From the IMG/VR virus record IMGVR_UViG_3300045580_000155, positions 1 through 29,043 of that record: a stretch of DNA of 29,043 bases, one strand, 5' to 3'. The translations under genes were made by a program, and so were the position numbers. The DNA comes from a virus (taxonomy: Duplodnaviria; Caudoviricetes). This document shows, one piece after another, positions 1 to 29,043 of this stretch (within the stretch, counting starts at the first letter, position 1; each line of letters begins with the position of its first letter). Under the pieces are notes generated by a model. The model was given only the letters and a program-made list of their open reading frames with translations. It made no database searches and was not told where the DNA came from.

Positions 1-202
1 GTGTGGCAGATAGACTAGGTGCTCTGCGTGCCATAACAGATCTTTATGCTAGAACCACAGCAGGCGGACTAGGACTAGAAGACCTAAACAGACTGGCAGA
101 TAGAGGTATTCCAGTTTTTACTATTTTAAGTGATCGTATTGGACTTAATAGATTAGAAATAGGAAAATTAGGACAAACTGCTGAAGGTGCTAGACTTATA
201 TT
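1..202. repeat. Terminal overlap, copy 1 (circular genome join)
   Basis: 1-202 matches 28842-29043 except A128 vs G28969 (TTA/TTG, synonymous Leu). Implies a 28,841-bp circle. Confidence 0.97.
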
Positions 203-2261
203 AGATGCTTTAGAAGCAGGATTACAAGATGCATTTGGCGGAGCCAGTTTAGCCAAGGCAGGAAGTCTAAGTCAAGCAATGAGTAATTTTAAAGATACTA
301 TAAACAATCTTATAGATCTTTTTGCTAGACTAGGAGTAAATCGAGAACTTGCTAATTTTATTAATGCGCTTAGTAATGCCTTAGAAGATTTAAAAGGACC
401 AATAGCAATTATTGCTATACTGTTTAGAGATGCTTTTAAAACTCTTGCTGAAAATATAAAAATTGTTATTGCACTAAGTGCAGCATTTATTGCTGTGTTA
501 AGTATAGGAGCATTAACTGCTATCACTAGAGGACTTTTAGGCATTGCTACTGCCTTTGGTGCAATTAGTAAAACAAAAATAGGTATAATTTTCGGAATAA
601 TTGCCAGTGCTGCTGCTGCTTTAGGACTAAACATTGGGGGAACAGCAGATCGAGTAGAAGATTTAAAAGAAGAATTTAAAAAATTAGATGATATATTAAA
701 AGATTTTGGTAAAAGTCCTGGTGTAGAAGGATTACAACAGGGAAAATTAGCAGATGGAACACAAGACTTTAAAAAACAGGCAGATGCACTTAATACAAGT
801 CTGGCAAAAACTCGCGCAGAATTAGACAATACAGCCAATGCTTACAGTCGTCAGGTTCAAGAGCAACAACGTGCATTTCAACTTCAAACTGACACAATGC
901 GTCTCAATGATGAGCAAAGACTTAGTGTTGAAACTCTTAGACAAGCGGAAGAAGGGTATCTACAGGCCATTGCTCCTTTATTAGAACAGTATAATATCTT
1001 AAGCAAGAGTCGTAATGATGAAGATCAAAAGAAACTTCCTCTAATACAGGAAGCACTACAACGTATTACAGACACTTATCGTAACAGTCTTCCAGATATA
1101 CAACAGGGCATAACCTTAAGACTAAATGAACTTCAGATAATGAAGGAAATGACCTATCAGGCAGAACTGTTGAAGGCCGCTGAAGAACGCAGATTAACTG
1201 TAGATCAGGCTCTAAATGATCTTGTGCTAAGTGGAACTAATCGAGTAAGAGAAGCCAATGAACGCTATATAAATTCTACTCTAACTCCAATGCAGCGTCG
1301 TCTTGCTGAAATTGCACAGGAAGAACGCAATCTCAAAGAAGAAACACTGCGTAGAATAGCAGCACAATTTACCAGCCCAGACAGTGGAGAAATATTAGAT
1401 CCTGACGGATATGTTCGTGCTGTTCAACAGATAGAAGCAGCCACAGAACGTAATATTCGTATGCGACAAGAACAGGCACGCAGAGAAATTGAATATCAAC
1501 GCAGTTTTGCCAGTGGTTGGATAGATGCATTTAGACAGTATCGTGATGCTGCCTACAACAGTGCTGAACAGGCCAAGAACTTTTTCAATAGAACAGTGGG
1601 TGCAATGGAAGACCTATTTGTTAATTTTGCCAAGACTGGTAAATTCGAATGGAAAAAGTTTGTGCAAACTATGGGCGAAGAACTACTACGCAGCCAACTA
1701 AAACGTTTAATCAGTGACATATTTGGTGATATGACTACTGCTATGGACAGCGGAGAAGGATTCTTTGGCAAATTGGGCAGTATATTAGGATTTGGCGGAG
1801 GTTCAGGTAATCAAAACAAAGGATCTAGTCCTACCAATCCACTTTATGTAATAGATATCAACAGTGTTCGTGGAGTTCAAGCAGCACAAAGTCAGGCCAG
1901 AGGTGGTGGCGGAGGAGGATTCTTCAGTGACCTTTGGTCGGGTATAAAGGATATTGGTAACAGCATAGGTAATATATTCAGTGGTGGCTTTGGCACAGGT
2001 AGTGATTTTGGTAATTTAGACTTTGGTGGATTCTTTGCCAATGGAGGCACTATACCAAAAGGACGTTATGGTATTGTAGGCGAGCGTGGACCAGAATATG
2101 TTGCTGGACCAGCCACTGTTAGTCCAATGATGGGCACAAATGTAACTTACAATATCAATGCAGTAGATGCTGCCAGTTTTCGTTCAATGATTGCTGCTGA
2201 TCCTAGTTTTATTCACGCAGTGGCTATGCAGGGCGGTAAAGGCCTAGCAAGGAGATACTAA
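3..2261 (+). CDS. Tail tape measure protein, C-terminal part (full gene starts at 28499 and crosses the join, ~867 aa)
   Basis: Tape-measure motif (EDLNRLADRGIPVFTIL), hydrophobic segments, long coiled coil, lambda-H-like C-terminus (FVNFAKTGKFEWKKF; FANGG...GIVGERGPE). In frame with ATG 28499 across the overlap. Confidence 0.93.
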   Translation: MADRLGALRAITDLYARTTAGGLGLEDLNRLADRGIPVFTILSDRIGLNRLEIGKLGQTAEGARLILDALEAGLQDAFGGASLAKAGSLSQAMSNFKDTINNLIDLFARLGVNRELANFINALSNALEDLKGPIAIIAILFRDAFKTLAENIKIVIALSAAFIAVLSIGALTAITRGLLGIATAFGAISKTKIGIIFGIIASAAAALGLNIGGTADRVEDLKEEFKKLDDILKDFGKSPGVEGLQQGKLADGTQDFKKQADALNTSLAKTRAELDNTANAYSRQVQEQQRAFQLQTDTMRLNDEQRLSVETLRQAEEGYLQAIAPLLEQYNILSKSRNDEDQKKLPLIQEALQRITDTYRNSLPDIQQGITLRLNELQIMKEMTYQAELLKAAEERRLTVDQALNDLVLSGTNRVREANERYINSTLTPMQRRLAEIAQEERNLKEETLRRIAAQFTSPDSGEILDPDGYVRAVQQIEAATERNIRMRQEQARREIEYQRSFASGWIDAFRQYRDAAYNSAEQAKNFFNRTVGAMEDLFVNFAKTGKFEWKKFVQTMGEELLRSQLKRLISDIFGDMTTAMDSGEGFFGKLGSILGFGGGSGNQNKGSSPTNPLYVIDINSVRGVQAAQSQARGGGGGGFFSDLWSGIKDIGNSIGNIFSGGFGTGSDFGNLDFGGFFANGGTIPKGRYGIVGERGPEYVAGPATVSPMMGTNVTYNINAVDAASFRSMIAADPSFIHAVAMQGGKGLARRY

Positions 2262-2572
2262 TGTTAACTCTTAGACAAAAATATGGAATGCAAAAGATTT
2301 CTGCACAAAATAGAAATATAGAATGGAAATTTACTTTTGACGAATGGGTAAATTGGTGGGGAGACGATATACATTTTCGAGGATGTAAGAAAGGACAATT
2401 AGTTATGGCTAGATTAGGTGATTTAGGACCTTATAGTGTAGAAAATGTTATTAAACAAGAATGCGGATTAAACACATCTGAAATGCGTAAACGGGTAAAA
2501 GGCAATGGATCCAATCGAAAAGGCATTGGCGGTGCTTGGAATCGTGGGATGAAAATTAAGGAAATTACATAA
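2261..2572 (+). CDS. Putative His-Me/HNH-like endonuclease inserted in the tail operon
   Basis: FTFDEWVNWW...RG...LVMARLGDLGPYSVENV resembles a common small phage HNH-like family; basic C-terminus; coupled TAATG junctions on both sides. Confidence 0.6.
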   Translation: MLTLRQKYGMQKISAQNRNIEWKFTFDEWVNWWGDDIHFRGCKKGQLVMARLGDLGPYSVENVIKQECGLNTSEMRKRVKGNGSNRKGIGGAWNRGMKIKEIT

Positions 2573-2949
2573 TGTCATTTCAATGGATTATCAACACAGC
2601 AGAAACACTAAGCATTAATAGATTGCAGACCACTGCCTTAACTACCAGTCGTGATGGCACAGTTAGAGTAGTTGGACGTGGAACTCCTCCTAAAAAATTC
2701 ACTGTAAAATTACCCGATGGATTACCCTGGTCCAGTTATAGAAGCAGCATTGTGTCAGCAGAAGCATTGGATAGAATTACAACTGCTACAATTACTATTC
2801 CCTACGCAAAGTTTCCTTGGTATTATAACAATACAGCACCAGCCAGTGATGACAGTTATACAGTGCGTTGTATAGAATTTCCTGAATGGACCATATTTGC
2901 TCGTAATCAGGTCAGTTGGTCAGGTAGTTTCGTGTTTGTGGAGGCATAA
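2572..2949 (+). CDS. Distal tail protein (Dit / lambda gpM-like)
   Basis: 125 aa, first structural gene after the tape measure, beta-rich with C-terminal SFVFVEA. Mainly positional. Confidence 0.6.
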   Translation: MSFQWIINTAETLSINRLQTTALTTSRDGTVRVVGRGTPPKKFTVKLPDGLPWSSYRSSIVSAEALDRITTATITIPYAKFPWYYNNTAPASDDSYTVRCIEFPEWTIFARNQVSWSGSFVFVEA

Positions 2950-3527
2950 TGGCACTGGATCTAAACAGTTATAGATATGTGCAAAGCAATCTCTTTGTGC
3001 GTATCAATCTCAGTTATACTTCTACTATAATTAGACTAACTGACAGTAGAACCAGTAGAACTATTGATGGTGAATCATATGTGGCTGCTGGTAATTTTCT
3101 TGGCATAACTTCAACTACCAGTGAAATCAGTAATCCAGGTAGTGAATTGACCATAACACTAGCAGGTGTGCCTAACTCAGCCATAAGTGATGTTATCAAC
3201 AGCAGACTAAAAGGCAGTAGTGTAAAAGTATGGCGTGGATTTTATGACAGCACAGGCACACTATTGGCCATATCAGGTAATCCAGCAGGTAGATTTACAG
3301 GTATTATTACAAATTACAGCATTCAGGATGAACAGACAGCAGAGACTAGGTCAGGCACTGCCTCTATAAGTTTGACCTGTGCTACTATTGTGAATATTTT
3401 GGCCAATACTACCAAAGGACGCAGAACTAACCCAGAGGATCAAAAGCGATTCTTTGCCACAGATGTCTGTATGGATCGTGTGCCTGAATTAGTGGGCGTA
3501 TATATAGATTGGGGAGCAGGTCAATGA
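2949..3527 (+). CDS. Minor tail / baseplate hub protein (lambda gpL-like position)
   Basis: IRLTD...IDGESYVAAGNFLGI...ELTITLAGV...VKVWRGF...FTGII and terminal DQKRFFATD...IDWG are typical of this siphovirus tail-tip family. Confidence 0.7.
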   Translation: MALDLNSYRYVQSNLFVRINLSYTSTIIRLTDSRTSRTIDGESYVAAGNFLGITSTTSEISNPGSELTITLAGVPNSAISDVINSRLKGSSVKVWRGFYDSTGTLLAISGNPAGRFTGIITNYSIQDEQTAETRSGTASISLTCATIVNILANTTKGRRTNPEDQKRFFATDVCMDRVPELVGVYIDWGAGQ

Positions 3528-4312
3528 GTTGGTGGGATGACTTAGTAGATTTAGGCAGTCAGGCTCTAAGTTGGTATACTGGAAATACCATTGGTGCTCA
3601 ACTGGCTAGAACAGCAGTCACGGGTTATACACTTAATCAGGTAACTCGTGCTATCAATCGTGAGCAAAGTAAGGATCAACAAAAAACACAGGACAAGGGT
3701 GTAAGACTACAACTTGATCCAGATCCTAATGCTAAAATTCCTGTAGTCTATGGCCGGGCCAGTCTAGGTGGTATAATAACAGATGCCACTCTGTATAATA
3801 GTAATCAAAGTCTTTATATATGTTTTACTATCTGTGAACAAACAGGTTATTTAGATTTAGGTGCAGGTGCTATAAGTGACATTACATTCCGTGATATCTA
3901 TTGGAATAATCAACGACTAATATTCCAAACATCTGGAACAGGTGCAGGAATCATAGTGACAAAAAGCATTGATGACACTGGCGCAGAAAATACTGACATA
4001 GCAGGACTCATACAGGTATTTTGTTATAGTGGCAACAGTTATTATCCTGTGGTTCCTTACGGATATACCAATGCTGCGTTAAATTATGCTAACAATATAT
4101 TTCCTACCTGGACAGCCAATCACGATATGTCAGATCTTGTATTTGTCATAGTGCGTATGGATTATAACAGAGAAAAGTCGTTGACCAGCATAGGTGATTG
4201 GACATTTGTCATAGAAAACACAATGACACAGCCAGGTGACTGTTTGTATGACTATATGACCAACACTCGTTATGGTGCTGGTATTGATCCTGCGGAGATT
4301 TATCTATCGTGA
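3524..4312 (+). CDS. Tail-tip attachment protein (gpJ-like), N-terminal portion
   Basis: Start refined to ATG 3524 (ATGA overlap, upstream GGAG). Motifs KIPVVYG and PGDCLYDYMTNTRYGAGI characteristic of J-like central tail proteins. Confidence 0.75.
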   Translation: MSWWDDLVDLGSQALSWYTGNTIGAQLARTAVTGYTLNQVTRAINREQSKDQQKTQDKGVRLQLDPDPNAKIPVVYGRASLGGIITDATLYNSNQSLYICFTICEQTGYLDLGAGAISDITFRDIYWNNQRLIFQTSGTGAGIIVTKSIDDTGAENTDIAGLIQVFCYSGNSYYPVVPYGYTNAALNYANNIFPTWTANHDMSDLVFVIVRMDYNREKSLTSIGDWTFVIENTMTQPGDCLYDYMTNTRYGAGIDPAEIYLS

Positions 4313-6174
4313 AAAGCCTTAGCGAACTTAATTCATTTGCCAATACCAGTGTAACTGTAACTGATTCTAGACCCAGTAGAGTGATTTTTGACCTTGTTAG
4401 TCCATTAGAACCACAGGATCGAGTGTTTACAGTAACTTCTACCACAGTGGTTGTAGTCCCAACAGTGAACATTGAAGACATTTGGAATTATGCTACAGCA
4501 GATGTAAGATATAGAGTTAGTATTATAACATCAGCAAGTAATCCATTAACCAGCACGATTAGTTTTCCTAGTTATCCTGCACATATGACATTGACCAGTG
4601 TGGGAAATGTTTATACACTATCAGGATTTCAAAATGTTGAAGATTGGGAAACAGTTAAATCATTTACTTGGAATCTAGAGGCTGCTTATTCTAGCCGAGA
4701 ACTTTGGTTTTTACAAATTGATATAATTTATTATAGTAGTCTATTAGCACAAGATGTAGAAACAACCTGGTATGCTTTTGATGACATTTATTATTATCAA
4801 GCCAGACTGGATTCAACATTTAGTCTTTCAATGACTGCTTTGGCTCCTGTTATATTTTTAGCAAGTTCAATGTCATCATCAGCGGCTATAGAGATAATAG
4901 GCAGTCGTGTAAAAGGATTACAGGCTAATTTAACAACTAGTGCTAGTTTAACTGCCACAGGTAATGTTAATGTTACTATTTTACCTGTAGACATTAATTT
5001 AACTGCCAATGTTAATAGACGAATTGGAATCATTTCTAATTTATCTGTGGTGACCAGTTTAACCTGTAATCAAACTATTGTTACGCTAACAAATTATACA
5101 AATAGACAATTTAAGAGTCAGGCTAAGAATTTAATTTTTACCTCTGATTATTATGCTAATACCACTCCAGTAATAGCAGTAGACTCGGCCAATAGTGCCA
5201 ATCCAATAACCATTGAATTAGTGGCCAATAATGGTTATTGGAGTGATAATGCCTATACTGCGGCCACAGCAACTTGGTCATATACAGGTTCATTGACTGA
5301 AGTTAATAATAAGTTTCCTATTATTAGATTTTATGGCCTTAGAAATAGCATTGATTTTCTTGGTTATTTAGGCTATACTTACATTAACAGCACGGCTACT
5401 TTAAACATCTACATAAATGGTGGATTAATTAAGACTAAAACAATAAACTTAACTACAACAAGTCGTAGTGATACTATAACTGAAACAGTTACTCATACTA
5501 ACAGTAGTGGCGTCTGGCCTGTGTTCACACCTGGATTTAACGGAACATCTACTATTCCTAATGAAATTGCCTTGTATAGAAAATTATTCGGCAGTATTAT
5601 AGGATCAGGAGGCAGTGCTAGTTATCAAGGCATTGTGTCAGGCAATTACCAAGGAAGTGGCGGTGGTGGTGGAGAAGTTTTAGATTTTAATTTTACAAGT
5701 CTTGTCCAAGTGCCAGTTGGAACTTATAATTGGAGCGTGGGGTCTGGTCATTCTAGTGCATATCCATCTACAGTAGCAGGAACTGATGGTGATAACACAG
5801 TGGCCTATGGATACACTGCTCGTGGCGGAAAGAAAGGACTAGCAACCAGCGTAGGTGGTGCAAGCGGTAATACACTTGCTGGAGGACCTAGTCCCGGAGG
5901 CGGTGGAGGTGGTGCCGGAGCAGCAGCCTCTGGTCGAAATGCAGGAATCGGACTGATTCTTCCAAGTGTGACAGTAGGGTCTGGTTATACTTGGCCAGGA
6001 CCAAGTAGCATAGATGGTAGTGCTGGTGCTGGTGGTCGGGGTATGGCCCTTGGTCTTAGTGCAACTGGTTATAGCAGTAACTATGGACGAGGAGCCAATG
6101 CTAATGCTAGTTCTACTTCTTCCGGCAGCGGACTGGTAGCAATAGACTTTATTCATTGGTGGGCAGGATTATAA
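4309..6174 (+). CDS. Tail-associated protein with ~20-aa repeats and Gly-rich C-terminal domain, lying between the two J-like halves
   Basis: GTGA overlap with upstream stop; Ser/Thr-rich beta protein; repeats such as ANLTTSASLTATG; C-terminal GSGGGGGE...TARGGKKG...GGGGGAG. Confidence 0.7.
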   Translation: MKSLSELNSFANTSVTVTDSRPSRVIFDLVSPLEPQDRVFTVTSTTVVVVPTVNIEDIWNYATADVRYRVSIITSASNPLTSTISFPSYPAHMTLTSVGNVYTLSGFQNVEDWETVKSFTWNLEAAYSSRELWFLQIDIIYYSSLLAQDVETTWYAFDDIYYYQARLDSTFSLSMTALAPVIFLASSMSSSAAIEIIGSRVKGLQANLTTSASLTATGNVNVTILPVDINLTANVNRRIGIISNLSVVTSLTCNQTIVTLTNYTNRQFKSQAKNLIFTSDYYANTTPVIAVDSANSANPITIELVANNGYWSDNAYTAATATWSYTGSLTEVNNKFPIIRFYGLRNSIDFLGYLGYTYINSTATLNIYINGGLIKTKTINLTTTSRSDTITETVTHTNSSGVWPVFTPGFNGTSTIPNEIALYRKLFGSIIGSGGSASYQGIVSGNYQGSGGGGGEVLDFNFTSLVQVPVGTYNWSVGSGHSSAYPSTVAGTDGDNTVAYGYTARGGKKGLATSVGGASGNTLAGGPSPGGGGGGAGAAASGRNAGIGLILPSVTVGSGYTWPGPSSIDGSAGAGGRGMALGLSATGYSSNYGRGANANASSTSSGSGLVAIDFIHWWAGL

Positions 6175-6176
6175 TT

Positions 6177-7553
6177 ATGACAACAGTAATTCCTAGTTTA
6201 TTTGAAATCAATGGTGTTATAGACACTAGTAAATCAGTATTAGAAAATATGAATCTAATCTGTGAAGCCACTAATGCTTGGATGACATTTGACATACATC
6301 AGGGCAAATGGGCAGTGGTCATAAACACCACAGGTTCCAGTGTGGCCAGTTTTACTGACACAAACATAGTGGGTGGTATAAGCATAAGTTCTACCAGTTT
6401 AACTGAAGTCTATAACAGTGCTGAAATGGAATTTCCACATCAGGATCTTAGAGATGAACCTGATTATGTGCGTGTCAGTGTGAATTCAGGAGACCGTTAT
6501 CCTAATGAACCTGATAATGTGCTCAGTATGTCAAGTCAACTTGTGAATAATCAGGCTCAGGCACAGATTATTGCGTCAGTGGCCTTAAAACAGAGTCGTA
6601 TGGACAAGGTCATCAATTTTAGTGCTGACTATAGTTATATCGGGCTCAAGGCCGGTGACCTCATTGACATTACCAGCACAGTCTATGGTTTTACCAATAA
6701 GGTATTTCGCATAACCAGTATTACAGAAGAAGACTCTGAGCAGGGCATCATACAGGTCAATATCACAGCCTTGGAATATGATAGTTCAATATATTCTACA
6801 GCAGGATTGACCATAACACCAAGACAGCGTGACACCAGCATAGTGGCCAAACCTTTAAATTCTACCATACAGAACATTGAAGCCCAGCAGGGACTTAAAT
6901 TGGATCTTAGCGCAGCCGCCGCAGCCAGTGGACTTACCTTAGTGTTTAATAGTCTAACTGGACGCTATGAACTCAGTCAGGCAGGAATTCTTACTGAAAT
7001 CTCGGCTAGTCGTGCCATTATTACTTGGACTTATCAGGATGGTGTGGACTTAGACATACGCTGTCGTATTCAAACTCCCAATTTAGGACAAAGCACTGTG
7101 GATCAATATGTGGGATGGACAGGAGGCACAGGTGATACCACAGTATGGCCCACTTCAGGAACTCCTATTATTACCTGGGGAGGTGACAACACTGGTCCTG
7201 GTGGTGATCCTACTGCTCAAGAAAATGTCTATGTCAATGTCAGTGAATTTAAAACAGTGTATCCTGGTAATAGATATTTGGTCATAGAATGTAGAGGCAA
7301 TTGGTATGGAACACAGGGACTTAAACCTGTATTACTTACAGCCACAGTCTATGATTCAGGCACAGTAACACCTAGTGGATTTGGATTCACTGTAACAGGA
7401 TATACTACAGGTAGATTCATTGAAGGTGTAACTGTATTTGTTGCAAGTTCGGGCACAGCAGGCACAGAATTAGGCACACTTATGGGTTATCTTGTTATAG
7501 ATACCACAGATAATACTGCACAGTTTCGTAATGACCTTACTGGTATAAGTTAA
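6177..7553 (+). CDS. Tail-tip attachment protein (gpJ-like), hub / C-terminal portion
   Basis: Start refined to ATG 6177. FEINGVIDT...GKWAVVI, YNSAEMEFP, LKAGDLIDIT...KVFRITSI...ITALEYDSSIY are J-like hub motifs; C-terminal DLDIR...WGGDNTG domain. Confidence 0.8.
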   Translation: MTTVIPSLFEINGVIDTSKSVLENMNLICEATNAWMTFDIHQGKWAVVINTTGSSVASFTDTNIVGGISISSTSLTEVYNSAEMEFPHQDLRDEPDYVRVSVNSGDRYPNEPDNVLSMSSQLVNNQAQAQIIASVALKQSRMDKVINFSADYSYIGLKAGDLIDITSTVYGFTNKVFRITSITEEDSEQGIIQVNITALEYDSSIYSTAGLTITPRQRDTSIVAKPLNSTIQNIEAQQGLKLDLSAAAAASGLTLVFNSLTGRYELSQAGILTEISASRAIITWTYQDGVDLDIRCRIQTPNLGQSTVDQYVGWTGGTGDTTVWPTSGTPIITWGGDNTGPGGDPTAQENVYVNVSEFKTVYPGNRYLVIECRGNWYGTQGLKPVLLTATVYDSGTVTPSGFGFTVTGYTTGRFIEGVTVFVASSGTAGTELGTLMGYLVIDTTDNTAQFRNDLTGIS

Positions 7554-7597
7554 TAAACTGTTTTAAACCCTTTTAATTGTATTTTTTTGTGTTTAGG

Positions 7598-7603
7598 TAA
7601 ATA
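7598..7603 (+). promoter_or_regulatory. T4-type late promoter core TAAATA followed by a 5' hairpin
   Basis: Intergenic TAAATA. Hairpin TGTCCC(7608-7613)/GGGACA(7625-7630) begins 4 nt downstream, then AAGGAG and ATG 7658. Confidence 0.7.
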
Positions 7604-7657
7604 CAGTTGTCCCAAAAATAGTTAGGGACACAGAATACAACTAATAAGGAGCCCGAT

Positions 7658-8041
7658 ATGTCGGCAGCAAGTGATTTTACAGAGAACCTGGCATTGACCT
7701 GGTTATTAACTTCAAGTTCAGCAACAAGACCAAGTGCTTGGTATCTTGGACTTTTTACATCAGCAACCAGTGACGCTGGTGGTGGCACAGAAGTAAGTGG
7801 TGGCAGTTATGCTCGTCAAAGCGTAGCATTTACAGTATCTACTTCAACTGCCAGCAACAGTGCTACTATTACATTCCCAACAGCCAGTGCAAGTTGGGGC
7901 ACAATTACTCACGTGGCAGTGTTTGATGCCAGCACCAGCGGCAATATGCTGTTTCACGGAGCAGTTACAACCAGCAAGACCATTGACAGTGGTGACACTT
8001 TCCAGGTTACATCAGGTAACCTGACAATTACTCTTGCCTAA
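7658..8041 (+). CDS. Small fibre/filament structural subunit
   Basis: Widespread phage fibre-subunit motif YLGLFT...GTEVSGGSYARQSVAF...NSATITFPTASASWGTITHVAVFDA.TSGNML. Own promoter, strong SD, 3' hairpin. Confidence 0.75.
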   Translation: MSAASDFTENLALTWLLTSSSATRPSAWYLGLFTSATSDAGGGTEVSGGSYARQSVAFTVSTSTASNSATITFPTASASWGTITHVAVFDASTSGNMLFHGAVTTSKTIDSGDTFQVTSGNLTITLA

Positions 8042-8046
8042 TAAAG

Positions 8047-8067
8047 AGTAGGGCACCTAGCCCTACT
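8047..8067 (+). promoter_or_regulatory. Intergenic stem-loop (mRNA-stabilising or weak terminator)
   Basis: AGTAGGGC-ACCTA-GCCCTACT, perfect 8-bp stem, no U-tract on the + strand. Confidence 0.6.
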
Positions 8068-8084
8068 AAAGGATAAACTAAACT

Positions 8085-10472
8085 ATGGCCACAATATATC
8101 TAAGAGCAAGTCTAGGACGAGCATTAACCTGGGCAGAAGCAGATGCGAATATATCAAATCTCAACACTGCCAAGTTAGAAAATCTTGTAGAAGATACTAC
8201 ACCTCAACTGGGTGGTAATCTTGATGTCAATGGCAATAGTATTGTGTCAGCGAGCAATGGCAATATTACTATTGCTCCTAATGGCACTGGCACACTGATA
8301 TGCAACACAGATGTTAGCACACGCAATACCAGTGCTACATATAATCTCACAGCGGGTGGTTTTACACAATCATCAGATCAATTGTATGCTTTTAGTAGTG
8401 TTGGTGCAGATGGCACACAGTCAGGTAGCACGCCTCATAGGGGATTAGGTGTTAGTAATGCAACCTCAGGCGGTCGTAGTGTTGTATATGTTAGAGCACA
8501 CGGACAAAATGAAAGTGGTGGCACTAGCACTACCGCAGGCCTTGCTCAATTAACATTAGAAGGCACAAGAGGCACACATACTGCGCCCACTGCCTTAACC
8601 ACAGGTAATAGTTTTTCTATTATTAGTGCAGGAGGATATGATGGTGCCAAATACACTGTGGCTGACAGGGGTGCAGGCACAGCACAGATAATTTTCCAAG
8701 CAGATGAACCCTGGGCCAATGATGGCACATATACCACAGATGCTGGCACTAATGTTATAATGCGTATACAGCCCAGTAATATGCGTTTGACCAGTAATAG
8801 TCGTCAAAACATTTTTATCACTGATTGGGATACGGCAGTAACGGGCAGTGGCCCTGAGCAGTATATTTTATTTGGTTATCCCAATAGTAATACACAATAT
8901 ACCAACACAGGTGTTCAATATACGGGCAGTGCAAAAACTAATACGCAATTTATCAATACCGCTTTGGCCAATATTGGTGTAACTGGACAGGATAGCGCAC
9001 AATTTACAGCAGATATTACAGGAACCACAATGACAGTCACTGCTGTAGCCAGTGGTATTATAAGCCTAGGACAAAGAGTTTATACAAACAGTGATGGAAC
9101 CTGGGGCAGTGTTACACAATTAACTACAATTACAGCCTTAGGCACTGGCGCAGGTAGCACAGGCACTTATACTGTTAGTGTTAGTCAAACAGTTGCAAGT
9201 ATGACTATGTATAGTGGTCCTGATAATCATAGTTTAAGATATAGTAACAGTATTGCTTTAGTGGCAAATAGACGTAACGGTCTAATTGGTCGTAGAAATA
9301 AAATTAAAAATAATGACATAATTCATACTATTGATTTTTATGGCCAAACTACAAACAGTAGTAGCAGTTATGGTGGTAAAACGGCCACTATAGGTGTTAC
9401 TGCCGTAGAGGATTTTGAAACCACAGCCTATGGTAGTCGATTTGCAATTGAAACAGTAGCACCAACAACTACCACATTGTCAACTAGATTAAGTCTGCAA
9501 AGCACTGTGAGCACAATTAACACAGATAGTTTAACAGTGGAAAATGTCGCAGGCACAGATATCTTAACCTTGTCTACAACTAGTGCGCAATTGACCAGTG
9601 ATAGTATCACACTTAGTTCTACTAATAATGGTAATATCTCAATTACGCCCAATGGCACTGGTTCAGTGATTATCGATGGACTTAGTTGGCCACAGTCAGA
9701 TGGCACCGCAGACTATGTGCTTAAGACCAATGGTTCAGGACAATTAAGTTGGACAGCACAGTCCAGTGGATTTTCAAGTTTTACCCTAGCAGCAGATTCT
9801 GGAACTAGTCAAACTGTAAATGATGGTAATACTGTAACAATTAGTGGAGGCACAGGAATAAGCACTGTGGCCAGCGCTACTGATACTGTAACTATAAACT
9901 TAGACAATACCGCAGTTACACCTAACACTTATACATATGCCACTATAACAGTTGATCAACAGGGTCGTTTGACCAGTGCAAGTAGTGGAACCAGTCCTGT
10001 AACATCAGTTTCAGGAACAGGCACAGTAAATGGTATTAGTTTATCAGGCACTGTAACTTCTACAGGCAGTTTAACATTAGGTGGCACATTAGATCTAAGT
10101 AGTCCTCCTGCTATTGGTGGCACTACAGCAGCAGCAGTGTCAGCAACTAGTTTGACATTTAAGGATCCTAGAGAAGCCATATATGACCTAGGCACCACAG
10201 GTGGAACTATTGCTCCCAATGTAAGTAATGGATCAGTGCAAAAAATTACACTAAATTCAGCACTAACAATGAATGCTTTTACCAGTCCAGTAGCAGGACA
10301 AAGTATGACCTTGATAATCTACGGTGGCACTGCATATACCAGTATAACCAGCACAATGAAATTCGCAGGTGGTGTGAAAACACTAACAGGCACAGCCAGT
10401 TGTATAGATATTTTAAGCGTATATTATGATGGCACTACATATTTTGCCAGTCTTAATAAAGGATTTGCCTAA
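8085..10472 (+). CDS. Long mosaic tail fibre / virion structural protein
   Basis: Gly/Ser/Thr-rich 795 aa with fibre motifs EDTTPQLGGNLDVNG, NGNITIAPNGTG-like (twice), WPQSDGTADYVLKTNGSGQLSW, TVDQQGRLTSAS. Confidence 0.8.
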   Translation: MATIYLRASLGRALTWAEADANISNLNTAKLENLVEDTTPQLGGNLDVNGNSIVSASNGNITIAPNGTGTLICNTDVSTRNTSATYNLTAGGFTQSSDQLYAFSSVGADGTQSGSTPHRGLGVSNATSGGRSVVYVRAHGQNESGGTSTTAGLAQLTLEGTRGTHTAPTALTTGNSFSIISAGGYDGAKYTVADRGAGTAQIIFQADEPWANDGTYTTDAGTNVIMRIQPSNMRLTSNSRQNIFITDWDTAVTGSGPEQYILFGYPNSNTQYTNTGVQYTGSAKTNTQFINTALANIGVTGQDSAQFTADITGTTMTVTAVASGIISLGQRVYTNSDGTWGSVTQLTTITALGTGAGSTGTYTVSVSQTVASMTMYSGPDNHSLRYSNSIALVANRRNGLIGRRNKIKNNDIIHTIDFYGQTTNSSSSYGGKTATIGVTAVEDFETTAYGSRFAIETVAPTTTTLSTRLSLQSTVSTINTDSLTVENVAGTDILTLSTTSAQLTSDSITLSSTNNGNISITPNGTGSVIIDGLSWPQSDGTADYVLKTNGSGQLSWTAQSSGFSSFTLAADSGTSQTVNDGNTVTISGGTGISTVASATDTVTINLDNTAVTPNTYTYATITVDQQGRLTSASSGTSPVTSVSGTGTVNGISLSGTVTSTGSLTLGGTLDLSSPPAIGGTTAAAVSATSLTFKDPREAIYDLGTTGGTIAPNVSNGSVQKITLNSALTMNAFTSPVAGQSMTLIIYGGTAYTSITSTMKFAGGVKTLTGTASCIDILSVYYDGTTYFASLNKGFA

Positions 10473-11857
10473 TGCCCATTGGAGCATTCAATCTAAATGG
10501 ATTAGGGCGGTATCAGGTGCCTGCTGTCACAGGAAGAACTGCCGTAACTATAACGGCTAATGGCAATGCACAATTAGATACAGCCCAAAGTAAATTCAAT
10601 GGATCAAGTGCTTTATTTGATGGCACTGGTGATTGGCTTGACATAGGTGATATTACCACCGTTCATCCAAATACCAATGATTTCACATTAGAATTTTGGG
10701 TAAGATTTAGTTCACTACCCGCTTCAGGAACTTTCAAAATGCTATGGGGCACTACTAATGCCAATCAATATTTTGGATTATGGAATAGTAGTGGAACATA
10801 TAGAATAGCCATAGCAGTTAGTGGCACAGATGGAAACTATTATGTTGATTGGTCTAATGGAACCACTAGTGCAAACACTTGGTATCATTATGCTTTTCAG
10901 AAAAGTTCTACTACAATATCAGTTTATAAAGATGGCACTGCTCTTACCAGTCCTACTACAACGGGCACAATGACCAGTCTAAAAGGAATTTCAGGAACTA
11001 CAACTTATATTGGTCGTTGGTCAAATGCTACCAGTTATCAACACAGCGGTTGGTTAGATGAAATTAGACTAAGCAAAAATGTAAGATATTCCAGCACATT
11101 TACACCTTCTACAACACCATTTGTCAATGACACAAATACAATAATATTAATACATTCGGATGGAAAAGATGCAGGCACTTCATTTTTCGATGACAATGGC
11201 GTTGATAGATCACGTCGTGATTTTATAGCCAATTTCAATGCTCAGATAAGCACGGCGCAAAGTGTGTTTGGTGGTGCCAGTGCTCTATTTGATGGTAGTG
11301 GCGATTATATCAGTAATTTGTTAATACCTGCATTTGGCACAAGTGATTTTACAGTTGAATGTCGCATAAGATTTTCAGCAGCCACTGCCACAGGAGTTAT
11401 TTTTGACGCAAGAGGAACCACGGGTAATAGCAGTGGTTTTTGCGTATATGTAAATTCAAGTGTAATTAGACTGTATCACACAGCCAGTGATAGAATAACC
11501 AGTTCAAGTATTAGTCTTAATACCTGGTATCATTTGGCCATTACTCGTTCAGGCAATGATCATAAGATGTGGCTTAATGGCACACAAACAGGAAGCACTT
11601 GGACTAATAGTGCCAGTTGGACTATAGGCAGTGCCACTTTGGGATTTTGGATAGGTGATAATCAACCATTTCCTAATGTAGGACAAGGATTTAATGGTTA
11701 TATGGATGAAATGCGTATTAGTAATACGGCAAGATACACAGGAACCTTTACTCCTAGTTCTACAGCATTTACCAATGATGCTAATACTGTTTGTCTGTTG
11801 CATATGAATGGTTCAAATGGCAGCACAGTGTTTAATGATGACAATGCGAGTTACTAA
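10472..11857 (+). CDS. Tandem LamG / concanavalin A-like lectin domain protein (receptor-binding candidate)
   Basis: Two repeats of SALFDG.GD...DFT.E...NTWYH.A...G.(L/M)DE.R.S...RY..TFTPS.T.F.ND.NT..L.H. Confidence 0.88.
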   Translation: MPIGAFNLNGLGRYQVPAVTGRTAVTITANGNAQLDTAQSKFNGSSALFDGTGDWLDIGDITTVHPNTNDFTLEFWVRFSSLPASGTFKMLWGTTNANQYFGLWNSSGTYRIAIAVSGTDGNYYVDWSNGTTSANTWYHYAFQKSSTTISVYKDGTALTSPTTTGTMTSLKGISGTTTYIGRWSNATSYQHSGWLDEIRLSKNVRYSSTFTPSTTPFVNDTNTIILIHSDGKDAGTSFFDDNGVDRSRRDFIANFNAQISTAQSVFGGASALFDGSGDYISNLLIPAFGTSDFTVECRIRFSAATATGVIFDARGTTGNSSGFCVYVNSSVIRLYHTASDRITSSSISLNTWYHLAITRSGNDHKMWLNGTQTGSTWTNSASWTIGSATLGFWIGDNQPFPNVGQGFNGYMDEMRISNTARYTGTFTPSSTAFTNDANTVCLLHMNGSNGSTVFNDDNASY

Positions 11858-14800
11858 TGGCTGACCAATACTATGTAGATTCAGGTTATGTGGATGATGG
11901 ATACTATGTCTATATTGCGGATGCTGTGTCAGCACAATCTGCTGAATTCAGTCAAACTGCCAGTGTAAATGTCGCTGTAAGTGCAAGTGCTGACTTTGGC
12001 GCATTATTCACACCTAGCATAACGGCTAATGTGTCAGTAAATGGAATTCCTGATTTCGACAGCGTATTTACGATCAGCGTTGATCCAGTAAAGAACACTG
12101 CTACCAGTATTACACTAGATAATATTGTTAATATCAGTCTCAGTGCTGCACCTATTAGATCCACTAGTATATCCGCGACAAGCGAATTTTCACAGTCAGT
12201 CTTATTACAAAGAATTAGATTCGCTGAAGCCAATCTCAACACAGAATTTACTTCCAGTGTTCAAGCAAACATAACAGCCCAAGCATCCGGCACATACGCC
12301 AGTCAATTCACACAAACAGCAGAAGTAGGAAGAGTTAGCACCTACTGGATAAACTTTTACTCAAATAATTATTATATCACTGACACTGTTCAACTCAGTG
12401 ATGACAGTATAATAGCAGTGGCTCAAAGCAGCAGTGGACGCAGCCAATTATTAAAATTATCTACTAGTGGAAATGTAATTTGGCACAAACAATATGAATT
12501 TGCCAGCGGATATCCCTCATTTGGACAGATTGTTAGACTAAGTGATAACAGTGTGGTAGTAGGTGGAGGTAATAGTTCAGGATCTAGTAGCCAACACTTG
12601 ATAAAAATTAATAGTTCAGGTGTGGTTCAATGGAATCTAACATTTGGCAGTGCATATCATTACATAAGTTCTGACAGCCTTGACAATATCTATTTGACTA
12701 AATCAGATGTTACAACAAGTTTAAGAAAAGTTAACACATCGGGCACAACACAGTGGCAAAAAAGAACTAATTTAGTTAATAGTGGACCAGCAGTCATAGA
12801 CTCATTAGGCAACCTATATATCACAGGCTCGACAGGCACAACTACTCAGACCAGTATGACAAGAAGACTAAGTGCCAGCACAGGTAATGAAACTGGCACA
12901 CTTAGTATAGTTGGAGGCACAGGTAGTGTAAGTAATGGCATTGATGTTAGAGTAGACTCAGATAATAATCTTTATATAATAACTTTATATCAGGCCACAA
13001 GTGGTGGCACAGAACAATACCATATATTAAAATATGACAGCGCATTAAATTATCAATGGAGTGTTAGGGAAGACAGTGATTTAACTTCTACTAAAATTGC
13101 TGGATTTGACAGCGAAGACAAGGGAATTTATCTAACCAATAGAAATGAATTAATTTTTAAATTAACCAGTCTAGGCACCACTGAATATGTTCGACAATTA
13201 ACACAGTCAACCTGGAATACATTTGATACCAGTTATCCCTATGCTGCCTTCTTGGATCTTAATAGAACAGGTTATCTTGTTCCTTTTACTCGCAGAATTA
13301 CCACAAGTGATTCTACAAGACTAGGAGGATTAGGATTTATTCCACTTAATGGTAGCGGAACTCCTGAATCGCCATTTAGTTACACGGATTATGCTTTTTT
13401 TAGTCCAAGTTCAGGTATAAGTTTAACAACGACTACGTCGAGTAATTCATTAACCGATGAAACTATAAATTCCAGCACAGGATCTACAATACAGGTTCAG
13501 GATCTTAGCACTACAGATATAAGTTATAGTTTCAGTCAGGCAGGTAATTATCAAAATGTATCAGCAGCATTGACTACATCAGTGTCAATCTCAGTGCAGA
13601 CAACTACTAATATTGGTATCACTGCTAATTTAACCAGTTCAGCATCGATTGCCGTATTAGGTGGATTCCTAAAAGGCATAGAATCCAATCTAAATTCTAC
13701 AGCCACATTGAGTTCAACAGGCTATAGAGTTCAAGAATCATCCTCGGCCTTGATGACTAATTTTAGCCAAACTGTTACTGGCTTTAGAACCCAAGAATTT
13801 ACCACTAATTTAATGACATCGTGTAGTCTGGCCTTATCCGGCTCTATAACGGCTCGATTCGCAATTCCACTGAATTCATCGGTGATTTTAGCAGAAGATA
13901 ATGTCAGGATACGCGATTTTAGTGTCAGTTTAGCAGCATTTGTAGCACAATTAACAGCAGCAGCAAAAGTTGGCGTTACATTAGTGGATCTTGCCAGTGA
14001 ATTCACTCAGACTGCACAGGCACAAATTACTGCCAATGTGAATACTAGTCTCGACTCTGAATTTAATCAGTCATTGAGCCCACTTGCGACAAGACTATTT
14101 GATGCCGCACTGTCAGTCACCGGTAGTCTAACAGTAGATGCAGATTTATTATCCAACATTCAGGCTAATTTAACCACTGACATCAATCTATCAGCAACGG
14201 CACAAAGACTACGCTCATCGGATGTCTCGTTAAACACCACTGGTAATTTAAGCCTAACTGGCACTAGAATACAAACTGCTAATGTGTCCGTATCTAGTTC
14301 AACCACACTGACACTGGCGGCTAGTAGTGTTCTCGTTGCCAGCATTAATCTTAATTCAGCATTTGCTCAGACAGCACAGTCAGCAAGAACTAGACAAACT
14401 GACATAGCACTGTCAGCGACTACAAGTCTTGCCATTGACTCGACAAGATATAGACTCTTTGAAATAAGTCAATTAAGTCTATTCACTCCTAGCATTACGG
14501 CAGTATTGAGTGCTGACAGAGGCAGTGATATGACAGTGAGTTCTTCCCTGTCTGCGGCAGCAGTTAAGACAGCAAGAACACTGGGTAATTTAAACAGCCA
14601 ATTCGATTTTATAGCAGACATTAGGGGAATAAGAGATACCGCGGCCAATCTTAATTCAACCGCTAACTTAACAGCCGTTAATCGAGTGATTCGAACAGCA
14701 GTCTGCAATTTGACCTTGACATCCACAGTGTCAGTGAGCACGGTAAAGAGTGTTCAGACTTCAAGTAGTCTTACAGCATTGGCTGCTATTCTTAGCACAG

Positions 14801-14937
14801 GTAGAGACTTACAATTGGATCTTTATCCAACATTTAGAATTAGACCTGAAACTAATACACATAGAATACGACAGGAAACAAGGCTACATAGAATTCGTGC
14901 AGAATCTAGAATAGCCACAGTAAGGAGTGACCAATGA
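11857..14937 (+). CDS. Large virion protein: ~20-aa repeat arrays flanking a beta-propeller
   Basis: N- and C-terminal repeats of type A.L.S..S.T....R; central blades (GNVIWHKQY, GVVQWNLTF, DSLDNIYL, DSLGNLYITG, DSDNNLYII). Confidence 0.75.
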   Translation: MADQYYVDSGYVDDGYYVYIADAVSAQSAEFSQTASVNVAVSASADFGALFTPSITANVSVNGIPDFDSVFTISVDPVKNTATSITLDNIVNISLSAAPIRSTSISATSEFSQSVLLQRIRFAEANLNTEFTSSVQANITAQASGTYASQFTQTAEVGRVSTYWINFYSNNYYITDTVQLSDDSIIAVAQSSSGRSQLLKLSTSGNVIWHKQYEFASGYPSFGQIVRLSDNSVVVGGGNSSGSSSQHLIKINSSGVVQWNLTFGSAYHYISSDSLDNIYLTKSDVTTSLRKVNTSGTTQWQKRTNLVNSGPAVIDSLGNLYITGSTGTTTQTSMTRRLSASTGNETGTLSIVGGTGSVSNGIDVRVDSDNNLYIITLYQATSGGTEQYHILKYDSALNYQWSVREDSDLTSTKIAGFDSEDKGIYLTNRNELIFKLTSLGTTEYVRQLTQSTWNTFDTSYPYAAFLDLNRTGYLVPFTRRITTSDSTRLGGLGFIPLNGSGTPESPFSYTDYAFFSPSSGISLTTTTSSNSLTDETINSSTGSTIQVQDLSTTDISYSFSQAGNYQNVSAALTTSVSISVQTTTNIGITANLTSSASIAVLGGFLKGIESNLNSTATLSSTGYRVQESSSALMTNFSQTVTGFRTQEFTTNLMTSCSLALSGSITARFAIPLNSSVILAEDNVRIRDFSVSLAAFVAQLTAAAKVGVTLVDLASEFTQTAQAQITANVNTSLDSEFNQSLSPLATRLFDAALSVTGSLTVDADLLSNIQANLTTDINLSATAQRLRSSDVSLNTTGNLSLTGTRIQTANVSVSSSTTLTLAASSVLVASINLNSAFAQTAQSARTRQTDIALSATTSLAIDSTRYRLFEISQLSLFTPSITAVLSADRGSDMTVSSSLSAAAVKTARTLGNLNSQFDFIADIRGIRDTAANLNSTANLTAVNRVIRTAVCNLTLTSTVSVSTVKSVQTSSSLTALAAILSTGRDLQLDLYPTFRIRPETNTHRIRQETRLHRIRAESRIATVRSDQ

Positions 14938-15257
14938 GCACAGGATTTTATCAAACACTACAAGGATTAACCATAGACAAAGACACTGAAGCAGTGTTAT
15001 TTTATAATTTTGAATGGGCAGACTGGCTTCCCACAGGTGATGCACTGAGCACAGTTGCATATAGCATAACTGCTCGTGCCAATGATCCAGATCCACTGGC
15101 AATTGAAAGCAGTGGCATATCAGGCACAAAGACTTATGTGGAATTAAGCAATGGGCAAACAGGCAAGACTTATACTGTAACTGCGGAAATTGAGACTAGC
15201 AATGGACTCGTTGACCGTCGTAATTTTCGTGTCAAAGTTCTAAATCGAAGTGCTTAA
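14934..15257 (+). CDS. Ig-like fibre-to-tail adaptor protein
   Basis: DKD.EAVL.Y.FEWADWL..GDAL...VELSNGQTGKTYTVT.EIETSNG..DRR.FRVKV, a family usually found with the 7658-type subunit. Confidence 0.65.
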   Translation: MSTGFYQTLQGLTIDKDTEAVLFYNFEWADWLPTGDALSTVAYSITARANDPDPLAIESSGISGTKTYVELSNGQTGKTYTVTAEIETSNGLVDRRNFRVKVLNRSA

Positions 15258-15268
15258 TATAATTTCTA

Positions 15269-15276
15269 TATAAGTA
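15269..15276 (+). promoter_or_regulatory. Variant T4-type late promoter TATAAGTA
   Basis: One mismatch to TATAAATA; GTG 15281 lies 4 nt downstream with no SD. Confidence 0.55.
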
Positions 15277-15280
15277 TTGG

Positions 15281-15637
15281 GTGGATCACAAGATATTTTT
15301 ACAGCGTCTAAAAGAACTGGCCCGGGTTGAATTTTATGTAGAACCTTCTACTAGAGACAAGAGTAGAGTTAAGAATCCAACCTGGCCAGTTCGTGTTCGA
15401 GAAATAATCTCTACACCACAGGTCTGTGAAGATTGTGGACTAGTCTGTGTTGAGAGACGAGTAGAAATTAAAAAATGTTTTCATCCCATAGTGCATTGGC
15501 GTAGAACCTGTAATACCTGTAAATTATCAATGGATCCAGAAACCAAAAAATTCACAGTTGATACAAAAACAAGTTATAATTTCTTCAAACTATACTACTC
15601 TAAAATAAAGACAAAAATATCTAAATCTAATAAATAA
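15281..15637 (+). CDS. Hypothetical zinc-ribbon protein
   Basis: CEDC and CNTC pairs; basic; probably leaderless. Confidence 0.7.
   Translation: MDHKIFLQRLKELARVEFYVEPSTRDKSRVKNPTWPVRVREIISTPQVCEDCGLVCVERRVEIKKCFHPIVHWRRTCNTCKLSMDPETKKFTVDTKTSYNFFKLYYSKIKTKISKSNK
15631..15636 (+). promoter_or_regulatory. T4-type late promoter core TAAATA driving candidate sRNA-1
   Basis: Overlaps the stop of the upstream ORF; first hairpin of the non-coding stretch starts 5 nt downstream (15642). Confidence 0.65.
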
Positions 15638-15641
15638 TAGT

Positions 15642-15768
15642 GTCAGGCAGAGTTCATTGCCATACTCTGTTTTCACTGACCTGGAAGATCCTATAGGTCT
15701 GTTCAACTCATAATCTTCCAGAAAAAAACACTTTGTTTTTCCCCGCTTCGCCGTGCGGGGTTTTTTTT
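15642..15768 (+). ncRNA. Candidate structured small RNA (sRNA-1, ~127 nt)
   Basis: Promoter; hairpin GTCAG/CTGAC enclosing GCAGAGT/ACTCTGT (loop TCATTGCCAT); hairpin CTGGAAGAT/ATCTTCCAG; AAAAACA/TGTTTTT; intrinsic terminator. No credible ORF. Confidence 0.65.
15741..15768 (+). terminator. Rho-independent terminator
   Basis: CCCCGC-TTCGCCGT-GCGGGG followed by T8. Confidence 0.9.
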
Positions 15769-15800
15769 GACTATAACAGCCCATTTTTTTGACTTTCTAA

Positions 15801-15806
15801 TAAATA
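15801..15806 (+). promoter_or_regulatory. T4-type late promoter core TAAATA in the loop of a hairpin reaching the SD
   Basis: CTTTCTAA(15793-15800)-TAAATA-TTGGAAAG(15807-15814), then GAGG and ATG 15823. Confidence 0.65.
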
Positions 15807-15822
15807 TTGGAAAGGAGGACAT

Positions 15823-16155
15823 ATGGACCAAAATTATGTTGTAATAAAACAAACTCGAATAAAAAGTCGTTATGGACATTTAATCACACAAATAGACCTA
15901 GTTGGCGTAAAAGATAGACTGTGTTATCGAACATACATTGACCCACATAATCGAAACTTTTCAAATTGGGCACATATACTGCATCACAGCAATCACGGAT
16001 TTTTATTGGGTAGACTAAGGCGTCGAAGAGCGGATATTATCAGTGCTGACAGTGATCCAGTTATTCGTTGGGAAAGCACAGACCCAGAAGAGATTTATGG
16101 TGAATTGCTGTCAGTTTGGCAGGAACAAGACAGCCAATCAGAATTGATCCTATGA
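15823..16155 (+). CDS. Hypothetical protein
   Basis: Strong SD AAGGAGG; 110 aa; no recognised motif. Confidence 0.75.
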   Translation: MDQNYVVIKQTRIKSRYGHLITQIDLVGVKDRLCYRTYIDPHNRNFSNWAHILHHSNHGFLLGRLRRRRADIISADSDPVIRWESTDPEEIYGELLSVWQEQDSQSELIL

Positions 16156-16166
16156 TTTTTTTGTAG

Positions 16167-16174
16167 TATAAATA
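16167..16174 (+). promoter_or_regulatory. Perfect T4 late promoter consensus TATAAATA
   Basis: Intergenic, heads the LuxR/polymerase gene cluster. Confidence 0.72.
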
Positions 16175-16205
16175 AAAGAGAACAGCAACCTTGAAGGAGA
16201 AAATT

Positions 16206-16223
16206 ATGAAAACCATTACTTAA
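16206..16223 (+). CDS. Leader minigene MKTIT
   Basis: AAGGAG-aaaatt-ATG AAA ACC ATT ACT TAA; near duplicate of the start region of the next gene. Confidence 0.4.
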   Translation: MKTIT

Positions 16224-16234
16224 AGGACAAAATT

Positions 16235-16429
16235 ATGACCATTCGCTTGACACCACGTGAAGCAGAGATTTACAAATTACTAACAGAAAGAGGAATCAGC
16301 AACAGACAAATAGCAGACACATTAAAAATATCAGAATCAAGTGTAAAACATCATTTAGGCAACATTTATCAAAAATTCGGCGTGATAAATCGTATGCAAT
16401 TAATAACATTTAAAGGAACAGACCAATGA
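16235..16429 (+). CDS. Stand-alone LuxR/GerE-type HTH transcriptional regulator
   Basis: LTPREAEIYKLL..GISNRQIADTLKISESSVKHHLGNIYQKFGV.NR.QL is the canonical LuxR C-terminal HTH. Confidence 0.92.
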   Translation: MTIRLTPREAEIYKLLTERGISNRQIADTLKISESSVKHHLGNIYQKFGVINRMQLITFKGTDQ

Positions 16430-16608
16430 TAATAATATCAAAGCGCCACGAACTACACAGTGTTAGCGTTCATAAAACACGACAGCAAGGACCGCATTAT
16501 GCTGCTCTTAGATGTGAGCAGTGTAATAAACATATCCAATGGTTAAATCAAGTAGATGCAGACCTAATCCAAAAATTATTAGATGAGGAGAAGAGCAATG
16601 AGAAATAA
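16426..16608 (+). CDS. Small zinc-ribbon-like hypothetical protein
   Basis: GPHYAALRCEQCNKHIQWL; ATGA coupling. Confidence 0.7.
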   Translation: MIIISKRHELHSVSVHKTRQQGPHYAALRCEQCNKHIQWLNQVDADLIQKLLDEEKSNEK

Positions 16609-16702
16609 TTTTCGTAGTGACACTATTAATAAGTTTCTCTGTGATAGTGACACTTTAATGCTAATTTCATTGTTCTTTCATCATAGGAGCAATCATAAAT
16701 GA
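16598..16702 (+). CDS. Possible 34-aa ORF (MRNNFRSDT...), not in the ORF track
   Basis: GAGGAG upstream; overlaps both neighbours (ATGA at 16699). May be a by-product of a cis element. Confidence 0.35.
   Translation: MRNNFRSDTINKFLCDSDTLMLISLFFHHRSNHK
16615..16659. repeat. Two palindromic direct repeats TAGTGACACT(A)TTAAT, 30 bp apart
   Basis: TAGTGACACT at 16615 and 16645, each followed by (A/-)TTAAT; core AGTG-A-CACT is self-complementary. Confidence 0.6.
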
Positions 16703-17097
16703 ATTATTCTCCAGTGCTTTGCGTTAATTCATTACTTAAGCAAGCCTATGAATTTTATCTTCGACCCGATAGGCTTGAACTGATAATATCTGATATGCAA
16801 CAGGTATCCGCTATTGATAGAAAAAAAAGTCAGATTATCTTAGAGAGATATGTAGAACTGCTTATTGACAGTATTAGAGATTTGAATTTAGGTAAGGATA
16901 ATTGGGAACTTGAATTCAATCAATTTTATATTCCTTTGAGCCGGATACGACATCGAGCCGGAAGATATGGACCTCAAGGTCAACAAAAATATTGGTCTGA
17001 CTGGTTTTTGGCCAATCATTCATTTATTCTGATTGATCGACTAGGATATCATTATAAAAATAGAGCCAGACCCACTGTGGCCAAGATTAAAGGATAA
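16699..17097 (+). CDS. Hypothetical protein, possible partner or N-terminal domain of the polymerase-like gene
   Basis: SD AGGAG; 132 aa; ends 7 nt before the polymerase-like ORF. Confidence 0.65.
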   Translation: MNYSPVLCVNSLLKQAYEFYLRPDRLELIISDMQQVSAIDRKKSQIILERYVELLIDSIRDLNLGKDNWELEFNQFYIPLSRIRHRAGRYGPQGQQKYWSDWFLANHSFILIDRLGYHYKNRARPTVAKIKG

Positions 17098-17104
17098 AAA
17101 CAAG

Positions 17105-18316
17105 ATGAAAAAGATACCTATTGATCGTAGAAGTTTATTGAATTATATAAATTGGGAATATGATTTATATCTTCAATACCAAAGAGCGAATAACACCAAT
17201 CAACGACAAGAAAGTCATTATAGACTAAGATATGCTCAAAACATATTAAGTCTTGCAGAAATTAACCAAGGATCGTTGCCAGTCACGGAATTTAAGAGTC
17301 AATTTGGCAGAACTTATCATCAGGGCATAAACTTACAAAGTTGTCCCAGTGTAGTTAGAATAGCAGCATTAGGACGTTGTTATTGTGCTGATGTAGATGC
17401 CAGTGCATTGACCTGGAAATACCAAATGGCTCGAAAAATTGATCCCCAACTTCGAGCACCTTATACTATAGATTATTTTGATTACAAAAATTATCATAGA
17501 CAGCAATTAAGTTATAGAGTTTTTGGAACCGACAAATATATCAGTTTGGTCAAACAAATATTCAGTGCTGTGGGATTTGGAGCCACTATAAATCGCAGTG
17601 GTTGGATAAACATAGGCACTAAAGAAAATCCCAGTTTTAGACCAAGCACTGCTTTGACAGACATTATAAGAGACAAACAAACCAGAAAGCGATTGCTAGA
17701 TGATCCTTGGTTCCAGAATTTTACACAAGAGCAAACAGTTATTTCCAATATCATTTACAATGAAGTTAAAAATTTGCCTGCTCTACGTAAAGATATGTTT
17801 CGAACGCCCAGTGGTAGAATTAGCCAAAATCGTGTCTTGGCCTTTTTATATCAGCAAAGCGAAACAGAATTTATGAAGCCCGTTATTGATTGGGCTCAAC
17901 AGTCAGAACTGTTATTGGTCTGTCACGATGCTGTCTACACTAGATATCGACCTGATATAGCCAGTTTGCAGTATCTATTAACACTGAATTTACCCAATAG
18001 TTCAATGAGTTTAGAAGCACATACCAGGTTCCAAAGTAAAGAAGATATACAAGAACTAGAAAGGCACAAAAATTTTATACAAGAGGAAGAATATCGTGCG
18101 GCCCGAGAGCATAATCGACCTATTCATCGACCTAAACCATTAAAATTTCCTTATGAACAGCGTAATGAAGAATATGATTCGGGCTATGATGATGGTCATA
18201 GTGCTTATCTAGAACCTAGATATAATGAATATAATGAAGACCTAGATCAATTTGTTCCTGAACCACTTCCTGATTATATCCTACAATTACTTGACACTGC
18301 TCAAAATCAGATATAA
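17105..18316 (+). CDS. Divergent family A DNA polymerase / T7-type RNA polymerase superfamily catalytic domain, no exonuclease
   Basis: Ordered motifs: FGRTYHQGINLQ, motif A CADVDAS, motif B VKQIFSAVGFGA, LYQQSE, motif C LLVCHDAVY; acidic C-terminal tail. Confidence 0.7.
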   Translation: MKKIPIDRRSLLNYINWEYDLYLQYQRANNTNQRQESHYRLRYAQNILSLAEINQGSLPVTEFKSQFGRTYHQGINLQSCPSVVRIAALGRCYCADVDASALTWKYQMARKIDPQLRAPYTIDYFDYKNYHRQQLSYRVFGTDKYISLVKQIFSAVGFGATINRSGWINIGTKENPSFRPSTALTDIIRDKQTRKRLLDDPWFQNFTQEQTVISNIIYNEVKNLPALRKDMFRTPSGRISQNRVLAFLYQQSETEFMKPVIDWAQQSELLLVCHDAVYTRYRPDIASLQYLLTLNLPNSSMSLEAHTRFQSKEDIQELERHKNFIQEEEYRAAREHNRPIHRPKPLKFPYEQRNEEYDSGYDDGHSAYLEPRYNEYNEDLDQFVPEPLPDYILQLLDTAQNQI

Positions 18317-18317
18317 T
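18291..18317 (+). promoter_or_regulatory. Possible sigma70 promoter
   Basis: TTGACA(18291-18296) and TATAAT(18312-18317) are perfect, but the spacer is only 15 nt. Confidence 0.35.
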
Positions 18318-18341
18318 ACTATAACTACAAGGATTACTATA

Positions 18342-18527
18342 ATGGAAAGAGTATTTTTAAGTGAATATGTCAGTGACACTAGAACAGCACACATCTATAT
18401 GATTTGGCTGACCAAGACCTATGTTGTAGAATGTTGGCAACAGGACAGTAAGGAAATTAGAGGACCCTTCAGCACGGAATTCATAGCAGAAAATATGGCC
18501 GAAGATTGGGTATTAGGTCGCATATGA
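18342..18527 (+). CDS. Small hypothetical protein
   Basis: Start refined to ATG 18342 (AAGGA SD). Terminal AENMAEDWVLG resembles, from memory, small proteins of large T4-like phages. Confidence 0.7.
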   Translation: MERVFLSEYVSDTRTAHIYMIWLTKTYVVECWQQDSKEIRGPFSTEFIAENMAEDWVLGRI

Positions 18528-18691
18528 AAATGTTTACCTTGATTATATTCACTGCCATAGTGTCAGCCTGCGCAGATACAGGCTGCACTATCACTGAAGA
18601 ACGTATAAGAAATATACAGACCAATCAACTACAGACCTGCTGGACAGAAACCTGCCCCAGTGACACAGTGAAAACTCGTTGGTGCAGATAA
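18524..18691 (+). CDS. Putative lipoprotein
   Basis: MKMFTLIIFTAIVSA-C signal peptide with lipobox; four further Cys. Confidence 0.6.
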   Translation: MKMFTLIIFTAIVSACADTGCTITEERIRNIQTNQLQTCWTETCPSDTVKTRWCR

Positions 18692-18864
18692 TGTTTTATC
18701 TAGTGCAGACAGAGGAATTGATGAAATACCGCATAGAGATCCGTGAAACTTGGATTCCTATTCATCTAATTCCCCAAGGACCATCAACTAGTGTGCTCAT
18801 ACCCCTAACAGATCCCCTAGTGACCTGGCTGAAAATCTTGAATACGGGTTCTGATTACAACTAA
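18691..18864 (+). CDS. Hypothetical protein
   Basis: TAATG coupling; 57 aa. Confidence 0.55.
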   Translation: MFYLVQTEELMKYRIEIRETWIPIHLIPQGPSTSVLIPLTDPLVTWLKILNTGSDYN

Positions 18865-18916
18865 AGTATTATTGATATCCCAAGTAAATCACATAGATAC
18901 AATAAGGAGTAACACT

Positions 18917-19099
18917 ATGGATAGCATAAAAACCAGTGTTCCATTGTTTATCAGACTGTTAGAATTCAGCAGAGAAGACTCAGCCAGTGACCTGGATCTG
19001 CACTACATTGCTGAAGCAGTCAGTGAACTGTCGGAGCATAAGACCTTGACAATGAAGGACTATGAATCAATAATTGAGCACACGCCTAAAAATAAGTAA
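18917..19099 (+). CDS. Small acidic hypothetical protein (VPLFIRLLEFSRED family)
   Basis: Start refined to ATG 18917 after TAAGGAG. Motif recalled from large aquatic myovirus genomes, unverified. Confidence 0.75.
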   Translation: MDSIKTSVPLFIRLLEFSREDSASDLDLHYIAEAVSELSEHKTLTMKDYESIIEHTPKNK

Positions 19100-19116
19100 T
19101 AGACTTGTGTATCTAA

Positions 19117-19122
19117 TAAATA
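19117..19122 (+). promoter_or_regulatory. T4-type late promoter core TAAATA, leaderless start
   Basis: TAATAAATA-cata-ATG(19127); no SD. Confidence 0.7.
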
Positions 19123-19126
19123 CATA

Positions 19127-19510
19127 ATGAAATACAAATACTATGTTCCCTATTATGATTATATCAGCCCTGAATTAAAAAAACGACAGGGCCGTCCAAG
19201 ACAAAGATTTTTAGATCCCCTCAGTGAAAAAGGCCAAGAGCGCGAACGCTACTATGCCTGGGCCAAACATCGCAGTCAGGCTCACTATAGACAGGAAAGT
19301 TATAGTCTTAGCAGTGAAGACTGGAATGAATTATGGACAGAAGAGCGTTGGCAGCAGCGTGGCAGACACACTGACAGTGTTGTAATGGCCAGGATAGACA
19401 GACTGCTGCCCTGGAGCAAGGACAATGTGGAATTTATTACCAGACGTGAACAACTGCGTCGTAATGGACTGATGAGGAGACTACAGGGCAGTGTTCGATC
19501 CAAACTTTGA
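19127..19510 (+). CDS. Putative His-Me/HNH-like endonuclease, related to 2261-2572
   Basis: LSSEDWNELW...RGR...VVMARIDRLLPWSKDNV aligns by eye with the 2261 protein; AT-hook-like RQGRPR. Confidence 0.6.
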   Translation: MKYKYYVPYYDYISPELKKRQGRPRQRFLDPLSEKGQERERYYAWAKHRSQAHYRQESYSLSSEDWNELWTEERWQQRGRHTDSVVMARIDRLLPWSKDNVEFITRREQLRRNGLMRRLQGSVRSKL

Positions 19511-19676
19511 CCCCTATGATAGACTAGTAGGACTAGAACAAGAGGTCCTGGAACTTAGACGTAATTTCTTCTTAAGGGACCAACAGTTACTACAACTCGT
19601 CAGTCAGCAGAATCACTTGATTACCTTGATACGACAACTTAGACTAGAACTTGACCGAGTAAAAAATAGTGATTAG
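19491..19676 (+). CDS. Small coiled-coil hypothetical protein
   Basis: Leu/Gln heptads; GAGGAG upstream of GTG. Confidence 0.6.
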   Translation: MFDPNFDPYDRLVGLEQEVLELRRNFFLRDQQLLQLVSQQNHLITLIRQLRLELDRVKNSD

Positions 19677-19839
19677 AGATTTATTTGAAGCCCTGCTGTT
19701 AGGCACGCTAATTGCCTGTGTCACTGACATCCATTGGGGCATAATTGCCCTGTTCTTTTGGATTTTAGTATGTCAACTGTTAAGGCACAAAGAATTAGAC
19801 AGTGAATATGAACATATAGATAGAGATTTGTTTAAATAA
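19669..19839 (+). CDS. 56-aa membrane protein (holin-like topology), not in the ORF track
   Basis: GTG start; MIRDLFEALLLGTLIACVTDIHWGIIALFFWILVCQLLRHKELDSEYEHIDRDLFK: hydrophobic stretches plus charged tail. Confidence 0.55.
   Translation: MIRDLFEALLLGTLIACVTDIHWGIIALFFWILVCQLLRHKELDSEYEHIDRDLFK
19833..19838 (+). promoter_or_regulatory. T4-type late promoter core TAAATA driving candidate sRNA-2
   Basis: Overlaps the upstream stop; hairpin starts 4 nt downstream at 19843. Confidence 0.65.
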
Positions 19840-19842
19840 TGT

Positions 19843-19926
19843 GCAGGCTCAGGGTTGAGTCTGCTTTTGACATTATTAACTGCGTTTAACTCGCATTTAG
19901 ACCTCTTTTATTAGGGGTCTTTTTTT
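19843..19926 (+). ncRNA. Candidate small RNA (sRNA-2, ~84 nt)
   Basis: 5' hairpin GCAGGCTCA-GGGT-TGAGTCTGC, single-stranded TTTTGACATTATTAAC, small TGCG/CGCA stem, terminator. Confidence 0.65.
19899..19926 (+). terminator. Rho-independent terminator
   Basis: AGACCTCT-TTTATT-AGGGGTCT (one G-U) followed by a T run. Confidence 0.85.
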
Positions 19927-19932
19927 GAACAC

Positions 19933-19940
19933 TATAAATA
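19933..19940 (+). promoter_or_regulatory. Perfect T4 late promoter consensus TATAAATA heading the packaging operon
   Basis: Just after the terminator; ATG 19946 is 5 nt downstream with no SD. Confidence 0.75.
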
Positions 19941-19945
19941 CAACT

Positions 19946-20431
19946 ATGACAATACACGACAGCGGCTCAGTGAGCCTTCGACCCGTTAAGACGGAATGCA
20001 GCCACGATGACTGTGACTGTGAGATACCGGCAGAAACCCCTGAACAAGAGATTGCATCCAAATGGGAATTTAAACCCAGACAAAATCCTAAATGGGGCAC
20101 AGTTACTCGTCAAGGGCTCATAGTAGGACGTGGAGCGAGAAAGCGAGTAGTGCCACCTGATGAAGTCTATAAGTTGGCTGCATTGGGCTGCACTATGGAA
20201 GAAATGGCAGATTGGTTCCAAATCAATAGAGAAACACTGAAATATAACTTTAGTGAATACATAGCAAAAGGTCAGGCTGAACTAAAGACTAGACTTAGAC
20301 GTGCTCAGATAAAAACTGCCCTGGATGGTAATGCCACTATGTTAGTGTGGTTGGGCAAGAATATCTTGGGCCAAACTGACACACCTTCAAATAATACAGC
20401 CAATGAACCCTTACCTTGGACAGATCAATGA
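19946..20431 (+). CDS. terS: Terminase small subunit (HTH DNA-packaging protein)
   Basis: EVYKLAALGCTMEEMADWF..NRETL...LRRAQ...GNATMLVWLGKNILGQ.D; upstream of TerL; start refined to ATG 19946. Confidence 0.75.
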   Translation: MTIHDSGSVSLRPVKTECSHDDCDCEIPAETPEQEIASKWEFKPRQNPKWGTVTRQGLIVGRGARKRVVPPDEVYKLAALGCTMEEMADWFQINRETLKYNFSEYIAKGQAELKTRLRRAQIKTALDGNATMLVWLGKNILGQTDTPSNNTANEPLPWTDQ

Positions 20432-20799
20432 CTGTAGATGAACGTATTGGCATTCTAGAAGAAAGAACTACAAATATCGGTGTGAGATTGGATGAAGTTA
20501 GGCAGGAAGTAAAAGAAATGCACGACTGCTTGGACAGAACAAGAGATTTATTAGATGCCAAGATGGAATCAATGTTAGTGGAATATAGACAGAATAGAGA
20601 TAATTTTTATACTAAATTGGATGAACATAATCGAACGAATACACAGGGTCATCAGGAAATGATGACTAAAATAAATGATTTGGAGCGAGCGAAAAACAAG
20701 GCCACAATCATAGGTATAGCCCTAGCAGCATTTATAGCAGGCACCGGCTATCTTACCCACGGTGAAGTGGCCAAGATAATACGACTGCTCGCTGGATGA
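20428..20799 (+). CDS. Coiled-coil protein with C-terminal membrane anchor (XhlA/holin-like architecture)
   Basis: ERIGILEE... coiled coil, then ATIIGIALAAFIAGTGYL; ATGA coupling. Confidence 0.6.
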   Translation: MTVDERIGILEERTTNIGVRLDEVRQEVKEMHDCLDRTRDLLDAKMESMLVEYRQNRDNFYTKLDEHNRTNTQGHQEMMTKINDLERAKNKATIIGIALAAFIAGTGYLTHGEVAKIIRLLAG

Positions 20800-20969
20800 A
20801 GATAGACATCAACTGGTCCGATATACCTACAGAATGGCTAGAAACAGATTATCTAGTTATAGCAGACTTTTGGGAAGATGGTGTAGAATGGTGTCATTTA
20901 CAAATTCTCAATCCCCTGGTCAGTGCTTGGATATTACGCCATCATCCTGAATGGATTTACTACGATTAA
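20796..20969 (+). CDS. 57-aa Trp-rich hypothetical protein, not in the ORF track
   Basis: MKIDINWSDIPTEWLETD...; ATGA overlap upstream and stop abutting the TerL ATG. Confidence 0.65.
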   Translation: MKIDINWSDIPTEWLETDYLVIADFWEDGVEWCHLQILNPLVSAWILRHHPEWIYYD

Positions 20970-22205
20970 ATGTCATTAACACCTGCTCAACAACAAATAG
21001 CATACAGTCCTAGTAGAATGACTGTGGCAATTTGCGGACGTAGATTTGGAAAAACTTTTCTTGCTCGTAATCGCATTGCCTATGCTGCTAGAATTCCCAA
21101 TCAAGAAGTATGGTATGTGGCTCCTACTTATAGACAGGCCAAACAGATAATGTGGCGTAGTTTAAAAAATAAACTACAAGATTTAAGATGGATTAAAAAA
21201 ATCAATGAGTCTGAACTTAGTATAGTATTAAAAAATAATAGCATAATATATCTTAAGGGCAGTGACAATAGTGACAGCCTCCGTGGTAGTCGAATTCATT
21301 ATTTGGTCTGCGACGAATTTGCTCTTATGGACAGTGAAAGTTGGTTTAGCGTGCTTAGACCTATGCTCAGTGACACACAAGGTCGTGCTCTGTTTATTAG
21401 CACACCTATGGGACAGGCTAACTGGGCTTATGACCTGTATCAAATGCAGCATACACAGCCTGAAGTTTGGCGAAGTTTTTCATATTCTACGTTAGATGGC
21501 GGTCAGGTCAGCGAAGAAGAGATAGAAGCCGCAAGGCTTGACTTAGACGAGCGGACCTTTCGTCAGGAATTTATGGCCACATTTGAACAATTTCAAAATA
21601 GAGTCTATTACAGTTTTGACAGAGTCTATAATGTTCTAGATGCTGGGGATATGAACACTGATATTATATATTGTGGAATTGATTTTAATGTCAGCCCAGT
21701 AACAGCAGTTATAGCAATTAGACAGGGAGACAATTTATATGTCATCGACGAAATCCGTATGTATTCTTCTAATACCCAAGAACTTGCGGCAGAAATACAT
21801 AGCAGATATCCAACGAGTAAGAAGTTCGCATATCCAGATCCCTCAGGAACGCAGCGTAGAACCTCGGCTGGCGGCCTTACTGACCACACGATACTCGCCA
21901 ACAATCAATTTACAGTCAAATCACCAAGAAGCCATACTCCGGTTAGAGACAGAATCAATGCAGTCAATTCCAGATTGTGCTCAGCAGCGGGCAAAAGACA
22001 CCTCTTTATAAGCCCACGGTGTAAATATACTATAGAAAGTTTAGAAAAGCATAGTTATCGACAAGACAGTGTTCAGCCTGACAAAGATAGTGGATGGGAC
22101 CACTTAACTGATGCTCTAGGCTATATGGTTGATTACCTGTTTCCTATACGAAGAAATCAGGAACCACAACGTGCCCAACGATGGGTGCATAGAATACAAG
22201 GATAA
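20970..22205 (+). CDS. terL: Terminase large subunit
   Basis: Walker A GRRFGKT, YVAPTYRQAK, Walker B YLVCDE, coupling motif ISTP, nuclease GIDFN...DHLTDALGY. Confidence 0.97.
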   Translation: MSLTPAQQQIAYSPSRMTVAICGRRFGKTFLARNRIAYAARIPNQEVWYVAPTYRQAKQIMWRSLKNKLQDLRWIKKINESELSIVLKNNSIIYLKGSDNSDSLRGSRIHYLVCDEFALMDSESWFSVLRPMLSDTQGRALFISTPMGQANWAYDLYQMQHTQPEVWRSFSYSTLDGGQVSEEEIEAARLDLDERTFRQEFMATFEQFQNRVYYSFDRVYNVLDAGDMNTDIIYCGIDFNVSPVTAVIAIRQGDNLYVIDEIRMYSSNTQELAAEIHSRYPTSKKFAYPDPSGTQRRTSAGGLTDHTILANNQFTVKSPRSHTPVRDRINAVNSRLCSAAGKRHLFISPRCKYTIESLEKHSYRQDSVQPDKDSGWDHLTDALGYMVDYLFPIRRNQEPQRAQRWVHRIQG

Positions 22206-22210
22206 TAAAG

Positions 22211-23770
22211 ATGAATGTAATAGAAACCCTAAATGAAGAACTAAGAAGACTGTTACAGGGTAATCAACTCTATGAAGATTATATTGACCAATGGAAGTTT
22301 TTACTTGAAAGTTTCGTCGGAGGACGTGAATATAGAGATGGAAATCATTTGACACGTTATCAATTAGAAACTGATGCAGAATATGCTGCACGTATTAGAA
22401 CAACTCCTTTACAAAATCACTGTGCCAGTGTTATACAAATCTATAATAGTTTCTTGTTTAGACAAAGTCCTGAACGTGATTTTAGTCTAAATGGACAACA
22501 AGAATTAGTAGAGATGACACTGAGAGATGCTGACTTTGATGGTCGCAGTCTTGATGCCTTTATGAAAGAGGCTGCTACCTGGGCCAGTGTGTTTGGACAC
22601 AGTTGGATCATAGTCAGCAAGCCTAATGTTGGTGCTGTAACACAGGCTGATGAACAGGCTCTTGGTGTTAGACCCTATCTCAGTGTGCTTACTCCAATGG
22701 TAGTGTTAGATTGGCAGTATCAGCGTCAGCCCAATGGCAGTATGGAATTAGTTCTGCTACGTTATTTGGAAGATGTCACTGGTGATTCACGAACAGTAAG
22801 AGTATGGACCAAGGAATCAATTACGACCACAACCATTGATGTTAAAAAGGGCTATATAGAAACTGAATTAATAGAACCAAATCAACTAGGACGAATTCCT
22901 GCTGTCTGTGTTTATAATGGACGCAGCATCGTGCGTGGATTCGGCATCAGCGACATAGCAGACACGGCCTATGTTCAAAAGTTTATCTATAACTGTCTAA
23001 GTGAAGTAGAGCAGACTATTCGTATGGATAGCCATCCCAGTCTAGTGGTAACCCCTGAAACCAATGTGGGCACTGGCAGTGGAGCCATTATACATATGCC
23101 CGAGAATCTAGATCCAGGACTAAAACCCTATCTATTAGAATTTACGGGTGCTGAAGTCAATAACATTCTAACCACTATAGACCGAGCAGTGGACAGTATT
23201 GACCGTATGAGCAACACAGGCAGCATACGAATGACTGAAGCACGTCGTCAAACAGCCGCAGCACAAGAGCAAGAGTTCCAAATGCTAAATGCTCGTCTCA
23301 GCGAAAAAGCCGATAACCTAGAACTAGCAGAAGAACAAATGTGGCAATTTTGGTTTGCTTATCAAGGCGAAACCTGGATGGGCAGTGTTGAATATCCTAA
23401 CAGTTTTAATATTCGTGATGAACAAATGGAAATCAGTCAACTACAACAGGCTCGTAGTGCTGCTACTGATCCGGCTGTGCTGCGTGAAATTGACAAGAAG
23501 ATTTTAGAATTCTTAGGGGTAGAACCTGAAGCAGTGTTTGCCTATGAAGACATTAAGCCAGAACAGGGTAGAACATATCCTGATGGCGAATCTATACCTG
23601 AATCATTGCCACCTGCATATCAAGACAGTGCCAGCCCTGATGTGCCAGGCGAGCAAAAGTGTGCTAATTGTAATTACTATGTGGCCACAGAAAGTTATTG
23701 TAATAAGTTTGATGCACTAGTTAGACCCATTTATTGGTGTGCTAGTTGGGAACAGAAAGAAGAAGAATGA
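22211..23770 (+). CDS. Portal protein with C-terminal HiPIP-like four-Cys domain
   Basis: Follows TerL; DADFDGRSLDAFM...FGHSWIIV, NQLGRIPAV, GISDIAD, VEYPNSF portal motifs; tail CANC-x9-C-x12-C. Confidence 0.9.
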   Translation: MNVIETLNEELRRLLQGNQLYEDYIDQWKFLLESFVGGREYRDGNHLTRYQLETDAEYAARIRTTPLQNHCASVIQIYNSFLFRQSPERDFSLNGQQELVEMTLRDADFDGRSLDAFMKEAATWASVFGHSWIIVSKPNVGAVTQADEQALGVRPYLSVLTPMVVLDWQYQRQPNGSMELVLLRYLEDVTGDSRTVRVWTKESITTTTIDVKKGYIETELIEPNQLGRIPAVCVYNGRSIVRGFGISDIADTAYVQKFIYNCLSEVEQTIRMDSHPSLVVTPETNVGTGSGAIIHMPENLDPGLKPYLLEFTGAEVNNILTTIDRAVDSIDRMSNTGSIRMTEARRQTAAAQEQEFQMLNARLSEKADNLELAEEQMWQFWFAYQGETWMGSVEYPNSFNIRDEQMEISQLQQARSAATDPAVLREIDKKILEFLGVEPEAVFAYEDIKPEQGRTYPDGESIPESLPPAYQDSASPDVPGEQKCANCNYYVATESYCNKFDALVRPIYWCASWEQKEEE

Positions 23771-24129
23771 CCGGGAGCGAATCGGTGAGACTTCCTTACA
23801 GGCACATTAGAGAATTTAGACAGCAAACACTGCTGTTACAAAATAATCAATGTGCTCTATGTGAGGACATTATAACAGATGATGCAGTATTGGATCACTG
23901 TCATAGAACAGGACTAGTCAGACAGGTATTGCATAGAGGGTGTAACGCACTATTGGGAAAAATAGAAAACAATCTTAAGCGTAATCGTATAACGACCACC
24001 CGATTAGAGCGCATTGCTCTTAACCTAACTGACTATATCCTAACTGAACACACAGACATAGTTCATCCAAAACATCAAGGAGCAGATATGAAAAAGTCAA
24101 AGCGTAAACCAGCAAAAAAGAAATATTAA
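23767..24129 (+). CDS. Endonuclease VII-like (His-Me finger) nuclease
   Basis: QNNQCALC...VLDHCHRTGLVRQVLHRGCNALLG; start refined to ATG 23767 (ATGA overlap). Confidence 0.85.
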   Translation: MTGSESVRLPYRHIREFRQQTLLLQNNQCALCEDIITDDAVLDHCHRTGLVRQVLHRGCNALLGKIENNLKRNRITTTRLERIALNLTDYILTEHTDIVHPKHQGADMKKSKRKPAKKKY

Positions 24130-24130
24130 T

Positions 24131-24175
24131 ACTTAGATATATGAATTATATCTTATAATTTTTATAGATATAAGT
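24131..24175. repeat. AT-rich imperfect palindrome
   Basis: Core AATTATA-TCT-TATAATT with outer arms ACTTA...TAAGT. Confidence 0.55.
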
Positions 24176-24189
24176 TTAAGGAGAATATA

Positions 24190-24351
24190 ATGGCTCTCAA
24201 ACGCGGTTATGGAAAAAAGACAATTAGTAAAAACATTGCCTCAGAAGTAAGAGCAGGTCGTAGTGTCAAACAGGCAGTGGCCATTGCTTATAGTGTGGCT
24301 CGTAAATCAGCACCAAAGAGTCAACGAGCACGTTTTACCAAGAAGAAATAA
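24190..24351 (+). CDS. 53-aa highly basic protein (KQAVAIAYS family), not in the ORF track
   Basis: TAAGGAG SD; MALKRGYGKKTISKNIASEVRAGRSVKQAVAIAYSVARK..., a common small phage family near head genes. Confidence 0.85.
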   Translation: MALKRGYGKKTISKNIASEVRAGRSVKQAVAIAYSVARKSAPKSQRARFTKKK

Positions 24352-24382
24352 CCATTATTACTCATTATTTTTACCAATATAA

Positions 24383-24410
24383 TAAATACTCCATATAACT
24401 CATAATGGAG
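24383..24410 (+). promoter_or_regulatory. T4-type late promoter core TAAATA plus SD-sequestering hairpin for the scaffold/capsid operon
   Basis: TAAATA(24383-24388), then CTCCAT(24389-24394) pairing with ATGGAG(24405-24410), which contains the SD. Confidence 0.7.
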
Positions 24411-24421
24411 GCGATGCCACA

Positions 24422-25090
24422 ATGTCAGACAATACATTGACGGAGGTCACTGATACCTCAGAAACAAATCAGGCCCAGGTAGCAAGAACTTACAGTCAAG
24501 AAGAAGTTGATGGAATGATGGCAAGGATGAAATCCAGCCTTCAAAAACGACTACTAAAACCCTATGAAGACCTAGGTGATCCTGAAGAACTTAGAAACAT
24601 TAAAACAGAATGGGAAAAGCGACAACAGGAACAACAGGTCAAGCGTGGAGAGTTTGAAAAAATTCTACAGGATAAGGCTGCTCGGTGGGAACAAGAAATA
24701 GCAAAAAGAGACCAAATCATTAAGGACTATCGTGTGAATACACCTTTACTGTCAGCAGCAGCACGTTATAATGCAGTCAATGCCGAGCAGGTAAAGAGTC
24801 TTCTTATTTCCAATGTTAGACTTAATGACACAGGTGATGTCGAAGTCATAGATAGCAAAGGTTCAGTTCGTTATACGGACCGTGGAGAACCATTAGGCGT
24901 TGATGACCTAGTGCGTGAATTTTTAGATTCGAATCCGCATTTCCGCACAGCAACTCCTGCTACTACGGCAACTCGGACCAGTATAGCAGCCCCTAGTCCT
25001 CAGAGAATAGATGTGTCTAAATTAGATATGAATAATCCTGAACATAAGAGGCTCTATCGAGAACATAGAAAGGCTTTAGGCCTTCGTTAA
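24422..25090 (+). CDS. Capsid scaffolding protein
   Basis: TYSQEEVD, coiled coil, EFLDSNPHF; directly upstream of the capsid gene. Confidence 0.85.
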   Translation: MSDNTLTEVTDTSETNQAQVARTYSQEEVDGMMARMKSSLQKRLLKPYEDLGDPEELRNIKTEWEKRQQEQQVKRGEFEKILQDKAARWEQEIAKRDQIIKDYRVNTPLLSAAARYNAVNAEQVKSLLISNVRLNDTGDVEVIDSKGSVRYTDRGEPLGVDDLVREFLDSNPHFRTATPATTATRTSIAAPSPQRIDVSKLDMNNPEHKRLYREHRKALGLR

Positions 25091-25109
25091 ACTTTAAAGG
25101 ACATTTATT

Positions 25110-25961
25110 ATGGCTAATGAAAGCACAACCACTACGCTAAATGACCTCCTACCCAGCATTGTTGCAGAAGCATTGTTTGTGGCCAGTGAGGCATCAATTA
25201 TGCGTAATCTAGTAAGAAATTACACAATCCCAATGGGCAGTGGTAAAACAATCACAGTTCCACGTTATCCTCAGGTCAGCGCAGCAGCATTGACTGAAGG
25301 CACAGATTTGACCAATACAGCAGTCAGCACAGATGGCGCTGTATTAACTGTTAGTGAAGTTGGTGTTATGACAGTGGTCACTGACCTTGCTCGTATGGCC
25401 AGTGCCAGCAATGTAATCGCTGATGTAGGACGTTTATTTGGTGAAGCAATTGCTCGCAAAATTGACACTGACCTAACAGCACTGTTTGATGGTTTCTCAA
25501 CCAATGCACTTGGTGATGGCACTACAGCAATTACTGCTGCTGCTATTTTCCAAGCAGTGGCCAAACTACGCAGTGCTGGTGTTCCTCCAACAGATTTATT
25601 CTGTGTATTACACCCAGCAATTGCCTATGACCTCAAGGCCAATATGACCAACACATTTGCTAACCCAAATGCTGGTATTCTTCAAAATGAAGCAATGGCC
25701 ACTGGTTATGTGGGCACACTGGCTGGAGTTCCAATCTTTGAAACATCAAATATGGCCAATACTGGCACTACTGGTGATTACAAAGGTGGATTATTCCACA
25801 GAGACGCTCTTGGACTTGCCTTCCTACAAGACATCAAGATTGAAACACAGCGTGACGCAAGTCTCCGTGGTGATGAACTTGTAGCCACAGCAGTATATGG
25901 TGTTGGCGAATTGTATGATGGCTATGGCGTAGAATTACACTACGACTCAAGCATTCTTTAA
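25110..25961 (+). CDS. Major capsid protein (HK97 fold)
   Basis: GKTITVPRY...LTEGTDL, GEAIARKIDTDL, VLHP...YDL, GTLAGVPIFETSN, IETQRDASLR, VYGV. Confidence 0.93.
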   Translation: MANESTTTTLNDLLPSIVAEALFVASEASIMRNLVRNYTIPMGSGKTITVPRYPQVSAAALTEGTDLTNTAVSTDGAVLTVSEVGVMTVVTDLARMASASNVIADVGRLFGEAIARKIDTDLTALFDGFSTNALGDGTTAITAAAIFQAVAKLRSAGVPPTDLFCVLHPAIAYDLKANMTNTFANPNAGILQNEAMATGYVGTLAGVPIFETSNMANTGTTGDYKGGLFHRDALGLAFLQDIKIETQRDASLRGDELVATAVYGVGELYDGYGVELHYDSSIL

Positions 25962-25975
25962 TCAGGGAGCACTTT

Positions 25976-26485
25976 ATGGCTTTCATTATTGAATCTGGTT
26001 CTGTTACAAGTTTTGCTGAATATAGTGATGCTGTCACACAGGATCAGCGACTATTTTTAAGTAATGAAAGCCTCACTGATGACTATGTTGAGCCCTTATT
26101 GATTCGTGCCACAGAACGTATCTTGACAAGATTAAGAGCCAGTTCGTGGTGGCGTAGTTATTTCATTCAGAGAGACACTGCGACCACAATCAATACAGTG
26201 GCCGACATTCCAGGTCTTGACCCAGATCGTATTCTAAGCAGACAGGACGACTTCACAGACCTTTGTGTGTTTGTGGCCTTTAGCGACTATATTCTACCAG
26301 GTATAGCAGACTTTGGAGACGAAGCCAACAGCGAGCGTCAGAAAATGGGCTACTACAAACAACGTGGGGACGAACTCATAGCAGAATTGATTACGGCAGG
26401 AGACTGGTATGATTTTGACAATGACAGCACCATTGATACCACAGAAAAACAGCCCGGACAGGTAAATCTAAAGAGAATAAGATGA
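25976..26485 (+). CDS. Head-to-tail adaptor (putative)
   Basis: Position after the capsid gene; helical; YDFDNDSTID..EK C-terminus. Confidence 0.6.
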   Translation: MAFIIESGSVTSFAEYSDAVTQDQRLFLSNESLTDDYVEPLLIRATERILTRLRASSWWRSYFIQRDTATTINTVADIPGLDPDRILSRQDDFTDLCVFVAFSDYILPGIADFGDEANSERQKMGYYKQRGDELIAELITAGDWYDFDNDSTIDTTEKQPGQVNLKRIR

Positions 26486-26874
26486 GACAAGAGATATTAG
26501 ATTATATTGGAGATCTTAATCTTGGTGCATTTACCACCAGTCAGGAACTACCTTGGGACAGTTCAGGAACACCGCTTTACGTAAAAAACTTGAAAAAGAT
26601 TTACGTGGATCGTCCTGAATACACTGAGGAAACTGTGATAGCAACCTTAGATGGTGTTACTATAGAAAATCAAACCACATCAGTGCGAGCGTTCTTTGCT
26701 TGTGATGCCAAAGCACTACCACCCAGTTATGATGACCTAGTTCAGGACCTAAGATCTGTTAGAGATATTGACACAGTCACTGGCTTTTCAAGTCGTGGCT
26801 GCGAAATCACTAGTAGATTTGAATCAGATGTCTTGGTCACAGAACTGACTTATACTTTCGTCAAACTAATATAA
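26482..26874 (+). CDS. Tail terminator / completion protein (putative)
   Basis: 130 aa, MRQEILDYI start, immediately before the tail tube gene. Confidence 0.55.
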   Translation: MRQEILDYIGDLNLGAFTTSQELPWDSSGTPLYVKNLKKIYVDRPEYTEETVIATLDGVTIENQTTSVRAFFACDAKALPPSYDDLVQDLRSVRDIDTVTGFSSRGCEITSRFESDVLVTELTYTFVKLI

Positions 26875-26885
26875 AGGAAACAACT

Positions 26886-27401
26886 ATGGCGTATATTAAT
26901 CCAGGACCAGGAACAGCAAGTCAAATTGTGTTATCAATTGACACCACTGCTAGTTCCACAGTAACTGGTGATCCTGCTACAGCCATTGCACTAGGGGCTA
27001 GTCCTCTAACTGTGCCTGCTATTCAGGATATCACCGTAAATGCTGCTAATGATGTTTTCACTTGGAGCCAGTTAGACAGTTCAGCCAAAAAACAAGTAGC
27101 AACTACTTCTACTAATTCAGTTAGTATGAATGTTGTAGTAGATGATGCTTCATTCTTTGGCTCTACACTAGCCAGCACTCAAAGTGACACAGTGGCAGCA
27201 CAGGGACTTTTAGGTCTCAGCCGCAACAAAACCCCAATTTGCTTTACACTGAAAATGCGTGAAAATTCAAGCACAGACCGTGTGATCAAAGGACAGGGCT
27301 ATATTACTGGTCTAGCACCAACAATATCAGCAGACAGTCCAGTATGGGTAACACCTGTAACTATCACAGTTGCTGGTGAATACTTGGTTGCAGTAAGTTA
27401 A
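26886..27401 (+). CDS. Major tail tube protein
   Basis: Beta-rich 171 aa ending GYITGLAPTISADSPVWVTPVTITVAG; strong SD and terminator; precedes the chaperones. Confidence 0.8.
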   Translation: MAYINPGPGTASQIVLSIDTTASSTVTGDPATAIALGASPLTVPAIQDITVNAANDVFTWSQLDSSAKKQVATTSTNSVSMNVVVDDASFFGSTLASTQSDTVAAQGLLGLSRNKTPICFTLKMRENSSTDRVIKGQGYITGLAPTISADSPVWVTPVTITVAGEYLVAVS

Positions 27402-27420
27402 TTAATTTTAACAAGAAAAC

Positions 27421-27445
27421 AAGGGCTATTCGTAGCCCTTTTTTT
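27421..27445 (+). terminator. Rho-independent terminator with UUCG loop
   Basis: AAGGGCTA-TTCG-TAGCCCTT-TTTTT. Confidence 0.92.
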
Positions 27446-27454
27446 GTATTGACT

Positions 27455-27460
27455 TAAATA
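27455..27460 (+). promoter_or_regulatory. T4-type late promoter core TAAATA restarting transcription after the terminator
   Basis: 9 nt after the U-tract; followed by AGGAAG and ATG 27478. Confidence 0.7.
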
Positions 27461-27477
27461 CACTAACAGGAAGATTA

Positions 27478-27651
27478 ATGGATCTAATAGAAACAAAAAC
27501 AGATTTGGCCTTATTGCGTAGTCTACTTGCTGAAGTGGCCAAGGCACAAAATGAAATCACACAGGCACGCCTTGACATTGACAAAGCACAGAGTCGCATA
27601 AGATTCAGCCTATTAATTATAAACAAACTTATTGACAGAAAGGTAGATTAA
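27478..27651 (+). CDS. 57-aa coiled-coil protein, not in the ORF track
   Basis: MDLIETKTDLALLRSLLAEVAKAQNEITQARLDIDKAQSRIRFSLLIINKLIDRKVD; SD present; fills the gap. Confidence 0.75.
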   Translation: MDLIETKTDLALLRSLLAEVAKAQNEITQARLDIDKAQSRIRFSLLIINKLIDRKVD

Positions 27652-27653
27652 CA

Positions 27654-27953
27654 ATGAAATTACAAGATCTAGCAGCAAAACCAAAACTCATAGAAATAAT
27701 ACTTGACAGCGATGACGTTGTTAAAGAATTCGGTGAGCCCATTAGTTTTTGGACCTGGGATCGTCAGCCAATGCACATATTTGTAAAATTAGCCAGTGTT
27801 GATAATACTAACATAGGCAGTATGATGAGTGCCGTGCGAGAACTAGTTTTAAATGAGCAAGGACAACAAATTATCACAGAAGACAATATGCTGCCAACAA
27901 GAGTATTAATGTTGTGTATTACAAGAATTGTTGAAAGTTTGGGAAAGTTTTAG
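27654..27953 (+). CDS. Tail assembly chaperone (lambda gpG-like)
   Basis: Between tail tube and tape measure; ends ...SLGKF over a slippery site. Confidence 0.85.
   Translation: MKLQDLAAKPKLIEIILDSDDVVKEFGEPISFWTWDRQPMHIFVKLASVDNTNIGSMMSAVRELVLNEQGQQIITEDNMLPTRVLMLCITRIVESLGKF
27941..27947 (+). other. Programmed -1 ribosomal frameshift site G GGA AAG
   Basis: Same heptamer and phase as lambda G-T; the -1 frame is open from 27941 to 28216. Confidence 0.88.
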
Positions 27954-28216
27954 ACGCCAAGATTGAAGATTCAGATCCGGATCTTAGGCGTATATTGATG
28001 TTAGATGGGTTAGCAACAAGATACAAATTGCTGCCCAGTGAAGTTTTAAGTAGAGGTGATACTTTGGATGTATTAGTAATGGATCGAGCACAGGCCTGGG
28101 AACAGTATCAACGAGACTTATATGAAAGTAAAACACAGGGTCGTGCTCCACCTCCTCCTAAAAACATTCCCAAGACTGAACTACAGGCCTTGTTAGATAG
28201 TGTGAGAAAACAATGA
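27941..28216 (+). CDS. Frameshift extension of the tail chaperone (gpT-like)
   Basis: -1 frame reads GKVLDAKIEDSDPDLRRILMLDGLATRYKLLPSEVL..., in frame with track ORF 27995. Confidence 0.82.
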   Translation, partial: GKVLDAKIEDSDPDLRRILMLDGLATRYKLLPSEVLSRGDTLDVLVMDRAQAWEQYQRDLYESKTQGRAPPPPKNIPKTELQALLDSVRKQ

Positions 28217-28497
28217 AATTAAAATTAGTATCAGATACTATAACAGGTAGTTTAGACCGTAATCAGAGATTTTTAACTCAGTTGCCTCGACGAGCCTTTG
28301 ATTATTTTATCAAACAAACTCCTAAGGATACAGGTCGTGCTAGATCAAATACAAGATTACAGTCAACAACCATTGAAGCAAATTATCCTTACGCTCAGGT
28401 TTTAGATCGTGGTTCAAGTCGTCAGGCTCCACAAGGTATGACTAAACCTACACAACAGTATCTAAATAAGTTGGTAAGACAATCGCTAAGGAAATAA
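28213..28497 (+). CDS. HK97 gp10-like tail component
   Basis: TPKDTGRARS...NYPYAQVLDRGSSRQAPQGM motif. Confidence 0.75.
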   Translation: MKLKLVSDTITGSLDRNQRFLTQLPRRAFDYFIKQTPKDTGRARSNTRLQSTTIEANYPYAQVLDRGSSRQAPQGMTKPTQQYLNKLVRQSLRK

Positions 28498-28498
28498 T

Positions 28499-29043
28499 AT
28501 GGCTGATTTAAAGTATAGTTTGGATATTGACACAAGAGCGGCCTCAACTGCTCTGGGTGCTTTACGTAATCAACTAGCAGGATTTGCCAGTGCTATAGGA
28601 GCAGGATTTGCTGTCAGTGGCATTGTTCAAGTAGCAGCAAGATTTGAAGATCTAAGATTAACACTACAAACTTTGTATCGAGATACTGCTCAAGGCAATC
28701 AGATATTTGCAGATATCAAAGATTTTGCCAAGACTAGTGCGTTTGCTGTAGAAGATCTAGTGGAAGCAGTGTTAAAATTAAAAGCCGCAGGCATTGAACC
28801 AACTGTGGCTCAACTTAGATTATTTGCAGATGTCAGTGGTAGTGTGGCAGATAGACTAGGTGCTCTGCGTGCCATAACAGATCTTTATGCTAGAACCACA
28901 GCAGGCGGACTAGGACTAGAAGACCTAAACAGACTGGCAGATAGAGGTATTCCAGTTTTTACTATTTTGAGTGATCGTATTGGACTTAATAGATTAGAAA
29001 TAGGAAAATTAGGACAAACTGCTGAAGGTGCTAGACTTATATT
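28499..29043 (+). CDS. Tail tape measure protein, N-terminal part (continues at position 203), not in the ORF track
   Basis: TAAGGA SD; MADLKYSLDIDT...IKDFAKTSAFAVEDL...GIEP; open to the window end. Confidence 0.93.
   Translation, partial: MADLKYSLDIDTRAASTALGALRNQLAGFASAIGAGFAVSGIVQVAARFEDLRLTLQTLYRDTAQGNQIFADIKDFAKTSAFAVEDLVEAVLKLKAAGIEPTVAQLRLFADVSGSVADRLGALRAITDLYARTTAGGLGLEDLNRLADRGIPVFTILSDRIGLNRLEIGKLGQTAEGARLI
28842..29043. repeat. Terminal overlap, copy 2
   Basis: See 1-202. Confidence 0.97.

Follow-up and report, generated by a model that had tools for sequence, protein, structure and literature searches.

MiniFlayer and MulchRoom, satellite viruses of Streptomyces, carry their own capsid and packaging genes, have no tRNAs and match their helper in GC and codon use; their dependence was seen in culture, and MiniFlayer is non-integrating (PMC10690885). 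PICI, cf-PICI, P4 and PLE are small, helper-dependent elements with a minimal replicase of their own, which integrate and take the capsid or tail of the helper (PMC10690885, PMC12822802). Late promoters of the T4 family consist of TATAAATA at -13..-6 (PMC1524935), with a TAAATA core at -11..-6, no -35 element and 5' bases that vary between phages (PMC1524935, PMC2988020), and gp55 alone is described as sufficient for a basal level of transcription by unmodified core when the DNA is supercoiled (PMC2988020). In RaK2/CBB/PA5oct-like jumbo phages, ATAAATA or TAAATA is likewise found ahead of structural genes, and gp33 and gp45 were undetected in CBB (PMC5259590).

The window, by which we mean the whole 29,043-nt stretch analyzed, comes from a freshwater tailed phage of ~29 kb. 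Like MiniFlayer and MulchRoom, it has its own capsid and packaging genes, no tRNAs, and a GC and codon match to a helper type, to which it adds a PolA-fold cassette and a full tail module whose tape measure is 867 aa long. The function proposed to be borrowed is a late sigma factor, and the word "promoter" is absent from the main text of PMC10690885; dependence in those viruses was observed in culture, whereas here it is proposed from sequence. On balance, we think that this small tailed phage makes its own virion and probably relies for its transcription on a jumbo phage infecting the same cell, which would make it a satellite. The first-pass annotation had also proposed a helper-borrowing satellite, and the gp55-like behavior of TAAATA together with the missing cognate sigma favors that proposal, while a PolA-fold cassette of its own and autonomous kin count against it. 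Known phage satellites take capsids, tails or replication functions; here only a sigma factor would be borrowed. Classification as a PICI, cf-PICI, PLE or P4 element was rejected, since the window has no integrase and has its own head, tape measure, hub, J-like tail and fibers.

Gene content and the PolA-fold cassette

The ends of the window overlap by 202 nt with one mismatch, positions 28842-29043 repeating the start, which gives a 28,841-bp circle (1..28841; CheckV completeness 100). The tape measure gene starts at 28499..28841, continues through 1-2261 and reads through the junction. Essentially all genes lie on the + strand, as do the genes and promoter words described below, and non-coding DNA totals 1,048 nt. 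The closed 28.8-kb genome with all genes on one strand that had been described initially is therefore confirmed. The full morphogenesis set described with it is recovered mostly by profile, with TerS, TerL, portal, scaffold, major capsid protein, neck, tape measure, hub, J-like tail and fiber genes recognized by Pfam and PHROGs, but tail tube, head-completion and chaperone genes are assigned by position only.

The terminase small subunit (19946..20431; phrog_309, E 1.5e-4; family in 16/18 genome sets) is followed by a coiled-coil protein (20428..20799) that has a hydrophobic stretch at its C terminus and may be holin-like; in G004, an ORF of similar build matches phrog_1193 hemolysin. Next come the terminase large subunit (20970..22205; Pfam and PHROGs), the portal (22211..23770; phrog_145, E 5e-55), Endonuclease VII (23767..24129; PF02945, E 2e-12) and a block at 24422..27401 with scaffold and major capsid genes, called by profile, and two head-completion ORFs and a putative tail tube, called by position. 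Near-identical contigs of this last block occur in four RNA runs from three studies. The tail tip, hub, J-like protein and fiber/decoration genes (gp80-like, gp77-like, LamG) extend over 2572..15257, tail and fiber genes occupying ~12 kb.

Two HNH-like genes belong to phrog_16521. For the ORF at 2261..2572, the 20 best cultured matches among those listed are phages of 136-225 kb, and the protein at 19127..19510 is the most widespread non-virion gene of the near subclade. A 60-aa domain protein (18917..19099) also occurs in large freshwater phages, its 358 IMG/VR relatives lying in many cases on 83-327 kb contigs. Most small ORFs of the window and its relatives have no family match in Pfam, PHROGs or NCBIfam.

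Pfam and PHROGs searches of 42 ORFs, and an NCBIfam search of the 27 window ORFs, gave no match to an integrase, helicase, SSB, clamp, endolysin or sigma region 2, as had been claimed at the outset. The accompanying claim that replication genes are absent fails at one point, a split PolA-fold protein. Its N-terminal part is a separate ORF (16699..17097; aligned by hhalign with the N-terminus of the family, E 1.8e-5), with a split junction that is identical in contigs from runs X3 and X12, and the remainder (17105..18316; homologs 33-36%) is a predicted primase/polymerase with a family A palm. The family shows invariant D and HD columns corresponding to palm acidic motifs A and C, and we take it to be a TV-Pol-like family A DNA polymerase. 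Structural matches to the model of the homolog P0007 include Klenow/Bst PolI (against Klenow, E 9e-6, TM ~0.3) and a replication protein of Zamilon. The cassette is swappable, being replaced in close strains, and the PolA-like alignment has a match in 0/24 relatives. Replication modules vary among the relatives; G014 has its own primase and a helicase-like gene, and no candidate for priming or copying DNA was recognized in G004, G015 or DSL-LC06. The borrowing of replication that was first suggested would thus be only partial. The PolA-fold cassette might, together with proteins of the host or helper, prime or copy the small genome, and a helper endolysin would complete lysis. Two copies of a near-palindrome, TAGTGACACT(A/T), at 16615..16655 are a candidate operator or origin element.

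The TAAATA word and its geometry

Among the upstream hexamers of the window, TAAATA ranks first (7 copies vs 0.09 expected), and coding DNA is depleted of it on both strands. The whole window holds 14 copies against 35.2 in shuffles, and 9 of the 11 on the + strand are in, or straddle, non-coding DNA. Coding sequence retains two sense and three antisense copies, where synonymous shuffling predicts 18.0 and 16.8; none of 500 shuffles was as low. The full T4 consensus TATAAATA, which the first-pass annotation had cited as the T4 late promoter, is not enriched (two window copies, 3.04 by chance), and the TA prefix accompanies 26 of 113 clade upstream sites. The enriched signal is TAAATA, not TATAAATA. 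The "most operons" stated to be headed by (TA)TAAATA amount to 7 of the 14 intergenic gaps >20 nt, together with two intragenic sites 5' of the portal and tape measure genes.

The copy at 7598..7603, 60 nt 5' of a gp80-like gene, is the predicted late promoter of the fiber block. One at 15631..15636 lies across the stop codon of ORF 15281, and one at 15801..15806, after a hairpin resembling an intrinsic terminator (15741..15770), is 22 nt 5' of ORF 15823, which has a Shine-Dalgarno sequence. The copy at 16169..16174, inside TATAAATA (16167), precedes the block with the LuxR-type helix-turn-helix (HTH) and PolA-like genes. At 19117..19122 the word is 10 nt 5' of the ORF 19127 ATG, predicting a leaderless mRNA, and another copy (19833..19838) is at the 3' end of ORF 19669. 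In 19899..19940, a terminator-like hairpin (19899-19920) is followed by TATAAATA (19933-19940), whose TAAATA is 11 nt 5' of the TerS ATG at 19946, again predicted to be leaderless. The copy inside TerL at 22022 is 189 nt 5' of the portal; it is spelled by C-K-Y codons, and all six parsed TerL genes having C-K-Y spell it so. The predicted head-operon promoter (24383..24388) is 39 nt 5' of the scaffold gene, a position conserved in relatives. In 27421..27460, TAAATA at 27455 again follows a terminator-like hairpin (27421-27440), and a copy inside the neck gene (28463..28468) is 36 nt 5' of the tape measure start. All three of the clearest + strand terminators have TAAATA next downstream.

Promoter conservation in relatives, a check named with the original claim, came out in its favor. 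In addition to the conserved head-operon site, TAAATA is the rank-1 upstream hexamer in the pooled clade (74 vs 1.6 expected) and is enriched upstream in DSL-LC06 (7 vs 0.15); in SAR11-type kin it ranks only 180. Of 282 sites in the clade, 113 lie no more than 60 nt from the start of an ORF, compared with 2-13% for control hexamers. The spacing to the start is bimodal in ~20 relatives, with a leaderless ATG peak at 10-11 nt, and a Shine-Dalgarno sequence accompanies 1 of 23 sites at <=12 nt vs 73 of 84 at >=20 nt. This pattern fits the -13..-6 placement of TATAAATA (PMC1524935). No -35 element is seen in the clade, no base exceeding 50% at -40..-1 of 116 sites. The data support the prediction that TAAATA behaves as a gp55-type late promoter, and we infer a transcription start ~5 nt after the box (~11 nt from its first T). 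Unlike the T4 family, the window has no gp55, its TA prefix is unconserved, and boxes also stand before non-virion genes.

Several relatives additionally carry sigma70-type TTGACA-17-TATAAT promoters before small genes (G007, G009, G014, G008 and DSL-LC06), so the sigma70 of their hosts is conventional. G014 and G008 have dual sigma70 and TAAATA promoters, and G007 and G009 have early cassettes with sigma70 only. Together with the diversity of their own replication modules, these arrangements would suit a facultative phage that grows weakly or persists alone, with TAAATA boosting or triggering virion output once a jumbo phage arrives. We regard this as distinctly unlikely, because head and tail genes have TAAATA promoters only, and a promoter scan found no intergenic sense sigma70 site in the window, G013 or G015.

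Candidate readers of TAAATA

The gp55-type sigma family phrog_234 is matched in T4 only (1/28 records) and the long gp55-like family phrog_12791 in two jumbo phages only (2/32 records). The 15 small TAAATA records, the window and 14 relatives, match neither, and we find no recognizable sigma in any of them, so that the absence of gp55 noted originally holds for the relatives as well. A stand-alone LuxR/GerE-type HTH in the window (16235..16429; PF00196, E 1e-16; NCBIfam matches all under curated cut-offs) was considered as a sigma factor and rejected, as it resembles sigma region 4 only. The absence of a gp55-like sigma from the 15 small genomes, with sigma70 early promoters in several of them, argues that an outside factor reads TAAATA.

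An autonomous phage might instead have an unrecognized protein of its own, from a small ORF or carried in the virion, that directs host RNA polymerase to TAAATA. The many small ORFs lacking a family could include such a novel reader, the relatives could express it first from their sigma70 early genes, and the window does encode an HTH of LuxR type as well as a protein with a polymerase fold. We nevertheless judge this unlikely. The complete relatives have no non-virion gene in common, and the PolA-like protein is unmatched in all 24 relatives and swapped out in close strains. Among the PDB rows listed, the P0007 fold matches DNA polymerase A only and no RNA polymerase, with one weak viral row (E 0.28) bearing on a T7-type RNA polymerase fold. 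The window also has no intergenic sigma70 promoter to launch a cascade, and its motif and spacing match those of gp55-type jumbo phages.

A second phage would be unnecessary if an alternative sigma or activator of the host read TAAATA. The sampling of gp55-like genes covered one bacterial class, which leaves room for such a factor, but phrog_12791 is matched in just 3 of 400 genomes of that class and 0 of 14 control genomes. On a by-eye reading, the strongest of the three lies on a short contig next to an SbcC/gp46-like ORF; the third match is weak. No bacterial sigma is known to recognize a TAAATA box by itself, and we consider a host reader highly improbable.

Jumbo phages offer a better match for our preferred reading, in which the sigma is supplied in trans. 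G031 and G032, which were picked up via a shared gene, encode long gp55-like sigmas (E 6e-80 and 1e-78; roughly 285 aa) with closest relatives in PA5oct/MIJ3 and RaK2. TAAATA precedes ATGs at 87 of 212 and 52 of 133 sites in these two phages, with the same 10-11 nt peak, and at 246 of 605 sites across 80 further long gp55-like sigma loci. We estimate about 1,700 stretches with such a sigma in IMG/VR. The gene used to find G031 and G032 also occurs in large phages without a gp55 match (17/20 blank, mostly fragments), and likewise in a 735-kb phage. Some accessory genes are common to the window clade and RaK2/PA5oct-like freshwater jumbo phages, though SAR11-type controls also have a few genes in common with G031. 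G031 carries a fused PolA-fold homolog of 593 aa, and G031 and G032 have four tRNA calls in all. Codon use in the window correlates with that of 64 jumbo loci at a median of 0.84, compared with 0.76 for 20 SAR11-type kin and 0.61 for 10 loci from other phages with a similar GC; similar codon use may come merely from a common host. The GC of 39.7% falls within the 38-40% of helper-type loci, a match at the level of helper type.

We therefore refine the best-matching helper type to a RaK2/PA5oct-like freshwater jumbo phage with a ~285-aa gp55-like sigma, not classic T4. Of the T4-like helper with gp55, gp33 and gp45 originally envisaged, the gp55-type sigma fits, but the phage type differs and gp45 has no match in G031 or G032. 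These jumbo phages, which we propose as helper type and not as relatives, differ from the window in having their own sigma and in being ~10x larger. Host RNA polymerase with the jumbo gp55-like sigma would read the TAAATA boxes of the small genome.

Autonomous kin and possible encounter with a helper

Phage DSL-LC06 (proposed family 'Nanhuiviridae', PMC10611076) and HTVC111P-type pelagiphages resemble the window in having homologous TerL, portal, scaffold, capsid and tail genes, a similar gene order and genomes of 26-34 kb. The HTVC111P types match the window at 60-68% in capsid and 46-48% in TerL, and sit among TAAATA phages in a TerL tree whose root is unsure. They differ in their 30-33% GC, a lysozyme, the lack of a TAAATA motif and their description as podoviruses, and they were cloned alone, without a DNA polymerase (10.1101/2019.12.14.876532). 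The available portions of that report and of PMC10611076 mention neither motif nor helper. Because HTVC111P types without a DNA polymerase grow helper-free, missing replication genes do not imply helper dependence, and the virion lineage can be autonomous, which also favors the self-sufficient reading above.

For a satellite, the lack of an integrase and of any integrated copy (the best genome-collection matches being short free contigs) means that meeting the helper requires some further mechanism. The phage could wait as an episome, several relatives having sigma70 early genes, or it could ride on the helper particle by means of its ~12 kb of tail and fiber genes.

We put forward tentatively, as a possibility somewhat short of even, that aquatic phages of 26-32 kb, with a full virion and no integration, form a family-level lineage of obligate "sigma parasites" of RaK2/PA5oct-like lytic jumbo phages. 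If so, these would be widespread, self-packaging phage parasites detectable by promoter grammar alone, and the abundant freshwater jumbo phages would carry hyperparasites, with a bearing on lake lysis rates and gene flow. A sigma borrower with a full virion looks ordinary to gene-content classifiers, so such parasites would hide in viromes; the signature used here, in which a late-promoter word occurs but the matching sigma does not, offers a straightforward means of finding them and pairing them with helper types. The autonomous SAR11 phages would then be close kin that show how the lifestyle switch occurs. A promoter word held in common with a partner phage has a parallel in PLE and ICP1, which share ATAAAT.

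Genome and replication cassette

The 202 bases at the start and end of the window match with a single mismatch, which gives a circle of 28,841 bp, and the tape measure is a single 867-aa frame spanning the circle junction. The first-pass annotation's closed 28.8-kb genome is thereby confirmed, as are its single-strand gene order and siphovirus morphogenesis set: genes lie on the + strand, and TerS, TerL, portal, scaffold, capsid, neck, tape measure, hub, J-like tail and fibre genes are recognised. CheckV gives this virus contig a completeness of 100, and near-identical freshwater DNA (at least half of the sampled words) is present in 16 of the 24 metagenome runs listed, two of them possibly source runs. 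Pfam and PHROGs searches of 42 ORFs and NCBIfam searches of 27 ORFs also recognise an endonuclease VII, two HNH-like proteins and a LuxR/GerE HTH and, as had been claimed, no integrase, helicase, SSB, clamp, endolysin or sigma region 2. No tRNA was found in the window. Small lipoprotein-like and membrane ORFs (18524–18691 and 19669–19839) could encode exclusion or spanin-like proteins, and the portal (22211–23770) carries a cysteine-rich C-terminal extension with a weak HiPIP match (E 0.004). ORF 19127 has no match among cultured phages. A connection to T4-like phages through ORF 2261 was also considered; the sole other IMG/VR match of this ORF is an unrelated GC-rich phage, so it is merely mobile.

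The supposed lack of replication genes is not total, since a PolA-fold cassette had been under-called. ORFs 16699 and 17105 are two halves of one 505–535-aa family, which we take to be of the TV-Pol type. The structure search was made with the model of the homolog P0007 (pLDDT 67.8; the window protein's own single-sequence model reaches 34.6), which resembles DNA polymerase I structures (best E 9e-6, TM about 0.3) and also matches viral proteins, among them a Zamilon replication protein. A PDB sequence search with the family profile gave 0 matches. A frameshift artefact was rejected, as contigs from two runs, of which one belongs to a different study, carry exactly the same junction; the split is natural. 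Contigs of three sequencing runs (X7, X8 and X12) follow the window up to 16430 or 16576 and again from 18301, so the cassette is exchanged between close strains. In those from three other studies, other DNA takes its place, and 16430–18301 is a replication-module hotspot. Upstream of the PolA-fold genes, at 16615–16655, lie two near-palindromic TAGTGACACT(A/T) boxes, which may be origin repeats or may serve the LuxR-type HTH as an operator. The large phage contig G031 has a fused 593-aa homolog among its early genes (L331:2507–4285; 24% over 363 aa), and distant family matches also occur in a 143-kb Desulfovibrio phage.

The TAAATA signal

The full T4 late promoter, TATAAATA, cited in the first-pass annotation, was discarded as the motif, with 2 copies against 3.04 by chance. 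Its core, TAAATA, behaves as a signal in the window. It has 14 copies where shuffles give 35.2, and 9 of its 11 + strand copies lie in or straddle the 1,048 non-coding bases. Within genes it is depleted (sense 2 vs 18.0, antisense 3 vs 16.8 expected under synonymous codon shuffling), and none of 500 synonymous shuffles gave so low a coding count. Six control hexamers show no depletion, and TAAGTA and CAAATA are mildly depleted on the sense strand. In an unbiased ranking of upstream hexamers TAAATA comes first (7 vs 0.09 expected). It stands before genes, non-virion genes included, and follows each of the terminators at 15741, 19899 and 27421, but it is present in only 7 of the 14 gaps longer than 20 nt, so the statement that most operons are headed by it holds in part. 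Sigma70 promoters are at chance (49 vs 41.9 and 44 vs 46.5 expected), and the window has no intergenic TTGACA-17-TATAAT-type promoter. An archaeal TATA box was rejected on the lack of a TTT prefix, ATGs at 10–11 nt and bacterial terminators.

Several single sites deserve mention. The TAAATA at 22022 within TerL lies in the codons for C-K-Y, as in six of six parsed TerL genes with that tripeptide, and relatives lacking the internal copy often have a separate TAAATA directly upstream of portal; the site is possibly an embedded portal promoter. A perfect 8-bp hairpin at 8047–8084 precedes the fibre gene and is followed by TAAACT 11 nt upstream of the ATG, and TAAGTA precedes ORF 15281; both may be variant promoters.

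IMG/VR searches with the capsid and TerL gave 80 and 44 loci, respectively. The signature is present in loci near 40% GC and absent in SAR11-phage-related loci of 30–35% GC. In the pooled clade TAAATA is upstream 74 times vs 1.6 expected, which is partly a selection effect because the clade was chosen by this signature and TerL similarity. Conservation in relatives is nonetheless seen genome by genome, with TAAATA ranked first in five of seven near-complete relatives and second in G013; in G014 it falls below the count threshold of the ranking. Of 282 clade sites, 113 lie no more than 60 nt from an ORF start (control hexamers 2–13%), and no conserved -35 element was seen upstream. We conclude that TAAATA is a real, strong regulatory signal in the window and its clade.

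The spacing to the start codon is informative. Eighteen sites lie 9–12 nt from the start and six at 13–20 nt, and Shine-Dalgarno words accompany 1 of 23 short spacings (up to 12 nt) vs 73 of 84 long ones (from 20 nt). T4 late promoters are described as spanning -13 to -6 with a variable 5' end (PMC1524935), which sets a distance of eleven bases between +1 and the first T of TAAATA; the short-spacing genes are therefore likely to yield leaderless mRNAs. Head-operon contigs occur in four RNA runs of three studies, and indicate presence rather than start sites or dependence. Most non-head genes are without cover in these runs, a gap to which no meaning attaches.

Search for a reader of TAAATA

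The T4 gp55 profile (phrog_234) matched only T4 among 28 records, and the long gp55-like profile (phrog_12791) only two jumbo phages among 32; neither profile gave a match in the window or in 14 small relatives. Two scans with overlapping lists, covering 137 non-structural ORFs of relatives of about 52 aa and above, found no sigma and no endolysin, which extends those two absences to the relatives. Not all relatives are as poor in replication genes, since G014 has a primase and helicase-like gene. The scans otherwise gave holin-like genes, HNH nucleases, methylases and, in G013, base-modifying enzymes. That a hidden factor of the phage's own reads TAAATA is unlikely, as the complete relatives have no non-virion family common to all of them. 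Neither the PolA-like protein nor the LuxR HTH, both considered as readers, is common to the clade; the former, swapped in close strains and matched in 0 of 24 relatives (with a distant member in G013), cannot be the clade's promoter reader.

Reading by a host factor appears very unlikely. Intergenic promoters of the TTGACA-17-TATAAT type, most of them ahead of small genes, number 8 in G007, 5 in G009, 3 in DSL-LC06 and 2 each in G014 and G008, so the host sigma70 is conventional in those relatives. Among 400 genomes from a single bacterial class, three gave a match for a long gp55-like gene, and the best of these looks like a binned phage contig. Host assignment by two short DNA matches (401 genomes, one family) was dropped, with no repeat array in either region and one of them, L366, falling in a coding-like stretch. 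Of 197 genome-collection matches, the best 80 showed no integrated copy; the TerL scan of that collection gave short contigs in unrelated MAGs, with the motif checked in 10 of 80 loci.

The virion relatives do not settle the matter. HTVC111P-type pelagiphages share 60–68% capsid identity with the window; they are reported to lack a DNA polymerase and to have been purified via dilution to extinction (10.1101/2019.12.14.876532). Unlike the window they do not carry the TAAATA motif, and a lysozyme is present in HTVC111P. In a 33-row TerL tree, whose root is unsure, they form a supported group among the TAAATA phages, beside DSL-LC06 at 91/91; lifestyle is therefore unreadable from virion genes.

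Jumbo phages as candidate helpers

ORF 18917 (60 aa) has 358 relatives in IMG/VR, many on large contigs. Three of 20 larger contigs tested match gp55, strongly in G031 (327 kb) and G032 (a 199-kb fragment) and weakly in G036, which was rejected for that weak match and because its TAAATA sites show no before-ATG signal. The 735-kb phage LR756501 was also rejected (no gp55 match; a 40-kb piece shows no TAAATA signal), and tetranucleotide signatures pointed to no helper. The late sigmas of G031 and G032 (282–285 aa) are closest to those of PA5oct/MIJ3 (49%) and RaK2 (42%), and neither contig has a gp45 match. The T4-like helper with gp55, gp33 and gp45 originally envisaged is thus retained in its gp55-like sigma and not in its clamp or closest kin. 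Phage CBB is similar in these respects, its description giving ATAAATA and a gp55-like sigma, with gp33 and gp45 not found (PMC5259590).

In G031 and G032, 41% and 39% of TAAATA sites stand before ATGs, with the same 10–11 nt peak as in the small clade and few TA prefixes; 80 further loci around the long sigma also give 41%, with few leaderless. Codon use in the window correlates with that of the jumbo loci at a median of 0.84 (these being interrelated and reached via a shared gene), of SAR11-type capsid-sharing phages at 0.76 and of other similar-GC phages at 0.61; a shared host would produce the same pattern as helper pairing. T4 gp55 is reported to start transcription on unmodified core polymerase and supercoiled DNA without the clamp (PMC2988020), so use of such a sigma in trans is mechanistically open.

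On balance, we favour, with some reserve, a small phage that depends on a jumbo phage's late sigma for its TAAATA promoters and on its lysin for release. The particle would infect a bacterium and stay silent or episomal until a jumbo phage arrives and provides its late sigma; host polymerase would then fire the TAAATA promoters, virions would be assembled from the small phage's own genes, and the helper's lysin would release them. A facultative use of the jumbo phage strikes us as quite improbable. Among known systems the Mulch and Flayer satellite viruses come closest; they are described as relying on a helper for replication (PMC10690885). Small phages using a helper's gp55-type sigma were not found in the literature searched, which covered few of the subscription journals. 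The window phage is thus likely a new variant of phage satellite, its helper dependence being predicted.

The cleanest test cases for that dependence are G004 (L128–L129) and DSL-LC06 (L083). Both genomes are complete, at 26 and 30 kb, and in neither was a gene for replication, transcription or an endolysin recognised. The latter is a published metagenome assembly of the proposed family 'Nanhuiviridae' (PMC10611076), and its spare DNA is taken up by glycosyltransferases. Other relatives differ in cargo. G007 and G009 (L130–L132) repeat near-identical sigma70 promoter cassettes upstream of small genes, that of G009 matching only G009; an AAA ATPase (phrog_1250 in G007) has homologs in G031 and G032. 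In G014 the primase and a DUF5906 helicase-like gene follow a dual sigma70/TAAATA promoter (L136:2978–5792). The 32-kb relative G013 encodes a glycosyltransferase, a MazG-like hydrolase, a thymidylate-synthase-like enzyme and an Nmad1 domain (L134:17079–19791), a set that suggests base modification of the DNA, in a phage of very small size.

Follow-up and report, generated by a model that had tools for sequence, protein, structure and literature searches.

Which factor reads the hexamer TAAATA, which recurs before the genes of a small tailed phage, is the question raised by this locus. The window (the whole stretch of DNA analysed, 29,043 nucleotides) carries a complete circular tailed-phage genome of 28,841 bp with every gene on one strand. 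It encodes a virion set of terminase, portal, scaffold, capsid, neck, tape measure and fibres, and the tail genes run on over the circular join into positions 1-15257. Genomes of this family hold about 42 genes each, full tail included. All 11 plus-strand TAAATA sites reported in the preliminary description were found at their coordinates. These sites, one TAAGTA variant and the features around them are:

7598..7603, + strand: TAAATA before the gp80-like fibre gene block (7658-15257)
15271..15276, + strand: TAAGTA variant, followed after 4 nt by the GTG of the Zn-ribbon gene, which would be leaderless
15281..15637, + strand: gene for a C4 Zn-ribbon protein, kept in 9 of 12 genomes
15631..15636, + strand: TAAATA within the final codons of the Zn-ribbon gene, present in 9 of 9 genomes
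15641..15768, + strand: small RNA predicted to be structured, with an intrinsic terminator (15741-15768) at its end
15801..15806, + strand: TAAATA past a terminator, 16 nt before ORF 15823; second box in 9 of 9 genomes
16169..16174, + strand: TAAATA before the LuxR-HTH gene (16235) and the block downstream
16699..18316, + strand: split PolA-fold replication-type gene (132 + 403 aa), Atlas TM 0.54 to DNA polymerase A
19117..19122, + strand: TAAATA 4 nt before ATG 19127 (phrog_16521 family), in 7 of 9 genomes
19833..19838, + strand: TAAATA overlapping a stop codon, same layout in G002 and G003
19899..19927, + strand: terminator of a second short RNA (19843-19927)
19935..19940, + strand: TAAATA 5 nt before the TerS ATG
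19946..28841, + strand: complete module for packaging, head and neck (TerS, TerL, portal, scaffold, capsid, tail tube)
22022..22027, + strand: TAAATA within TerL (Cys-Lys-Tyr codons), 184 nt before the end of TerL
24383..24388, + strand: TAAATA heading the scaffold-capsid-tail tube operon, conserved in 12 of 12 genomes
27421..27447, + strand: intrinsic terminator past the tail tube gene
27455..27460, + strand: TAAATA past a terminator, followed after 17 nt by the 57-aa gene 27478, in 9 of the 10 genomes listed
28463..28468, + strand: TAAATA inside the neck gene; the tape-measure ATG follows 30 nt later

The hexamer had been described as avoided in coding DNA and concentrated at transcript starts, and exact counts bear out both claims. 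On both strands together 14 occurrences were found, against 35.2 expected from dinucleotide shuffles. With synonymous-codon shuffles as the expectation, coding DNA holds 2 sense copies vs 18.5 and 3 antisense copies vs 18.0, and 0 of 300 shuffles reached the observed low. The absence from tail coding sequence holds for the plus strand (none in 1-7597 or 7604-15630); the three minus-strand copies (3848, 5365 and 12065) all lie within tail CDSs. Eight of the 11 sites are followed by a start codon within 70 nt (p ~1e-6). Ranked by depletion among 4096 hexamers of the window, TAAATA is 12th and its complement 17th, and those more depleted mostly contain GTAC or AGCT. Coding DNA of 81 further loci shows the same trend (sense 105 vs 316 expected, antisense 61 vs 363).

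Such a pattern might arise with no promoter at all, as a side effect of stop codons, of AT-rich spacers or of the avoidance of restriction sites, or the motif might be an archaeal-type TATA box. The motif does open with TAA and overlaps stop codons at two sites, and GTAC, AGCT and CATG are entirely missing from the genome. However, we regard this explanation as scarcely credible. In the 12 complete genomes pooled, depletion affects not only the sense strand of coding DNA (43 vs 135.9 expected) but also the antisense strand (39 vs 181.8 in one count, 38 vs 185.8 in another), where TAAATA is the most depleted hexamer of all. It is non-palindromic and kept at gene starts, whereas restriction-site avoidance varies patchily from genome to genome. 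Among 16 single-base neighbours tallied, 12 lie at 0.82-1.45, and those below 0.8 are TAAGTA (0.39), TATATA (0.50), TACATA (0.69) and TAATTA (0.71). A TATA box stands at about -26, which is at odds with start codons 4-5 nt away.

A fixed spacing of 4-5 nt had also been proposed. This is true of the leaderless genes (boxes 19117, 19935 and the TAAGTA variant at 15271) and fails for the remaining TAAATA sites: a start codon follows at 4-5 nt in 2 of 11 cases, and the others stand 16-60 nt before Shine-Dalgarno-led genes or before putative RNAs. Across the 12 complete genomes, 16 sites are placed 4-5 nt before a start. Similarly, the placement at gene or RNA starts stood, but boxes 15631 and 19833 fall at the end of a CDS (final codons or stop) and are not intergenic; the first likely starts the small RNA and the second likely starts the second short RNA. 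Three boxes (15801, 19935 and 27455) do lie just past terminator hairpins. From the start codons and hairpins we infer that transcription would begin 4-5 nt after the box.

Conservation allows the individual boxes to be judged. The TerS box is found in 12 of 12 genomes (at 4-5 nt in 10), and the 7598 box is TAAATA in eight of the nine genomes with the fibre gene and TAAGTA in the ninth. TAAGTA, 4 nt and a start codon follow each other in 5 of the 9 genomes carrying the Zn-ribbon gene. Two sites had been set aside as lying inside CDSs, and these part ways. Because it is conserved in 23 of 24 distinct TerL sites as TGT AAA TA (the other being TGT AAG TA), the site at 22022 is probably a promoter rather than an exception, and would serve the portal gene from within TerL; comparable tripeptides elsewhere form TAAATA in 1 of 23 cases. 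The 28463 box is found upstream of the tape-measure gene in 0 of 11 relatives and is probably incidental.

Altogether, the best fit for TAAATA as a sequence motif is the core of a T4-type late promoter, as had been suggested, judging by two-strand CDS avoidance, conserved positions, flanks and a leaderless peak like that of gp55-encoding jumbo phages. In the family, the base at -1 is A or C (A in 61%) and +1 is rarely G (3%); the sequence logo upstream of the box lacks -35 conservation, and its bias is only terminator-derived. Late promoters read by gp55 are given as TATAAATA in T4, NATAAATA in cyanomyoviruses and ATAAATA in CBB in the cited parts of the sources (PMC2984593, PMC7892883, PMC5259590). 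They share with the present boxes, on the same partial accounts, a -10-like TAAATA core, no conserved -35 and a position before virion genes. Unlike T4-type phages, the present one is a 29-kb phage with a non-contractile tail in which gp55 was undetected, and the box stands before non-structural genes and small RNAs as well. Nor is it a T4-like or Rak2-like myophage, which would have a large genome with a sheath, a gp23-type capsid and a replisome: a sheath is missing from the 28.8 kb genome, which has a tape measure and an SPP1-type portal.

The motif had further been held not to be a sigma70 box, rightly, because relatives and jumbo phages have ordinary TTGACA-17-TATAAT sites apart from it (15 of 166 family upstream regions vs 2.0 expected, and 39 of 285 such regions in jumbos vs 3.6). 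In the window, no strong sigma70 promoter was found by score near gene starts (best 11.3; training minimum 11.9, median 19.4), and a consensus scan gave 49 sites vs 41.9 expected. Strong sigma70 promoters precede accessory genes in 7 of 12 genomes, the window not among them, so some relatives can express genes alone. That a sigma factor of the host bacterium, housekeeping or alternative, reads TAAATA is very unlikely in our view: the conventional sites in family and jumbos indicate a conventional housekeeping sigma, the jumbos carry their own gp55-like gene, and the phrog_234 profile had no match at E<=0.01 in any of 14 control genomes. We know of no bacterial sigma with a TAAATA consensus. 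For this explanation one can cite the host of the relative DSL-LC06, Pseudomonadota by prediction only in the cited part of its description (PMC10611076).

We then turned to a reader encoded by the family itself. Profiles of gp55 had no match in 15 genomes at least 90% complete (G000-G010 and G016-G019), and the same profiles match jumbos G011 and G012 at 1e-23 to 1e-81. A local 3-sequence gp55 HMM returned nothing below E 0.7 among 136 sequences. Searches for sigma, helicase, primase and endolysin gave no match among the 41 window proteins or among accessory proteins from 10 relatives, of which 93 of the 129 listed were searched, and integrase likewise had none in the window proteins or the searched accessory proteins. 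Since the family encodes no recognisable reader of TAAATA, borrowing of a jumbo late sigma is likely.

The phage might instead be autonomous and carry a factor of its own that went unrecognised, either a very small or highly diverged sigma-like protein or an activator, possibly virion-borne. Conserved candidates exist: gene 27478 (57 aa, 11 of 12 genomes) and the Zn-ribbon, phrog_16521 and 19491 families (9 of 12 each). The sigma70 promoters in 7 of 12 genomes and the wide distribution of the family speak in the same direction, as do cultured capsid relatives, purified by dilution to extinction, which grow alone according to the cited part of the source (10.1101/2019.12.14.876532). Yet no tested non-structural protein is common to all 12 genomes: the Zn-ribbon and 27478 are missing from DSL-LC06, and three of the four candidates from both G005 and G010. 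The window's most conserved non-structural genes themselves follow TAAATA or TAAGTA, and its Zn-ribbon, phrog_16521 and 27478 genes come immediately after the very box that they would need to activate. The Zn-ribbon model (pLDDT 77.6) suggests a small beta/Zn fold that matches no sigma; its fold search gave no PDB match at E<=0.001 and weak Atlas matches, and on this modelling the protein was dropped as a candidate sigma. Moreover, an unrelated protein reaching the exact gp55 core and flanks is less parsimonious, and autonomous relatives with lysis and DnaD-like genes lack the TAAATA signal. We consider an own factor, the main rival, rather unlikely.

The PolA-fold protein (17105) was also considered as a private RNA polymerase. 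It was rejected because it is rare across genomes (HMM matches in 2 of 12, direct search 0 of 5) and replaced in a close strain, whose contigs part from the window sequence at position 16576 and return to it at 18301. Its homologues are about 530 aa long, and Rep-like genes are present in several family members. By sequence comparison, the gene is an exchangeable module and not the reader of TAAATA.

The explanation that we favour, with somewhat more confidence than doubt, is a virophage-like phage transcribed through the gp55-like sigma of a co-infecting Rak2-like jumbo helper. Host RNA polymerase with the jumbo's sigma would start transcription 4-5 nt past TAAATA. Alone, the small phage would be largely silent; in a jumbo-infected cell it would build its own particles, and it would leave when the helper lyses the cell. 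Coding DNA in 80 loci of aquatic jumbo myophages, with a sheath related to those of PA5oct, SCTP-2 and Atu_ph07, holds 151 TAAATA vs 401 and 188 vs 437 expected, and shows a 5-nt leaderless peak with -1 A in 55-66% and +1 G in 6-10%. The Rak2-like phage CBB has ATAAATA before structural genes and a gp55-like sigma, with no gp33 or gp45 detected according to the cited part of its description (PMC5259590); for PA5oct, the cited part gives promoters as TATAATA/TTGAC only (PMC7318152). Our own search of the jumbos for gp33, gp59 and gp32 was blank for every query and is thus uninformative.

Gene exchange was also compared. Five partial jumbos (605 kb) are matched by 25 of 446 family proteins and by 2 of 235 pelagiphage proteins. 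Fibre segments reach 71-75% identity in amino acids and 65-75% in nucleotides between family and jumbos, and 57 aa of the LuxR-HTH protein (16235) match a protein stretch in jumbo G011 with 56% identity. A control of Kyanoviridae, Moby and Mosig, at 150 kb smaller than the jumbos' 605 kb, is matched by 14 of 446 proteins (8 TerL, 5 from the phrog_13558 gene), with no nucleotide matches. By tetranucleotides the best match is a jumbo in 12 of 12 genomes, a weak result as 5 of 10 references are jumbos and one margin is 0.66 vs 0.64. Shared genes and composition indicate a shared host pool, not a need for the jumbo. The phrog_13558 gene matched 57 cultured records, the 25 listed all being T4-like; its non-family IMG/VR matches are mostly unrelated phages, L255 being the only jumbo sheath locus. 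ORF 18914 was discarded as a pointer to the helper, with 37 relatives in other phages without TAAATA avoidance. No CRISPR arrays were found in the five partial jumbos; two repeat bins lie within fibre genes. The helper lineage is not fixed, because Kyanoviridae use a similar box (14 sites in DSL-LC03) and provide the best database matches of the LamG fibre protein.

The family is common in freshwater: at least half of the words occur in 18 of 24 listed runs, of which two are possibly the source. No capsid or tail-tube relatives, and no integrated form, were found among 185,579 bacterial genomes. Being common without an integrated form, the family would need a route to co-infection, which counts against helper dependence, as do the strong sigma70 promoters of 7 of 12 genomes and the Rep-like genes of several members.

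Cultured relatives are the HTVC111P-type pelagiphages of SAR11, with 60-68% capsid identity (42.5% for DSL-LC06); TerL identity is 44-49%. Unlike the window family, four of them lack the TAAATA signal in coding DNA (sense 115 vs 114.9 expected, antisense 147 vs 124.3; 2 sites at 4-5 nt). They have genes on both strands, a lysozyme or peptidase M15 in 4 of 4 and a DnaD-like gene in 3 of 4; this two-strand early module and the DnaD-like and lysis genes were not found in the window. DSL-LC06 (proposed 'Nanhuiviridae') shares the TAAATA pattern of the window family, and promoters are not mentioned in the cited part of its description (PMC10611076). In a TerL tree made by a quick method with no tested root, HTVC111P types are nested among TAAATA-avoiding lineages.

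In the case of the small RNA (15641..15768), fold z is -2.1 to -7.0 in 9 of 9 homologues, all with a GCCAT word; Rfam gave no match above the gathering score. The GCCAT loops are complementary to AUG-GCA starts. Helper mRNAs as targets are unsupported: jumbo start regions showed no consistent gain over internal AUGs (higher match fraction for 3 of 7 words). Separately, metatranscriptome contigs from one run of one study cover 24410-25127, 25381-25648, 25700-25969, 25988-26722 and 27040-27232. The first begins about 20 nt past the 24383 box, and DNA contigs are continuous there. Being contigs only, with a loose end from an adapter and DNA possibly carried over, they were not counted as evidence.

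Among known systems, P4, PICI, cf-PICI, PLE and I55 are helper-phage parasites that integrate and borrow structural parts, whereas the window phage has no integrase and encodes head and tail. The P4 late promoter is activated by Ogr of P2. The helper of I55 is a jumbo phage according to the cited part of its source (PMC12772148). The Streptomyces satellites MiniFlayer and MulchRoom have their own head genes and no primase, and MiniFlayer is non-integrating and enters together with its helper, as given in part of one source (PMC10690885); they have 20-26 genes with head genes and a tail fibre, and promoter borrowing is not mentioned there, whereas the present phage has a full tail module. Virophages (Sputnik, Mavirus, Guarani) likewise build their own complete virion. 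They carry the helper's late promoter before many or all genes, from which reliance on helper transcription was inferred in the cited part of the source (PMC6723459). However, they are eukaryotic Preplasmiviricota in giant-virus factories, and here dependence of a tailed bacteriophage is a proposal.

We would give even chances to the broader picture of a large and widespread freshwater family of complete, tailed 'bacterial virophages' of 26-32 kb, which use the late sigma of Rak2-like jumbos, exchange tail-fibre parts with these helpers and carry a conserved small RNA perhaps acting on helper or own mRNAs, with the HTVC111P types as an autonomous branch without this wiring. Should an own factor exist instead, it would be a new phage factor convergent on the gp55 promoter, also notable. 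If helper dependence is true, the late box present with gp55 and endolysin absent would offer a cheap screen, many 'ordinary' small virome phages would be hyperparasites of jumbo phages, and models of host range, abundance and burst would change. It would explain the difficulty of isolating such lineages on clean hosts, and it would add a mode of satellitism, not found in the literature searched, in which a transcription factor is borrowed instead of a capsid.

The TAAATA hexamer of the window is a real feature that very probably belongs to a known promoter class, found in an unusual context. All eleven + strand positions listed in the preliminary description were exact, and three further copies were found on the - strand. 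Its avoidance in coding DNA held against synonymous-codon shuffles, with 2 sense copies in coding sequences against 18.5 expected and 3 antisense copies against 18.0; in 0 of 300 shuffles was the count as low as observed. The claimed concentration near starts was also borne out, as 8 of the 11 sites have a start codon within 70 nt. The proposed fixed spacing of 4-5 nt to a start codon applied to the boxes at 19117 and 19935 and to the TAAGTA variant at 15271 and did not extend to the remaining sites, which lie upstream of Shine-Dalgarno-led genes or putative RNAs. Such mixed distances are the pattern expected from a fixed start point with variable leaders.

Similar counts were then carried out on ten further genomes (G001-G010, 90-100% complete) and DSL-LC06. 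In the pooled coding sequences of the family, TAAATA was found 43 times in sense (135.9 expected) and 39 times in antisense (181.8 expected), and its antisense form was the most depleted of all hexamers. The 81 loci found through the tail tube, which partly overlap the genomes and one another, gave 105 vs 316 in sense and 61 vs 363 in antisense. In the case of four HTVC111P-type genomes, 115 sense copies were counted against 114.9 expected and 147 antisense copies against 124.3. The avoidance and the placement of TAAATA are a family trait. The individual boxes were kept as follows.

Conservation of the box ahead of or within genes (12 genomes: window, G001-G010, DSL-LC06)
TerS: TAAATA in 12/12 genomes, leaderless at 4-5 nt in 10
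Scaffold: TAAATA in 12/12 genomes
gp80-like gene: TAAATA in 8/9 genomes, TAAGTA in one
Gene 27478: TAAATA in 9/10 genomes
Gene 19127: TAAATA in 7/9 genomes
Zn-ribbon gene (15281..15637), end: TAAATA in 9/9 genomes
Zn-ribbon gene, start: TAAGTA 4 nt upstream in 5/9 genomes

Two copies had been placed inside coding sequences, and their fates differed. The one at 28463 is absent from 11 of 11 relatives. The one at 22022 is kept and probably serves the portal gene as a promoter inside TerL: 23 of 24 distinct TerL sequences, from relatives that are not independent, have TAAATA there and the other has TAAGTA, and comparable tripeptides elsewhere yield TAAATA in 1 of 23 cases. A 57-aa helical protein (27478-27651) stands behind its own terminator-plus-TAAATA unit; it is present in 11 of 12 genomes, with 92 matches overall and no family match. 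A 60-nt gap without TAAATA (24130-24189), upstream of the 53-aa gene 24190, holds an AT-rich inverted repeat.

The box is very probably a late-type promoter, and an explanation of TAAATA that involves no promoter is highly improbable. At T4 P23, transcription starts 5 nt past the core. T4-type late promoters are described as a lone -10-like box read by the late sigma factor gp55, which alone gives basal transcription, with gp33 and gp45 raising the level further (PMC7892883). The cyanomyovirus late promoter sequence is given as NATAAATA (PMC2984593).

The window begins with 202 bases that recur at its end, so the genome is circular and complete at 28,841 bp. Its 42 called genes, all on the + strand, cover TerS, TerL, scaffold, capsid, a portal of SPP1 type, neck, tape measure, tail and fibres. 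Nothing in the window (41 proteins scanned) matched a sigma factor, RNA polymerase, helicase, primase, endolysin, integrase or tRNA; the sole sigma-labelled match was a LuxR-type HTH of 64 aa. Profiles of gp55 found no match in any of 15 family genomes that are complete; phrog_234 was run against G000-G004 and phrog_12791 against G000, G001, G005-G010 and G016-G019, DSL-LC06 being checked by annotation and local HMM only. Of 17 profiled window proteins, non-structural or small, none occurred in all 12 genomes. That the small phage reads the box with a factor of its own that escapes recognition is the less likely reading.

A PolA-fold gene (16699-18316) was ruled out as reader of the box because its distribution is patchy. 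Its family comprises 455 clusters at 50% identity, mostly of about 530 aa, and has no match in Pfam or PHROG. In the window it is split into two ORFs, as in a contig of run X3. At the motif A position where DNA polymerases have Glu and T7 RNA polymerase has Gly, this family has Ala or Val, and the protein is possibly a TV-Pol-like primase-polymerase. The AT-rich gap upstream of this Rep-type gene (16609-16698) holds the direct repeat TAGTGACACT twice, with a spacing of about 30 nt, as a candidate origin or operator.

A host sigma as reader was considered quite improbable. The host housekeeping sigma is conventional: TTGACA-17-TATAAT was found upstream of genes in the family (15 of 166 regions, 2.0 expected) and in jumbo phages (39 of 285 regions, 3.6 expected). 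Scoring with a weight matrix derived from jumbo phage sites placed a strong non-coding sigma70-type site ahead of accessory genes in 7 of 12 genomes and none in the window.

A candidate helper emerged from an accessory Cys-rich gene, which pointed to locus L255 with its sheath gene. Relatives of L255 are aquatic myophages akin to PA5oct, SCTP-2, Atu_ph07 and Rak2-like coliphages, and L255, L257-L335 and G011-G015 represent a large uncultured aquatic Rak2-like jumbo lineage (largest record 250 kb, 71% completeness) in which many late genes are leaderless and begin 5 nt past TAAATA; in one subgroup AGCT is entirely absent. In 80 jumbo loci (GC 0.35-0.47), TAAATA is avoided in coding sequences (151 vs 401; 188 vs 437), and the box has the same flanks as in the small-phage family, with a sharp leaderless peak at 5 nt. 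A gp55-like gene was present in 2 of the 5 partial jumbo records searched, so that reader and box occur together there. For the cultured Rak2-like phage CBB, the published genome description reports ATAAATA upstream of structural genes at 35 places and a gp55-like sigma, with gp33 and gp45 not detected (PMC5259590). A sigma that works without the clamp in this way would lend itself to borrowing.

The family also shares sequences with these phages. Proteins matching the five partial jumbos amounted to 25 of 446 in the family vs 2 of 235 in pelagiphages, including the LuxR HTH of the window (56%), a GIY-YIG-like protein (56%) and a glycosyltransferase (49% across 373 aa). Fibre segments showed 71-75% amino-acid and 65-75% nucleotide identity. 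Such sharing indicates that the two groups draw on a common pool of host cells, without thereby proving dependence. Kyanoviridae use a similar box and also match the LamG fibre protein. The closest cultured phages to the window are HTVC111P-type SAR11 phages, the closest described metagenome phage is DSL-LC06, and freshwater and drinking-water runs contain near-identical DNA. The window shares a small ORF (18914-19099) with large low-GC freshwater phages and with unrelated myophages in which TAAATA is not avoided. GTAC, AGCT and CATG have zero copies in the window; the avoided set varies from genome to genome across it and G001-G010, which suggests that their hosts differ in restriction systems.

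Directly after the box at 15631, 9 of 9 genomes have a predicted structured RNA of 115-185 nt that carries a terminator (fold z from -2.1 to -7.0, computed with the terminator in eight of them). All nine contain GCCAT (about 9% each by chance), and Rfam gave no match. The segment 15641-15768 and its homologues in G001-G004 and G006-G009 are predicted to encode a novel, conserved small RNA whose loops show the words TTGCCAT and GCTGTCAC. In G001, G004, G006 and G008 the next transcript opens with complementary words (GTGACAG or TGACAG, TGGCAA), which suggests a candidate antisense switch by analogy with those of P1 c4 and P4 CI. A test of whether it targets start codons in the jumbos was not supportive. 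A second predicted short hairpin RNA with terminator (19843-19927) is flanked by two TAAATA boxes, a layout repeated in G002 and G003.

The small phage is neither T4-like nor Rak2-like, nor is it an integrative satellite; no integrase was detected, and no prophage form was found among 185,579 genomes. We found no report of a small tailed phage on a helper's gp55 promoters in the open-access literature and bioRxiv. Overall, its transcription probably relies on the late sigma of a co-infecting jumbo phage, a reading held with modest confidence. Host core RNA polymerase with this sigma would open the TAAATA promoters, the terminator-plus-box units at 15801, 19935 and 27455 would restart transcription block by block, and lysis would be supplied by the helper. 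Under such dependence on a helper, the lifestyle would be similar to that described for MiniFlayer (PMC10690885).

Follow-up and report, generated by a model that had tools for sequence, protein, structure and literature searches.

The window (the whole 29,043-nucleotide stretch analysed here, IMG/VR record IMGVR_UViG_3300045580_000155) is a complete circular, siphovirus-like genome of about 28.8 kb whose ends overlap by 202 nt. It belongs to a small freshwater phage with head and tail genes of its own (terminase, portal, capsid, tape-measure and tail), all on the + strand. Profile searches of its 41 ORFs matched no sigma factor, helicase, primase or integrase and no repressor or antirepressor, and its 64-aa LuxR-type HTH protein gave weak matches to sigma region 4. 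Among 58 ORFs selected from four relatives, no sigma factor was matched and one ORF matched primase-helicase families. The motif TAAATA occurs 11 times on the + strand and 3 times on the - strand of the window, mostly immediately before genes. The closest named genome by terminase (49%) is that of DSL-LC06, a phage of about 30 kb from the orphan group proposed as 'Nanhuiviridae' (PMC10611076); TAAATA has no strand bias there (9 versus 8), and the available parts of that paper mention neither RNA nor helper and list no unit of the kind described below.

The locus begins with orf118 (15281-15637, + strand), a Cys-rich, zinc-finger-like ORF without a Pfam or PHROG match, for which the first Atlas match, a C2H2-named cluster at 0.90, is a lead only. 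A non-coding unit follows at 15631-15768, and then, all on the + strand, a LuxR-type HTH gene (16235-16429; Pfam GerE, 1e-16), orf60 (16426-16608), a 132-aa ORF (16699-17097) and a PolA-fold polymerase-like ORF (17105-18316), whose AlphaFold model (pLDDT 88) resembles Klenow and Pol A structures. The last of these has 455 relatives in an uncharacterised family; most of them are about 530 aa long, and the window gene may therefore be split from the ORF at 16699-17097. The genes from 16235 to 18316 are probably co-transcribed downstream of a leader at 16169. Relatives' loci were fetched by terminase and adaptor searches (44, 80 and 36 loci), and 20 near-whole genomes were examined; about 8,800 stored stretches fit the terminase patterns, not all of them from the window's phage group. 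In most relatives an orf118 homologue precedes the RNA unit, which usually lies between that homologue and the next TAAATA. A PolA-like gene was detected by tblastn in just 4 of 22 genomes.

The non-coding unit opens with a TAAATA late-type promoter (15631-15636; ATAAATA from 15630), all six letters of which are kept in the sister locus L198, and transcription would start at about 15641-15642. Hairpin 1 (15642-15680) has a 10-nt loop, TCATTGCCAT (15654-15663), that ends in GCCAU (loop A), the complement of AUG-GCA. Hairpin 2 (15681-15721) consists of a 5' arm and apical loop CUGUUCA (loop B; 15689-15705) and a 3' arm, CAT-AATCTTCC (15709-15721). A weak, A/U hairpin 3 (about 15724-15740) is followed by an intrinsic terminator (15741-15768) with a stem at 15741-15760 that has six G-C pairs, an 8-nt loop and a run of T8. 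The promoter, the three hairpins and the terminator in non-coding DNA are thus all present as originally described. The + strand folds at -44.3 kcal/mol (z -4.39; none of 200 shuffles as good) and the - strand at z -3.35. Rfam has no match to the unit at gathering score; a search at E up to 10 returned seven weak, sub-threshold matches of terminator type, C4 not among them, and no family matches the loci of 11 relatives at gathering score. The unit is a real element, and its sequence suggests that it is likely a small RNA of roughly 127 nt. The unit has a promoter and terminator (by sequence), a non-coding span and a conserved structure, as trans-acting antisense sRNAs do. Among 24 runs listed for the sequence none is of RNA, which weighs neither for nor against transcription.

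Three other stretches of the window bear on the unit. Inside orf118, about 32 nt (15572-15604) are invariant between the window and L198 and include the TATAAT of a sigma-70-like site with an 11/12 match; this could possibly be a host-read promoter yielding a longer form of the RNA. A second TAAATA-hairpin-terminator unit (19833-19926, + strand) carries the complement of an ATG-TCA start, with an anti-start score of p 0.008 and 0.01 against shuffles, and its first hairpin shares a bulged stem layout with hairpin 1; a target for it was looked for and not found. The scaffold-gene leader (24383-24421), directly behind a TAAATA, folds a short hairpin over its own SD and has 10 nt in common with the replaceable arm of hairpin 2.

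We compared four runs over 15250-16250, plus two contigs. The window and L198 share 38/39 positions of hairpin 1, beside an orf118 that is 252/357 identical (71%), and a change of A to G at 15656 is present in runs X7 and X8 and in contigs L165 and L198. The apex of hairpin 2 (15695-15708) is 14/14 identical and unchanged between alleles, whereas its arms are 7/14 and 4/13 identical; the hairpin 3 region (15722-15740) is 17/19 identical and the terminator 26/28, with its stem unchanged. A second allele of hairpin 2 (allele B, runs X5 and X7) has both arms rebuilt and has lost the CAT at 15709-15711, and the L198 contig carries an allele of this kind. Given the loss of the CAT, and with 4 of 13 arm positions matching the sister allele, the CAT arm is a passenger and not the guide that it had been taken for. 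A 9-nt match at 27469, noted earlier as possibly due to chance, belongs to this replaceable arm, and the leader at that place pairs at chance level (z +0.27). Stem covariation is clear in hairpins of the hairpin 1 type: among 14 clade members, double changes occur in 12 of 26 pairs (0/500 shuffles) and in 5 of the 6 pairs under the GCCAT loop. Loop CUGUUCA of the window corresponds to the second family loop, CUGUCA. Two loops are thus conserved while their stems covary, and it is in this form that the expected structural conservation was borne out, the CAT of hairpin 2 having been lost. A covariance model built from the largest clade does not detect the window RNA, and its homology hence rests on synteny and loop motifs.

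Our results suggest that the conserved part of hairpin 2 is directed at the phage itself. About 480 nt downstream of the unit, on the same strand, lies the predicted target transcript (16169-16223), with TAAATA at 16169-16174 and a leader (16180-16199) that carries the loop-B site GAACAG at its 5' end and then the SD AAGGAG. A 5-codon uORF follows (16206-16223), the stop of which overlaps the SD of the HTH gene. Pairing is partial, over 14-16 bp. Relative to foreign RNAs, the 16169 leader is the best of the window's nine own leaders (14 bp, -15.8, z -1.77; 1 of 17 foreign RNAs as good), and 27 of 2,000 shuffles of the leader are as good; genome-wide, 138 of 7,169 windows pair better with the RNA. 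Across the family, the complement of loop B stands 4-5 nt behind the TAAATA of a downstream own promoter at 14 of 23 loci; over all leaders, GACAG has this position in 6 of 275. Twelve of the 14 belong to one clade, and 9 of the 23 have no own site. Both variant loops (CTGTTC in the window and CTGTT in genome G019) have a matching variant leader, and own RNA-leader pairs are better than permuted ones (p 0.0026, n 14).

The alleles, taken from difference tables read by hand, add a second line of evidence. Allele B (X5, X7) is a perfect complement of the window leader over 9 bp and 6 bp, its arm CTTCAAGGT being the exact complement of 16188-16196. The leader of X5, through three changes, is a perfect 10-bp complement of allele A of the window RNA at 15689-15698; as this stretch has a palindromic core, copying and pairing are indistinguishable for the allele-A match. 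In cofolding the L198 allele opens onto the leader, but for allele A of the window the duplex fails to beat hairpin 2 (dimer -46.1 versus monomers -44.9). In the window, X8 and X16, allele A occurs with a non-matching leader that fits allele B; in X7, allele B co-occurs with its matching leader and no second leader allele is listed. Seed and target thus appear to change together, as in trans-acting antisense sRNAs. Of the C4 arrangement, in which two loops are complementary to a phage leader and one covers the ribosome site, the window shows the loop-B half, its loop A having no own site, and G019 shows both halves. Taken together, the sequences predict that the loop and 5' arm of hairpin 2 are a guide against the phage's own 16169 leader. 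Loop B was also considered as an anti-start seed and rejected: one context would need CTG, which is absent from large-phage starts. Resemblances of loop B to an anticodon loop, a -35 box or 16S rRNA were weighed by eye and set aside.

The other loop tells a different story, and one that can be read only at the level of the family. For the window unit alone, complementarity to a translation start is not significant (p 0.18 and 0.086; 500 shuffles). A fixed rule applied to 53 TAAATA-biased sources yielded 18 units, and an SD plus start on the reverse complement beat shuffles at p<0.05 in 4/18 and 5/18 units (Fisher 2.6e-4 and 9e-6), with 1/18 in the sense control. The strict rule applied to 36 new loci (21 past the bias filter) gave three distinct units and a sense control that was also significant, and is for both reasons no clean replication; a looser listing found the same loop in most of the new loci among those listed. 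In an unbiased collection from 161 sources, made up of 111 distinct non-coding stretches that follow TAAATA, GCCAT is the top loop 5-mer (in loops of 21 stretches) and is present in 35 stretches, versus 6 for ATGGC. Immediately 5' of GCCAT any of the four bases may stand (T24 C5 A4 G4 among 37), as at the wobble position of an Ala codon. After 9 of the 37 rows had been dropped as minus-strand starts or unbiased sources, pairing with AAGGAGG in the 28 kept peaked 6-9 nt 3' of the CAT (0/1000 shuffles); in the 17 rows outside the largest clade the same peak was reached by 13/1000 shuffles. The anti-SD profile correlates with that of real starts (r 0.78 and 0.82), and the complement of a family consensus built from four relatives gave 90 viral matches, of which 66 are gene starts and 4 the RNAs themselves.

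The anti-start signal is therefore a family-level result, and loop A is supported as an anti-AUG-GC seed conserved across the family. The anti-start idea holds for hairpin 1 because, family-wide, an anti-SD stands at ribosome-site spacing after the loop complement. What had been proposed for the 3' arm of hairpin 1 in the window, a complement of the target's leader, fell away: that arm has no anti-SD at ribosome-site spacing, and the stem covaries freely in relatives. Several promoter-hairpin-terminator units of relatives lack the GCCAT loop (L004:9476-9558, L021:5596-5731, L022:2508-2629, L025:4341-4432, L044:4040-4135 and L023/G006 30411-30545); among units without GCCAT, several have complements of an SD plus ATGCC, TTGGC, ATGAG, ATGTC or ATGCG starts.

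In many relatives the target of loop A appears to be close at hand. The next own leader is a better partner for loop A than foreign leaders are (run 6.2 versus 5.53, p 5e-5, n 30; p 1.5e-4 in a 21-lineage subset; p 0.04 by energy), and in 7 of 17 genomes the RNA as a whole scores z<-1.6 against the leader that follows. When 162 sites were ranked for the RNA of G003, first place went to the SD and opening codons of that genome's PolA-like gene, and a genome-wide NTGGC scan ranked a plausible own target first in G003 and G005 only. Early own-gene tests, which used incomplete start lists, were negative (10 units with 12 shuffles each; 17 genomes) and have been superseded by these later tests. The window is an exception, as 27 of 29 foreign leaders are as good for its loop A as its own. 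Hairpin 1 is the most conserved part of the unit in the window even though it has no own target there, and its partner likely lies outside the genome.

Scans for that partner returned no exact target. The exact complement of hairpin 1 had 15 matches in the viral scan, of which 12 lie within one unrelated CDS and 2 at starts, both of non-T4-like genes; the metagenome scan gave 44 matches, including two homologous RNAs and no recognisable T4-like gene start. A 22-nt complement from L006 matched itself alone. Against cultured phages, BLAST with three units and with the region yielded chance-level matches alone, one of them over 21 nt where two genes meet in Roseobacter phage CRP-171 (E 0.1). A lead came from the consensus complement: one family that it matched, with TAAATA upstream, is a 1070-aa tail sheath whose closest cultured relatives are Atu_ph07, PA5oct and the RaK2 group. 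Among the 800 genes called in 80 loci of that group of large myophages, TAAATA stands before 68 of 72 tube genes, which begin MAV, MAI or MAT, and 51 of 54 sheath genes, which begin MAL. Residue 3 as implied by the loop-A guides is L, I or V in 18/26, compared with 19/132 other ATGGC starts; the 8-nt seed of the window fits 23/72 tube starts versus 15/674 other starts; and tail genes are favoured by 17/26 guides versus 63/172 pseudo-guides. This fit is a lead, since the guides are related, the 8-nt seed is short, and the choice of sheath is partly circular, that family having been picked with a pattern built from MAL guides. By sequence, the tail-tube starts of TAAATA-using jumbo myophages would be the best fit for hairpin 1 of the window; the leaders of rival small phages, 7 of 17 of which could pair with its loop A, would also fit.

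The account that we consider probable is that of a small RNA of about 127 nt, made from a late promoter probably read by the sigma factor of a co-infecting large phage, that would act as a translational repressor with two seeds, hairpin 2 on the phage's own 16169 leader and hairpin 1 on AUG-GC starts that likely lie outside the genome. It is based on the anatomy of the unit, the conservation of loops on covarying stems, the complementarities, and the matched changes of RNA and leader. We infer each functional step as follows. The RNA would be made late in infection, and loop B would kiss the single-stranded 5' end of the neighbouring 16169 transcript. Pairing would extend from the loop-B site over the SD, and a block of the 5-codon uORF would repress the coupled translation of the HTH, orf60 and PolA-like genes, so that replication-associated genes are damped. 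Loop A would cover AUG-GC, in the same leader in many relatives and in another phage's message in the window.

A first alternative, which we regard as unlikely, is that the RNA serves mainly for exclusion or immunity among related small phages sharing a helper-infected cell, with both seeds directed at the rivals' equivalent leader, much as C4 specificity separates P1 from P7. It would account for loops that are conserved without an own site (loop B at the 9 of 23 loci, loop A in the window), for the 7 of 17 other genomes whose next leader could pair with loop A of the window, and for allele A standing beside a leader that fits allele B in the window, X8 and X16. Own pairs are, however, better than foreign pairs, and X7 has allele B with its matching leader and no other leader allele listed.

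The original prediction, in which each of the two hairpins acts as an anti-start guide on genes of a helper or host and there is no own target, now seems quite unlikely in that form. The preferences of the guides for tail genes speak for it: L, I or V at residue 3 as in tube and sheath starts, the fit of the 8-nt seed to tube starts, and the 17 of 26 guides that prefer tail genes. The sheath part of these is circular, however, and the guides are not independent. The CAT of hairpin 2 is not conserved, its loop and 5' arm pair instead with the own 16169 leader, 2 of 800 large-phage starts carry the complement of loop B, and neither the viral and metagenome scans nor the cultured phages yielded an exact target. 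From this proposal, a trans-acting antisense RNA is still the most likely class, whereas an exact helper or host target was sought and not found; complementarity to starts exceeded shuffled controls for the family and not for the window unit alone.

It is also conceivable, but very doubtful, that the loops are protein-binding or single-stranded-DNA signals (a translational-repressor decoy, an orf118 partner or, at an origin, a primase site) and that the complementarities are by-products. A short, invariant loop on a freely varying stem is typical of a protein site, the unit has a fixed place behind the Cys-rich orf118, and repeats follow it in some relatives (TTGCCA in G003, GGCA in the L209 group). 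Against this, the unit is bracketed by a promoter and a one-way terminator, the base 5' of GCCAT may be any of four letters with an anti-SD at SD spacing, and loop and leader change together. That the region is an untranscribed terminator with chance folds, as the non-significant anti-start score of the single unit might suggest, is scarcely credible given a fold at z -4.4, 38/39 conservation beside a 71%-identical ORF and family-wide covariation.

Further non-coding features were noted in relatives. Many relatives without a detected PolA-like gene have a conserved non-coding region of 500-750 nt directly after the unit (L209:7170-7739, L216:3978-4568, L226:2082-2668, L076:2303-2959 and G001 about 8040-8639). 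It is of at least two sequence types, begins with the loop-B site and GGCA repeats, has no Rfam match, and is a candidate origin, primer RNA or long ncRNA. At L051:3590-3680 (G003), three direct repeats starting TTGCCACTGG lie, iteron-like, between the RNA terminator and the PolA-like promoter, and at L038:8179-8320 (G004) a very long A/T-rich inverted repeat of about 140 nt stands behind TAAATA, just upstream of a gene.

As to what might read the promoter, jumbo phage CBB is reported to have ATAAATA before its structural genes and a gp55-like sigma factor, and the T4 late promoter is TATAAATA, as given in the available text of the same source (PMC5259590). In Atu_ph07 the motif stands upstream of two genes, that of the sheath and one of tube size. 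For PA5oct, a cultured phage related to the candidate helper group, TATAATA/TTGAC promoters and not TAAATA are reported in the accessible part of its description (PMC7318152). Jumbo myophages account for about 17,000 stretches. The lack of a matched sigma factor in the small phage and the promoter shared with CBB and Atu_ph07 would fit a putative helper dependence, yet the promoters reported for PA5oct differ; the late promoter is probably read by the sigma factor of a co-infecting large phage. A wider scenario, which we put forward tentatively and hold to be possible at most, is that an abundant aquatic family, these 25-32-kb tailed phages with heads and tails of their own, parasitises RaK2/Atu_ph07-like jumbo phages as free-living entities and borrows their late sigma, the RNA being a switch of which one loop throttles the phage's own replication operon and the other silences the contractile-tail genes of the helper over an AUG-GC start. 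Should the helper link be true, lakes and seas would commonly harbour phages that parasitise other phages and interfere with them through RNA. The findings also point to a very common, unstudied phage group that uses the jumbo-myophage late promoter while no sigma factor can be recognised in its genomes, and they add an RNA family, unmatched in Rfam, in which covariation can be used to read off the targets, which makes the mechanism testable.

Several known RNAs invite comparison. SviR, a satellite sRNA of the Vibrio cholerae PLE, has two seeds, for its own and for helper transcripts, near 5' UTRs (bioRxiv 10.1101/2022.04.08.487710, available text). The window RNA would be alike in having one predicted seed for its own and a putative one for helper transcripts; it differs in that its seeds lie in separate hairpin loops and its helper is putative, whereas the PLE is a chromosomal island of one pathogen. 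SviR was the only satellite sRNA precedent that we found in the open-access literature. In the C4 RNA of phages P1 and P7, two loops act in trans on a phage leader, one of them occluding the ribosome site, and few bases set specificity (PMC5320573, available part). The window RNA resembles it as a small multi-stem phage RNA for which two-loop action on a leader is proposed. C4 is, however, a 77-nt RNase P product that controls an antirepressor, whereas the window RNA is about 127 nt long with its own promoter, of late type, and terminator, has no Rfam match, has a predicted target that leads to a PolA-fold gene, and comes from a genome without a repressor or integrase match.

The CI RNA of the satellite phage P4 is processed from the transcript under its control, acts by premature termination and pairs with two sites in the leader of that phage's replication operon. 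The window RNA likewise would pair with the leader of its own replication operon, but it is a separate upstream unit in a phage that encodes its own head and tail. The plasmid copy-control RNAs, CopA/tap of R1 and RNA I of ColE1, initiate pairing from loops with a leader bearing a short ORF before a replication gene, and they are encoded opposite their target and fully complementary to it. Loop-initiated pairing and a short ORF in the leader are likewise predicted for the window RNA, which is in contrast encoded apart from its target, on the same strand, and is partly complementary, so that it is not cis-encoded. Since it failed the Rfam test for C4 and is not cis-encoded, we do not file it under the C4 or the plasmid-type families. 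The available part of a review of phage sRNAs (PMC12197685) lists nothing like it. We found no description of such an RNA in the open-access literature. Large lists of candidate motifs outside Rfam may presumably contain it. In summary, the window RNA is a real element and a fresh form of two-loop phage antisense RNA.
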